From Torpedo marmorata (lineage: Eukaryota), in assembly GCA_977017645.1 (NCBI GenBank), contig OZ360242.1, forward strand, positions 28,582,001 through 28,646,000: a stretch of 64,000 nt of DNA, in the 5' to 3' direction. The notes beneath the pieces were generated by a model, which searched no databases, was not told where the DNA came from, and saw nothing but the letters and a program-made list of their open reading frames with translations. Positions 1 to 64,000 of this stretch are shown here, in pieces. Positions within the stretch are counted from its first letter, which is position 1. Each line of letters opens with the position of its first letter. Position numbers and translations under genes: made by a program.

Positions 1-1933
1 GAGGACAGTGGGAAGGAAGGAGGATCATATCTGTGCTTCAGTTGGTGGCTGCTGGGGAAAATGGATTTCGAGCTATGCCTTATATCAGGCTGGTGTGGCC
101 AATCGCAACTAATGGTCAACCCAGGATGAGGGGGGTGGGGGGGGGAGGGCTGAGGATCGCAGAGAAGAATTTGGGGTCCACAAGGGTGGAGCAGGGGAGA
201 TGATGGGTTGGGATGATGGGGAGGCCTGAGAATATCACAGGATCAGGTGGTTAAGGAAATTGGAGGGTCTGGGGAGAGTTGAGATTTGGACCTTAATAAG
301 GGACTGATGGTGTGGAGGTTGGTGGAGGAGATTGTTGGGGTGGTCATGATGGCCAGTGATGTCCTGAGTAATAAATGATGAGCAGGGAACTAATTTGACA
401 AGAGTCACATTCCAGTGCTTCATTGGAAAGACCTAGATGACTCGCGGGCAACCAACTACAGTAGCTTCCAATTTAACTTAGTTCAAGTTCCTTTGCAATG
501 TTCCAAGGATTTCTGATGCAATTATGACTCTCTTTTGCTTCTCTTTCTCTGACTGTAAAGGGCCACAGGCAATTTCTGCTGATGGTGAATCTTTGTCTGC
601 CTTAAGGCAGACTAAAGGCAATTATGTGTAATATTACATCTGTTTTATTACATGACAATAAAAGAATCTTGAATATCCAAAGGTGCCTGTTTGAATTTCC
701 AGCATATGACTGCTCAACCAGAATTGATTATTTTTGTGTTTCACTGCAAAACACGTTCAATTGCATAATGATGGAAAAAAACAATGCACAGCTGAATTTT
801 CAGTGTGTGATCTTTCCTGGAGATTAAACCTGATCAACATGCTCTGGCAGAAACAGAGAAATTCATGCTTTGTTTTCCACTCTTCTCAAATTCTATGCCC
901 ATTTCCAAACCTCACTCTGATGCCCACCTGGTTCTCATTCCTGAACAATATCTTTTCCAAATGTAGACAACGTCTGCCATGACTGTCTGGAGCTGAAGTA
1001 GCACAACAGGTACCATTGGCCCTGTTGTGAAAACTTATATTGTGCATGAATTTCTGGAGTATCAAAGGCTGGTATTTGGAGGTAGGAGGGGTTAGAATCA
1101 AGAGTGGGATTCTGGTAGTTAGTGTTGGCAAGATGGGTTGATGACATTGGCAGTTGTTGAACAGGTTGGGGCTTGAGAGATCACATATACATTTGAGAGA
1201 CTGGAAGTGGAGACTGGCAGTAGGTTTGGTGATTAGTGGCAGGGGGAGGGGGAAATAGGAGGCTTTCAGACCTTCGGGGGAAGAAGAAAATCAGGAGGTT
1301 GGGATGAGAAGGAATTGAGAGCGTGGTTTCAGTACAAGTGGGTAAGCGCAGGGTGGGATATAATTTACTTGTCTTGAGTTCTCCCAGTTTGATGTTCTTC
1401 TGAGAAGAATATGTTGTCCAAGGAGAACCCAACTGCAGCAGCCCTCCAAAGCCAACATGACCCAAGTTTGCCTTCAATACTCCTGTGTCAACATTCCATG
1501 AGCCCATGAAGTGGAAATGGGAGTGAGAATGACTCAAGCCATGTAATGCCCAGTCAAATTTCCAAGTGAAGCAAATGGTTGTTAATGCGTTTCATACTGG
1601 GGGAAAAATAGTTTCCCAATTGCACAATGTTGAAACATGTGTTATGCCACTGAATTTTAATGCAGTTCAAATTTGATATTGGGCTCACTATATCATGACA
1701 TCTGAATTGTAAACTGCATAGCATGTATTATAATTAGTGGCAACGTTCATACTACCTTGCAGACAGCTGAATGGTTTGTGGTTCTAAAAGTAGAGCTGAA
1801 AAGTAACAATGGGCCTTGCTAAAGTTTGTGGCATTGTACTTCCAGACACACTGTCATAAATTCAGCAGACTTCCAGAGAATCCTTGGAAAAATGGCAGAA
1901 ATTCAAACAGTAAAAATTACAGTAGCAGCTCAC

Positions 1934-2089
1934 ATCTCGTGTCTCTTGGTTGAACCGATCCACAAATTCTGCCAGGTTTTGGATGGGTTGGTAATTCATT
2001 AACACCACGGTCAGTAAGTCGTTGTCATCGAGGAACCCAGGCCTGCTCAACAAATCAGCCAAATCGCTGGGAGCTGTGGCTTTTAATGC
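1934..2089 (-). CDS. Exon C13
   Basis: 156 nt, phase 0->0, [22 protein letters not shown]...FNQETRD; same length and phases as B13. Confidence 0.87.
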
Positions 2090-5000
2090 CTGAGAATGGA
2101 CAATTGAGAAAATATTTTGAGGCAAACATATAAAGACAGTAAATGTAGAACCGGGACAAGCTGAAACATACTTCAACAGAATTTATTCACAATCCAAATG
2201 AAATAGATATATTGTGCCCTTGGCTTAAAAAAACACTATTTGGATAGAGTTTCTGCTCCTTTACATCAGCATAATTAGTGCAGAATTGGATTGGCCAGTG
2301 AAAAAGATCAGCAAATTTACAATGAAAGCAGACTTTGTCCAGAAGCAATAATATTCAATCATTTCATAGATTAGTTATGATAATTGAATACATTCATTCA
2401 AATCAAACCCCATCTATGAACTAGCAACATCCTCCAGCTTAATGCTGTATAAGTCCATGAGGCTTTTAAATTCTGATTTCTCAGATACATTCCTAGTTTT
2501 GAAAAATCAAAATCCAATTCATCAAGAAGTTGACAGATGTAATAGATGTTTTAGTTGTGTTTTATTACATTTATTTTCAATTATTTTAAATGAGTTTATA
2601 CTTAGGTAAAGGCCTGGAGACTCATCAGAAATGCTCATATTTTGTATTGAATACATTTCTGATTACATTAATAAAATTACTCCAAGTTATCATTCTTGAA
2701 TACATTGGTATTTCTCTTGGTGATACCTTGCAGAGCACTGATTCCTTATGACACTCTTGCTCCTCCTGTCCAAACACACAGAGGTGCATACTATACTTCA
2801 TAAAAGGGCATTTATTTGGGCTGTGAGTTCACTGTTGCTGTGCTGGGAATTTGGAGTGAACCCTTGCCCTCCCGAATGCTGTACCCTGTGGTGTTGGGTA
2901 CCTTACATGAGCCTCTACTTTCTCTGCTGCTGTGCACTGCTGTGTCAGGAACCTGGTGTTAACCCTTGCATTCCTCTGGAGCTCTTCCAGTAAAGAATCA
3001 CCCACAGTTCTGTGTGAAGAGCAAGAGTTATGTAGGCCAGAGCAAGTGTGTAGCTGCTCAGCACAATGATATGGGGTTCAGGACAGTATCCTGGATGCAA
3101 AGTGGATGTGAGAGTGCTAGAGATGGGCAGTGCCTGCTTCAGATGTTGATAGACATCTACAGCCTCCCTCATCACCTCCTCGGATCTGAAGAAAGCTGAT
3201 GTCTCCCCCTCACTGATTGTCTGCACATCTAAGAAGTTGTTATCATAGAGAAACTTAAACTCGAACTGGGAACATAGTTATTTTTCATAATGAGTATTGC
3301 GCAAACATGTCACATTTGCTTCACAATTACATTGTTATATGGGAAGTTTGAGTAGAAACTGAGCCAAACCACAACTTCAATCAAATATTGGAAACTGATG
3401 GCATTCACAAATGCTCATTGACACATAAACATGGACACACCTCTTGTGTGCAGTTTATATTGCCAGCCCCCAGACTGGAAGAAGGCTCCTTCACAGGCAC
3501 AAGCATCATAACTTGACCAGCACAACCCATCCTTGACCCTGTCCCATCCTTCACATCGAGATGCCCACTGTTTTTACCTCATTAATCTGGATGGAAGCAG
3601 TCAAGAATGCAACATCAGACAGAGTTAGAAATTCAGCGAAGTTTTGTAACTGGCTGTTCAGGTAAAGGACAAAGCTGTTATTTTCATAGCAGCTAAGAGG
3701 TAATGCTGGGGAACAAAAAAAAAAAGCAGTAAATATTTAGTTTGCTTTCCAAACAATGACCAACTCATAAAGACACCAGTAAAACACAAAAGTCTGCAGA
3801 CACTGTGATTGAAGTAAAAACACAATACTGGAGAAACTCAGCAGGTCAAACAGCATACTTTATAAAGCGAAGATAAAGATACATAACTAATGTTTTGATG
3901 AAGGGCTCAAGCCCGAAACATTGGTTATGCACCTTTATCTTTGCAATATAAAGTAAGCTGTTTGACCTGCTGAATTTCTCTAGCATTGTGTCATAAAGAC
4001 ACCAATTCCACTGAACAATTTGTCCAGGATGTCTACAGCTGTTGCGACATAGATCTGAAACAAGTGCAAATTTCCTCATTTAATTTTTAATTTAGAGATA
4101 CAGCATGGTAACAGGCCCATGAGCCTGTGCTGCCCAAATGCACCAATTAATCTACAAACCCTGAATGTTTTTGGAATGTGGGAGGAAACCGGATCACTCG
4201 GAAGAAAACCACACAGGGCACGGGGAGAATGTGCACACACCTTTCAGAAAGTGCCAGATTCAAACCCTTGTTTCAGCTTTGGATAAGCCTTGTCTCCTGT
4301 ATGTCAAATATGGATTGCAAACTTGCAGTTGGAAGTAACATTACCTGTCCATCATTTTAGAAGTTTTAGTGGCTGCAGAACCTTTTAAAAATGTGACCTG
4401 CTTGATGAAATTTAACCCATTTCTTCTGAAGAGGACCGAGAAAAATAAACCCACATGATCAATATTACAGTATAATACTAAGGACTGAGAGCATTATCAG
4501 AGAGTGAGAATGTAGGAAAAACACCCGAGTTCAAACTACCATGAAGACAAACAATGTTCGTACCTTTTGTGTTAACCAATATGGCTTCATATACATTTTC
4601 CTGAACACTCCTGTTTAGCTGTTCTTTGACTGTGCTCAGTGCTGAAATTCTACAAAAAAATAAATTGATGAGATACATGGATCACTATAATGCAATGCAC
4701 AAAACAACGTACATTTCAAAGATTTAAAATTCTGGTTGGGGTTCATGTCATAGGAACAATGACAGGGAATTTTTACTTGGAGGTCATCAGGTATCAGAGG
4801 ACAATTCTGTTCATTAATTTTATTGCATGGAAAATCCAGCAGGCACTAGCACACACACATCAATGCCAACAACAAAAACAAACACTAAATCCATCAGTTC
4901 ACACAGAAAAAAAAATATTTTTCTTGGTAGAATAATAAGGGAAAAGAATAGGAGCATTTTTCTTCCAGAACTGGCTCATTTCTCTGAATATTTTCATTCC

Positions 5001-8000
5001 TAGCAAAGTAATCTTCTGTCGATAAAGCAAAACTCCAAGCTGTCCGTACATTCACAAATCTGGTGCAATCAAACCCCTTTTGGCTTTCAACTCTTCAACC
5101 CCAGTATCTTGTCATGTAAATGCTATATGACAATCTGGACCATTCCCAACTGTGCCTCGTGTTGCAGTGATTTGAGAGCTTCATGTTTCCATTTGCCAGC
5201 AGCAACAACTCAATTGCAATGGAGCACAGGCTTCAAGGCTGCCTTTGACTCGAACTGAGTGCAAAACATTGTGGAGATTAACCAGGAGAGAATCCAGCTG
5301 TTTCAAACAGGAAGCCACCAGGACCAGGCAATGTAAGGAAAAGACCAGTCTTTAATTTCAGATACTCTTCACTGCAACAAAAAGCATTGGTGTCTGGTAT
5401 TAAATTTGATAATTTCCGAGCAACTCAGAACTTACATGATTCGAAGCCCTTCACAGTTCTTGGTGACAAAGATTAAGGGCAATGCATTTTCTGTGAGTCC
5501 TGGAAGTAAATCCTGCAATCTTCTGTCAAACCAGATCTGAAGTTCAGTGTCATTGCCATTTGAAAGAATTGGCTGTGTGCGGTTCAGAATTTCTTGCAGT
5601 AATGTTGATCTGACATCAGGTGTGAAAGTCACATTATTCTGAAAAAAAAGTTCCAGGGATGAGTAATTGTGGATGGGTGAGGAAGGAGATATGGGGCAGG
5701 AAGGGGAGTGGTGGCGTGGGGAAACATATGACTCCAACACAGCAACATCAGCAGCAATGAAAACAGCTTTCACATCAGCCTACTTTGCAGCAAATATATG
5801 CTGCAGAAAATGCTCTAAATTGAGAATTTTCTGACAACACCTTGAAGATCTTTAATTTTATTGAAAGAAAGGCAATAATTCTCTGATGTAATGAACAACC
5901 TAGTAGAATCAAGATTACTGAAGTTTCTCTGACATGCTTGATACTCATGTGATGAATTCAATGTCAGCCTAATGTGAAGTGAAGCAGTGTCCTACCTTGC
6001 GGCTCGCTGTGTTGAACCTTTCGACGAACTGAACCACAGTGTCAGTGGTGATGCTGTTGAAAATCTTCCGAACATCATCAGCATTACGCAATGTTCCACT
6101 CTTACCAGCAAAATCGCCCAGTTGGGAAGGTGTCAATAATTCCACTGCATCAAGCTGTTGAAACAATATTATAACTTCACCCTCTGCTAAGATCAATGCT
6201 CATAGAAATGCAAGTACAAACTGTTCTGTACTTATTTACATTTCATATTATCTTCTACCCATTTGGAATCAGTTGTTTTTAACTGCAAGAATCAGGTCCA
6301 TTGAGGTAGAAAATTCATTTTGGGTCAAAGTTCACTGCGAACAAATCAATGAAAAATTAACCAATGAGAGGCTGAAGGAACTCAGCAGGTCAAGCAACAT
6401 CCGTGGAGAGAAATTGTCAGTTGATGGTCAGGACCCTTTATGAAAGATGAAAATGGGACAGAGAGCTGCTAAAGGGGATGGTAATTATAAACAAACCGTT
6501 TACAAATACCTTCCTGAACAAACTTTTTTTTTTTTTTTTTTTAATAATTTTATTTAATTTTTTAAAATCACAAAATACATATATCAAGAAAATAATATAT
6601 TATTGAAAATACATGTGATATATTTACTACCCCCCCTTCCCACCCTCCCCTCCCCAACCCTCCCACACTATCTAATAAAAAAGAAAATAGAATATAAAAA
6701 TGTTAATTAAAAGGAAAGAAAAAGGTTGAATAATAAAGTTAAGAAAGAAAATTAGTGTTAGTATGAGGAGAAAAAACTATTTCAAGCTAACTCTACTTAT
6801 ATATTGGAGGTTACTTTGTCAGCGGTACTAACTTCTAGAGAATTAATTCATACCCATAATTCTCATATATGGGCTCCAAATTTTCAGAAAGAAATGATAT
6901 TTGTCTCGTAAATTATACGTAATTTTTTCCAATGGTATACACGAGCGTAACTCTGCATGTAATCTATCCAAATTTAAATCTAAATCTGATTTCCAAGTAA
7001 TAGCAATACATTTTTTTGAAATTGCTAACACAATTCGTAAAAATTCTATTTGGTACATATTCAATCTATTTCTAATACTGATTTTTTTAATATCTCCAAA
7101 CAGAAATATCATAGGGTCCATTGGAATCGTAATATTAAGAATTCTATCTAAAAATTCCTTAACTTTAGACCAAAAATTTTTAATTTTCAAACACAACCAT
7201 GTACAATGTACAAAAGAACCTATTTCATCTTTACATCTAAAACACATGTCTGACAATGCCGAATTGAATTTCTTTAATTTTTTAGGTGTTATATATAATT
7301 GATGAAAAAAATTATATTGTACTAATCTATATCTAACATTAATAATCTTAGTCATACTCAATTTACATAATTCTTTCCAGTGTTGTTCATCTATACTAGT
7401 GTTTAGATCTGATTCCCAATTTAATCTAGATTTATGTAGTCCTACTTTAAACATTTTTTTCTGAAGTAGTTTATACATTTGCGATATAAATTTGTTAACA
7501 TTTCCATTAGTAATTAATAACTCTAACCCATCTTGTCTAGGGGATATTAATTGATTCCCTAATTTCTCAACTAAAAATCCTTTAACTTGATAATAAGCCA
7601 AAACTGTATTATCCATTATTCCAAATTTTTCTTTCAATCTAGAAAAAGTAACAAATCTTCCTGCCTCAAAACAATCTTTAATCTTCTTAATTCCTTTTTG
7701 ATACCATAATTTTAAAAATTGATTATCAATAGAAAATGGTAATAATAAATTCTGATATAATGGCATATTTAAAGAAATTAATCCTTTTCGTCCTATTTCA
7801 TTATCTAATTGATTCCAAATTTCCAATAGATGTTTAATAATCGGTGACTTTTTCTTTTTAATCAATAATAATTTAGAATTCCATTTATAAATAATATCTT
7901 CCTTATTTCTTTCTCCTATATTACTCAATTCTATATTAATCCAAGCCGTATTTTTAGTTAAATCAAATAGTTCATTTATAAATTTTAATTGTGCTGCCTT

Positions 8001-11000
8001 ATAATAATATTGGAAATTAGGGAGTTGTAATCCTCCCATTTCGTATTCCCAAGTTAATTTATCCATACTTACTCTTGCCAATTTACCTTTCCATAAAAAC
8101 TTTCTAATAATAATTTTTAAATCTTTAAAAAATTTTTGAGGAATACCAAAAGGTATAGATTGAAAAAGATATTGAACTTTTGGAAAAATATTCATTTTAA
8201 TACAATTCACTCTTCCTATTAAAGTTATGGGTAAATCTTTCCAATTATCCAAATCCTTCTTTATTTTCTGAAATAAAGGTATGTAATTTAATTTATATAA
8301 ATTTTCTAACTTTGTATCCACTTTAACTCCCAAATATTTAATAGCTTCTTTAGTCCATTTAAATTTTGTAACTTCTTTACATTTAGTATAATCTCCTTGA
8401 GATAAAGCCATTATCTCACTTTTATCCGAATTAATTTTATATCCAGATATTTCACCATAATCCCTCAATATTTTATCTAATTGTTGAAGTGATTCAATAG
8501 ATTTTGTCATATATATTAATACATCATCTGCAAACAAACTAATTTTATGCTCTTCTACACCTACTTTTATCCCATTTATATTGATATCTTTCCTAATCAT
8601 TTCCGCCAACGGTTCTATTGCCAATACAAATAAGGCAGGTGACAATGGACATCCTTGTCTTGTTGACCGCGTCAAAGAGAATTTATTCCTGAACAAACTT
8701 TGAACCAAAATAATTAACTGAGGCTTCTGTTTAAAATAATACTCTTCAAGTCAAGCGCCAATATATTTTCTATCCACTCTCTGGTGTTAGCTAAATATAT
8801 CCAAATAAATGTGGCCAAACTGTTTTTTTGAGGAAATCCAAATCATTTGGTTATTTCTGGTGCTGACAGAGCGGTTCCAGCTGCGTGGGGGATTATGGGT
8901 AACGAAGATGGCCATTGATCTGTGTTTTAATTTCGAAGACATGTTTGTGGCGTCGGGAGCTCGGATGGACGGGCGGCCCAGTAAAGGATCCGCGGTCGGG
9001 GCGTTTGGAGCTCCGATGAGTGGATGGCTGGTGCGTCGGGAGCTCGGATGGGCAAGCGGTTGGGGCGTCAGATGGGTGAGCTGTTCCATAAGGATGGGTT
9101 TCCCTTGAATTAGCTAGGACCAGAATCCAAGTAAATACACCAACTAGAGCTGGAAACAAGGCTTTAAACTGAAAATAATGTTGGTGGGGGTGGTAGCAGA
9201 TATGCGCGGCAGGATGAATCCGACTTACGACCAATCCGAGTTACGACCACTCCTTCGGTCCCAATTACGGTCGTAAGTCGAGGACTACCTGCATATTATG
9301 TTTAATATAATAGAGCTGCAAAGTTTGTGAAAATATTCCAGGTCAGTAATTTTGTCTTATTCTTTCTTGCAATTTAAAGTAAATTTAGCAGTTTCAAGTT
9401 TTGTGCTTTTCATTTTTTCCACAAAACATCTGTTTTTTAAAATCGAAGTTGCCAATTTTTTTTAGGGAGGTGCAAGTAGTTGGCCTTGCCGAGGGCGCAA
9501 AATAGTTTGGCACGGGCCCTGGGCATGAGTATGTAGTTTAAAACTCAATGTGCGATCAAATGTGACACCAGGTTGCAAACAATCTGGTTTGGTTTCAGGT
9601 GATTACCAGGAAGAGGGATGAAATTCGTCACTGAGGAATGGAGGTTGTAATGAGCATCAGAGAGGAAAGAGATTAGTGAAGCAATTTTGTGCTTGCTCAT
9701 TCCAAGATGTCAGACAATAAGATGCAAAATCTAGAGAGGTCGTGGTGAAGTAGTCAGTTTGAACATTGAAACAAAAGCTGCACGTACAAATGTTGTTGCC
9801 AACGGCACCAACAAAACAAAGTGGAAAGTGAATAAACCTTTCGACCCCAGAAGTAATAGCTGGAAGTGAAAATATTTACTGGCCATAATAAGAATGGAAC
9901 CAGACAAGTGGTGTCCAGTGCAGGTCATCCAGAGTAGAGAGGTGATGAAAGAATTTGAAGCCGTTAACCACATTACATGGTCCAGACAGGTTGAGATAGG
10001 CAAGGAGGGGTACGCTACCTTTTCCCACAATCACATGGAGTGTTCCCTGGTATGGCAGGAAGGGCATAAACGTAACTGGAAAGATTGTAATTTGTTCCTT
10101 TACTCAGAGATTGAAGGGCTTTTGGACAATTGATTGGTATATGTTTTATAAATCAGCATTCAATCTTTTGAAGCAGAGAAATGTCATAACAAAATTGTGT
10201 AAAATGTATTTAAAGTTGGGTTTTGATTGAAGCTGATGAATCAAACACCAACATGAAAGGTATCAAAAATACTGGAATATTTATATTTAAATTTTCTCTA
10301 CATTAAAGGAAAGACCAACACATTTTATCTTATTACATCAAACTCTGGTCAGATATATTGCATTTTCACCATTTTAGAAGGCCTGGACCAATTCTATAAC
10401 TTACTGGGTTGAAGTCTGGATTCCTCCTGGTTAACATCTCTATCTGAACAAGGGCACTGAACATTCCCCAGTTCTTCAAAAGCCAATCTCTGGATCCATT
10501 AGTATTCCTGATACAACCAGAACCTAGAGGTAAAGGAGATTGCAGATTAGCCATCAATGGCATTTACCAGGAATAGTTCACAGCATCAAACTATTTTTAT
10601 TCTGGAATACTGAGATCAGAAAAGATGTTTTCAATGTTTTGAGGTTACATGATTGAATTTCTCAGCCTTTTAACTTTCAATGCAAATTATTCTTATTTCA
10701 AAACATTAAGACTTTAATCCAGAACTTCTGTCGCTCTCATTTCAGTGGATGTAAATCTATTTTTTCCCCAATAGCCTTTGTAGCTTACCTGTGGTGTCAA
10801 GGTAATGAAGGATCCATACGTTTAGCACGGTCTCTCTTGTCTCCTGTTGCATCTCTCTGAATCCATTACTCAGGCCTTTTACACTAAGTAGATAAATAGT
10901 AACACAGTTATTCACCTGACTTCTAATCAATGGTATAGTTTCATCTGCTGGAGAACAAGTGAGGGAATCTTCATTCAACATGCCTAGCAATCAGCTCGTG

Positions 11001-14000
11001 TACAAGACATAAAATTTATCTAAACTTTTCTCCCATTTTGATGAATGGTTCACAAAGATAAATCCACCATTAACAGTGATGCCCCATTGATATAGCATCA
11101 AGTTGTGATGTGGAACTTTGTTGAGCCTGTACAGGGCACTTCGTCTCCAGTCTGCTTCCTGATTTTATGCTTCTATGTTTTGATGCTGCCTTTCCAATTC
11201 AAACTGTAGAAGAGGATTATTCTGATAGAGAATCCTTCACTTACATTGCCTGGTAACCATCACAAGTAATGTTCCTTGTCCGCAAAGGTTTTAGCACGAA
11301 CTGGGAAATGCCAGCAATGAATGTCCTGAATCGCTCCTGGAACCACATTCTCAGGAAGGTGACGCTCGTTAGGTTTTCAAAGGTCTTCACAGTCTCCCAA
11401 AGTGCATTCATAAATGTGATCTTTGTCATCAGGGGAATTGATGATCGGTTCGGAAACTGGAAAAAAAAAGGATTGTGTTTAAACTCAGTAAACAAAGAGC
11501 TGTTTTGTCACCACAGATCTGAAACGTGATCCTTCCCTTTATAAGAGAGCTCAGTAAATTGTATAAAATGAAATTATGAAGGAAAATCAATGGCCGACAC
11601 CTGTTACTGTTTATGTCTTCAGTGGAATCATACAAGTGTAAGAAACAAAGCACATATTCAGCCAGTACATTGTATGATGGCTAATATTTTGTGATGAGTG
11701 AATGCCAAGGGTACGGCATTGTCCCGGTGACCCATTCCAAAACTAATTCCCATATTGGTTCAATAATACTTTGCTGGCTGAAATGTGCCTTAGAATGGGA
11801 TGTTGTAAAGTTATTAAAGATCACTTTTCCCTTATTTTAGTTCCTGTCAAAGAAATGGCACATATTTAGTGGGTGATTTTTGCGCACTATTTAAGGCAAA
11901 AAAAACAACTCTCAATTGGATGGTTAGTTAATTTATTTCCTGACCAATTTCGTTCTTTATGTCAATAGAAAGTGTGAAGTGATGCATGTTGGGAAGTTAA
12001 ACCAGGGCAAGACATAGACAGTGAATGGCATGGCCCTGGGGATTGTTGTTAGAGACGCTTTGGGATATAAGTACATTATTCCTTGAAAGTGGCAACACAG
12101 GGAGACAAGGTGATGTGGAAGGTTTATGGCCTCCTTGCCTTCATTGACTGAGGCATTAAATGTTGGGACATCATGCTGCAATTGTAGAAAATGTCCGTGA
12201 GGCTGCTCTTGGAGTATTGTGTCCGGTTCTGGTGTAAAAAGGTAGGATGTGATTAAGTTAGAGACGGTGCAAAAAAGATTCACAAAGATGTTACCTGGAT
12301 TTAAAGGTTTGAGTTATCAGGATAGGCTAGGTCTGTTTTCGCTGGATTAAAGGAGGCCGAAAGATGACTCGAGAGAGGTAAATAAAATTATGTGAGGCAT
12401 AGATAGTCAGATTATGTTTCCCATGGAAGGTGTGTCAAAAAATAAGTAGTTACCTGGTTGTTGAATTTGTCGAGGGCCTCGGTCAGGGTGGTTCTGTTAA
12501 GTTTCCGAACAAAAATGGTCAGTGCACTTTCATCTGACCTATTCAAAGCTTTTGGACCAGTGAAACAATGAAACACATCTGCCAGGTCATCACTGCTTAA
12601 ACTGGAGACGAGTCGATCAGCCTGAAAAGAAATTCATATCAAAAGATATTTGTTAGCTTGAAGCACTCCATTATTTTGATGTAAAATATTGGCAAGTGTC
12701 TCAATTCTTTTAGCCATAAAAAAAAACAGCTGGAGAAACTTTGTGAGCTGTGCAGCATCCATGGGGGAAAGGATGTGTCGACGTTTTGGACCGATTTCCT
12801 GCATCAGCACCTGATGCAGAGACTCATCCTGAAATATCAGTGATTTCTTTACCCCACAGATGCTGAGAACCCCCAGCAATTTTTTGCTTCACATTCCAAC
12901 ATGTGTAGCCTTACATCTTGACTCATTTCTTTGAATAATCTGTGTAAAATGTATTTATTACAACTGTTAAAATGACATCATAATACAGAAATGCCTAAAC
13001 TTACGGTTTTGTGTGAAAGACTGACTGATGAGAAGCTTACCTCAGCACATGCATAGTCAGTAACGTTGAAGTTGCAGAGCTGACTCACATTAATATTGAG
13101 CAGGAAAGTCTTCAAAGCTGAACTACAGGGAGAAAAGGTGATCTATTCTTAGGAAAGATGTTACTGTGAGTAACAAATAGTCAAACAGATTCTTTCCGAC
13201 CATTTACATCTCACAATTTGAGGTTAATAACATGTGATTTAAGTATTCAATATTACTAAATAATACACAACAAAATATTTGGAATATCTGCCATGTCAGG
13301 AGATATCATTCACTGACGCATTGACAGAATCTGTGAAACTACACAGAAAAGATGTATTGAATTCTTACCTGTCTATTGCTCTACACAATGTAGTTTCTGT
13401 ATGATAAATTAAAAAGAAATAATTTTATTACATTGGAATTAAAATACTAGAACTGGTCAAGTTATAAAATAATGTAGAAAATACACTTACCATTAACTGT
13501 AATATTACCAGGCTAAGGAATAGAAATAATAAGAACTTTAATGCCGAATCATCTTAAATTAACACACAATGGTGGTAACATTCAAATATTGTTGGAAGTA
13601 ATGAGTAATTATTTAATCAATTACTTTTCCTTAATCTACAACATTTAAAAAATATCGGATATGTAGATTAAGATTTACAAAAATTAAACGCTGCAAAAAC
13701 AAACAAGAAAGTATACTGAAAATTGACATTCGGAAAATATAGTGTTGAGATTTTCTTACTTTGTTGTCAATTTCAGGTTCTGTAAAAAAAAAATGAAGCA
13801 CAACAATGTCAGAAGATGCTCGAGCTGGCATGTTATTAAACTTAATCAAATCACATCATTGTAATAAATTACACTCACAATTATGACTTAAGTCAATATT
13901 GGAATCAACATTTGTTTTGATAAGATCATCTTGTCCCACAGTACAATCTGTTCACAACTGAATTTTGACCTGCACTGTTCCCTACAATTGTGGAATTTAG

Positions 14001-17000
14001 CCTGTTAAAGCATCCATTACCACCCTGAGGATAAAGGCACCAATCTTTCATCTAACATCAAATTGTGCAATGCACACAAAGTCGCAGCAGAGCCAAAACT
14101 CCAGAACTATGAGTTATCAGCTGGAGACTATATTGAAGGATTTGAAGACAAAATTTGACTGATATTGAACACTTTGGCAAGAAATTACCTGATGAATTAT
14201 TTGGAATACCTCCTGTCAGGCCAAGTTTGCTCACTTCAGACTCACTGTGTGAGGCCACCCAAACCCTGACTACAGTTTCATTCTCTCCAGTTTGCAAAGC
14301 GCGAAGGTGATATCCAAGCAAATTGATTAGAGTTTCAGCACTCAGTTTCTGAAAATAAATAAACATTTAATGAACGACAACCACAGCAAAATATTTTGTA
14401 CTTTATCTTGACTTTCATTTCATCTGGATAAATGGATAGAGATTAAAAAAATGGGATGTTGGATTTCAATAAGCTTTCAGGATGCAATATTTTGAGTCGC
14501 TCAACAAAAGGCTCACATCGGGCACCAGAAACGGGGAGAACATCCCCCGTTGAGAAGGAGAAGCATAGGAGATGACCCTACAGAAAGGTGACCATGGCAG
14601 CGGACCAGCGAGGGGCTCAGTGGCTGTAGGACCCACATAGGCTGTGGGCTGCTGGAGACTTGCGGTCAAAGTATCCACACAGGCTGTGGGCTGCTGGTGA
14701 CTTGCGTCGAAGGACCCACACAAGCTGGGGGTTGCTGGGGACTGGTTCCAAGGAACCAGGCATTAGAACCTGGATTCGGGAGGGTGCTGAAGCCAAGAAG
14801 AGCCCCCGAAGTGCCCCGGGTGCTGAAAGGTTCCTGATTTCTTTGTAGATTTGGATCTGAATTGCTTGAACAGAAGTCTGTGAGGTTGCAGAAGCACTGG
14901 AGGCGAATCCACTGACACTCAATGTCTCTGAAGGGACTCTCCTTTGCTTCTCTTTCTCCTATTGTTAGGGACGCAGGGCAATGCTCATGGCCACTCTTTT
15001 GTTTGCCTTATAACAGACAAAATCTGAAGTGCTGTATATCATGCATATTACATTTTTATGATTTTAACGTGACAATAATAGGAACTTTGAACCTTAAGTT
15101 ACAAAATACAAAAGTACAAGACAAGTTGGCATAGGTTAAAGGAAATGACTAAGAGGTTTAGAAAGGATCGGAGGAAGATCTTTTTTTATATAAGGGGGTG
15201 CCCATTCTAAAAATACGAGAAGAATTTTTTTCACCTCAAGGGCGGTGAATATTTGGAATTTGCTGCCCTTAATGGTTATGCAGGAGTCACCACTGAGCAT
15301 ATTTGAAGCAGAGATCAATAGGTTTTAAGAGAAACAAATGGATATAGAGTTTGCACAAGTAGCCAAAAGATAAGCCATGATCTAATTCAACAGCTCAATC
15401 AAGAACATTATTTAAGATTCAGAGAGGGTATTTAATGAGCTGAGATTGAAACAAGAAGTTAAGAAATTGTAACCATGACAATGTTAATGAAATAAGGAAA
15501 CATTTGGTCTCTTTATACCTTTACTTCTTCAGGATCCAATCGTCTGAAGGTTGAAAAATCCATGTTGACGCTGTTGTTTGCAAGAAACTTCAGATCATCA
15601 GCTTGGGCACCACCTGAAGAAAAGAGAGATATTTTCTATCTTTATGTGGAGGGTTGAGTAAAGGCACAAAACCAAATGTTACTGCAGGTGAAGGAAGCAT
15701 ACACAGGGACAAAAAAGGGGATGTATTTTTAGGGTACCCTGTTTACGACATGGAATAATTTTGAAAGGTGAAACATCTGTTGGTCTATTCAGTATTCAAG
15801 ATTATCCGAGACCTGCCAAGAAATTTAAACTATGCCCCTCACCTCCTGTGCATGCTTGGGTTTTGCACTGGAATTCTTTGGGTTCCCTGTGATCGAAAAG
15901 GATCAGATCTCATTGATGCAAGAGTGCATCTATTTTATCCACTGAATTTGGAGTATTAGTCATACTGACGAATTATTGGGACAGGGACATTTGTGGTCAC
16001 TTTACAGACTTGGGTGCCCATCCAATTGTTGGACAATTGTTAAGACTTGAGCCTAATTCAGTTTCATGTTCACACAGGAGTTCTGCTTTAATAGTGGTGG
16101 TCTGGATTGAACAGAGTTAAACAGGATCAATATCTCTGAATGCTTCACAACTTGAAGGTTCTTAAGATTTCATCATCTTACAACTGAACCTTTGTAAGAT
16201 GATTGCATCTTAACACTGACAATTGACAAAATCCTGACTCGGCAGATTCCAAATCTGATTGTGGCAGTTTCTGCAGTTCAGTTCAAAAACCAATGCAAAA
16301 AGGAAGTTGTGATTAATTCAGACAATTGGCCAAATTAAAAAAAGAATTAACTTACCAACATATGACTTTATCAGCTGAAAATAGGGGATTGGGCTGTTTC
16401 GTTGAGAGCTGAGAGCAGTGACAGCCAAATCATAAAGCAAACGTTGCTTTTCCCGTGCACACGCAGAAAGATCCAGAGCTCCGGCATCCCTGAGGAAAGA
16501 AGTCACAAATAAATCCTACCAAGTGTCTCTGCAATTACACCAGGTCAAGGGACCGGAATGTGTACCTTGCAGCTCAAGAAATATACCCAATCTGTTGACT
16601 ATATCTGGGAGAGTGTTAGAAGTTCCAAACTCAAAATCACATTTACCAGCACAATTCATACTATTGATAACACCAGATCAGAAACTGAAATAAAATATAA
16701 CTGCAGGCATTTTCACCTTGACAAGTCCGAATGGCTACAGCCATCAACTGAGTGAATGGCTGCACACTCAGCATCAAGGTTCACAAGAAGAACAGGTTCC
16801 TGGAAGAAGCTGTCCCAATACAAATACATTGAAGAAAAAACTCTCAATAATTAAGTTATCATTATGACTCCAGCTATAAGAGACTTTCCTCTACATATTG
16901 GAGAAAATTGGAATTACTTTAGACACACTGGAAAGTGCAGATGCTGGAATTTGAAGCAAAACACAATCTGCTGGAGCAACTCATCGGTGGAGTAGCGTCA

Positions 17001-20000
17001 CCAAGAGAAAAGGTATGGTCAATGTTAAGCCAAAAAACTTCATCAAGACTGGAGGTGTAGAGAATTTAGTGTAAAGAGATCAAGGTGTGAAGGGTAGGAC
17101 AGAGGCCCATGTGGGATTGGTGAAGTGAACCATGACAGACAGTAGCAGTAGGTTGGCAGAGGCCAGTAAAAGGGGAGTAAGAGGCAAGAAAACCAAAGGG
17201 GTCAGGTGGAGGAAAATGAGTCATACAGGGTGGAGAGGGTAATTAGGAGAGAAAGGCTGCCAGTTTTGTGATTTGATCAGTAGAGAAGGTGACAATGGTG
17301 GTATAAAGAGAGACCAGGAAGAACCAAAGAGGATGGTGGGAAAAGAGTGGAAGAATCCACTCTTTTCCCACCAGACAGCAGACAGAATCAAAGAGGAGGG
17401 GGAATGAGAATAGGCAGGAGCCAGGTGAGGTTGAGTGGGAAACGTGACAAAAATAAGGATGGAAAGCGAAGGGGAGAGGGGGAAGAGCAGAAGTGGCACT
17501 GAAGAAGAAAGGGGACTGATTACCTGAAATTAGAAAATTCTGCGTTCATACATTTGGGCTGATGTTGGACTGCCCAGGCTGAATATCAAGTGTTGTTCCT
17601 CTAGTTTGCTTTGGGCCCCACACATATTAAATTAAAACACTGCCACAAAATGGCAAAGATCAATAAGATGGAGGTCATATTGATGCTTATAATCACCAAG
17701 CTGTCAGTTTATGTCTCAACCAAATTCCTTAGAGAAGGAATAACCTAACTGTGAGCTGTAAAGTTGGTTTACAAAATGGCTCATTGCTGCACAATTACTT
17801 GGACTGAGTGAGTTCAAAGACTGATACTTTGTTCCTCAGGAAATCAGATAATTTTACCAGAAAACTAGTAATTGAAAGATGTATACTTACGTCAATTTGG
17901 AAATTGTCTTCAGTTGTTCTTGATTCAAAGTGCACAAATTGGCTCCACCAATGCCTTTCAAAGAAACTGCATTGAGGTTACCGCCTGACTGCAGAAATTG
18001 TGTAATAATGAAGGTCACCTGTTGAAAGATATTTGAAGAGCAGATGATTATTCATTGTCAAATGGTGATCTTTTATTCTTGTTTTCTTACATTTTTGAAA
18101 TATTATTTTTTTTTAGTATGGAATTCTTTTAAACTATACATCGTTAAATGGTTATCAATAACTCCCATCCATTGCACCCCATGTAGAATTTTCACTTTAC
18201 CATTTTGGCCACTTCTTCTAATCACCAACTGTACCTCATCGTGCGAAGCTAATTACAAATCACTTCAAATAACAACGCCCCATGTATATCACGTTTTGCA
18301 AAGGAAATTCCAGATTACATCACCATATGCCTGCAGATAGCAAACTGTTTGCATTTATCTTTTCTTAGTGTCAGTACCGTTATGTTATCCAGCTGTTGCT
18401 TCATCAATGCAGAAAGTGTCTCAACCCGAGTGATATTCCAGCTGCTGACTTCTGTTGCATTAAATACAGTGGATATGTTGCCCAACAGTTGAATCTGGTT
18501 TTCTGGGAGACCCTTGGGATAAATCTATTTCAGGAAATACAACATCATAAAACTCAGTCATTTTGTTAGAAGAGGTTTTCTCTATTCATGGTCTACCTGG
18601 CTCTTTAAACTTGTCTTGAATTCAACTGGATCAAGAATGATCTGATCAGTGGCTTCAACTGTCGGATTCCCGAATCATTGCTGACCCCATTATCCAAAAT
18701 CTACCTGAACTTTGAATATACTGTACAAAATGTCACGGCAAGCACAGCACTCAAAGGTTTAAAGAGAATTAAGAAGGCACAACATCAAGCTTAAATGGGA
18801 AATCCTTTATCCTATGACTGGCCACAATTCGAGATTCCCTCCTGTATCCACCCTGTTAAGCCACCTCTGAATATTTTAGGTTTTTATTGGAAAAACTTTT
18901 ATTCTTCTAACCTCCAGAGACCTTAGGCCCGTTTCACTCAACTTGTCCTCACAACCCAACCCCTTCATTTGATGAATCACTTTAATGAAGTTCCCAACAC
19001 TGCCAGAAAGCTAAATACACCCATCTATAAATGAAGAGGTCAAAATTATACATACTGCTCTGCACATGGTTTCATCAAAGCACTGTACAGTTGAAGAAAG
19101 ATTTCCCAACTTCTTTGCACCATGTCTTTTGTAATAAAAGCACGCTAAATGTACGGTTAGCGCAGCGCTAATACAGTGCTGAAAGGAGTTTGTACGTTGT
19201 ACCTGTCCCTGCGTGTGTTTCCTCTGGTGCCCCAGTTTCCTCCCACCATTCAAAATTGGACAGGGTTTGGAGGTTAATTGGTGTATTTGGGTGGCACGGT
19301 CTCTTGAGCCAGAAGGGCCAATTACTGTCCTGTTTATATTTAAAACATATATTCTATCTGATTTTTTTCTATTGTGAAGATTCACCACCTATTTCTGAAC
19401 ACCAGTCATTAGTTATGCACTATATAAATACTATTCTTTTTTTACACTTGCAACCAACATCAGTGAGCTTTATATTCACTTAACTGCTGTCCTCCTAATA
19501 ACTTACTTCTGGCATACAATACATCCAGTCCTTCTTCAAAGTTATGAACACAAATTCTAAATAACTGGAGATTCCTTCAACACCTCCCCAGTTTGAATTT
19601 GATATTGACTTAGTAATCCCTTCTTTCTTACTGAGCAAGTTCTCTGTTATCAAAGGAGCTGACTTTGGGATTAGACATTAAACAGAGACCTCAGCTGACA
19701 TTTCAGGATTTGGTTAAAAATAATCATGACTCTATATGTAAAACAGGCACAGAGTTCCCTGTGCTCCTGCCCCAAGTGAATTCCTTCAGCAAGTGATGAC
19801 ATATTTTTTAATGTAATAATTACCATTTTCTGCATCATCTTGTCAACACAAGACATTTGCTGTGAACCAATGCAGGAGGTCACATGGAGGGTGGTGGGTA
19901 CATGCAACAAACTGCTAAAGGAACTGGTAGAGGCAGGGATAATTGAAATACTTCAAAGACATTTGGACAGGAAATATTGAGAGTATATGGGCTGAACAAA

Positions 20001-23000
20001 GGCAAATGGGACAACATTGGTCAGTATGGGCAAGTTGGTCAAAGGTCGTGTGCCCTTGCAGTAAAACTATGATTCCATTTCCTGAGGCAACGAAAGGCAT
20101 CGCAACAATACTGCATTTGTATAAGGAAATAAATAAGAAGTTTGCAGATACTGGGGTCTAGTGCAGTACAAAAAAGTGGTGGAGAAACTCAGCAGGTCAC
20201 GCAGCATCCATTGTAAGGAAAAAGGCAATTGAGATTTTGACATCAGGAAGACTGGATGCAAATTGAGGGGGGGGGGGGGACGCTTCGTCAAGCCCCTTTG
20301 CTCTGCCCGCTGCCACAGTGAGGATCTATCAGTGGCCAACCACTTCAATTCCACACTCCATTGCCACACTGATCTATCTGTCCATGGCCTCATGTACTGC
20401 CAGATTGAGGACACTTGTAAACCTCGTATTCAGTCTCAGCAGTCTCCAACCAGGTGGCATCAACATCGACTTCCCCAATTTCTGGTCACCCCCTCCCAAC
20501 ATTCTCCTGATTTCCCTTCTCCTCTGTCTCCTTTCCTTCAGCTCGCCGGTCCCTTCCCTTCCTTCTCCGATCGGAGAACTATCTTTCTCAGCCTCCCCTT
20601 ACTACCCCTCAGCTCCTTTCTCTTTTTCACCCTCTAACCCGTGTCCATTATCACCTGCTCGGCTTCCTCCCCCCGCCCTCTTATTCGGACGTCTGCCTGA
20701 TTTTCGACACACCTTGAGAAGGGCTCAGGCCTGAAACATCGACTGACTTTTGCTTTCCATGGATGCTGTATGGCCTGCTGAGTTTCTCCAGCACGGTTAT
20801 GTACTATATTTTTACAAAGCTTACTTACACGCAGAAGTTTATTTTTCAGAACTTTCAGCTGAGTTGGATCAAAGGCTAGTGATCCCAGCTTGAGAACACC
20901 ATCTTTCAGCACAGCATCACTCAAACAAAGGTCCAACTGGGTCGCATCATACTTTGCAGGAGTCAGGTCATTGATGTCTTCTGGTGCTATTTCTCCCTCT
21001 GTACAGGCTGGCAATACAAAATTCCATTGGGTGAAAGAGAGACAGGAGTGGCAGGTTAATACTGATGGCGGCTGGGTTTTTAGATTGGCTGAAGGGAGTC
21101 AAAAAGGAGAGTGGTATGACAGGCAATAGAAAAGTTGATGTGTTGGAAAGACCAAATCAAAATATAGGAGAATGGAAATGGGTCAGTCACACTTCTGGGA
21201 ATGCAATACAGAACTGCAGCCTCAGAGTGAGGTAGAAGAGAAAATCCGAAAGGAAATTTCCGTCATGTACGCAGACAACTGGGCATTAAGAGTGGAAGAT
21301 TTCAATTTCCCTAATTGGGATACAATCAGAATAACACCCCCCCCTCCCCCCACCCCCACCGAAACCTAACCCAAGAGAGATTCCAGGTGGAAAGTGGGTG
21401 GCATCAGGAAGAGGTCGCAAGTGTGGGAGACTTCAGGATGAGAGCTCCTCTCAAACAGGGATCCACAATTGGAGATTGCTGCAAGTGATAACGCCTGAAG
21501 AGATACGTATCACTTCCAGGTGTCATCATCTTGGCGTCGATGAGTGTACCGCAGCACAGAGGCCAATAATAACGAATATTTATGCCGATGATACGGGAGT
21601 TAGTCAAGAAGTAGAAAGTGATTTCAGGAATATTACCAGTACCATGTGCAAGTGAGAACAGAAATGAATGGAAGTGAACATTTTAAATAGGGAGGAACTT
21701 GAGGAAAGGTGCATGAAGAGAACACGGTGATCTTTGGGGCATTGGAATTGGTTCTGGGTCATGAGACAACTTTTCAACAGGACAGGATGGTCTTCAACAG
21801 GACTGTCGCTGGTGCTCTCTCAGAGAAGTACACAGGTGCAGGGAGGAAAAAAATAAATTCTTCCAATTATAATTCAAAATGTTGTGACGGATCCTGTAGG
21901 GAGATATGTAATGATACATTGCCAGATATATTCAGAATTTTTGACTTTATTGAATATATATGCTCCCAATATGGATGATGATAAGTTCATTCAAGAGACT
22001 TTTCTTAATAGAGCGGAAGCACATGAGAATATTATAATAGGAGGAGACTTCAACTTTTGTTCAGATCCGGTCTTTGATAAGTCTACAAGAGGAGCGAAGA
22101 GAACTAAGGCAGCGAAAGCTACGCTGGTATTAATGAAAGACTTAAATTTAATAGCCGCCTGGAGAAGAATTCATCCTTGGGATAAAGATTTTTTATTTTA
22201 TTCCAGTAGGCATGATTCCTTATTCCAGAATTGATTTATTTTTAGTTTCAGCTCAACTGCAAGACAGAATTCTAGAAGTAGAATATAAAGCAAGGATTTT
22301 GTCTGACCATTCACCTTTAATGATGACAATTGTCGTACCTGATAAAGAAAAATCAATATATAGATGGAGATTGAATCCTTTGTTATTAAAAAGAACAGAT
22401 TTTTGTGATTTTATAAGGAGGCAAATTCAGATATTTTGTGAAACAAATGTAAACTCCGTGCCTGATAAATTTGTAATATGGGAAAGTTTGAAAGTATATT
22501 TAAGAGGTCAAATTATGTTATTCTTCAAAAATTAAAAAGGAATATATGAGAGAAATAGACCAATTAGAAAAAGAAATAACAATTTTAGATAAAGATTTAC
22601 AAAAGAGGAGCTCTGTCGATAAATGTAGACAACTAATAAATAAAAAACTTCAATATAACATATTACAGACTAATAGAACGGAGAAGACTATTATAAGAAA
22701 CAAGCAAAGATATTATGAGCTAGGTGAACATTCACATAAAGTACTTGCAAGGCAATTAAAAACAGAACAGGCATCAAGAACAATTAATGCAGTTAAAAGC
22801 GAGGCTGATGTTATTAGCTATAAACCCCAAATAATAAATGATTCTTTTGAAAAATTTTATTCTGATTTATATAAATCAGAGTCTTTGCAAGATGACAGTA
22901 AAATTGATGGATATTTATCACAGATAAATTTACCAAGATTAAATATGCAAGAGCAATTAGAATTGAGTACCCTGTTTACGCAGAAAGAAGTGAAAGATGC

Positions 23001-26000
23001 AATGAGTTCATTACAAAGTAATAAAGTACCGGAGAGGATGGTTTTCCGCCAGAGTTTTATAAAGAGTTTAAGGAATTATTAATTCCTGTCTTTATGGATT
23101 TGTTACAGCAGGCGTCTGTGACTCATACACTTCCAGAATCTTTTTCTACAGCAATAATTACAGTAATACTAAAAAAGATAGAGACCCATTGAAACCTTCA
23201 TCATATTGACCAATTTCATTACTGAATGCAGACCATAAAATTGTAGCGAAAATCTTGGCCAATAGGATAACAAAACTTTTGCCAAAATTAGTAAATATGG
23301 ATCAAACAGGCTTTATAAAAAAAAGACAAGCAGCTGACAATGTAGCAAGGTTACTTAGTATTGTTCATTTAGCTCAAAAAAGAAAAGTATTAAGTGTCGC
23401 GGTGGCACTAGATGCAGAAAAAGCTTTTGAGAGATTGGAGTGGGACTTTTTGTTTAAAGTATTGGAGAAATTTGGATTTGGACAGACTTATATAGATTGG
23501 ATTAAAGCATTATATAACGCTCCAAAAGCTAAAGTAGTGACTAATGGACAAATATCAACTTCGTTTTGCTTGACAAGATCTAGTCGACAAGGGTGCCCAT
23601 TGTCACCAGCTTTATTTATATTAGCTATAGAACCACTTGCAGAGGCAATTAGAAGTGACTCGGCAATTAACGGATTTACAGTTAGTCAAGAGCAACATAA
23701 AATCATCTTATTTGCGGATGATGTTTTAATATATTTGACAGAACCTGAGACTCTCTGCAAAGATTGTATTTTAAATTGGAAGAATATGGGAAAGTTTCAG
23801 GTTTTTAGATAAACTGGGATAAAAGTGAAATTATGCCTCTTACAGAGGGAAATTATACTATATGTAAAAGAAGTACTCAGTTTAAATGGCCACATAATGG
23901 GATAAAATATCTAGGGATTCGAACAGACAATAATTTTAAAAATCGATATAAACGGAATTATCTACCATTACTTAAAAAGATTAAAGAAGATTTGGAAAAA
24001 TGGATTAATTTACCTATTACACTGATAGGAAGAGTTAATAGTATTAAAATGAAAATATTTCCAAGGATACAATATTTGTATCAAACTATACCTATTTTAC
24101 TACCGCAGGTTTTTTCCCAGGATTTAAATAAACAAGTGTGAAAATTTCTTTGGAAAGGTAAAATGTCAAGAGTTTCTATGGAATGTTTAACATGGAAATA
24201 TGAATTGGGAGGTTTACAACTCCCTAATTTTAAAAATTATTATCGATGGGCACAAATGAGATTTGTTACTTCTTTTTTTGAAAGTGAAGGAAGACCTGCA
24301 TGGGTTGGAATAGAGCTAGGAGAAATAGGAGAGAAAGTACCAGAAGAATTTATATATAAATGGAACTCAAAATTATTGATAGGAGTTAAAGAAACATCAT
24401 TACTAAAACATTTGATTATTGCATGGAACAAGATTAATGATGAGATAGGGATGAAAGGAACTATATCACCTAAAATGTCATTGATACAGAATAATCTTAT
24501 ACCGTTTACAAAAGATAATCAATTTTTAAATACATGGTCACAGAAAGGAATAAAGAAGATAGAAGATTGTTATGAAGGGAATCAATTGATGTCGTTTGTA
24601 CAGCTAAAAAACAAATATGGAATACCGAATAACACTCTTTTTTGTTATTTTCAATTAAGAGGTTATTTAAGGGAAAAATTAGGTCCGGATATGTTGTTAC
24701 AAAATTGTAGTGAGGTAGAAACCCTTATTAGGAAAGGAAATATTAAAAAATTTACTTCTATAATATATTCCTTGTTACAAAGGGGAGCCTTAAAACAAGG
24801 ACTTTATAAATCTAGACAGAGATGGGAACAAGATCTTAATGTTATAATTGATGAAAAAATATGGTCGGATTTATGTCAAGATAGTATCACCAACACTATT
24901 AATGTAAGATATAGATTAGTACAGTATAATTTTTTACATCAATTATATCTTACACCACAAAAATTGAATAAGATAAAATCTACATTATCAAATAAGTGTT
25001 TTAGATGTGGTGAAGAGGAGGGAACTTTTTTACATTCAACATGGTTATGCTCTAAGGTAAAAAAAAGTTTGGATGGAGTTAGGGAATCTGTTAAAACAAA
25101 TTACAGGTGTCACATTTCCACAGAATCCTGATTTATTTTTATTAGGGAATGTGGAAGGAACTAGACCAAAGTTGAAGTTATCAACATATCAACTGAAATT
25201 TGTAAAAAATTGCTTTAGCAGTAGCAAGGAAGTGTATAGCAGTAACTTGGAAATCAGATACAAATTTAGGCATGGATAGATGGAATATAGAGATGCGGAG
25301 TTGTATTCCATTGGAAAAAATAACATATGAGAAATAAATATGGGGTCTTCTTGCAAATTTGGCGTCCATATATCCAATCATTAGGTATGAATATTTAAAT
25401 GTGTTGTTCTACATCCTAGACCCTGTTGACTCTCTCAAATTTAAATAATGAAAAAACTGTTGAATACCATGCGTCGAGCCGTGGACCAAGCAGCGATCCG
25501 TACAGATGTTTTAATAAGTAATACTATAATGCCTTCTTTTCTGTTTTCTTTTTAGTTTTTAGTAAGGGGAGGGAATTAAAGGGAGGGGAAGGGTGGAGGG
25601 TGGGGTAGAAACATTTAATACTTAATACTAAGTAATAATTTTAATTGAAATGTTTGGAAGATATAAGGGGTTGGGGGAGTTAAGGTAGGGTTAGATACAC
25701 TATGTAATACAAATTATGGTTTTTAATAATGTATATTATATACGTTGTATTACTGTGTGAAAAATTAAAAAGATTAAAATAAAATATTCAAAAAAACAAA
25801 ATAAAAGTAGAAAATGATTTCAGGAATATTCCCAGTACTACCATGTGCAAGTGAGAACAGAAATGAATGGACGTGAACAGTTTAAATAGGGAGGAACTTG
25901 AGGAAAGGTGCATGAATAAAACACGGAGATCTTTGGGGCATTGGAATTGGTTCTGGGTCATGAGACAACTTTTCAACAGGACAGGATGGTCTTCAACAGG

Positions 26001-29000
26001 ACTGTCGCCGGTGCTCTCTCAGAGAAGTACACAGGCACAGGGATGAAAAAAATAAATTCAACTGAAGGGGGATGAACATCAGCAAATAGAAGTAGAAAAA
26101 AGGTACACAGTGCACAAAGATGTGAGATTGTTAGATAATATTAGGGAATGAATGAACACTATTATATATTAGTAGTTCTGGAAGGAATACAGAGGCAAGT
26201 TTCGAGTACATGTACATAAGATTTGTGAACTGTCCACATGTGAACTGCAAAGGCATTTCAGAGAGCAGCTGACAGTCAACCACATCCATGGTTCTGGAGT
26301 CAAATGAAGGCCTGGTTGGCAAGTGCAGAAAATTTTCTTCCCCAAAAGTCATTCGTGGACTAAATGAGTGTTTATGGCAAGCAGCCAATTCATGGTCACC
26401 ATTACAACCGATTGCATGTTTATATTTCTCATTTATTTAATCAAATGAATTATCAAAGCATCTGAATTTACATCTCAGGATTATTAATTCTTATCAAACC
26501 AGCAATACATCATTACCCAAGTCTAACCCATAATGTTGATTATTTAGCACAGAATGAAATTAATTTCATACTTGCGGTATTGTTGGATATTCCTCGTAAT
26601 CGGAGCTGACTAATAAATATCAAGACTTCCCCAGGAGGTCTCAATCTTTTGATTTTCTTGATAAATCTTGGCAGAGCTTCATAAAGGGTAGGCTGTATGG
26701 GGTAAATTGGAAAAGGTAGAGATTGCCATCAAATTTCTAACTGAACATATATCCTGAAATGCCAGGAAGAGGATCATAAAACATTTATTCATTAATGAAA
26801 ACACTTAGCACGTCATTATCAATTCCTCCCATCAAAAATCCAAAACCAATGTCATCTGCAAGTGACAAACATGTTGGAACAAAAGGAATACAATGACTGG
26901 TAAAAGTAATGCAGCATTTCTCCATCCCAACTTGGGAATGTATCAATTTGGGTTTCACCAAATCATACTGACACAGAACATAGAACACAGAAACAGGCTA
27001 CAGCCAGTAGAGTGGGAGTGTGCAGCCTCAGTCAGAGGCTGAGCAGGGTGCTGGGACCAGACCAAAGTTGTGGAACCAGGGGTGGAGTGAAGAATGAGAT
27101 GGTTGGGAAACGGGGTGCTCATATTGTGGTAACAGAGGAGAAGGAGCAGAGGTGGCAGTCGAACCAGGGAAATAACAACGATTACAATGTCTCAAATTCA
27201 GCTACTTCAATCAACTTCCATTCTAGTAAACTATACCTTGTTTATTTGATTCCATGTGTGAGTCAACGCCAAAGGAAGATTTCCAAGGGTTTGTATTGTA
27301 GATGATGACCACGATGAAGGAAAACTACAGACAGAGAAGAATGTCTCTGAGTTAGTAATGCACTGCAATAAACTGTATCAATTTTATTCAAGGTTTTTCA
27401 TACCTGAGGTTCAATCAGAACAGTGAAAATTAAACTGTAAAATTTAACTTCCAAAGTCAAAAACACAAAAGATAGGTCGCTGTCAAAATGATTCCCAATT
27501 GGACTTTTGAAGGAAGATAGCAAAATGAAGAAAAGCCCTCTTCACTTTTAGTGTAACTCCCCTATTTCAGAATATGTACCATTGGAACAAACAATAGAAT
27601 GCCAAGGAATATTCGATACTGAGAAAGAAAATAACCAAGGGAAGACGAGAACCGCAGATCCAGTAATCCTGATCAAAATAACCTCTATCATATCATCTCC
27701 AATACACAAGGAAGGGATGTTCCATGCACAAGAATGGCTTGGGCTAACATACATTAATCCCAGACCTTCGTTAAAAGGTGCCATATTTCAGGAATAAGAG
27801 TGCTGTTGTTTAAAGGCACCTGCTTCCGTGGCAGTTAAATAGTTTGTTGTGCAGACAAAGTGCACATTCTCCAAAGAGAGTGCCCAGCAATACAAGTTGT
27901 CATGAGATATGAAATTCAGACATTCTGGTGTGATCTGTTTTGTAATTTGTGAACATTTCACACTCACCCATATTTGCTGGCTCCACTTTGAAGGCGATTT
28001 TCAATTGCACGTTTCTGATCATCTCGATACGTGACACATTTCTTTAATTCATCCAGAACAGATATATCAGATCCCATTATTGTGGATCCATCAAGGTCAC
28101 AGACCAATCCACCTAGTACTGTCAAGCTCTCCTTTGTCAGGTTCTTGTTGTTGGTAACTCCCTGAATTGTTATGAAAAGAGCAACATTAATTCTGCAGTA
28201 CGTATATCATCATGCACAAATTAAACTCTGTTCATCATTCCTACTTTAAGACCACCCTCATTGTGTGGATGAACATTGCTACAATTTATCGGCACATCGA
28301 GAACATGGAAGAATATCAGCTGGTTTTGAATTCCACCTCAAATTCCCAACGCAGCTTCAGCTCAGCGGGACTACAACTTTTATCACACTGATTAACAACG
28401 TTTAAAACTTCTCCTGACTTTAGGTGTCATAGTTACATATTCGTTAGAAATTTAAATTGTGTGATCAGCTGTATGAACTCAGGTTTTTCACTCTATTCAG
28501 TGTGTCCAAGATGTCAGTTTCATCAACCCCGAGTTTACTCTTAATACTTACCAAACACGTTTTGGCATCTTTCAGAATATTTTGTTCTCTTGCTGAGACT
28601 TTTCTTAAAATATTTATATTTGATTTCCCGACTAATTTGAAGAATTCCCGACAGTTGGATAAAGTCCTGAAGTATTGATAACTATAAAGTGAAACAGAAA
28701 ATATACACAGGTTATATTGACGATATGAAGTTATTTGTACTTTTCCCAACCCTAATTAATATGCTTTAATCTCCACTCCACTCTGTCCCTCTCAAAAGAC
28801 TCCCTTGCTATTCTCAATTTATTGCCGCACGAAAGAAAATGTACAGTAAAACCCCTGGTATCTGGCACCTATGGGGATTGGTAGATGCCAGATAAGTGAA
28901 TTTTCTGGTTGCTTGAGGTTGCGTGTTTCATCATGAGCGAACTAACCACTAGGGGCGCCAATTTTAAACTTCCATATTTTTACGTATTTATTTTCCGTGA

Positions 29001-32000
29001 TTGTTTTGCCAGTTGCTTGAGGATGCCGGTTGATTGAATTCCTGATAACTGGGGTTTTAATGTACATATTCCTGAAGTGAGACATAATTCAGGTCACTTT
29101 GTGACTCGGAGGAAATTGAACTAGCATTTCTTGGCACGAGGTATAATTTTTGTGTGTCGGATGCACAGGAAGTGACATTATTCCCTGACTGGACCAATGC
29201 CCTGGGCATTGATTCAGTCTTGTTGGCACGGCAGACCTATGATCATGCAGCACATCTAACGTGGTGCACGACAATTTCTGTGTCCTACTTCCCAGATGAA
29301 ATGTAGTGTGGGATCCCTGAGTTTGCCATTCCCTGCTCCCCCATCGCCCTTGGGCACTGTGGAAAACTGCCACATTCAGGAGTAAGCAAATGCTTTTGGT
29401 CAACATGCTCAGGTTATATCCCTATGGAAGTTACTACTTCAAGTACTTTAGGTTACTGCAGATTTGAAAACGTATCAATGGTCTATTCAACAAAATAAAT
29501 GGAAAATTCCAAAGAAAATGTAACATACTTGAATAGCAGAACATCCCTGGGTAAGTCGTCCAAGTTGATTTCAGTTCTATTAGAAGAGAGTCTACCAGAC
29601 AGACACTCAAGCTAAAAATAAAACAGAACATAATGTCACATTGGGAAGAGAAGCAAAGACAAATTGATCTCCCTGTTATTTTCCTCACAATGTCCAGCTA
29701 TTTTTTGATGCAAGAGAAGGTTAACTGTGGAGCTTCTTCAAGACGCTGAGCACCAGGACAGGGACAATTTGTCCAACTTAAAAAATGCAACATTTAGCAT
29801 GAATCAACTTCATTAAGAATACATATTATTCACATTTCGGTTGTTGGGAAATGAGTATGTCTCCGTGAAAGCCTTTGGTGCTCACAGCTCAGCTCAATTC
29901 TTAGGTCACACATGATTGTCCTTTCATTGGAATTTATTGACAAAGTAAACAGCTTTGAATTTGTATTCAAACCAGTCCATCAATGACACTGAATGGCTAC
30001 GATTTCAAACTTTCATTTCTGTGGATGTTCTCACCTGACTTTCATCCAGTGCAACCTCTTTAACCTTCAATGCTTGAACAAGCTTCAGAAATGTCGGGAA
30101 ACTTAGGGTTTTCGTTGCACCACAAGTAAAGCCTTGCAGGACAGAGGGTGAAAATCTGGAACAAGTCATGGCATTATTAATTTCTAAACCGCACAGTATT
30201 TCCAGAACTTTTAAACCTATCATCGCAAACTCCATCCACATCACTGCATCTCTAGCACACATCTAACGATTGTCTGAATTGCGCCATGATTATTTTATTT
30301 CTATGAACGAGCAACAATCATGAGGGACTGAACTGTTGAATAAGCCCTACCCATGATGTTTCTTTTATTGCAATAAAGAAACTTGGGTTCTTTTAAAACT
30401 ATACTTTATTAGCTATAGAACATGACCATGTGGAGGCATCCATCTTGAATCCAACCCAAGCTGCAAACAAATTAGTCTCCGACTCCCTCTAGTGGTCAGG
30501 AGTCTCACTAACACTCTATCACAACATCCCCTTTCCTTGAGATGTTTAATCTAACAACATGACACACTAATACAGTGTTCATTTCAATTTAAAGTTCAAC
30601 ACAAACATAAACACAACATCAGCAGCACAAACTTTTTAAGTGTGCAGTTCTTTTTCTTTTAGAGATTCAGTCTGTCAGGTGCTTTGATAACACATGTGGA
30701 TCTTCTTAACACAGGTGCTTGTGACGGCTCTGCTGGTCCACTACTGTCTAGCACTGGTGGTGTTTCCTCTGTTGCTGTGCAGGCTGGATCTTCTGCATTT
30801 GTCTGTTCCTGCAGTGTCTCTTGCGTTTTCAGACACTTTTGTTTCGGTTTGATATCTTCGACATCTCTGTTCTTGTTTGGGTCTGTAGAGTAGGCAAGTG
30901 TGGTGTGTAGTCTACGTCCCATCAGAAGCTCAGCGGGTTACATGCCATGTTCAAGTGGCGAAGGTCTGTTACTCAATAGAGCTAGATACGGATCTGAGCC
31001 ACTGTCTTGTGCTTTCTAGAGCAACTGTTTAACTATGTGAACTCCTTTCTCTGCTTTACCGTTTGACTGTGGATGCAGAGGACTTGACGTTACATGTCAA
31101 AAATCATACTCTTCTGCAAAGTTCTGGAATTCTCTACAGCTGTAGCATGGTCCATTGTCACTGTAGACAATTTGAGGAATTCCATATCTTGCAAAGATTG
31201 ATTTCATATATTTGATCACACAAGCAGCAGACATATTAGGAAGCAGCGCAATCTTTGGATAGTTCAATAGATAATCAATAACCAGCAAGTAATTATTTCC
31301 ATCCATGTGGAACAGATCAGTCCCAACTTTCTGCCACGGTTCTGCTGGTAAGTCAGTTATGATCATGGGTTCCTTTGTCTGCTTTGCGTGATGTTTCAAA
31401 CAGGCCTCACAGCTTGAAACCATCCTGTCAATGTCAGCATTTATCCCTGGCCAATAAACAGCAGTTCTGGCCCTCCTTTTGCATTTTTCCATTCCAAGGT
31501 GCCCCTCATGCACCCTTTTCAGCATCCCTTGTCACAGTGATTGAGGAATGATAATTCTGCTCTGTCTGAGTAGAAGCCCATTGACAACACTCAGCTCAGC
31601 TCTGATATTGTAGTATGGCTGACATTCACCTCTAGACCATCCTTCATTCAGATTCTTGATGACCTTCTGTAGAACTGTGTCCTTTTCTGTTTCAGCTGCA
31701 ATCTGCTTGGATTTCATGTCAGATACAGGAAGAGATTCAGTGATCAGATTCACGTGGAGATTCATATCTGTCTCTGTGGAACTCTTATTGTGTGCTTCAT
31801 TCTGCGTCGTTGCCCTGGATAATGCATCAGCTAACACAATAGTTTTCCCTGCTGTGTACACCCTCTTGACTAGGCTAAAGTTTTCACATGCTTTGTCACC
31901 CAGCAGTGATTCAAGTCTATCTAGGACTACTGTGAACCTGAGGTGGTGCTCTTTATCTTTAACTTTCACTTTGAATTTACATGTACCTTTCGTGTCGATG

Positions 32001-35000
32001 CTCTGTCCATTGTAGGCTTTGAGCTGTACAGGATTTGCATGGATGTATGGCTTTATCTTCATTGCCCTGATGTCGTGCTCACAGATCAAATTGACCTTTG
32101 CCCCTGTGTCCAGCTTGAAAGAAATATTTGTTCCATTTGTATGTAATGACACAGTCCACTTGTCCTGCTCGACTCTGTTTATGCTTGGCTGTTCAGTGTC
32201 TGTTTGGTTTATAATCTTCCTGCACTACCATGCCAATGAAAAGTGTATCACTGAGGGCAGTTTCTTCTATTGTGTGTACAGTGTGCAAGCTTTCACTTCT
32301 GTGTTATTTCCTTTTGGAAAAACATTGCTTTGCATAATGATTCTGCCCTTTGCACTTATTACAGACTTTTCCATAGGCTGAGCATGGTTTTGGTGCATGT
32401 TGAGTGCCACATCGTTTACAATTGAATGTCTCTCCACCTTTTGGTTGTTTCCTATATTTCATTTTTTTGCTTGTGTGTGTGAACACACACTGTGGCTACG
32501 GCTCTGCCTTAGTTTTCACTGGCTTTTGCACTCTCACCGAACCTTTTCGCGTGCTGCAGAGCTTATTCACTGGCGTGGCATATCTTCACAGCTCCTGCTA
32601 AGGTAAGCTATGTCTCTCGCAGCAACCTCACTCTCACTTTCTTATCAATAATCCCGAACACAATTTGACCACGGATCATTGAATCTTGCAGCGATCCAAA
32701 ATTGCACGTTCTTGCTTTTAATTTCAAGTTCGTTAAAAAAGTATCAAAGCTCTCTCGCTGCAGCTGCGTGCACGAGCGAACACGTACCCCTCGAACGTTT
32801 CAATTTTCTTTGGTGAACAGTGTTCATCAAACATCTCTATAACCTTGTCGAACTTGCCCTGGTCTTCTGCCTCGGCAAAAACAAATGTATTGAAAACTTC
32901 TAGTGCTTGAGGTCCCGCCACGGTAAGTAGTAGTGCAATCTTCCGTGCATCAGGTTTGCTATCGAGTCCAATGGCTTGCAGGTTCAGCATGAATCTTTGT
33001 TTGAACAGCCTCCACTCGTGGTTGACATTTCCAGTTCAATTTACAACATCAGGAGCCTTCACACTTTCCCTTTCTGCTGATATCGACTGATCCTCACTCT
33101 GCACACTCCTGGTGTTTCTTCCACTCCTGGTACCATGTGATGTTTCTTTTATTGTAATAAAGAAACTTGGGTTCTTTTAAAATAACTATACTTTATTAGC
33201 TAAAGAACATGATCGTGTGGAGGCATCCATCTTGAATCCAACCCAAGCTGCAAACAAACTAGTCTCCGACACCCTCTTGTGGTCAGGAGTATCACTAGCA
33301 CTCTATCATGACACGACTGCTCAACTTGACATGAATGGTCTCTTGGTCCAATCCGTTCAATAATTTAATTATTTCAGTTAATGCTGCATTCTGATGCAGC
33401 TTACTCTCACTTAAATCTCGTTCATTTGTATGGTTTAAAGATTGATTTTTCAGCATGCAACAGGAAAGAACAGGAAGGTTAGGATTTTATGTGTTGCAGG
33501 AGAGAGGCTGATAAACTGGAAAATCGACATTCAGAGAAAATTAGAGAATAAAAATAAAAAACAAAAATCTGGCAATACTCAGCAGGCCATGCAACATCAG
33601 TGGTGAGAGAAAGAGAGTTCAGATTTTAGGTCGACATCTTTAATTATGCTCTGGACTAAATATTCAGTTTGGGGGCAAACATGAAAGTCTGCAGACACTG
33701 TTTCTTGAAAAGAGTTCAGGCCCGAAATGTCAGTGATATATCTTTACCTCCTGTGGATGCTGCGAGACCTGCTGAGTTTCTCCAGAATTTCTGTGCTTTT
33801 AAACATTGGTAACTCAATAAAAGTCAACAAGAGCCCTCCTTCACAGCCGATTAAATAATAATGTAAACTGACCACTATAAAAAAATCACTGAAATAAATG
33901 TGCCCGCTTTAGAAACTCTGCATGAAAGCTCAAGCTAAAGTGGATGTCACGAACCATGACATCAACAGAGAGTCAAAAGATAACAAACGAAAAAAAGGCA
34001 GAAATTAAAAGAGCATTGCTCACGTCTCAAAATTGGTGCTTCTGATCACATTTGGAAAGAACACGGCAGACTGTGGAACAAAACCAATAACATTGTTAAC
34101 TGATGCAACAGGGTTATAAAATATTTATACACGAATAACACACAAATGGGATGACATTCCTGACATCACTAAAATAATAAGCAAAAAATGGAGGAAATCA
34201 GCAGGTCAGACAGCATCCTCGAGTAGCTATAGTCAGTCAAAGTTTCGAGTGGAAACCCTTTATCAAGATTTTATAAAGGGTTTCAAATCGATGGACCATT
34301 TCTCCTCGTGGATGCTGTCTGACCTGCTGAGTGCCTCCAGCACTTCTTTGTGCAAGATTCCAGCACCTACAGCTTTGGTGTTTCTCTACTGCAAAATTAA
34401 TGCACATTTGCCAACAACATGGGGTAGGGTGGGTTTAATACTTTTTTTTAGGAAGTAATATATGGGTCGGCACAACATCGAGGGCCGAAGGGCCTGCACT
34501 GTGCTGTACTATTCTATGTTCCAACAGCTGATTTTCTTTACAGACATGGTCAGTGCTTGTAAACAACAGGGTAATTTACCTGACTAGGCGTCCACTCTTT
34601 ATTGTTTACATCATTGAGGCTCAGGTTGGAATTTAACAGCACAGGTGGAACCTCCGAGGCAAGAACAGATGGAATGTTCTTTACTGTTGCCACTGGGTTG
34701 TTAACATTCCTCAACACCTGATTTACAATGAAACAGAACATGATTTAATGGAAGATGAAAATAAGAATATGATAGCATTAACTTTGAAAATATAAATAGA
34801 GAGCAGGAAACCACTGACATATTACAACACTCACCTGAAGAACACAGATCGCTCGTATAGATCGTGGTGCTTGTCCAATGTTCTGAACAAATCTTACATT
34901 TGAGATTACATTAATGAATATCTCAGGATTAATACTTCGGAACACGTCACTGGGAATACCGGACACCAGGGTTCCCACACCCAACAAACCATTTGTGTTA

Positions 35001-38000
35001 TTCACCTTGTTGTGAAGGGAAAGACAAATGAAGAGTTAATTTGCAAGCGGTGTTGTATAACAATATGATTTCCTCCTCATTTCACATGGCAGAGAATTGT
35101 TAGTGAGACAAAAGTGAAAATATTTCTTGTTACTCCAGTTGGTTTCACCTTTCTACATTTGGCTTCAAGATCAATTATACTGCATAAAAAAACAGTTTCA
35201 CAAGGACCATTTCACAGTGGGGAGGTTCATTGGAATTTGTGAATTAGGAAAATGATAGAAATGGTAGAAGAAATATCCTGAAACACTCAAAAGATCTTCA
35301 ATTGACAAAATTCAGCAGATTAAGCAGTTTTGTGGGGGCAAAAGAATGGTTGTCCATCAGAAGTGAGACTGGAGAGAGAGGACAACCAGAATAAAGTAAT
35401 GTAGGAGGTAGGCTGGTAGCTGATAGGTGGAACCAGGTGAGAGGGGGATGAGGCGCAGTCAAACCAGATGACCCCATTGGTATGTGGGTTGATGGGCAGA
35501 TGGAACCAGATGAGAGACCCAGGGAGCAACACCGGTCCCGAACGCTGGCGCTGTAACAGAGTTGCGCTAACCACTACGCAAACCGTGCTGCCCAGTTCCA
35601 GAGACTCTAGAGATAATACTATCACTAACTTTATTCACCCGTTGATAATTTTTTTATTACTGATTGGTTCATTGCTTACCTGGTAACCGCTTCTCAGTAA
35701 CTTGTCTACTATGGAATTAGCCTGACCAACATTCCAGCCTTCGACGTTGCCCAGGCTTGGCAGGGCTTGCTCCAGAGTGTTCCCATCAATATTGTCAACC
35801 TGTGACGATGATAGTCCGACGGCAGTTTGGCCCAAACTATTCAAAGTGCTGACTGAAAAGTTGTCGATTTTGCCCACTAAAACTATCGCCAGCTGAAAGA
35901 ACCACAAAGGTACATTATGACTTCTATCTTTTCAGGAGAACAGCTATCTTTCCAAGAGAAGACTTCACATGAACTCAACATGAATATATTTTACCTTGAG
36001 TTGTTCATCTGTTGGCTGCTCGGGAGGTAATGCACCATCAGTAGATGTGTTGGTTGTCACATTAAGCCCACATACATTATTTATCCTTCCAATTAAAGCC
36101 AACGTTTGCTGTGCAGTCAAGTTCTGAAGTAGATTAGTATTGGCAATGAAGCACAGCAGAGAGTTTGGCACACTGTAAAAGAATGCCAGTCAGGGTTAGC
36201 ATCAGCATATCTTCCACTAATCCAGCCCTCCACACCCTACAGCTCTCGGAAGGATTGTTACCAATATCGCCAATAAAGATTTTCTTCAAAGATCGGCAAA
36301 TTAAATATTTATGAGGAACATATGTGGTGGCACAACCCAAATATCATTGGATTAAATGGTATCAGTTGACGTAAAATTTGATGCACAATTTCCCCCACAA
36401 TATTAAATTCTTCAATTCTGAGAATATTTTCTTTTTTTTCAAAATCCATAAAGATGGGGCGGCACGGTTAGCGTAGTGATTAGCGCAACTCTGTTACAGC
36501 GTCAGCGATCGGGACCGGTGTTCGAATCCCGCGCTGTCTCTAAGGAGTTTGTACGTTCTCCACGTGTCTGCGTGGGTTTCCTCTGGGGGCTCCAGTTTCC
36601 TCCCACTGTTGCAAAAGTACCCGGGCTTGTAGTTTAATTGTGTGTAATTGGACACCACGGGCCCATGGGCCAAAATGGCCTGATACCGTGCTGTATGTCT
36701 AAAAAAAAACTAAGGAAGTTGTGTCATGAGGATCTACACTTCTGAATATCTAGTCTGTCATCCAAGACATTATTCATTGTATTCATGGATTTTCAAATCT
36801 TTGTTGGTTTATTGTTACAGTCTCCGCATCTTGGTCATCTTTTATTCATTGCCACCAATCAAATTAAGCAAAAACTTCACTAAATTGATTTATTTTTACT
36901 TATTATCATTATCAGAATTTATTGTCATGAACAAGTCATGAAATTCGGTGTTTTGCGGCAGCATCATAGTGCAAACATTCATATTATAACCATCTTACGA
37001 CATTACTATAAAAAAAGTATAAATAATAGTGCACGAAAAGTAAGGCAGTGTCTTTGGTTCATTGATTATTCAGGAATCTGAAGGCAGTGGGGAAGAAGCT
37101 GTCGTTATGCCGTTGAGTGCTCGCTTTAGGCTCCTGTACCTTTTTCCCGATGGCAGCAGAGTGAAGAGGGCATGGCCTGCGTGGTGGGGGTCTTTGAGGA
37201 CAGAGGCTGCTTTTTTAAGACACTGCCTCGTGTAGATGTCCTCGATGGAGTGAAGTCTGGTGCCTGTGACGTCACAGGCTGAGTTAACAACCCTCTGGAG
37301 TTTATTCTTGTCCTGAGAGTTGGCGCCTCCATACCAGGCAGTGATGCAGCCAGCCAGAATGCTCTCCATGGTACACCTGTAGAGGTTTACGACAGTCTTC
37401 GGTGACACACTGAATCTCCTCAGACACCTCACAAAGTATAGCCGCTGACGAGCCTTCTTTGTGATTGCATCAACGTGAAGGCTCCAGGACAGATCCTCGG
37501 AGATGTTGACACCCAGGAATTTGAAGTTCTTGACCCTCTCCACTACTGAGCCCTCGATGAGGACTGGGTCATGTTCCCCTGACTTCCTCCTGAAGTCCAC
37601 AATCATCTCCATGGTTTTGCTGACATTGCGCGCAAGGTTGTTGTCGTTACACCATTCAACGAGCTGATCTACCTCCCTCCTGTACGCTTCCTCATTGCCG
37701 TTTGTGATTCTGCCAACAACTGTGGTGTCATCGGCAAACTTGTGGATGGCATTGGAATTATGCCTGGCCACACAGTCATGGGTGTATAACGAGTAGAGCA
37801 GTGGACTAAGCACGCATCCTTGGGGTGCGCCTGTGTTGATAATCAGTGAGGAGGAGACGTTGTTTCCAATTCGTACTGACTGTGGTCTTCCGATGAGAAA
37901 GTCAAGGATCCAGTTGCAGAGGGGGGTACAGAAGCCTAGAGTTTGTAGATTCTTGACCAGCACTGAGGGAATAATGGTATTGAAGGCCAAGCTGTAGTCG

Positions 38001-41000
38001 ATGAAGAGCAGCCGTATGTATGAATTGCTATTTTCGAGGTGATCCAGAGCTGAGTGGAGAGCCAGCAATATTGTATCTGCTGAGGAGCGATTGTGACGAT
38101 AGGCAAATTGCAGTGGTTCCAGATCTTTGCTTCGGTACGTGTTAATTCTGGCAATGGCCAGCCTCTCAAAGCATTTCATCGCAGTAGAAGTTAGTGCTAC
38201 TGGGCGGTAGTCGTTGAGGCAGCTCATACTACTATCTAGAATCTAGTGTTTCTGCTGAATAACGTGCTTCTGAAATAAATGCGATCAATCAAATTCTACT
38301 GCCACAATGTAACACTCACATCATCCAAAAGAAAATCTCTCCAAATTCTACTCCCAAAATATCTACATTATTGAAACCTACAAATTATATCAATCAAATG
38401 CTACCAAATGAATCAAATTCGATATATATATATTTTTTAAATTTAGACATTCAGCACGGTAACAGGCCATTTCTGCCCACGAGCCCGTGCCGCCCAATTA
38501 CACACAATTAACCTACAACCCCCAGTACATTTCGAAAAGTGGGAGGAAAAAAAGCCCCCGGGGAAAACCCACGCAGACACGGGGAGAACGTACCAACTCC
38601 TTACAGATAGCGCGGGATTCGAACCCTGGCCCCGATCGCTGGCTTGTAACAGTGTTGCGCTAACAGCTACGCTAACCGTGCCACCCCTGGAAGATCATTA
38701 GACAGAATCTAATCGTGTTCGACTGCAAAATTTCATCTAATCAATTTCCACGCATGATAAAGTGTTACAACTTAGCTGTAAACGTGAATCCATCAAGTTC
38801 CCTACCCCTCTTCAATGGAAAACATGATGCACCCTTGCCTTTGAACATCCTGGACTTTGGATATCCTGCTCGAGCCCCTGCATCATTTGATTACATCCAT
38901 AGTACAATACATGTCACAATATCACAAGATATAAAAGCAGAAGTAGGCCAATCGGCCCGTCAGGTCTGCTCTGCCATTTAATCATGAGCTGATCCTTATC
39001 TCTCAGCTCCACTCCCTGGCCTTCTCCCCGTAATTCTTGATGCCCTGACTAATTAAATACCTGTCAATTTCTGTCTTAAATACACCCAACGAACTCCCTT
39101 CCTCTGCCGCCTGTGGCAACAGGTTCCACAGACTCATGACCCTCTGCCTAAGAAATTTCTCGCCATTTCTGTTTTAAATTGACACCCTTTTAAATTGTGG
39201 CCTCTTGTCCTAGACTCCCCTACCATGGGAAACAACTTTGTCACATCTACTCTGTCCAGGCCTTTCAGCATTCAAAATGTCTCTATGAGATCCCCTCATC
39301 CTTCTGTACTCCAACGAGTGCAGTCCAAGAGCCGATAAAACATTCCTCCTACGCTAACCCTTTCATTCCTGATATCTTTCTTGTAAATCTTCTCTGAACC
39401 CTCTCCAATGCTAGCACATCCTTTCCCAAATAAGGCGCACAAAACTGTACACAGTACTCCAAGTGAGGTCTCACCAGTGCCCTATAGAGTCTCATCATTA
39501 CATCCCTGCTCTTGTATGCTATTCCTCTAGAAACGAATGCCAACATTGCATTCGCTTTCTTCACTGCCGACACAACCTGGAGGTTAACTTTTAGGGTATC
39601 CTGCATGAGAACTCCCAAATACCTCCGAATTTGGAATTTTCTCCTCATCTGAATAATAGCCAGCCCTTCTATTACGTGTACCAAAGTGTATGACTGTACA
39701 CTTCCCAACATTGTATTTCATCTGCCATCTCTTTGACCATTCTCCTAATCTATCCAAGTCTCTCTGCATCCTTTCCGTGTCCTCAGCACCACCATCTCTA
39801 CCACCTATTTTGGTGTCATCTGCAAACTTAGCCACAAAGCTATCTATTCCATTATCCAAATCATTTGTACAGAATGCAAAAAGAAGTGGCCCCAACACTG
39901 ACCCCTGTGGAATACCACTAGTAACAGGCAACCAACCCGAATAGGATCCCCTTATTCCCACTCTGTTTCCTGCCTATTACCCAATGCTCTACCCATGCTA
40001 GTATCTGTCCTGTAATTCCATGAGCTCTTATCTTGTTAAGCAGCCTCATATGTGGCACCTTGTCGAAGGCCTTCTGAAAGTCCAAGTACACAATATCCAC
40101 TGCTTCTCCCCTGTCTATCCTGTTTGTTTTCTCCTCAAAGATTTGTAGTAGGTTTGTCAGACATGATTTTCCTTTAAGGAATCCATGCTGATTTGAACCT
40201 ATCTTGTGATGCTCCTCGAGGTACACCGTAACCTCATCTTTGACAATTGATGCCAACATCTTCTCAACCACCGACGTCAGACTAATAGGTCTATAGTTTC
40301 CTTTCTGCTGCCTCCTTCCCAAACAGCGGAGTGATATTCGCGATTCTCCAGTCCTCTGGAACCATGCCAGAATCCATTGATTCCTGGAAGATCATTACCA
40401 ATGCCTCCACAATCTCTGCAGCAACCTCCTTCAGAACTCGAGGGTGCATTCCATCCGGTCCGGGAGACCTATCTATCCTTAGACCATTTAGCTTCCCAAG
40501 TACCTTCTCTCTCGTGATCTTGACAGCACTCACTTCACTTCCCAGAAACCCTTGAGAGTCCGGTGAGCTACTAATGTCTTCTACTGTGAAGACTGATCCA
40601 AAATATTCATTCAGTTCATCTACCATCTCCTTGACTCCCATTACAATCTCTCCATTTTCTAATGGTCCTATGTCTACTCTTGTCTTTCTTTTGCTCTTTA
40701 TATACTTAAAAAAGCTTTTATACTACAATTCCCTGAAGTCACATTGTACCCGAAAGTTACTAATGTTTGAAAATACACAAAATGTTTACACATACAAAAT
40801 GTGGACACATACCTTGAAGCATTAAAATTTGGATTGTTTTTAACCAGTAGGTTAATATAGGCTGTTGAGACTTCATCCATTAATGTCACGTTTTTTAGAA
40901 GTTCCAGGGTTTCTGGATTTGCTGCAAACTCTTGAAGCTATTGAGAGGTTGAGAGAAATTAGAAATATTTACCTCACGTGGTTTGTGAAATGAAATTTAA

Positions 41001-44000
41001 ATTCACACAGCCATCAGTAAGGAGACAGCTAGAAGGTTGACACACGTCAGATATAAAACATTTTGGTGCTCGGCTCTGCACCTACCTGGCAACACCTACA
41101 CAAACATGTGAATCATCATTCTCTGATATCAAATCATCCAGCAAACAGCTACAATGTCATCCTGGCAATTCCTGGACCAAAAAAGGGGCTTCCTATAAAT
41201 TTGCACATTTGCTTTGTGGAATCAAGAGGACCATGTGTATGCATGCAATGGATTGTTTTGGAACAGCCATTCTCAATGGGGACCATACACTGGGGGCCAC
41301 AGCATATTTAAGTGGGGCCGTGGAGTGAAATCATAAAATATTTTTTACATTTTTTTATGTAATCGGTAGGCGAGAAGTATGGAAAAGCCAAGTAAACGTG
41401 ACTGCTTCACAGAGAATGGGGCTCATAAACTATGAGCATATAAGCAGAGTCCTTAGGGGGCCATAGCCAAAAACAAGGTTTAAAATGGTTGGTTTAGAGC
41501 ACAACAACCAGTTTTCGTATTATATAATTTCTTGCAGGTTTGCTGCCGATAGAGTTGGTGAAGAGCTCCTTATTCACCTCAAGATTCTTTTAAGCAGAAG
41601 TAGTGGCTGATAGGTGCCACATATTAAAATTCACTGCTCATTAGGTTGCCTTCACAGAGGCAATCTACTCAGGGAATTCATCTCCTTTTGAGTTGGGAGG
41701 TAAAAGCATCATTTGCACATGGATTAATTTACGGAGGAGACCTCCTGATGTTCAGGAAGTGAAAATATGGATACAAGTCATGATCACTGCTCTTTCTATA
41801 GGGATGGATGTGACTTCGATCACAGCCAGTTACACTCAGTTGGTGCCAAGGACTCCTCGTCTATCTCACACAGATCACCCGCACAATTCCAGCATACATT
41901 TCAAGCACTCGCAAATTTCCAAGTTATGATTCTTCTTTCAATTTACTTGAATGCTAATTCTAAAATCATAATAAAAAGTATTTACCAGTGCTTCATTATC
42001 AGAGAACGATTGAAGATCAGAGAGTGATGCTTGACTCAAATACAGTCCCAGATATTGAGAAAACCAAGCAGTGGAGTTCAGGACGGGATCGCTTGCATTG
42101 TAACATTTTGGTTTGGGATCTGTAATGCAATGTGGGTAAAACACTTTAGTGATAGGAAGGTACTTACCATAAAATGTAATGGACCTTATGTCTCAACTTA
42201 ACTGTTTCATTTACCAGCCTATCTATCTTTATAACCCTAGCATCTAGTATTCCCTTCACTGTCATGAAAGCCACTTGGGGTAGAAAACATCAATAATCCT
42301 TTAATAGCTGTCCAGTTCAGCTGCCCTCTGCACATCGCGTTTGACTAAGGATAAGAAATAGGAACGGAGAAATCTATGACAATAATAAAAATATGGTTTG
42401 AGCTGCACTTTCAGAATACATTTTAATTGATAATAGAATATTCACATGGAATTCTTATTACAAATGCTGTTTCTATTCTAAATGTTGAGAACTAAAAATG
42501 ACGACATGGGAAATGGATTTTGTGGAGTAGCTTTCTGTCAATTCCAAAACTTTTAACATTTCGTGGAAACGGATTTAAATAAAATCAAGCGGTGATTTGC
42601 CAACAACTGACATGCAGTTTATTCCACTTTCAACCGGAAACATCCAAACACCTGACTATTCAAAAATCTTTCCTCACAAAACAGAACTTACATGGTGAAT
42701 TAATGCAATTAGATGTCCCAACTACCCTTCATATTCCATGCCATTCGCCACAGGAAATCTAAAACATTGTGCTATCTTAACTATCTTTTTTAACAAAATG
42801 GATTACTCAAACATGACCACCATTAGATCTGCTGCTTACCATTTTTTCCAAGTTTCTCGCCTCTTTAAAGAAATATCCTTTCTTGGGATGTAATTTCCAA
42901 GATCCAAGAGCCTTTGTATGTTGAGCATCAACGAATGATTCAACCACAGACTGCATTGCAGTTATCTTTCAACCTGCATCTACCAGTCATCTACTCATGA
43001 TGCAATTCTATCGCAGCGTAGGCACCATTTTACATTCTCCCTCTTCTCATCTAAAAAACTCACATTAACTGCAAGCCTACTTTTGTAACTTTAGAATAAA
43101 ACAAATTACTCCACCTTGCAGCAGGTAAGTTCTGATCCCATTGTAGATTTCGGTCTGTTTTTCTGAGCTCAACTTCGGGTAATGGACATTCAGTGCTTTC
43201 ACACTAAAGGTGAAATTAAATAATAAATTATTCCTTTTGATATCAAATTAAATTGCAGTGAAGCTGACTTAAAACAAAATCATATAAGTGGGGAAAATGA
43301 TAAAGTACACACTCATACAGTCAAGAATACCCGCACATATTCATTCTTGCACGCTCATGCACACTTATGTGCACATACAATATGGAGATATACTCACACT
43401 GAGGAAACACACAATGCTAATCACACACAGAACTGATGCACTACAGCAAATTAAGAAGTCTGGCCTTAAATTCATCTCAAAAATTTGTTTCAGTTTGAGA
43501 TATTGAAATCTTACCACAGCAAGTAATTGTAGAAGTATTACGGTGTTATGACAATGGATAATTTATTTCAAAAATTAATTATCCACGCACTCACTCATTT
43601 AACAATTGGAAAGGACGATTTAATTCATTAATGCAATAACATGCTTGGGCCAATGTGGGATATATTGGAAATAAATGTGGAAATAATTGATTGACGTTGA
43701 GCCAAATTCAAGCAGCAGTAAGTCTGAGGAATAGATCAGATGAAACCATAATAATAAATATTAAACTACTGCTCGGTAACAAAGGATTAATGGTGGTTTA
43801 GGAAACATTAGCCTCATAATTATTCATTAACCTTGCACAATTGGTGTTGTGGGAAAAAATAACCTTGAGTCAGAATAATATGGGTATTTTCCCAGCTCTA
43901 ATGAGAAGTACCATAAATTCTATTCATCCTTCCACAGAAAATGAATTTCATCTGCATTTTCTGCTTTTATGTTTTGATATTTTGCGGGTGACTTTAGAAA

Positions 44001-47000
44001 CATTACGATAAAACTAAACCAGGAGATCGCTGATGTTTCTGTGGATACCTTTCAAGGTGAGCAGTGAAACGTTTAGGGGAGTTGTCAGAGGCAAGTTTTA
44101 TTTTTAAACAGAGAGAGTGGTGGGTGCCTGGAATGCATTGCCAGGGGTAATGGTGGAAGCTGATACAATGGGGACATTTAAAAGACTAAGACACATGGAT
44201 ATCAGAAATAGAGCGGATTATGGGTATGAGGTAGGGAAGGATTAGATTGTTGTGGAGTAGTTTTACATGAGTCGGCACAACATTGTTCTTTGTTCTCTAC
44301 CTGCATGTCTATTTTTGCTGCTGAACATTGCTGTGATGTCTTTTCCGATAAAATGTGGCATGCTATCGTGTGTCCTGTATGGCTTTGAATTACTGAATTT
44401 AACAGGAAATAGCCTGAAATTCTAGACATTTTCATTCAGTTTAGAAATATACATACATTCTTCTGTAGGGAAGACAGGGTACACTGAGGGTGCGATTGGA
44501 AACCAAAAGGCGTGTGGTAATAAATGGCAGATATGGGGCCAGTCTGACATTAAGCCATTCATCCACCTCTGCATCTGTGAGTTCAGAGAGACCTTCAGTA
44601 AACCAAATCCACACACCCTCCAGAACAGCAGCCAAAAGATTCCTCTGAAAAAGGAAAAGGAAATGTTGTTGTTTTAAAACGATATTCCTGATATCTTATC
44701 CGTTCACATCAATTCCCACAGCCTGGCCTCTGGCATTTCTGAAACAATTAGACTCAACAGCGAACATCACAGTACGACTTGGAGGGGATAAAGCTGGCAT
44801 TCTCTGATACTGATTAACGATTGTAATCTATAACCCCATCTTTGCAACACTGGTGAATTATCTTGTACAGTTGTAAACCCACTATTATTATTGATCAGTT
44901 ATAGCACTAAATATAGATATGACAAAGTCAGGCAAAAGATTTGAAAACTCATTAGATGGGATATAGGCATTTCAATGATTATTGTTGTAATGCTTCAGTG
45001 TTTAATCACTGGAAGAGCTTATGAATGTGAAATGAACAAGCAATAGACAATAGGTGCAGGAGTAGGCCATTCGGCCCTTCGAGCCAGCACCGCCATTCAC
45101 TGTGATTATGGCTGATCATCCACTATCAGTACCCCGTTCCTGCCTTCTCCCCATATCCCTTGACTCTGCTATCTTTAAGAGCTCTATCTAACTCTTTCTT
45201 GAAAGCATTTAGAGAATTGGCCTCCACTGCCTTCTGAGGCAGAGCATTCCACAGATCCACAACTCTCTGGGTGAAAAAGTTTTTCCTCAACTCCGTTCTA
45301 AATGGCCTACCCCTTATTCTTAAACTGTTGTCTCTGGTTCGCGACTCCCCCAACATCGGGAACATGTTTCTTGCCTCTAGTGTGTCCAATCCCTTAACAA
45401 TCTTATATGTTTCAATCAGATCCCCTCTCATCCTTCTAAATTGCAGTGTATACAAGCCCAATCACTCTAATCTTTCAACATGTGACAGTCCTGCCATCCC
45501 GGGAATTAACCTCGTGAAGCAGTAAATTTAACAACCGTGCTCCATTATATTTACAATTTCCTTGCTATACATATTGCTCTGTTTATTATGGTCGTGCTGT
45601 CCCATTAATGAAGCACTTTGACATCATGAAACTACTCGAATGGTACAGAAAACTTGCACAATGTTCTGTTACATTGAACACATTTTGGGACTACACTTTG
45701 GGAACTGAGAAAAGGAAATAACAGTTGCAACTTACATCTCGGGTTGCATTGGCGAAAGCATCTAAAAACCTCGTTAGATTTTGGACGGGTTTAATTTTGA
45801 GCACCACCTTTGTTAAAATATCGCGGTCATCAACGAATCCCGGAGTACTCAGTAGGTCGGCCAATTCATTTAGATCAATACTATTCAGCACCTGAAAAGA
45901 CACAAAGGGGAATTTCTGAATTCTACAGGAATAACTGAACACAAACCAGGCAAAACAAATGAAAGCGTGCTCAACACCCATGCCAAAAATCTTTTGCTTT
46001 TGTTTGATTTTCTGTAGTAGTCATGTTACATCATGAACAGCTTGGAATTTCACCTGAAAGAGAATCAGAATTGATTCAACTCCATTCCTGCTTTTCGCAC
46101 ATACACCTAGATCTCTTTAGCCTTCAGAACCAGATTTAACTCTTTCTTAAATTATATTAATGATTTAGCTTTAACTGCTCTTTGCAATAGAGAATTCCAC
46201 AGATTCATTGCGATCCTCAACTCAATTTTAAGTGGCCTTCTCCATTTTCCTCAAGCTTAAGTTACAGGTTCTGGAGTTCTCACCATTGGGAACATCCTTC
46301 CTGCATCTAGACTGTCCACTGCAGGCAGGAGTTCAGTTATGTCTCTCCGAAGTGTATTCATTATTTCATTGTGAGCACAGCCACCACCAATGTGTTTTTT
46401 TTCCAATCCTCTCTGCAATCACTCTTCCATTCTCCAAAAGAGTCCTTCTGTCACTCTATTGCCCACTTTGTCTCTCTCTATGAGTTTAATCTGGAGCTTT
46501 ACCTGCTGTCTTTCTATCTTATCATCTGGTGATTCAAAACCAATGAATGAGCATCACACTTGTTACCTTAAATAAATATTTCTCATCTCTATTTACTCTG
46601 CAGAAGGTCATGGATGCAAGGAAATTCAAGGAAGTGAACAATGAAGTCCTGAAACATTGATGTTATGAAAGAGAAGGTGCTGGCCGTCTCAAGATGCGTA
46701 AAGGAGGATTATTCCCTGAGGCCTGACAAACTGGATCGTATGACCTTGTGGGAAGCAAGGCAAGAAATACCAAGGGGCTGGTGGATATATTTATATGCTC
46801 TTTAGCCATAGTTGAGGTACTGAAAGTTTGGATGATGACCAATGCTGTGCCTTTATACAAGAAGAACTGCAAGGACTGTAATGATAGAGTACTAGTGATA
46901 ATCCTGACCACTAGAGGGAGTCGGAGACGAGTTGTTGCAGCTAGGAGTAGATTAAAAATGGATCCCTCCACGAGGTCGTGAGTATTATAGCTAATAAAGT

Positions 47001-50000
47001 ATAGTTGTTATAAAAGAACCCAAGTTTCTTTATGACAATAAAAGAAACATCACATGGTACCAGGAGTGGGGTAAACACTAGGAGTGTGCAGAGTGAGAAT
47101 CAGTCGATAGCAGCAGAAAACATGGAGAGTGTAAAGGCTCCTGACGCTGTCAATTGGACTGGAAATGTCGATCACGAGTGGAGGTTGTTCAAACAGTGAT
47201 TTATGCTGTACCTGTAAGCCATTGGACTCGATAGCAAACCTGATGCACGGAAGACTGCACTGCTACTTACCGTGGCGGGACCTCAAGCACTAGAGGTTTT
47301 CAACACATTTGTTTTTGCCGAGGCAGCTGACCAGGGCAAGTTCGACAAGGTTACCTCTTGAACGTTTCATTTTTCTTTCACTGTTCACCAAAGAAAAATT
47401 AAACGTTCAAGAGGTAAGTGTTTCGCTTGCGCACTCAGCTGCAGGGAGAGAGCTTTGATACTTTTTTAACGGACTTGAAATTAAAAGCAGGAACAAGCAA
47501 TTTCGGACAGCTGCAAGTTTGAATGATCCGTGATCAAATTGTGTTCAGGATTATTGATAAGAAAGTGAGAGAGAGATTGCTGCGAGAGACAGAGCTTACC
47601 TTAGATGGAGCTGTGAAGATATGCCACGCCAGTGAAATAGCTCAGCAGCACGTGAGAAAGTTTGGTTATAGTGCAAAAGCCAGTGAAAATGAAGGCACAG
47701 CCATAGCCACAGTGTCTGGACACACACAGAAACAAAAAACGAGAAATAGGAAACAACAAAAAGGTGGAGAGACATTCAATTGTAAACGATGTGGCACTCA
47801 GCATGTACCAAAACAAAGCCCAGCCTATGGAAAAGTCTGTAATAAGTGCAAAGGGCAGAATCATTACGCAAAGCAATGTTTTTCCAAAGGGAAACAAAAC
47901 AGAAGTGAAAGCGTGCACACTATACACACTATAGAAGAAACTGCTCTCAGTGATGCACTCTTCTTTTGCATGGTAGTGCAGAAAGACTATAAACCAACAG
48001 ACACTGAACAGCTAAGCATGAACAGAGTCGAGCAGGATAAGTGGACTGTGTCATTGCATACAAATGGAACAAATATTCCTTTCAAGCTGGACACAGGGGC
48101 AAAGGTCAATTTGATCTGTGAGAGCGATAAAAGTGCAATGAAGATAAAGCCATACATCCATGCAAATCCTGTACAGCTCAAAGCCTACAATGGACAGAAC
48201 ATCGACACGAAAGGTACATGTAAACTTAAGGTGAAAGTTCAAAGTAAAGAGCACCACCTCAGGTTCACAGTAGTCCCAGATGGACATGAATCATTGCTTG
48301 GTGACAAAGCATGTGAAAACTTAAGCCTAGCCAAGAGGGTGTACCACATTAACAGCGACAATGCACGGAACAGCATAGAGGAAATACTGGATCAATTTCC
48401 AGACATCTTCAAGGGGTTTGGAGTTCTACCATTCACCAAAAAGATACAGTTAAAAGAGGACACACAGCCAGTAGGGCATGCCCCGAGGCGGGTTCCAGCG
48501 CTACTGAAAGAAAAGCTCAAGCAGGAACTCGACCGAATGACAGCACGAGGGGTCATAAAGAAAGTGGAGGAGCCCACAGAATGAGTGAATTCAATGGTGT
48601 GTGTCAAAAAGAAGAACGGTGACCTACGCGTGTACATGGACCCAAAAGACTTGAATGCCAATATAAAGAGAGAACATTATCAGATTCCAACGGGGGATGA
48701 AATTACAAGGAAAATGGCCAGTGCAAAGTTTTTCACTAAATTGGATGCATCCCAGGGCTCCTGGCAAATAAAACTGCACGAAGATAGCACAAAATACTGT
48801 ACATTTAAAACATCGTTTGGCCGATACTCCTGTCTGAGGATACCTTTTGGAAATTCCTCAGCTCTGGAAGTGTTCCACAGAACAATGGGGCACATCATAG
48901 AAGGCATAAATGGGTTACGTGTGTACATTGATGACATGATCCTATGGGGTCCACACAAGAACAACACAACAAGAGGCTCATCAAAGTGCTACAAAAGTAT
49001 GGGTTAAAGCTAAACAGAGCAAAATGTCAGTTTGATGTGAAGGAAATCACCGTTTTGGGAGATAAACTGTCAGAGGCTGGTGTGGAGCCTGCTGAAAACA
49101 CAAGAAACACTGCAGAAACAGACAAATGCAGAGGATCCAGCCTGCACAGCAACAGAGGTAACACCACCAGTGCTCGACAGTAGTGGACCAGCAGAGCCGA
49201 CACAAGCACCTGTGCTAAGAAGATCCACACGCGTTATCAAAGCACCTGACAGACTGAATCTCTCAAAGAAAATGAAATGCACACTCAAAAAGTATGTTCT
49301 GCTGATGTTTGTGTTTATGTTTGTGTTGAACTTTAACTTGAAATGAATACTGTATTAGTGTGTCATGTTGTTAGATTAAACATCTCAAGGAAAGGGGATG
49401 TAATGATTGAGTGCTAGTGATAATCCTAACCACTAGAGGGAGTCGGAGATGGGTTGTTGCAGCGAGGAGTAGATTCAAAATGGATGCCTCCACGAGGTCG
49501 TGAGTACCATAGCCAATAAAGTATAGTTGTTATTACTAATGACAGTTCTTCTCTTTTTTGTGCCACGTTTATTAGACTAATTAATCTAGCGATATTATCT
49601 TTTGAATATCTGTTTCTAATAAAGCCTGCCTGATCTCCATGGACTAAGTCTGGTAAGAACTTAGCCACTCTGTTTGCTAAAATGTTCGCCATTATTTTAT
49701 AATCCACATTTAACAACGATATTGGTCTATATGATTCTGTTCTCAACAAGTCTCTATCTTTTTTCGGTATAACTGTTATTAATGCATTGGTGAAGGATTC
49801 CGGTAGAGAATGGGTTTCCGTTATTTGTTTTAACACCTCCATATAAGGAGGAATCAATAAGTCCTTAAATTTCTTATAAAACTCTGATGGGAAACCATCC
49901 TCCCCCAGAGATTTCCCACTTGTCAAAGAACTAAGAACCCCATCGACTTCCCTCATCGTAAATGGTGAATCTAAAGATTCTTTACTAAGTGTATCTAACC

Positions 50001-53000
50001 TGGGCATCTTAATTTTGGATAAAAATTTGTTAATTTTCGAATCATCTTTATCGGCTTGAGATGCATATAAATTCAAATAAAAATCTTTGAAAGAATCATT
50101 TATTTCTCGCGGTTTATAAGTTATTTTCTTAGAATTCTTTTTTATAGCCGTTATAGTTCTAGAGGTTTGTTCCTTCTTTAATTGCCAGGCTAAAACTTTA
50201 TGAGCTCTTTCTCCCAGATTAACTCGGATAAAAGTGAAATTATGCCTTTAACACAAGGGGACTATAGCGATTGTAAAGAAATTACACAATTTAAATGGGC
50301 AAAGGGAGGAATTAAATATTTGGGAATAAAGATTGATACAAAATTATCAAATTTGTATAAATTAAATTATTTACCACTATTTGTGAATATAAAAAAGGAT
50401 TTGGAGAGATGGAAGGATTTGCCTATAACTTTAATGGGAAGGGTAAATTGTATTAAAATGAACGTTTTTCCGAGAATTCAGTATCTTTTTCAATCAATTC
50501 CTTATGAAATCCATCAGAAGTTTTTTAAGGATTTAAATTTAATTATTAGGACATTTTTGTGGAAAGGAAAGTTGGCGAGAGTAGGATTGGAGAAATTAAC
50601 CTGGAACTACGAAATGGGTGGTCTAAAGCTTCCTAATTTTCAATATTATTATAAAGCAGCCCAACTAAAATTTATTAACAAATTGTTTGATTTAGGGAAG
50701 CTCTCTGCTTGGATGAGAATAGAATTAAATAATATAGGAGAGGATTTGAAAGAAGAAGTCATTTATAAATGGAATTCTAAATTATTATTAACAAGAGGGA
50801 AAAATTCTCCTATTTTTAGGCACTTGTTAGAAATATGGAATAGAGTGGATAGAGAAATAGGAGCGAAAGGATCAATTTCTCGAAGAATGCCTCCATATCA
50901 AAATGAACTTATTCCATTTACTGTTGATAATCAACTATTTAAAATTTGGTTCCAAAAGGGAATTAAGGAAATAAATGATTGTTTTGAAGCTGGTAACTTT
51001 ATTACGTTTCAAAGAATGAAAGGTAAATTTAGTGTAGCAAATAATACAATCTTTGCTTATTATCAAATTAGGGCGTTTTTAGTTGAAAGGTTGGGCCACG
51101 GTTTGACCTTACCAAGACAGACTGAATTGGAATTGTTAGTTACTAATGGAGGTGTGCCTAAATTTATTTCTCAAATGTACAGATTGTTACAGAGGAAACT
51201 TCCTAAAACAGGAATTCATAAATCAAGATTAAATTGGGAAAAAGATTTGAATGTAACAATAGATGAAGAACACTGGAAAGAATTATGTAAACAAAGTATG
51301 ACGAAGATTATTAATGTTAGATATAGATTGGTGCAATATAATTTTTTTCATCAACTATATTTAACACCTAAAAGACTAAAGAAATTTAATCCGACATTAT
51401 CTGGTTTATGTTTTAGATGTAATAAAGAGGAAGGTTCTTTTGTACATTCTACATGGTTTTGTCCAAAAGTTTATGATTTTTGGTTGAAAGTTAAAAAATT
51501 TTTAGATAAAGTATTAGGAACTACACTTCCAATGGATCCTATGATATTTTTGTTTGGAGATATTGAAGGAACCAGTGTTAAAGTGAAATTAAATATGTAC
51601 CAGACAGAATTTTTACGTATTGCTTTAGCCGTTTCTAAGAAATGTATTGTCACTACATGGAAGTCGGATGTAGATTTAGGGTTGGAAAGATGGCACGCAG
51701 AATTGCGTTCATGCATACCACTCGAAAAAATTACATATAATTTACGTGATAAGTATCATTTCTTTTTGGAAGTATGGAGCCCATATATAAAAATTGTTGG
51801 TTTAAGGATTTGAAGATCTCTGGACATCGGGTCTGGCTGGCGAGCCTATCCTCCACAATAAGATCAGTTTATAGTTGTTCTTTTTAGATTGACATTCTCC
51901 TTACTCTATCCTTTTCTTCTTCTTTCTTTCTTTTCGGGAAGGTTAGGGAGGGGAGGGAGGGGGGTGAAAATGTATCACATGTAATTTGAGAAATTTGCGT
52001 TTTAAACTGTGTATTGTGTGATTTAAAAATTTTAAATAAAATATTTAAAAAAAAGTATAGTTGTTATAAAAGAACCCAATTTTCTTTATTACAATAAAAG
52101 AAACATCACAAGGACAAGTCAGGGAACTACACACTGATCAGCCTAGCATCAGTGGTGGAAAGGTTCCTGGAGAGGATTCTGAGAAATGGGAATATCTGGA
52201 TTCAGGATTTAGTGCACCCTTCCATATCCACATCGCAGTTATCATATGGTTTGCTAAGTCACTTCAGAGTCAACAACAGTGGACATGGAGTCACATAAAG
52301 ATGTCCTCACTTGAAGGGTCAAAGAGAAGAGAGGTAAACAGGAGATTTCTAACTGTCAATTCATCATTATTGTGTCTTTTTTCAACAAGATAATTGACTG
52401 GAGGTGAATTTAAACAACCTCGGGGTGAGTAGACCAGGGAAGAACTGCTGCACCTTTTGCATCACACTTAAATTATGGGGTGGTGGATGAGATGAAATTT
52501 TGCAGGACACTTGCTCGAATCTGGTTTGGGGTTGTTGACAACGTTGAGGTGCTCCCTTAACAATCCTTCCCCCTGCATTAAAAATAACAATCTTGAATTA
52601 CACCACACTCAGAAGAGAGTTTGCGTGACAATGTTTGGCAGTTAAGCTTTGGTTTGTGGTAATATTCCTGTCTCTGACATGGAAATTCTAAGATTCACAC
52701 ACATGTCCATACAGTCCCAGTGAGTGGAATCAAATTATTTGAAAACTTTAATGGAATTCTCTTGCCTGATAAGGATGGGTGGTCCTCGCCCATTTTTTGG
52801 GTTGTAGACGACTTTTAAACAATTTTGCTGCCTGAGAGAAATACTACCATCAGCTGGTGTTGAGATGCTTCGTCCATGCAAGGATCGGAGAATTTTGGTT
52901 TGGCCCACCAGCTTGTGAACCTATTTGGATGTTTACACAGTTCTCAAAGGAGAGAGTAATTTTACTATTTGTTGAATATCATGCGAACAAATTGCCTTTG

Positions 53001-56000
53001 AGAGCATGGAGAATTAGATGTCAATTAGAAATAGAATAAACCTGGTTATCAAAGAAGATGCTCTTTGGATAGCTGGTACATCTGAGATTGTAGGGAAAAT
53101 AACAGAAAAGATTTGTGCTTCACCTGATGACACTTTACATGGTCACCTGGGCAAGCTCTTACCCAAATCCCAAGAAACTCAGCCATTTGTGTAAGAAAAT
53201 CATACATTAAATATATCAGAAAGAGCTTTTACCAAATAACTTTTTTTTCTTTTTACCTCGGTTTCCCGATGAGGAGGAATCAGGGAAACTGCATCCTTCA
53301 GAGTTAGAAAGTTGAAGTAATTTTGGAAATAGCTCTTCAGGTATTCAATAAAACTGTTGTTTTCATAACACTGAAGAGGAAATGCTGAAAAACAATAAAT
53401 ATTCCATTTCTTTTCCATAACCCTATTAACTTAATGGAGATATTAACTATCATAATCATCTCAAATGTCAATTATGCAATGCAGTCTCCAATTCAAACAG
53501 GCAAGGCTAGAAATTCCAAAACTAAAGAGGCATGTTAAAGGGAAGGCCCATACCAGTTTAGTGCAAGGTGCCTCTTTTACAACATTTTATCAAGCACGCA
53601 GATCAAGTTGGGTGGGGTGGGGGAAATAGGCGTTGTGACCCTCACTGATCTTGATATTTAGCCCTGAACAAGGAAATCAGTTGGCAGACTCAACCAGGAG
53701 ATTGAAGGTCAGGAAAAATGGGAGGAGTGGTTGGTACTGGAACACCCAAATGTGAAGACATGTGTTTGGAGTGATGGAAAGATCAGATTTCTCCAGGAGG
53801 TCTACAGCTGTTGCTACATAGCTCTGAAACAAGTGCTAATTCCCTTATTTAATTTTTTTTTTTAGAGATACAACACGGTAACAGGCTCTTCCAACCCATG
53901 ATCCCGTGCCGCCCAAATGCACCAGTTATCCTAAAAAATCCACGTTTCTGGAATGTGAGAGGAAACGGGGCACCCGGAGGAATTTCACTGGGAGAACGTA
54001 CAAACTCCTTACAGACAGCACCAGATTCAAACCCTTCTTGCAGTTGTGGATAAGCCTTGCTTCCTGTTTGTCCAATATGGTGGATTGCAAACTTGCAGTT
54101 GGAAGTCACATTCCCTGCCCTTCTTTTTAGAAGTGTTAGTGGCTGCAGAGCCTTTTAAAAATGTGACCTGCGTGATGGAATTTAACCCATTGGTTCTGAG
54201 GAGTGCCGAGAAGAATAAACACACATGATCGATATTACAGTATAATACTGAGGACTGAGAGCATTATTAGAGAGTTAGAACATAGGAAAAACACCTGAGT
54301 TCAAACTACCATGAAGACAAACAATGTTCATACCTTCCGAGTTAATCAATATGGCTTCATATACATCTTCCTGAACACTCCTGTTCAGCTGGTTTTTGAC
54401 TGTGCTCAGTGCTGAAATTCTACAAAAAAAAAAAAATAAATGGATGAGATACATGGATCACTATTATGTATTGCAATGTTCACATAACAACAGACATTTC
54501 ACAGATTTGAAGTTCTGGTTAGGGTTCATGCAATAGGAACAATGACTGGGAATTTTTACTTGGAGGTCATCAGGTATCAGAGGACAATTCTGTTCATTAA
54601 TTTTATTGCATGGAAAATCCAGCAGGCACTAGCACACACACATCAATGCCAACAGCAAAATAATCACTAAATCCATCAGTTCACACAGAACTGGCTCATT
54701 TCTCTGAATATTTTCATTCTTAGCAAAGCAATCTTCTATCGATACAAGCAAAACTCCAAGCTGTCTGATGCGCCCATCAATAACTTCAAAAGACTAGAAG
54801 TTGTACTTGAACTGAAAGGCTTTTTATTAGCAATAGAATGGAGCCACGTCCATGTTGGTTATCTGTCCTGGACTGGGGGAGGAGCAGTGGCACAATCGCC
54901 TTTATTCAGGGGGTCTGTGGGAGGAGCTACAGGAACAGTCAGCAGAGGGCATGTCCTGACATCTTACCCAGCCACAACCTATATACAGTGGTTTACCACA
55001 CTGTCCGTACATTCACACATCTGGTACAATCAGACCCCTTATGGCTTTCAACACTTCAACACCAGTATCTTGTCATGTAAATGCTACGTGACAATCTGGA
55101 CCATTCCCAACTGAGCCTCGTGCTGCAGTGATTTGAGAGCTTAATTTTTCTAATTGTCAGGAGCAACAATGCAATTGCAATGGAGCACAGGCTTCAAGGC
55201 TGCCTTTGAATCTGACTGAGTGCAAAACATTGTGGAGCTGAATCCATCTTTTTCCAAACAGGAAGCAACCAGGACCAGACAATGCAAGGAAAAGACCAAA
55301 GTCTTTAATTTCAGATACTCTTCACTGCAACAAAAAGACTTGGTATTCCATTTGATAATTCCCTAGCAATTCAAAACTTACATGATTTGAAGCCCTTCAC
55401 AGTTCTCGGTGACAAAGATTAAGGGCAATGTGTTTTCTGTGAGCCCTGGAAGTAAATCCTGCAACCTTCTGTCAAACCAGACTTGAAGTTCAGTGTCATT
55501 GGCATTTGAAAGAATTGGCTGTGTGCGGTTCAGAATTTCTTGCAGTAATGTTGTTCTGACATCAGGAGTGAAAGTCACATTATTCTGAAAAAAAAAGTTC
55601 CAGGGGTGAGTGATTGTGGTTGGGTGAAGGAAGGGGATATGGGGGCAGGAAGGGGAGTGGTGGCGTGGGGAAACATATGACTCCAACACAATAACATCAG
55701 TAGTGATGAAAACAGTTTTCACATTAGCCTACTTTGCAGCAAATATATTCTGCAGAAAATGCAACGTACTCAACATTGAGAATTTTCTGAACACAGCTTG
55801 AAGATCTTAATTTTATTGAAAGAAAGGCAATAATTCTCTGACGCAATGAACAAACTAGTAGAATCAAGATTACTGAAGTTTCTCTGACATGCTTGGTACT
55901 CATGTGATGAATTCAATGTCAGCCTAATGTGAAGTGAAGCAGTGTCCTACCTTGCGGCTCGCTATGTTAAACCTTTCGATGAACTGGACCACAGTGTCAG

Positions 56001-59000
56001 TGGTGATGCTGTTGAAAATCTTCTGAACATCATCAGCATTACGCAATGTTCCATTCTTACCAGCAAAATCGCCCAGTTGGGAAGGTGTCAATAATTCCGC
56101 TGCATCAAGCTGTTGAAACAATATTATAACTTCACCCTCTGCTAAGATCAATGCTCACAGAAATGCAAGTACAAACTGTTCTGTACTTATTTACATTTCA
56201 TGTTATCTTCTACCCATTTGGAATCAGTTGTTTTTAACTGCAAGAATCATTTAGGTAGAAAATTCATTTTGGACCAAAGTTCACTGAGAACAAATCAATG
56301 AAAAATTAACCAATGAGAGAATGAAGGAACTCAGCAGGTCAAGCAACATCCGTGGAGAGAAATAGTCAGTTGATGGTCAGGACCCTTTATGAAAGATGAA
56401 AATGAGCCATAGAGCAAAATGGGATGGTAATTATACACAAACTGTTTACAAATACCTTCCTGGACAAACTTTGAAACAAATGAATTAACTGAAGCTTCTA
56501 TTTAAAATAATACTCTTAATGTCAAGTTTCAATTTATTTTCCATCCACTCTCTGGTTTTTGCTAAATATGTCCAAATCAACATGGGCAAACTGTCTTATT
56601 ATTGAGGAAATCCAATTCATTTGGTGATATTTGGTGCACAGGAAGCAGTTTAGTTAACGTAACATTGAGACAGTTCACAAAGCACGAGCAGTATCCATAT
56701 GTAACTGTATCTCTGATTTAAAGTCAAATTTAAGACTCCAAAAAATAAATGCATCACAGGAATATAACAAAACACTAAAAATTTGGCATGGGGACACAGT
56801 GAGGTATGAGAGAGATCAATAAAGGTTCAGCTGAAGAAGTAAATGTCTTGACAGAAAAAAGCCAGATACACACATGTAGAAATTCATGAAGGTAATGCCA
56901 GTGCTTTGTGCCTTGACAGATGAAGGCAAGGCACAACTATGAATGATCCAGCAGTTCCATTAAGGAAAATCCAGCGACAGTGGCCACCTCAGAGAGCTCC
57001 ATGTGGAAGAAGGGAGGGACAAGACCATGGAGTTTGAACAAAAAGAACAATAATTCTGGGATCGAGCCAGTTCAGAAGAGCAAGCACAGGACTGACATGA
57101 ATTTAACAAGATTGATGATGTAGCGTGGATAAACAAGTTTACAAAAGTAGAATGAGGAAAGCCAGTGTACTGAAACAGCTGTCTGGAGTTAACAGAGGCA
57201 AGGAGGTGAGGCAAGGCTGGAAATGGGTGGTGTTATGAAGGTGGAAATGAGCGGTCTCAGTGCTGGCATGAGTATGAAGTTTAAAACTCAACGTGCGATC
57301 AAATGTGACAGGAAGATTGCAAACAATCTGGTTTGGTTTCAGGTGGTTTCCAGGAAGAGGGATCAAATTAATAACTGAGGAATGGAGGTTGAAATTAGCA
57401 TCAGAGAGGAAGGAGATAAGTTAAGCAAACTTTTGCTTGCTCACTCCAAGATGTCAGACAATAAGATGCAAAATCAAGAGAGGTCATGGTGAACTAGTCA
57501 GTTTGCACATTGAAAGAAAAATTGCACGTACAAATGTTGTTGCCAACGCCCCAAATAGATGAAAAAACAAGTTACAAGAGAATAAACATTTGGACACCAG
57601 AAATAACAGCTGGAAGAGAAGTTAGTCTCTCGCCATAATAAGAATGGAACCAGACAAGTGGTGTCCAGAGTAGAGGTGATGAAAGAACATGAAGCCGTTA
57701 ACCACATTACATGGTCCAGACAGGTTGAGATAGGCAAGGAGGGGTACGCTACCTTTCCCCACAATCACATGGAGTGTTCCCTGGTATGGCAGGAAGGGCA
57801 TAAACGTAACTGGAAAGATTGTAATTTGTTCCTTTACTCAGAGATTGAAGGGCTTTTGGACAATTGATTGGTATATGTTTTATAAATCAGCATTCAATCT
57901 TTTGAAGCAGAGAAACGTCGTAACAAAATTGTGTAAAATGTATTTAAAGTTGGGTTTTGATTGAAGATGATGAATCAAACACCAACACAAAAGGTATAAA
58001 AATAATGGAGTATTTATATGTAATTTTTCTCTACATTAAAGGACAGACCAACACATTTTATCTTATTACATCAAACTCTGGTCAGAAATATTGTATTTTC
58101 ACCATTTTAGAAGGCCTGGACCAATTCTATAACTTACTGGGTTGAAGTCTGGATTCCTCCTGGTTAACATCTCTATCTGAACAAGGGCACTGAACATTCC
58201 CCAGTTCTTCAAAAGCCAATCTCTGGATCCATTAGTATTCCTGATACAACCAGAACCTAGAGGTAAAGGAGATTGCAGATTAGCCATCAATGGCATTTAC
58301 CAGGAATAGTTCACAGCATCAAACTATTTTTATTCTGGAATACTGAGATCAGAAGATGTTTCAATGTTTTGAGGTTACATGATTGAATTTCTCAGCCTTT
58401 TAACTTTCAATCCAAATTATTCTTAGTTCAATACATTAAGACTTTAATCCAGAACTTCTGTCGCTCTCATTTCAGTGGATGTAAATCTATTTTTTCCCCC
58501 TAAAGCCTTTGTAGCTTACCTGTGGTATCAAGGTAATGAAGGATCCATATGTTTAGCACAGTCTCTCTTGTCTCCTGTTGCATCTCTCTGAATCCATTAC
58601 TCAGACCTTTTACACTAAGTAGATAAATAGTAACAAAATTATTCATCTGACTTCTAATCAATGGTATTGTTTCATCTGCTGGAGAACAAGTGAGGGAATC
58701 TTCATTCAACATGCCTAGCAATCAGCTCCTGTGTACAAGACATAAAATTGATCTAAACTTTTCTCCCATTTTGATGAATGGTTCACAAAGATAAATCCAC
58801 CATCAACAGTGATGCCCCTTGAGAATTGAAATCTATATAGCAGTATTCAGTGGCCTCTTTATTGGGTGCCTCTCTTCCATTTAGCTTTTCCAAGATCAAT
58901 AGGAATACATCTAATGCAATACTCAAACATACATTACGAATCTGGTTCCAATTTAGGAAATATTTTAATTTAAAAAACTTTGTCTTATCTAGTGCTATCT

Positions 59001-62000
59001 CTCATAACTATTTTTTTCGACCATCAATAAATGATCAATTTTTCTCTATATGGAACATCAAAGGTATTGTTTCTTTTGCAAATTTATTTAAGGAAGGTTG
59101 TTTAATGTCTTTTGAACAGCTTGCAAGTAAATATGACTTACCAAATACTCATTTTTTAAAGATATTTACAGATTAGAAATTTTTTAAATATCATATTACG
59201 GGATTTTCCATTTATATATCCACCAGATTTAGTTGATAATATTTTTCAATTGAATCCTTCTTAGAAAGGATTAATTGGAATTATATATGATAGATTATTA
59301 AAATTACGTCCAGTACTCCATGATAAGATTAAAAAGGCTTGGGAACTGGAATCTATGGGACAAGATTTTTAAATTGGTAAATACATCTTCTATATGTGCC
59401 CGACATTCATTAATCCAATTCAAAGTGGTGCATCGTGTTCACATGTCCAAAGATAAATTGGCTAGTATTTTTTCTAATATTAACCCTATTTGTGACAGAT
59501 GCAAATCTGAAATTGCTACATTGACACATATGTTTTGGTCTTGTTCATCCTTAGAAAACTATTGGAAAGAAATTTTTAATATCTTTTCAACTATACTCCA
59601 GGTGGAGCTACGACCCAATCCAGTAACTGCTCTTTTCGGGGTTATTGACCCAGACATAGGAAGTTTTTCTGTACCTGTTCAACGGGTTGTGGCTTTCTCT
59701 ACATTGTTGGCTAGAAGAGCCATCCTATTCAAATGGAAAGACTGGACCTCCAACAGTGTTTCAATGGTTTTCTCATATTATGTCTTGTTTCAGCTTAGAA
59801 AAAATTAGATATCATGCACTTGATTCATCGGTGAAATTTGAAGATACGTGGCGACCTTTTATGTCTTATTTTCATATGATGTATGTGTTTCTAATGTGAT
59901 TAGATGTATTTACTCTTCCTTTGTTTTTTGATTTACGGTAGGAACCAAGTTACAAAATATATATAACTTTCAGGAAATGCTGCTCAGCTGTTTTATGTTA
60001 GTTGTTTTTTTTATTAGAGTAGGTTAGGTGTTTTTTTAAAAAATATATATATATAAAACACTTTTGATGTTTTTTTGTCATTGCCACCTATTGCAGTGGA
60101 GGGGGAATCTAATTTATACTGTTTGAAGTTTTATTTTAATATATATACATATGTGATATTGTATTTTCAATTTTGTTCCCTTTTCTTCATTGTATTGTAT
60201 TTCTTATAAAAATCAATAAAAATGATTGAAAAAGAAAAAGAATAGTGATGCCCCATTGATCTAGCATCAAATTGTGATGTGGAACTTTGTTGAGCCTGTA
60301 CAGGGCACTTCGTCTCCAGTCTGCTTCCTGATTTTATGCTTCTATGTTTTGATGCTGCCTTTCCAATTCAAACTGTAGAAGAGGATTATTCTGAAAGAGA
60401 ATCCTTCACTTACATTGCCTGGTAACCATCACAAGTAATGTTCCTTGTCCGCAAAGGTTTTAGCACGAACTGGGAAATGCCAGCAATGAATGTCCTGAAT
60501 CGCTCCTGGAACCACATTCTCAGGAAGGTGACGCTCGTTAGGTTTTCAAAGGTCTTCACAGTCTCCCAAAGTGCATTCATAAATGTGATCTTTGTCATCA
60601 GGGGAATTGATGATCGGTTTGGAAACTGAAAAAAAAAAAAGGATTGTGTTTAAACTCAGTAAACAAAGAGCTGTTTTGTCACCACAGATCTCAAACGTGA
60701 TCCTTCCCTTTATAAGAGAACTCAGTAAATTGTATAAAATGAAATTATGAAGGAAAATCAATGGCCGACACCTGTTACTGTTTATGTCTTCAGTGGAATC
60801 ATACAAGTGTAAGAAACAAAGCACATATTCAGCCAGTACATTGTATGATGGCTAATATTTTGTGATGAGTGAATGCCAAGCGTACGGCATTCAGTGACGG
60901 GTTGTTTTGGAATGGTACGGTGACCCATTCCAAAACTAATTCCCATATTGGTTCAAGAATAATTTGTTGGCTGAAATGTGCCTTGGGATGGGATGTTGTG
61001 AAGTTATTAAAGATCACTTTTCCCTTATTTTAGTTCCTGCCAAAGAAATGGCACATATTTAGTGGGTAATTTTTGCGCACTATTCAAGGCAAAAAAAAAC
61101 TCTCAATTGGATGGATAGTTAATTTATTTCCTGACCAATTTTGTTATGTCAATAGAAAGTGTGAAGTGATGCATGTTGGGAAGTTAAAACAGAGCACGAC
61201 ATACACAGTGAATGGCATGGCCCTGGGGATTGTTGTTAGAGACGCTTTGGGATATAAGTACATTATTCCTTGAAAGTGACAACACAGGGAGACAAGGTGA
61301 CGTAGAAAGTTTATGGCCTCCTTGCCTTCATTGACTGAGACATTAAATGTTGGGACATCATGCTCCAATTGTACAAAAAGTTTGTTAGGCTGCTCTTGGA
61401 GTATTGTGTCCGGTTCTGGTCACCACACTAAAGGTAAGATGTGATTAAGTTGGAGACGGTGCAAAAAGATTCACAAAGATGTCGCCTGGATTTAAAGGTT
61501 TGAGTTATCAGGATAGGCTAGGTCTGTTTTCGCTGGATTAAAGGAGGCCGAAAGGTGACTCGAGAGAGGTAAATAAAATTACGTGAGGCATAGATAGTCA
61601 GATTATGTTTCCCATGGAAGGTGTGTCAAAAAATAAGTAGTTACCTGGTTGTTGAATTTGTCGAGGGCCTCGGTCAGGGTGGTTCTGTTAAGTTTCCGAA
61701 CAAAAATGGTCAGTGCACTTTCATCTGACCTGTTCAAAGCTTTTGGACCAGTGAAACAATGAAACACATCTGCCAGGTCATCACTGCTTAAACTGGAGAC
61801 GAGTCGATCAGCCTGAAAAGAAATTCATATCAAAAGATATTTGTTAGCTTGAAGCACTCCATTATTTTGATGTAAAATATTGGCAAGTGTCTCAATTCTT
61901 TTAGCCATAAAAAAAAACAGCTGGAGAAACTTTGTGAGCCGTGCAGCATCCATGGGGGAAAGGATGTGTCGACGTTTTGGAACGATTTCCTGCATCAGCA

Positions 62001-63539
62001 CCTGATGCAGAGACTCATCCTGAAATATCAGTGATTTCTTTACCCCACAGATGCTGAGAACCCCCAGCAATTTTTTGCTTCACATTCCAACATGTGCAGC
62101 CTTACATCTTGACTCATTTCTTTGAATAATCTGTGTAAAATGTATTTATTACAACTGTTAAAATGACATCATAATACAGAAATGCCTAAACTTACGGTTT
62201 TGTGTGAAAGACTGACTGATGAGAAGCTTACCTCAGCACATGCATAGTCAGTAACGTTGAAGTTGCAGAGCTGACTCACATTAATATTGAGCAGGAAAGT
62301 CTTCAAAGCTGAACTACAGGGAGAAAAGGTGATCTATTCTTAGGAAAGATGTTACTGTGAGTAACAAATAGTCAAACAGATTCTTTCCGACCATTTATAT
62401 CTCACAATTTGAGGTTAATAATATGTGATTTAAGTATTCAATATTACTAAGTAATACACAACAAAATATTTTGAATATCTGCCATGTCAGGAGATATCAT
62501 TCACTGACGCATTGACAGAATCTGTGAAACTGCACAGAAAAGATGTATTGAATTCTTACCTGTCTATTGCTCTACACAATGTAGTTTCTGTATGAGGAAT
62601 TAAAAAGAAATAATTTTATTACATTGGAATTAAAATACTAGAACTAGTCAAGTTATAAAATAATGTAGAAAATACACTTACCATTAACTGTGGTATTACC
62701 AGGCTAAGGAATAGAAATAATAAGAACTTTAATGCCGAATCATCTTAAATTAACACACAATGGTGGTAACATTCAAATATTGTTGGAAGTATTGAGTAAT
62801 TATTTAATCAATTACTTTTCCTTAATCTACAACATTTAAAAAATATCGGCTATATAGATAAGAATTATAAAAATTAAACGCTGCAAAAACAAACAAGAAA
62901 GTATACTGAAAATTGACATTCGGAAAATATAGTGTTGAGATTTTCTTACTTTGTTGTCAATTTCAGGTTCTGTAAAAAAAAAAAAGAAGCACAACAATGT
63001 CAGAAGATGCTCGAGCTGGCATGTTATTAAACTTAATCAAATCACATCATTGTAATAAATTACACTCACAATTATGACTTAAATCAATATTGGAATCAAC
63101 ATTTGTTTTGATAAGATCATCTTGTCCCACAGTACAATCTGTTCACAACTGAATTTTGACCTGTACTGTTCCCTACAACTGTGGAATTTAGCCTGTTAAA
63201 GCATCCATTACCACCCTGAGGATAAAGGCACCAATCTTTCATCTAACATCAAATTGTGCAATGCACACAAAGTAGCAGCAGAGCCAAAACTCCAGAACTA
63301 TGAGTTATCAGCTGGAGACTATATTGAAGGATTTGAAGACAAAATTTGACTGATATTGAACACTTTGGCAAGAAATTACCTGATGAATTATTTGGAATAC
63401 CTCCTGTCAGGCCAAGTTTGCTCACTTCAGACTCACTGTGTGAGGCCACCCAAACCCTGACTACAGTTTCATTCTCTCCACTTTGCAAAGCGCGAAGGTG
63501 ATATCCAAGCAAATTGATTAGAGTTTCAGCACTCAGTTT
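1934..63539 (-). CDS. Giant multi-unit mesothelin-like (mesothelin/otoancorin/stereocilin family) gene, partial; 48 exons in window, open at both ends
   Basis: Manually spliced GT-AG exon chain with matching phases and no in-frame stop. Exons B26-B34 read like mesothelin: [13 protein letters not shown]|FPSSWS; [19 protein letters not shown]; [17 protein letters not shown]; [22 protein letters not shown]; LGLTGGIPN. Units are named A (right edge), B (complete) and C (left). Confidence 0.88.
3578..3705 (-). CDS. Exon C12
   Basis: 128 nt, phase 1->0, [43 protein letters not shown]; same length and phases as B12. Confidence 0.86.
3780..3990. mobile_element. Penelope-like pseudo-LTR hairpin with hammerhead-like core
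   Basis: ~75-bp inverted arms (ctggagaaactcagcaggtcaaacagc...gctgtttgacctgctgaatttctctag) around TTGATGAA-GGGC-TCAA-GCCC-GAAAC. Confidence 0.65.
4084..4270 (-). mobile_element. V-SINE (HE1-like), 5'-truncated; counterpart at ~53849-54035
   Basis: Reverse complement of the V-domain motif (gggaggaaaccgga...cacggggagaa) and a 3' A-tail. Confidence 0.75.
4564..4649 (-). CDS. Exon C11
   Basis: 86 nt, phase 2->1, [29 protein letters not shown]. Confidence 0.85.
5436..5638 (-). CDS. Exon C10
   Basis: 203 nt, phase 0->2, [14 protein letters not shown]...NCEGLRI. Confidence 0.88.
5996..6154 (-). CDS. Exon C9
   Basis: 159 nt, phase 0->0, [12 protein letters not shown]...FNTASRK. Confidence 0.88.
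6527..8685 (-). mobile_element. L1 LINE, 5'-truncated, young
   Basis: Uninterrupted ORF2 3' half (QGCPLSP, FADD, YLG, CxxC..HxxxxC), poly(A) tail, TSD ttcctgaacaaacttt at 6511-6526 and 8686-8701. Confidence 0.95.
8870..9291. mobile_element. Tc1/mariner (Tigger/pogo-like) transposon end
   Basis: Terminal cgtaagtcgaggactacctg (reverse complement CAGGTAGTCCTCGACTTACG) with subterminal (c/g)ttacgacca repeats; only one TIR found. Confidence 0.6.
10405..10523 (-). CDS. Exon C8
   Basis: 119 nt, phase 1->0, same peptide as B8. Confidence 0.88.
10789..10883 (-). CDS. Exon C7
   Basis: 95 nt, phase 2->1, IVKGLSNGF...[13 protein letters not shown]. Confidence 0.87.
11245..11456 (-). CDS. Exon C6
   Basis: 212 nt, phase 0->2, same peptide as B6. 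Confidence 0.88.
11960..12440 (+). mobile_element. Degenerate CR1 LINE 3' fragment; counterpart at ~61150-61630
   Basis: Remnants of KCEVMH.G, LEYCV.FW and VQKRFT.M.PG motifs. Confidence 0.75.
12454..12621 (-). CDS. Exon C5
   Basis: 168 nt, phase 0->0, same peptide as B5. Confidence 0.87.
12720..12920. mobile_element. Penelope-like pseudo-LTR hairpin; counterpart at ~61910-62110
   Basis: ctggagaaact...gcagcatc arm and inverted cctgcatcag/ctgatgcag centre with degenerate CTGATG..GAAA cores. Confidence 0.55.
13041..13122 (-). CDS. Exon C4
   Basis: 82 nt, phase 2->0, same peptide as B4. Confidence 0.85.
13369..13396 (-). CDS. Microexon C3
   Basis: 28 nt, phase 1->2, ETTLCRAID. Confidence 0.75.
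13491..13512 (-). CDS. Microexon C2
   Basis: 22 nt, phase 0->1, PGNITVN. Confidence 0.75.
13760..13779 (-). CDS. Microexon C1
   Basis: 20 nt, phase 1->0, EPEIDNK. Confidence 0.75.
14189..14348 (-). CDS. Exon B34
   Basis: 160 nt, phase 0->1, [12 protein letters not shown]...[14 protein letters not shown]. Confidence 0.88.
14500..15095 (+). mobile_element. Unclassified interspersed element containing a 41-42-bp tandem repeat x3 (14629-14750)
   Basis: GC-rich body with repeated ccacac/taggctgtgggctgctgg; ends gacaataat..aactttgaacctt like a non-LTR tail; counterpart from ~63690. Confidence 0.5.
15519..15613 (-). CDS. Exon B33
   Basis: 95 nt, phase 1->0, [32 protein letters not shown]. Confidence 0.9.
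16356..16489 (-). CDS. Exon B32
   Basis: 134 nt, phase 2->1, [23 protein letters not shown]...YFQLIKSYV. Confidence 0.9.
16920..17620 (-). mobile_element. Penelope-like element 3' remnant
   Basis: Minus strand encodes [13 protein letters not shown] (end of GIY-YIG ORF), followed by a pyrimidine-rich UTR and pseudo-LTR. Confidence 0.7.
17891..18018 (-). CDS. Exon B31
   Basis: 128 nt, phase 0->2, [42 protein letters not shown]. Confidence 0.89.
18378..18524 (-). CDS. Exon B30
   Basis: 147 nt, phase 0->0, [18 protein letters not shown]...[14 protein letters not shown]...NIT. Confidence 0.9.
19152..19345 (+). mobile_element. V-SINE, internally deleted
   Basis: ggagtttgtacgtt...ctgcgtgtgtttcctctggtgccccagtttcctccca V-domain. 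Confidence 0.75.
20165..20805 (+). mobile_element. Penelope-like element, GIY-YIG C-terminal remnant with inverted 5' pseudo-LTR
   Basis: [38 protein letters not shown]; terminal inverted ggagaaactcagcagg...cctgctgagtttctcc; hammerhead-like core at 20714-20740. Confidence 0.8.
20829..21007 (-). CDS. Exon B29
   Basis: 179 nt, phase 1->0, [11 protein letters not shown]...QLDLCLSD...[11 protein letters not shown]. Confidence 0.9.
21609..21860. repeat. ~250-bp direct repeat, copy 1 (copy 2 at 25805-26059), flanking the L1
   Basis: aagtagaaa..gatttcaggaatatt...aaataaattc on both sides of the L1, with a few substitutions and indels. Confidence 0.93.
21861..25804 (+). mobile_element. L1 LINE, 5'-truncated, frameshifted ORF2 (APE endonuclease, RT, CCHC)
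   Basis: NIYAPN, GGDFN, SRIDLF, SDH, DAEKAF, QGCPLSP, FADD, CFRC..HSTWLC; A-rich tail near 25790-25804. Confidence 0.95.
26572..26692 (-). CDS. Exon B28
   Basis: 121 nt, phase 0->1, [40 protein letters not shown]. Confidence 0.8.
27237..27324 (-). CDS. Exon B27
   Basis: 88 nt, phase 2->0, [30 protein letters not shown]. Confidence 0.88.
27968..28161 (-). CDS. Exon B26
   Basis: 194 nt, phase 0->2, [25 protein letters not shown]...LKKC...SGASKY. Confidence 0.9.
28552..28681 (-). CDS. Exon B25
   Basis: 130 nt, phase 2->0, [26 protein letters not shown]...AKTCL. Confidence 0.89.
28844..29062. mobile_element. Tc1/mariner-type MITE
   Basis: TIRs cagtaaaacccctggtatc / gataactggggttttaatg with TA on both sides. 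Confidence 0.8.
29529..29611 (-). CDS. Exon B24
   Basis: 83 nt, phase 0->2, [27 protein letters not shown] (cf. mesothelin LRCLAHRL..LDALPLDLLLF). Confidence 0.87.
30035..30155 (-). CDS. Exon B23
   Basis: 121 nt, phase 2->0, [16 protein letters not shown]...VALDESQ. Confidence 0.89.
30352..33313 (-). mobile_element. Gypsy LTR retrotransposon 1, internally deleted (gag, protease, partial integrase; RT and most of RNase H missing)
   Basis: LTRs 33136-33313 and 30352-30526; PBS tggtaccaggagtgg; PPT ggaaagggga; FKLDTGA protease; HEGHLG..C..C and DLF/SDNG integrase motifs. Confidence 0.93.
33560..33745. mobile_element. Penelope-like pseudo-LTR fragments
   Basis: actcagcaggcc... and cttgaaaagagttcaggcccgaaatgtc...acctgctgagtttctccag. 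Confidence 0.55.
34024..34070 (-). CDS. Exon B22
   Basis: 47 nt, phase 0->2, [15 protein letters not shown]; ttccacag acceptor, gtgagc donor. Confidence 0.8.
34180..34375. mobile_element. Penelope-like pseudo-LTR hairpin
   Basis: tcagcaggtcagacagcatcc...ggatgctgtctgacctgctga inverted arms; minus-strand TTGATAAA-GGGT-TTCC-ACTC-GAAAC. Confidence 0.6.
34580..34717 (-). CDS. Exon B21
   Basis: 138 nt, phase 0->0, [17 protein letters not shown]...NNKEWTPSQ. Confidence 0.87.
34835..35005 (-). CDS. Exon B20
   Basis: 171 nt, phase 0->0, [19 protein letters not shown]...ICVLQ; AAG acceptor. Confidence 0.85.
35680..35892 (-). CDS. Exon B19
   Basis: 213 nt, phase 0->0, [10 protein letters not shown]...[13 protein letters not shown]...EGWNVGQA...SGYQ. 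Confidence 0.9.
35995..36172 (-). CDS. Exon B18
   Basis: 178 nt, phase 2->0, [16 protein letters not shown]...PTDEQLK. Confidence 0.86.
36456..36709 (+). mobile_element. V-SINE (HE1-like), full length
   Basis: tRNA-like head with B box gttcgaatcc, V-domain, 3' tail ggcctgataccgtgctgtat followed by an A run. Confidence 0.88.
36900..38228 (-). mobile_element. Rex1/Babar-clade LINE, 5'-truncated, RT nearly intact
   Basis: 385-aa ORF: [52 protein letters not shown]. Confidence 0.9.
38433..38687 (-). mobile_element. V-SINE (HE1-like), full length
   Basis: Reverse-complement homologue of 36456-36709. Confidence 0.88.
38912..40712 (-). mobile_element. CR1 LINE, 5'-truncated, frameshifted RT
   Basis: [59 protein letters not shown]. 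Confidence 0.93.
40813..40937 (-). CDS. Exon B17
   Basis: 125 nt, phase 0->2, [19 protein letters not shown]...NPNFNAS. Confidence 0.85.
41264..41491. mobile_element. hAT-like MITE (degenerate)
   Basis: Imperfect TIRs cagccattctcaa / tttaaaatggttg, internal gggggcca repeats, 5/8 match between 8-bp flanks. Confidence 0.45.
41986..42119 (-). CDS. Exon B16
   Basis: 134 nt, phase 1->0, [28 protein letters not shown]...NEAL. Confidence 0.87.
43115..43203 (-). CDS. Exon B15
   Basis: 89 nt, phase 2->1, [30 protein letters not shown]; weak donor gtggag. Confidence 0.78.
44040..44285 (+). mobile_element. CR1 3' fragment
   Basis: acagagagagtggtgggtgcctggaatgcattgcca (..[10 protein letters not shown]) and CR1-type tail. 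Confidence 0.65.
44457..44644 (-). CDS. Exon B14
   Basis: 188 nt, phase 0->2, [15 protein letters not shown]...[14 protein letters not shown]...PCLPYRR. Confidence 0.8.
45040..45520 (-). mobile_element. CR1 LINE 3' end
   Basis: [30 protein letters not shown] end and tandem ctattg tail. Confidence 0.88.
45736..45891 (-). CDS. Exon B13
   Basis: 156 nt, phase 0->0, [22 protein letters not shown]...FANATRD. Confidence 0.88.
46877..52110 (+). mobile_element. Gypsy LTR retrotransposon 2 (gag, protease, RT; RNase H and integrase deleted), 3' LTR interrupted by L1
   Basis: 5' LTR 46877-47054 (TG..CA); PBS 47055-47072; PPT 49389-49398; 3' LTR 49399-49533 plus 52068-52110; 5-bp TSD AGGAC; YIDD RT motif. 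Confidence 0.95.
49534..52051 (+). mobile_element. L1 LINE with inverted 5' segment (49534-~50216 minus; ~50217-52051 plus)
   Basis: 16-bp TSD aaagtatagttgttat at 49518-49533 and 52052-52067; minus ORF2 piece [14 protein letters not shown]; plus piece INSDKSE..WSPY. Confidence 0.93.
53257..53384 (-). CDS. Exon B12
   Basis: 128 nt, phase 1->0, [43 protein letters not shown]. Confidence 0.87.
54334..54419 (-). CDS. Exon B11
   Basis: 86 nt, phase 2->1, [29 protein letters not shown]. Confidence 0.85.
54766..55000 (-). mobile_element. Solo LTR (235 bp)
   Basis: TG...CA ends, 5-bp TSD CTGTC, empty site at 5040-5044 in the other repeat copy; AATAAA on minus strand. Confidence 0.88.
55382..55584 (-). 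CDS. Exon B10
   Basis: 203 nt, phase 0->2, [14 protein letters not shown]...[14 protein letters not shown]...NCEGLQI. Confidence 0.88.
55951..56109 (-). CDS. Exon B9
   Basis: 159 nt, phase 0->0, [22 protein letters not shown]...FNIASRK. Confidence 0.88.
56930..57480 (-). mobile_element. Ancient L2-like LINE fragment (partial counterpart ~9525-9760)
   Basis: [26 protein letters not shown] resembles the L2 RT C-terminus; highly decayed. Confidence 0.45.
58138..58256 (-). CDS. Exon B8
   Basis: 119 nt, phase 1->0, [40 protein letters not shown]. Confidence 0.88.
58520..58614 (-). CDS. Exon B7
   Basis: 95 nt, phase 2->1, [32 protein letters not shown]. Confidence 0.87.
58819..60240 (+). mobile_element. 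L1 LINE 3' fragment, different subfamily, degenerate
   Basis: [18 protein letters not shown] zinc knuckle, A-rich tail, TSD aa(c/t)agtgatgcccc at 58805-58818 and 60241-60254; empty site near 11072-11085. Confidence 0.92.
60414..60625 (-). CDS. Exon B6
   Basis: 212 nt, phase 0->2, [12 protein letters not shown]...[11 protein letters not shown]...NITCDGYQA. Confidence 0.88.
61645..61812 (-). CDS. Exon B5
   Basis: 168 nt, phase 0->0, [24 protein letters not shown]...ALDKFNNQ. Confidence 0.87.
62232..62313 (-). CDS. Exon B4
   Basis: 82 nt, phase 2->0, [28 protein letters not shown]. Confidence 0.85.
62560..62587 (-). CDS. Microexon B3
   Basis: 28 nt, phase 1->2, ETTLCRAID; catacag acceptor, gtaaga donor. 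Confidence 0.75.
62682..62703 (-). CDS. Microexon B2
   Basis: 22 nt, phase 0->1, PGNTTVN; ttccttag acceptor, gtaagt donor. Confidence 0.75.
62950..62969 (-). CDS. Microexon B1
   Basis: 20 nt, phase 1->0, EPEIDNK; poly-T+acag acceptor, gtaaga donor. Confidence 0.75.
63380..63539 (-). CDS. Exon A34 (last exon of previous unit)
   Basis: 160 nt, phase 0->1, [53 protein letters not shown]; ttttcag acceptor, gtaatt donor. Confidence 0.88.
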
Positions 63540-64000
63540 CTGAAAATAAATAAACATTTAATGAACGACAACCACAGCAAAATATTTTGTACTTTATCTT
63601 GACTTTCATTTCATCTGGATAAATGGATAGAGATTAAAAAAATGGGATGTTGGATTTGAATAAGCTTTCAGGATGCAATATTTTGAGTCGCTCAGCAAAA
63701 GGCTCACATCGGGCACCAGAAACGGGGAGAACATCCCCCGTTGAGAAGGAGAAGCATAGGAGATGACCCTACAGAAAGGTGACCATGGCAGCGGACCAGC
63801 GAGGGGCTCAGTGGCTGTAGGACCCACATAGGCTATGGGCCGCTGGAGACTTGCGGTCAAAGTATCCACACAGGCTGGGGGCTGCTGGTGACTTGCGTCG
63901 AAGGACCCACACAAGCTGGGGGCTGCTGGGGACTGGTTCCAAGGAACCAGGCATTAGAACCTGGATTCGGGAGGGTGCTGAAGCCAAGAAGAGCCCCCGA

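Follow-up and report, generated by a model that had tools for sequence, protein, structure and literature searches.

The window, the whole stretch of 64,000 nucleotides from Torpedo marmorata analysed in this study, is proposed to be the middle part of one giant mesothelin-family gene on the minus strand. The gene is read as seven units in a single frame, giving one message of ~34 kb and a GPI-anchored precursor of ~11,300 aa, for which furin cleavage is predicted only in the last two units. The probability of this reading is put at about 0.65.

Exon Structure of the Window

The whole window was rebuilt independently of an earlier note on this DNA. Unit exons were found by scoring candidates and by phase closure, with an approximate splice weight matrix. 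Between 63539 and 1934, 48 minus-strand exons were obtained, all with AG/GT boundaries, closing phases and no stop. They form the window's share of the gene (1934-63539), which extends past both window ends. The alternative acceptors 58678 and 21088 and longer donors were ruled out by phase or by homologue alignment. The 34-exon unit from 62969 to 14189 sums to 4,341 nt (1,447 codons) with the exon 33 donor at 15519, which the homologue-guided run chose over 15525 (a unit of 4,335 nt). The LGLTGGIPN exon has two minus-strand copies in the window, at 63416 and 14225, which are 49,191 bp apart. Each is followed by an intron of 409–410 bp and then by frame-keeping exons of 20, 22, 28, and 82 nt. 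Thus, the earlier note was right about the 48 phase-matched exons, about the unit of 4341 nt and 1447 codons (with the homologue-favoured donor), and about in-frame next-unit exons within ~410 bp of both LGLTGGIPN copies. Its repeat of ~49.2 kb holds for the two window copies and is refined to a period of 48.1–49.2 kb.

All features of the gene in the window lie on the minus strand. The last exon of unit 4 (U4 exon 34; 63380-63539; 160 nt, phase 0 to 1) closes the mesothelin-like ectodomain. The U4-to-U5 linker (62232-62969) consists of exons at 62969-62950 (20 nt), 62703-62682 (22 nt), 62587-62560 (28 nt), and 62313-62232 (82 nt), which match gene exons 2–5 (23, 22, 28, and 82 nt) in length and phase. 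The N-terminal cap and ~200-aa helical repeats of U5 are carried by exons 5–17 (40813-61812), of which exons 5–11 are at 61812-61645, 60625-60414, 58614-58520, 58256-58138, 56109-55951, 55584-55382, and 54419-54334, and exons 12–17 at 53384-53257, 45891-45736, 44644-44457, 43203-43115, 42119-41986, and 40937-40813. The lead-in to the MPF-like half of the mesothelin precursor, and that half itself, are encoded by exons 18–28 (26572-36172): exons 18–23 at 36172-35995, 35892-35680, 35005-34835, 34717-34580, 34070-34024, and 30155-30035, and exons 24–28 at 29611-29529, 28681-28552, 28161-27968, 27324-27237, and 26692-26572. Exon 28 (26572-26692) covers the position of the mesothelin furin site and has the sequon SNNTA there, without R-x-x-R. 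Exons 29–34 (14189-21007) encode the mature-mesothelin-like module, at 21007-20829, 18524-18378, 18018-17891, 16489-16356, 15613-15519, and 14348-14189. After an intron of 409 bp, the U5-to-U6 linker (13041-13779) follows with exons at 13779-13760, 13512-13491, 13396-13369, and 13122-13041. The window then holds U6 exons 5–13 (1934-12621), at 12621-12454, 11456-11245, 10883-10789, 10523-10405, 6154-5996, 5638-5436, 4649-4564, 3705-3578, and 2089-1934. A very high-copy interspersed repeat of ~560 bp is present at 14520-15087, in the intron before exon 34, with a summed contig depth of >100,000 in one run.

The repeat pattern is beyond chance. In a self-comparison of the window, 4018-14809 recurred at 53787-64000 with offsets of 47.7–50.0 kb and 84–97% identity. 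The 211-bp LGLTGGIPN exon gave four matches of 99–100% spaced 48–49 kb apart and one diverged match, all on the same contig of this 6.2-Gb genome, and exon-wise tblastn over 664 kb found seven copies of exon 34. U5 and U4 differed at 22 of 4,341 exon bases and at 1,004 of 44,008 intron bases, a 4-fold lower difference in exons. U6 was near-identical to U5 over the first 11 exons only (95.5% aa) and 54% identical thereafter, and U6 beyond exon 11 is an old paralogous unit relative to U5. The fall in U6-U5 similarity from ~95% to ~55–60% at exons 11–12 points to a crossover zone there.

Model of the Whole Gene

The modelled gene has 261 exons over 469,266 bp (~469 kb), with 33,909 nt encoding 11,302 aa in seven units. 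It runs on the minus strand of the window's own contig (G000:C56) from ~28,921,976 down to 28,452,711. The first exon (~28,921,976) has 64 nt with an ATG, a phase-1 donor and the only signal-peptide-like stretch. The terminal exon (28,452,711) has 101 nt with a phase-1 acceptor, a GPI-signal-like tail and the only stop. Units U1 to U7 measure 2417, 1614, 1446, 1447, 1447, 1438, and 1461 aa. The calculated mass is 1,261 kDa, with 306 N-glycosylation sequons. Modelling of the diverged units was guided by the Narcine and Pristis predictions, with hand placement of 35 boundaries, so that agreement of the model with those two predictions is not independent. Two GC donors were used, at G000:C56 ~28,811,561 and 28,505,215, one of which is the exon-34 donor of U1, skipping to a 28-nt micro-exon.

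The 664 kb around the window contained no N gaps. Exon-wise tblastn over this region gave no further units flanking the seven, and a search of the same region gave no match to a second, plus-strand mesothelin gene. In the model, only exon 34 of unit 7 splices to a hydrophobic-tail exon with a stop and a polyA signal. In a Kyte-Doolittle scan, two of the three most hydrophobic windows were terminal (residues 6 and 11,280), and the strongest single one was internal (1.93, residue 11,099); the signal- and GPI-like ends are called from this hydrophobicity and from likeness to homologue ends only. The earlier note had proposed whole gene bodies joined head-to-tail in one frame, with at least three units and over 4000 aa. 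The single 33,909-nt open reading frame agrees with the former, and its seven units and 11,302 aa exceed the latter. The extension past the window that it had called for gave a single signal-peptide-like exon and a single GPI-like tail in the 664 kb. The product is likely to be a long, GPI-anchored, cell-surface precursor of about 11,300 aa.

Joining of the Units and Origin of the Repeat

Judged from the sequence, a single long message spliced across all units is very probable. The six junction introns measure 287, 408, 384, 410, 409, and 1,338 bp. No ATG-started exon with a phase-1 donor was found in the five of them that were scanned, and no polyA signal was found in the four short junction introns scanned. 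The 41-aa U6/U7 junction peptide was identical at 29–35 of 41 positions in all nine shark and ray models and at 23 in the chimaera. The U5/U6 junction peptide was identical at 27–36 of 41 positions in seven of the nine shark and ray models; in Amblyraja and Hypanus its best match was 20/41, to the other junction type. The dN/dS ratio was 0.12–0.51 in all 21 unit pairs, and exons were 2–4.5 times less diverged than introns between units. All seven units are intact, and purifying selection acts on each of them. Two sequencing runs aligned to 10300-18700 of the window gave intron-covering, DNA-like contigs from a related organism, mostly of 90–95% identity; those listed had no splice joints and are neutral on splicing.

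The start of the gene has exons of 64 nt (phase 0 to 1), 23, 22, 28, and 82 nt, and all units end in phase 1. At five of the six junctions the next unit opens with exons of 20, 22, 28, and 82 nt, and U2 opens at the 28-nt exon. The body bounded by two phase-1 introns, one following the signal exon and the other preceding the anchor exon, would therefore be a symmetric 1-1 module, and because of this symmetry its duplication adds a unit in frame. U3–U5 are 99% identical in protein, with U3 and U4 at 99.8% over exons 12–34. They match U2 at 97% over exons 12–34 and U6 at 95.5% over exons 1–11 (U5 tested), and U1, U6, and U7 are otherwise 40–58% identical. This mosaic identity is the pattern expected from unequal crossing-over between U2 and U6 in a four-unit gene. 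A four-unit, sawfish-like layout may thus have gained three near-identical hybrid units, each with the 5′ half of U6 and the 3′ half of U2. The sawfish (Pristis) model has exactly the four non-hybrid units. Retroelement-like open frames are present in introns at 49548-52060, 21898-25373, 36913-40473, and 30354-33313 of the window, and we take these to be reverse-transcriptase-like or otherwise retroelement-like. The piece at 49.5–52 kb is found in U5 and is absent at the same place in U3 and U4, reflecting either an insertion after the duplication or a deletion.

Two other explanations concern the existence and the number of the units. If the units were separate tandem genes or pseudogenes, the in-frame join would be a by-product of duplication. 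This would fit the several RefSeq LOC numbers at the stingray locus, which is split into three genes (LOC132398983/4/5); the Narcine and Heptranchias loci are likewise split into at least two RefSeq models each, and most pieces begin or end mid-unit. It is contradicted by the single signal exon and single terminal exon found in 664 kb, by the short junction introns (287–1,338 bp; the five scanned lack a start exon), by linker peptides kept across sharks, rays and chimaera, and by the intactness and purifying selection of all units. Separate genes are therefore considered highly improbable. An assembly artefact, in which U3–U5 partly represent haplotypes placed in tandem, so that the real unit count is four to six, is hardly more probable. 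The 99.8% protein identity of U3 and U4 over exons 12–34 speaks for it. Against it stand the gap-free 664 kb, the 2.3% of intron bases, together with insertions, that set U5 apart from U3 and U4, and a Narcine model that also has at least three near-identical internal units. Such an artefact would touch unit number only.

Family Assignment, Fold and Locus

Three of 12 single window exons matched PF06060, one above the cut-off; U5 exon 26 matched profile positions 178–236. All nine homologue proteins scanned scored far above the cut-off. A genome search with PF06060, a strict first look that gives no paralogue count, returned three matches, all within this gene. Weak Pfam matches to CdiA_helical, Spectrin_2, GM_CSF, CSTF1_dimer, and FtsH_ext were below their cut-offs and were discarded. 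The last ~550 aa of each unit match the mesothelin precursor (PDB sequence match, E 5e-24). The N-terminal part of a unit has a cap and two or more ~200-aa repeats, with ~seven repeats in U1.

The structure of a junction-spanning skate homologue (P0010), used in place of the window's own spliced protein, was predicted by AlphaFold from a 40-row alignment of uneven quality. The model was all-helical with a mean pLDDT of 78.6, and residues 318–323 at the junction formed a 6-residue low-confidence linker. Its pTM was only 0.49, too low to establish the overall rod shape. The top structural matches were to mesothelin (Foldseek, E 5e-8; VIA, Z 14.8, rmsd 4.5, 200 aligned), and the remaining ones were generic HEAT/ARM solenoids. 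VIA matches of the N-terminal repeats to CID and TOG had Z <8 and were set aside as generic helical.

An RPUSD1 exon lies ~142 kb upstream of the gene (E 2e-18 to 5VBB), and a PF02906 Fe-hydrogenase-like gene lies ~55 kb downstream, at which NARFL and NARF were not told apart. A second PF02906 gene, presumably the NARF/NARFL paralogue, is at G000:C53:41,565,392-41,587,086. The gene order CHTF18, RPUSD1, MSLN, NARFL is given for chicken (PMC12159700), and PMC4632335 was uninformative on gene order. With RPUSD1 on one side and a NARFL-type gene on the other, the gene is placed at the mesothelin locus, and this synteny directs the assignment away from otoancorin and stereocilin. Together, profile, fold, site and synteny assign the gene to the mesothelin family.

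Processing Sites and Predicted Fate of the Product

The human mesothelin precursor is described as being cut by furin into MPF and GPI-anchored MSLN (PMC10035497). At the corresponding position U7 has RRSKR and U6 has a minimal RRFTR, while U1–U5 are without R-x-x-R and U2–U5 carry SNNTA. This model and nine shark and ray models were compared. A strict R-x-K/R-R site was found in eight of ten penultimate units (R-x-x-R in the other two) and in eight of ten last units (R-x-x-R in one, neither in one, that of the stingray). Among the upstream units listed, from which the first Scyliorhinus unit is absent, none of 22 had either furin-type motif. Some upstream shark units carry RRR or RGR, which are candidate sites for other convertases.

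Since the sites are kept in the last two units and absent upstream, cleavage is predicted to separate most of the chain from its anchor. By analogy with the division of mesothelin into a shed MPF and an anchored part, it would give an N-terminal piece of ~9,500 aa (~1,062 kDa before glycans), an all-helical solenoid, together with a middle piece of ~1,450 aa and an anchored mesothelin of ~300 aa. The large piece, long, multivalent and heavily glycosylated, would serve outside the cell as a binder or matrix component, and its length and valency would follow unit number.

The earlier note had suggested a possible tether or adhesive filament. An anchored tether would likewise start from a real giant precursor, left uncut or with its pieces stacked non-covalently. 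A layer of a helical solenoid measures ~1 nm. At this height and with nine layers per ~300 aa (PMC10035497), the rod would reach ~0.3 micrometre. One anchor, the all-helical model and the short linkers would suit it, as would the proposal that stereocilin and otoancorin attach cells to acellular gels (PMC2628672) and the retention of the catshark homologue described below after washing of the sperm pellet. Nevertheless, nearly all ten models conserve basic sites in their last two units, and 22 upstream units have none; this is hard to explain if the sites are unused, which counts against a tether. It is considered unlikely, and shedding is predicted in its place. A further proposal accepts the long message and supposes read-through of the exon-34 donor in units 2–5, giving short, GPI-anchored tethers graded from two to five units and free of furin sites. 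In all four copies, U2–U5, this donor is indeed followed by 43 open codons that close with a hydrophobic stretch and a stop (minus strand; 14060-14188 for U5, with the U4 equivalent at 63251-63379). The four copies share one recent origin and therefore count once; similar tails occurred by chance at three of 256 other donors, and the polyA signal is absent from the four introns. Likeness to the true tail was not significant, as 684 of 2,000 shuffles scored as high; the U5 stretch includes an Arg, and U1 and U6 have no tail. The read-through tail is probably due to chance, and graded tethers are quite improbable. From the distribution of the sites, a shed solenoid of ~1 MDa with an ordinary anchored mesothelin is more likely than an intact tether.

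Possible Site of Action

A catshark homologue, scyTo_0003439 (P0019, 3,482 aa), was quantified as 'Mesothelin-like protein' in washed spermatozoa (PMC11083954, Table 2 and S2). Its entry there has no peptide positions, and its fold change has an FDR of 0.214 (PMC11083954). These data show that some part of a family protein is present in shark semen; public catshark semen data are PXD046348 and PXD046350. MSLNL has been reported as epididymis-specific in human (PMC7436996), in quail seminal foam (PMC12853081), and in mouse olfactory neurons (PMC4295871). A lectin-like role has been proposed for the mesothelin superfamily (PMC2628672). A possible role in the male genital tract, as secreted matrix or sperm coat, may be taken as the best lead.

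A more far-reaching interpretation is a poly-mesothelin of cartilaginous fishes that would be one of the largest secreted-pathway proteins known. Its upstream furin sites would have been replaced by glycosylation sites, and a lectin-like solenoid of ~1 MDa and ~0.3 micrometre would be released as a structural cross-linker of a sperm-carrying matrix. Its length would vary between species through 49-kb unequal crossovers, and mammalian mesothelin and MSLNL would be the truncated tail of this older, long protein. This interpretation is speculative, with the odds clearly against it as a whole.

Novelty and Significance

Searches of openly available full-text papers turned up no account of multi-unit mesothelins, the phase 1-1 mechanism or the furin pattern. 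The earlier note knew of no description of the architecture; this stands as regards the papers searched, and the layout is already latent, unnamed, in automatic databases of public gene predictions. The normal function of mesothelin, a major target in cancer, is described as unclear (PMC10035497). Non-mammalian vertebrate mesothelins are long and repeat-built, and sharks and rays multiply the whole gene body in frame. This suggests that the ancestral protein served a structural purpose or bound multivalently, with the human one left as a remnant. A symmetric module of ~1,450 aa, 34 exons and 49 kb is here shuffled like a single exon, with its processing site kept or lost by position.

Comparison with Known Systems

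The closest counterparts are shark, ray and chimaera models annotated as 'uncharacterized protein' in RefSeq/UniRef. They are orthologous concatemers that share the junction peptides of the ray gene and whose units fall into clades by position, including Pristis LOC127573574 (6,965 aa), Narcine (7,394 aa), Hypanus XP_059834805.1 (5,494 aa), and Callorhinchus XP_007904336.1 (2,646 aa). These automatic models are unnamed and mostly fragments, whereas the ray model is complete and longer than any of the 168 relatives examined. Among these relatives, 14 had two or more whole units, 89 had one, and 65 had none. A search of proteins of 3,021–9,615 aa gave ten matches, of which nine were models from sharks and rays and one was from axolotl. 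Concatemer models complete from signal to tail were those of Pristis (6,965 aa, four units) and axolotl (6,351 aa, three units). The chimaera model has two units, which suggests that the concatemer layout is old.

A tree was built from 68 mature modules with a midpoint root; it had a long lamprey branch and no mammalian sequence. The last units formed one clade including the chimaera (99/99), and penultimate and upstream units formed a second. In Pristiophorus, Heptranchias, Heterodontus, Rhincodon, Hypanus, Narcine, and this ray, upstream copies paired with others of their own species, a sign that expansion or homogenisation occurred repeatedly in separate lineages. The multi-unit models of axolotl, catfish and killifish were each in their own clades.

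Long single-unit mesothelins (lamprey, teleost mslnb, frogs, snakes) are built, like the ray gene, from a signal-peptide-like start, a cap, ~200-aa repeats, an MPF-like part, a mature module and a tail. They differ in how they lengthen: only the cap, the ~200-aa repeat (in up to 32 copies) or both are repeated, in front of one mesothelin block. This long single-unit layout looks like the ancestral vertebrate form. P0032 (7,139 aa), P0033 (5,238 aa), and P0031 (sea bass mslnb, 4,675 aa) have a single mesothelin block and are lengthened by up to 32 ~200-aa repeats or by paired caps and repeats, so that the family has a second way of reaching giant size. Another group (P0141, P0134, P0147, P0129, P0114, P0145, and P0162; ~2,440–2,550 aa; one named from the frog Hyperolius) has a signal-like start, a cap and 11 ~200-aa repeats, with no mesothelin block or hydrophobic tail, and is possibly a separate secreted, repeat-only sister family.

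MSLNL, otoancorin and stereocilin belong to the same superfamily (PMC2628672) and have one mesothelin-homology region each. The mesothelin precursor itself (MSLN; PF06060; PDB 7UED, 8CX3, 7U9J) resembles the ~550-aa block that ends each ray unit. Homologue units cover PF06060 positions ~40–587 and have the same fold, and the furin-type site before the mature module, the GPI-like tail and the RPUSD1-NARFL neighbourhood are shared. However, MSLN is one unit of 622 aa, whereas the ray units add ~850 aa or more of cap and ~200-aa repeats, and the ray gene repeats its unit seven times, with five units lacking the furin site. The layout found was seven units and 11,302 aa, not the single ~620-aa unit of the mammalian type. 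The seven-unit gene is a mesothelin-family member that differs in unit length and number.

Follow-up and report, generated by a model that had tools for sequence, protein, structure and literature searches.

The normal role of mesothelin is, to our knowledge, poorly understood. Human MSLN is made as one 68-kDa precursor, which furin cleaves into MPF and the 40-kDa mesothelin, and the C-terminal region of the solved mesothelin is flexible and holds the shedding sites (accessible part of PMC10035497). Two members of the same superfamily, otoancorin and stereocilin, are described as GPI-anchored proteins, predicted to be superhelical, which touch the gel lying above them (PMC2628672, available portion). 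The MSLN neighbourhood in chicken and human is a NARFL/CIAO3–RPUSD setting (excerpts of PMC12159700 and PMC3117340). As for fishes, a catshark homologue, scyTo_0003439 (P0012), is among the spermatozoa proteins listed in the accessible part of PMC11083954, and salmon mslna figures as a transcript of the skin in that of PMC12339338.

The window, i.e. the whole 64,000-nucleotide stretch of Torpedo marmorata DNA that was analysed, lies within a gene of this family. Of six window exons tested, one matches the Pfam Mesothelin domain, at E 4e-6 and with 25.6 bits vs the cut-off of 25.8, three exons of the locus exceed the PF06060 cut-off in the genome search, and PF06060 is present in 28 out of 28 matches listed in three protein searches. 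Homologues among the matches listed are shark, ray, chimaera, snake, and newt proteins, the closest annotated relative among them being that of the electric ray Narcine (80–89% over units). Solved mesothelin is the sole sequence match in PDB (4 of 177,635), and the Atlas search returned only mesothelin/otoancorin and unnamed chordate clusters, otoancorin being weaker (0.85–0.88). An ARM/HEAT-like fold is indicated by the all-helical model of a 300-residue piece of a shark homologue that covers a junction, for which the top eight Foldseek matches, with ~120 residues aligned, are mesothelin (best E 2.4e-4). The gene (28.45–28.92 Mb) is flanked by PF02906 exons at 28.34–28.40 Mb and a PF00849 exon at 29.06 Mb, assigned at the family level (NARFL/CIAO3-type, RPUSD-type) with paralogues not told apart.

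Mapping of homologues on the window and 600 kb of flanking DNA yielded seven tandem units, A to G, over ~470 kb, with lengths of 2,288, 1,614, 1,446, 1,447, 1,447, 1,435, and 1,497 aa, respectively; the unit E protein is 99% identical to units C and D. The gene starts at a hydrophobic, signal-peptide-like exon with an ATG and a phase-1 end (window coordinates 339976–339913, ~276 kb past base 64000); next come three exons, of 23, 22, and 28 nt, and then the 82-nt exon. A Narcine database protein starts with the same peptide. The terminal exon at −129189 (window coordinates; ~129 kb before base 1) is of phase 1 and carries a hydrophobic, GPI-signal-like tail, matched by the C-termini of relatives. 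Each of these two exons occurs in one copy in 664 kb. The signal peptide and the GPI signal are present as hydrophobic first and last exons according to both the scan and the relatives, anchoring being predicted. No significant relics of either exon were found in the six junction introns. A scan of the A>B, B>C, E>F, and F>G junction introns for hydrophobic terminal exons gave none at A>B and E>F, and two candidates each, without support from relatives, at B>C and F>G.

Chaining of all exons produced one open frame of 11,196 aa with 260 exons and 301 sequons; this model is approximate, as microexons were given a score bonus, without which the chain left out almost every one, and the ends of seven exons were adjusted manually. 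Among GPI-anchored proteins, a predicted product of some 11,200 residues with 301 sequons would rank as very large. Units A, B, and G (~330000–190000; −53000 to −70000) vary in length by extra copies of an N-terminal sub-repeat of three to four exons, and the model gives unit A 52 exons. The only RxKR (furin-type) motif of the model is in unit G, at −102159 to −102279, just before the part corresponding to mature mesothelin; cleavage there, in the membrane-proximal unit, would free the whole chain. Introns contain retrotransposon-like fragments with RT-like open stretches (6846–8659, 21898–25400, 37651–37991, 50216–51800), some of which differ between otherwise near-identical units, as well as an open stretch at 47977–48243 of the plus strand, which we take to resemble a retroelement protease region. 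An intron of unit B (contig ~28782100–28783500) contains a tandem array that is 1.3 kb long and repeats every ~82 nt.

At the junction of units E and F (E>F), the earlier note had described three microexons with GTAAGA, GTAAGT, and GTAAGA donors, encoding 23 residues. We reproduced them on the minus strand, with the same translation and with AG acceptors at each (Table 1), and likewise recovered the second set claimed at 62560–62969, of the same sizes, the count of 34 exons per unit, and the phases of the flanking exons. Exon 34 of unit E corresponds to the C-terminal end of solved mesothelin by sequence and structure matching. Microexon 2 holds one complete sequon and the Asn of a second one, which is finished by microexon 3.

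Table 1. Features of the locus in the window (all positions are those of the window).
Feature	Positions	Strand	Size	Phase	Peptide, donor, or remark
Complete unit E	14189..62969	(-)	34 exons, 1,447 aa	1 at both ends	
Unit F, 5' part	1..13779	(-)			gene runs on past the window start through unit G
Microexon 1, unit F	13760..13779	(-)	20 nt	1-0	EPEIDNK, GTAAGA
Microexon 2, unit F	13491..13512	(-)	22 nt	0-1	PGNITVN, GTAAGT
Microexon 3, unit F	13369..13396	(-)	28 nt	1-2	ETTLCRAID, GTAAGA
"Exon 4", unit F	13041..13122	(-)	82 nt	2-0	two conserved Cys
Microexon 1, unit E	62950..62969	(-)	20 nt		
Microexon 2, unit E	62682..62703	(-)	22 nt		PGNTTVN
Microexon 3, unit E	62560..62587	(-)	28 nt		
Last mesothelin exon ("exon 34"), unit E	14189..14348	(-)	160 nt	0-1	
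Last mesothelin exon, unit D	63380..63539	(-)	160 nt	0-1	

To score the splice sites, matrices were trained on 152 longer exons of the same gene. By this measure, the acceptors of microexons 1, 2, and 3 fall at the 98th, 27th, and 45th percentiles, and their donors at the 43rd, 85th, and 97th, respectively; hence, the sites, previously called strong, are normal and within the range of the gene, but ordinary rather than strong throughout. Pseudo-exons of 9–51 nt that score alike number 13 in 409,306 intron bases; the expected number of chance look-alikes in the 1,066-nt gap is 0.034, and the probability of at least three is ~6e-6, which is optimistic, as the thresholds were set from the three microexons themselves. 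On sequence criteria, all three are genuine exons. With the main acceptor of exon 4, the frame stays open for two out of eight possible subsets of the microexons: all three, in line with the proposed in-frame bridge, and exon 3 alone, which bears out the suggestion that exons 1 and 2 (42 nt) could be skipped together; skipping any single microexon (20, 22, or 28 nt) shifts the frame. The frame is also kept via a weaker alternative acceptor at 13117, provided that all microexons are skipped or that only exons 1 and 2 are included.

At A>B (window coordinate 229561, beyond the window), exon 34 ends with a GC donor, where other internal units have GT, and the counterpart of exon 34 in the last unit extends 27 nt further before its donor. 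Weak donors at 43115 (GTGGAG) and 18378 (GTACTG) are common to the recent units, and the Narcine model P0015 ends via read-through of the weak donor corresponding to 18378.

The microexons are copies of exons 2–4 of the gene, carried along in each duplicated block. The repeated block starts at exon 2 and closes with the last mesothelin exon, has phase 1 at both ends, and is present in seven copies. The microexons do occupy the site where the last unit has its GPI-signal exon, as had been proposed, but the interpretation of them as a purpose-built linker fails: the signal exon already precedes counterparts of 23, 22, and 28 nt, which were copied with each unit. A search of the ray's own genome gave four copies of the triplet, ~48 kb apart. 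The F>G junction has diverged and has unrelated introns, and the sizes there are still 20, 22, and 28 nt, clear DNA matches between E>F and F>G being limited to exons 2 and 3 and one 20-nt intron stretch. The A>B junction contains the 28-nt exon 3 alone; as a scan gave no candidates for the 20- or 22-nt exon there, this short form looks like a genomic loss.

A plausible scenario is that the block, being symmetric in phase (1-1), was duplicated in tandem, that each internal last exon would then splice to exon 2 of the next copy, which replaces the GPI exon, and that the copies may still expand or be homogenised via unequal crossover or conversion. In the tree, the internal units of a species group together, even when set against those of Narcine, suggesting that expansion or conversion is still going on. 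Units C–E might instead be assembly duplicates, but the three to four copies differ by 1–3%, and relatives show similar runs. Taking all this into account, we consider it probable that the microexons are exon 2–4 copies, likely constitutively spliced, that join the units in a predicted GPI-anchored protein of ~11,200 residues.

We then compared the junctions with those of other cartilaginous fishes, using 54 rows from 49 proteins (16 named species plus two Logan records), which include isoforms and near-identical copies and are partly redundant prediction models; one more short junction, P0033 at 199, was missed by the search pattern and stands outside these rows. In the 16 species, the junction peptide is either whole or exactly 14 residues (42 nt) shorter: 15 rows are short, 33 are longer by exactly 14 residues, and five and one are four and one residues, respectively, under the long form. 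The shorter form occurs naturally, at A>B of the same gene and in relatives. The exon-3 cysteine is present in 54/54 rows. The first sequon (NIT/NTT, exon 2) is seen in 31 out of 39 long rows, and the one spanning the exon 2/3 junction, in all 39; hence, the better-kept sequon is the second one. The earlier note had stressed a substitution that keeps the first sequon, and it is indeed observed, the X codon being ATT (Ile) at E>F and ACC (Thr) in the other three out of four near-identical copies; but this position is free, and microexon columns (two variable out of 70) vary no less than intron columns (31 out of 996) among the four copies, so that we dropped it as an argument for selection.

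Two Logan contigs (P0031, P0040; 10.5 kb) contain a 3,067-aa frame that starts with the signal peptide and continues across the N-terminal microexon peptides and the A>B junction. As the corresponding part spans more than 100 kb in the ray genome, they must be spliced; we take them to be transcripts, which belong to a skate-like cluster and carry the short-type, not the three-exon internal, junction, and they come closest to direct evidence of splicing. The expectation that gene predictors would miss the microexons and split the locus was half right: 39 out of 54 rows have the long form, but splitting is real, mostly at other exons, with three adjacent loci in Hypanus, two in Narcine, and several in Leucoraja and Rhinoraja. 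Two models (P0032, P0049) end at an exon-34 junction, reading past the donor; the longest model of a relative is 7,628 aa, and none covers all units.

These data also bear on whether exons 1 and 2 form a regulated cassette pair of 42 nt, which would switch the spacer and its glycans between tissues in the style of neural microexons, with skipping of whole units as well. In its favour, the frame is kept with exon 3 alone; the junction orthologous to E>F is long in an Amblyraja model and short in a Leucoraja one; Amblyraja isoform models P0030 and P0037 are 1,436 aa, i.e. one unit, apart, as the phase symmetry allows; and TGC is present upstream of microexon 1. We nevertheless find it improbable: neither exon 1 nor exon 2 alone keeps the frame, unlike typical neural microexons, which are 3–27 nt long and in some cases lack the UGC motif (PMC12871342, accessible part); TGC precedes only two out of ten microexons checked, and not the same exon in both junctions; and the short form at A>B looks attributable to the loss described above.

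The split models, together with P0032 and P0049, could also be taken to mean that the units are separate tandem genes, whose 5' exons are the microexons, or that intronic polyadenylation truncates the product into secreted proteins of one or few units. This is very improbable, as one signal exon and one GPI exon are present in 664 kb, the split models have no signal or anchor ends, the 409 nt separating exon 34 from microexon 1 contain no AATAAA or ATTAAA, and the Logan contigs cross the A>B junction where P0032 stops. It is exceedingly improbable that the microexons are look-alikes that go unused, with exon 34 joined straight to the acceptor at 13117, a path that is in frame and was chosen by the unweighted chain, since this acceptor is weaker (5.3 vs 9.6 for the main one) and missing from units A, B, and G, the sizes of the microexons, their cysteine, and their sequons are kept in 16 species and at diverged junctions, and chance accounts for them poorly, as estimated above. 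Thus, we retain the reading of the microexons as copied exons joining the units of one protein; taken alone, they are likely ordinary constitutive exons.

What they contribute to the protein was assessed on the fold model of the equivalent part of the shark homologue (300 residues, 10-row alignment, mean pLDDT 73.6, pTM 0.50), the first 120 residues of which match solved mesothelin. Residues 122–141, i.e. the exon 34 tail, exon 1, and most of exon 2, have pLDDT below 50, although low values at a domain joint are expected anyway, and residues 144–148, corresponding to exon 3, form a helix. The proposed glycosylated hinge therefore agrees with exons 1 and 2, predicted to be disordered and carrying sequons, but not with exon 3, which supplies the invariant Cys and is predicted to be the first helix of the domain that follows. 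Together with the exon 34 tail, exons 1 and 2 would make up a spacer of ~20 disordered residues bearing two or three N-glycans, which would allow the rigid helical-repeat units to pivot; exon 3 may begin or cap the next folded domain and provide its disulfide cysteine. The units are thus likely rigid solenoids joined by a short glycosylated spacer of exons 1 and 2. A cysteine in microexon 2, missing at E>F, occurs together with one extra domain Cys in 21/21 rows, and both are absent in 33/33, which suggests, from about two lineages, a tethering disulfide in the first and last units.

The whole chain could serve as a long, heavily glycosylated tether or coat of the epithelial cell surface, whose units may bind mucin-like partners many times, as mesothelin binds MUC16 once. 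We infer this function of a multivalent mucin-binding tether from likeness to the family, as outlined in the available portion of PMC2628672.

In the literature searched, which covers few subscription papers and was in part available as excerpts, we found no description of the multi-unit mesothelin gene, and the giant multi-unit variant is apparently undescribed. Its peptides are already present in public gene models as "uncharacterized," mesothelin-like, or mslna, often split, and several public annotations break up or truncate the locus. The microexons reveal how a gene for a GPI-anchored protein may have grown giant: the whole body between the signal and anchor exons forms one phase-symmetric block, multiplied sevenfold and homogenised within species. 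The models examined have four, five, and seven units, depending on the species. Possibly, although we consider it rather unlikely, cartilaginous fishes have a megadalton GPI-anchored mesothelin chain, whose length is tuned by unit number, unit skipping, and the 42-nt microexon pair; if true, such a chain would act as an accordion-like tether at the surface and, as a naturally multivalent mesothelin, could be used to test the binding partners of the family. A lineage that multiplied the mesothelin unit also offers a handle on the normal role of mesothelin.

Compared with known systems, the ray gene shares with mesothelin (MSLN; mslna is the skate member at NCBI) the signal peptide, the helical-repeat body, and the GPI signal, and the end of each ray unit resembles mature mesothelin in both sequence and fold. 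In contrast to the single human precursor, it has seven units (1,435–2,288 aa) in one frame, with a single RxKR in the last one. Single-unit mesothelins of snake and newt (P0021, P0022, P0023; 1,416–1,986 aa, ~31% identity to one ray unit) similarly have a signal peptide, a GPI-like tail, and early cysteines after the signal; unlike the ray protein, they consist of one unit, and the homology of their first residues to the microexons was judged by eye. Otoancorin (1,137 aa) and stereocilin (1,775 aa) are not tandem whole-gene repeats, and the ray locus has the MSLN neighbourhood. Compared with SRRM4-dependent neural microexons, those of the ray are similar in size, two out of three being within 3–27 nt, but they do not keep the frame individually, have the UGC motif upstream in two out of ten cases checked, and belong to an extracellular protein, whose reading frame, when the main acceptor is used, requires exon 3 as a minimum. 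Finally, symmetric phase 1-1 modules are known from exon shuffling, and the ray block, having phase 1 at both ends and being duplicated between the signal exon and the anchor exon, is like them; unlike shuffled modules, it comprises not one domain, but nearly the whole gene (at least 34 exons, ~48 kb).
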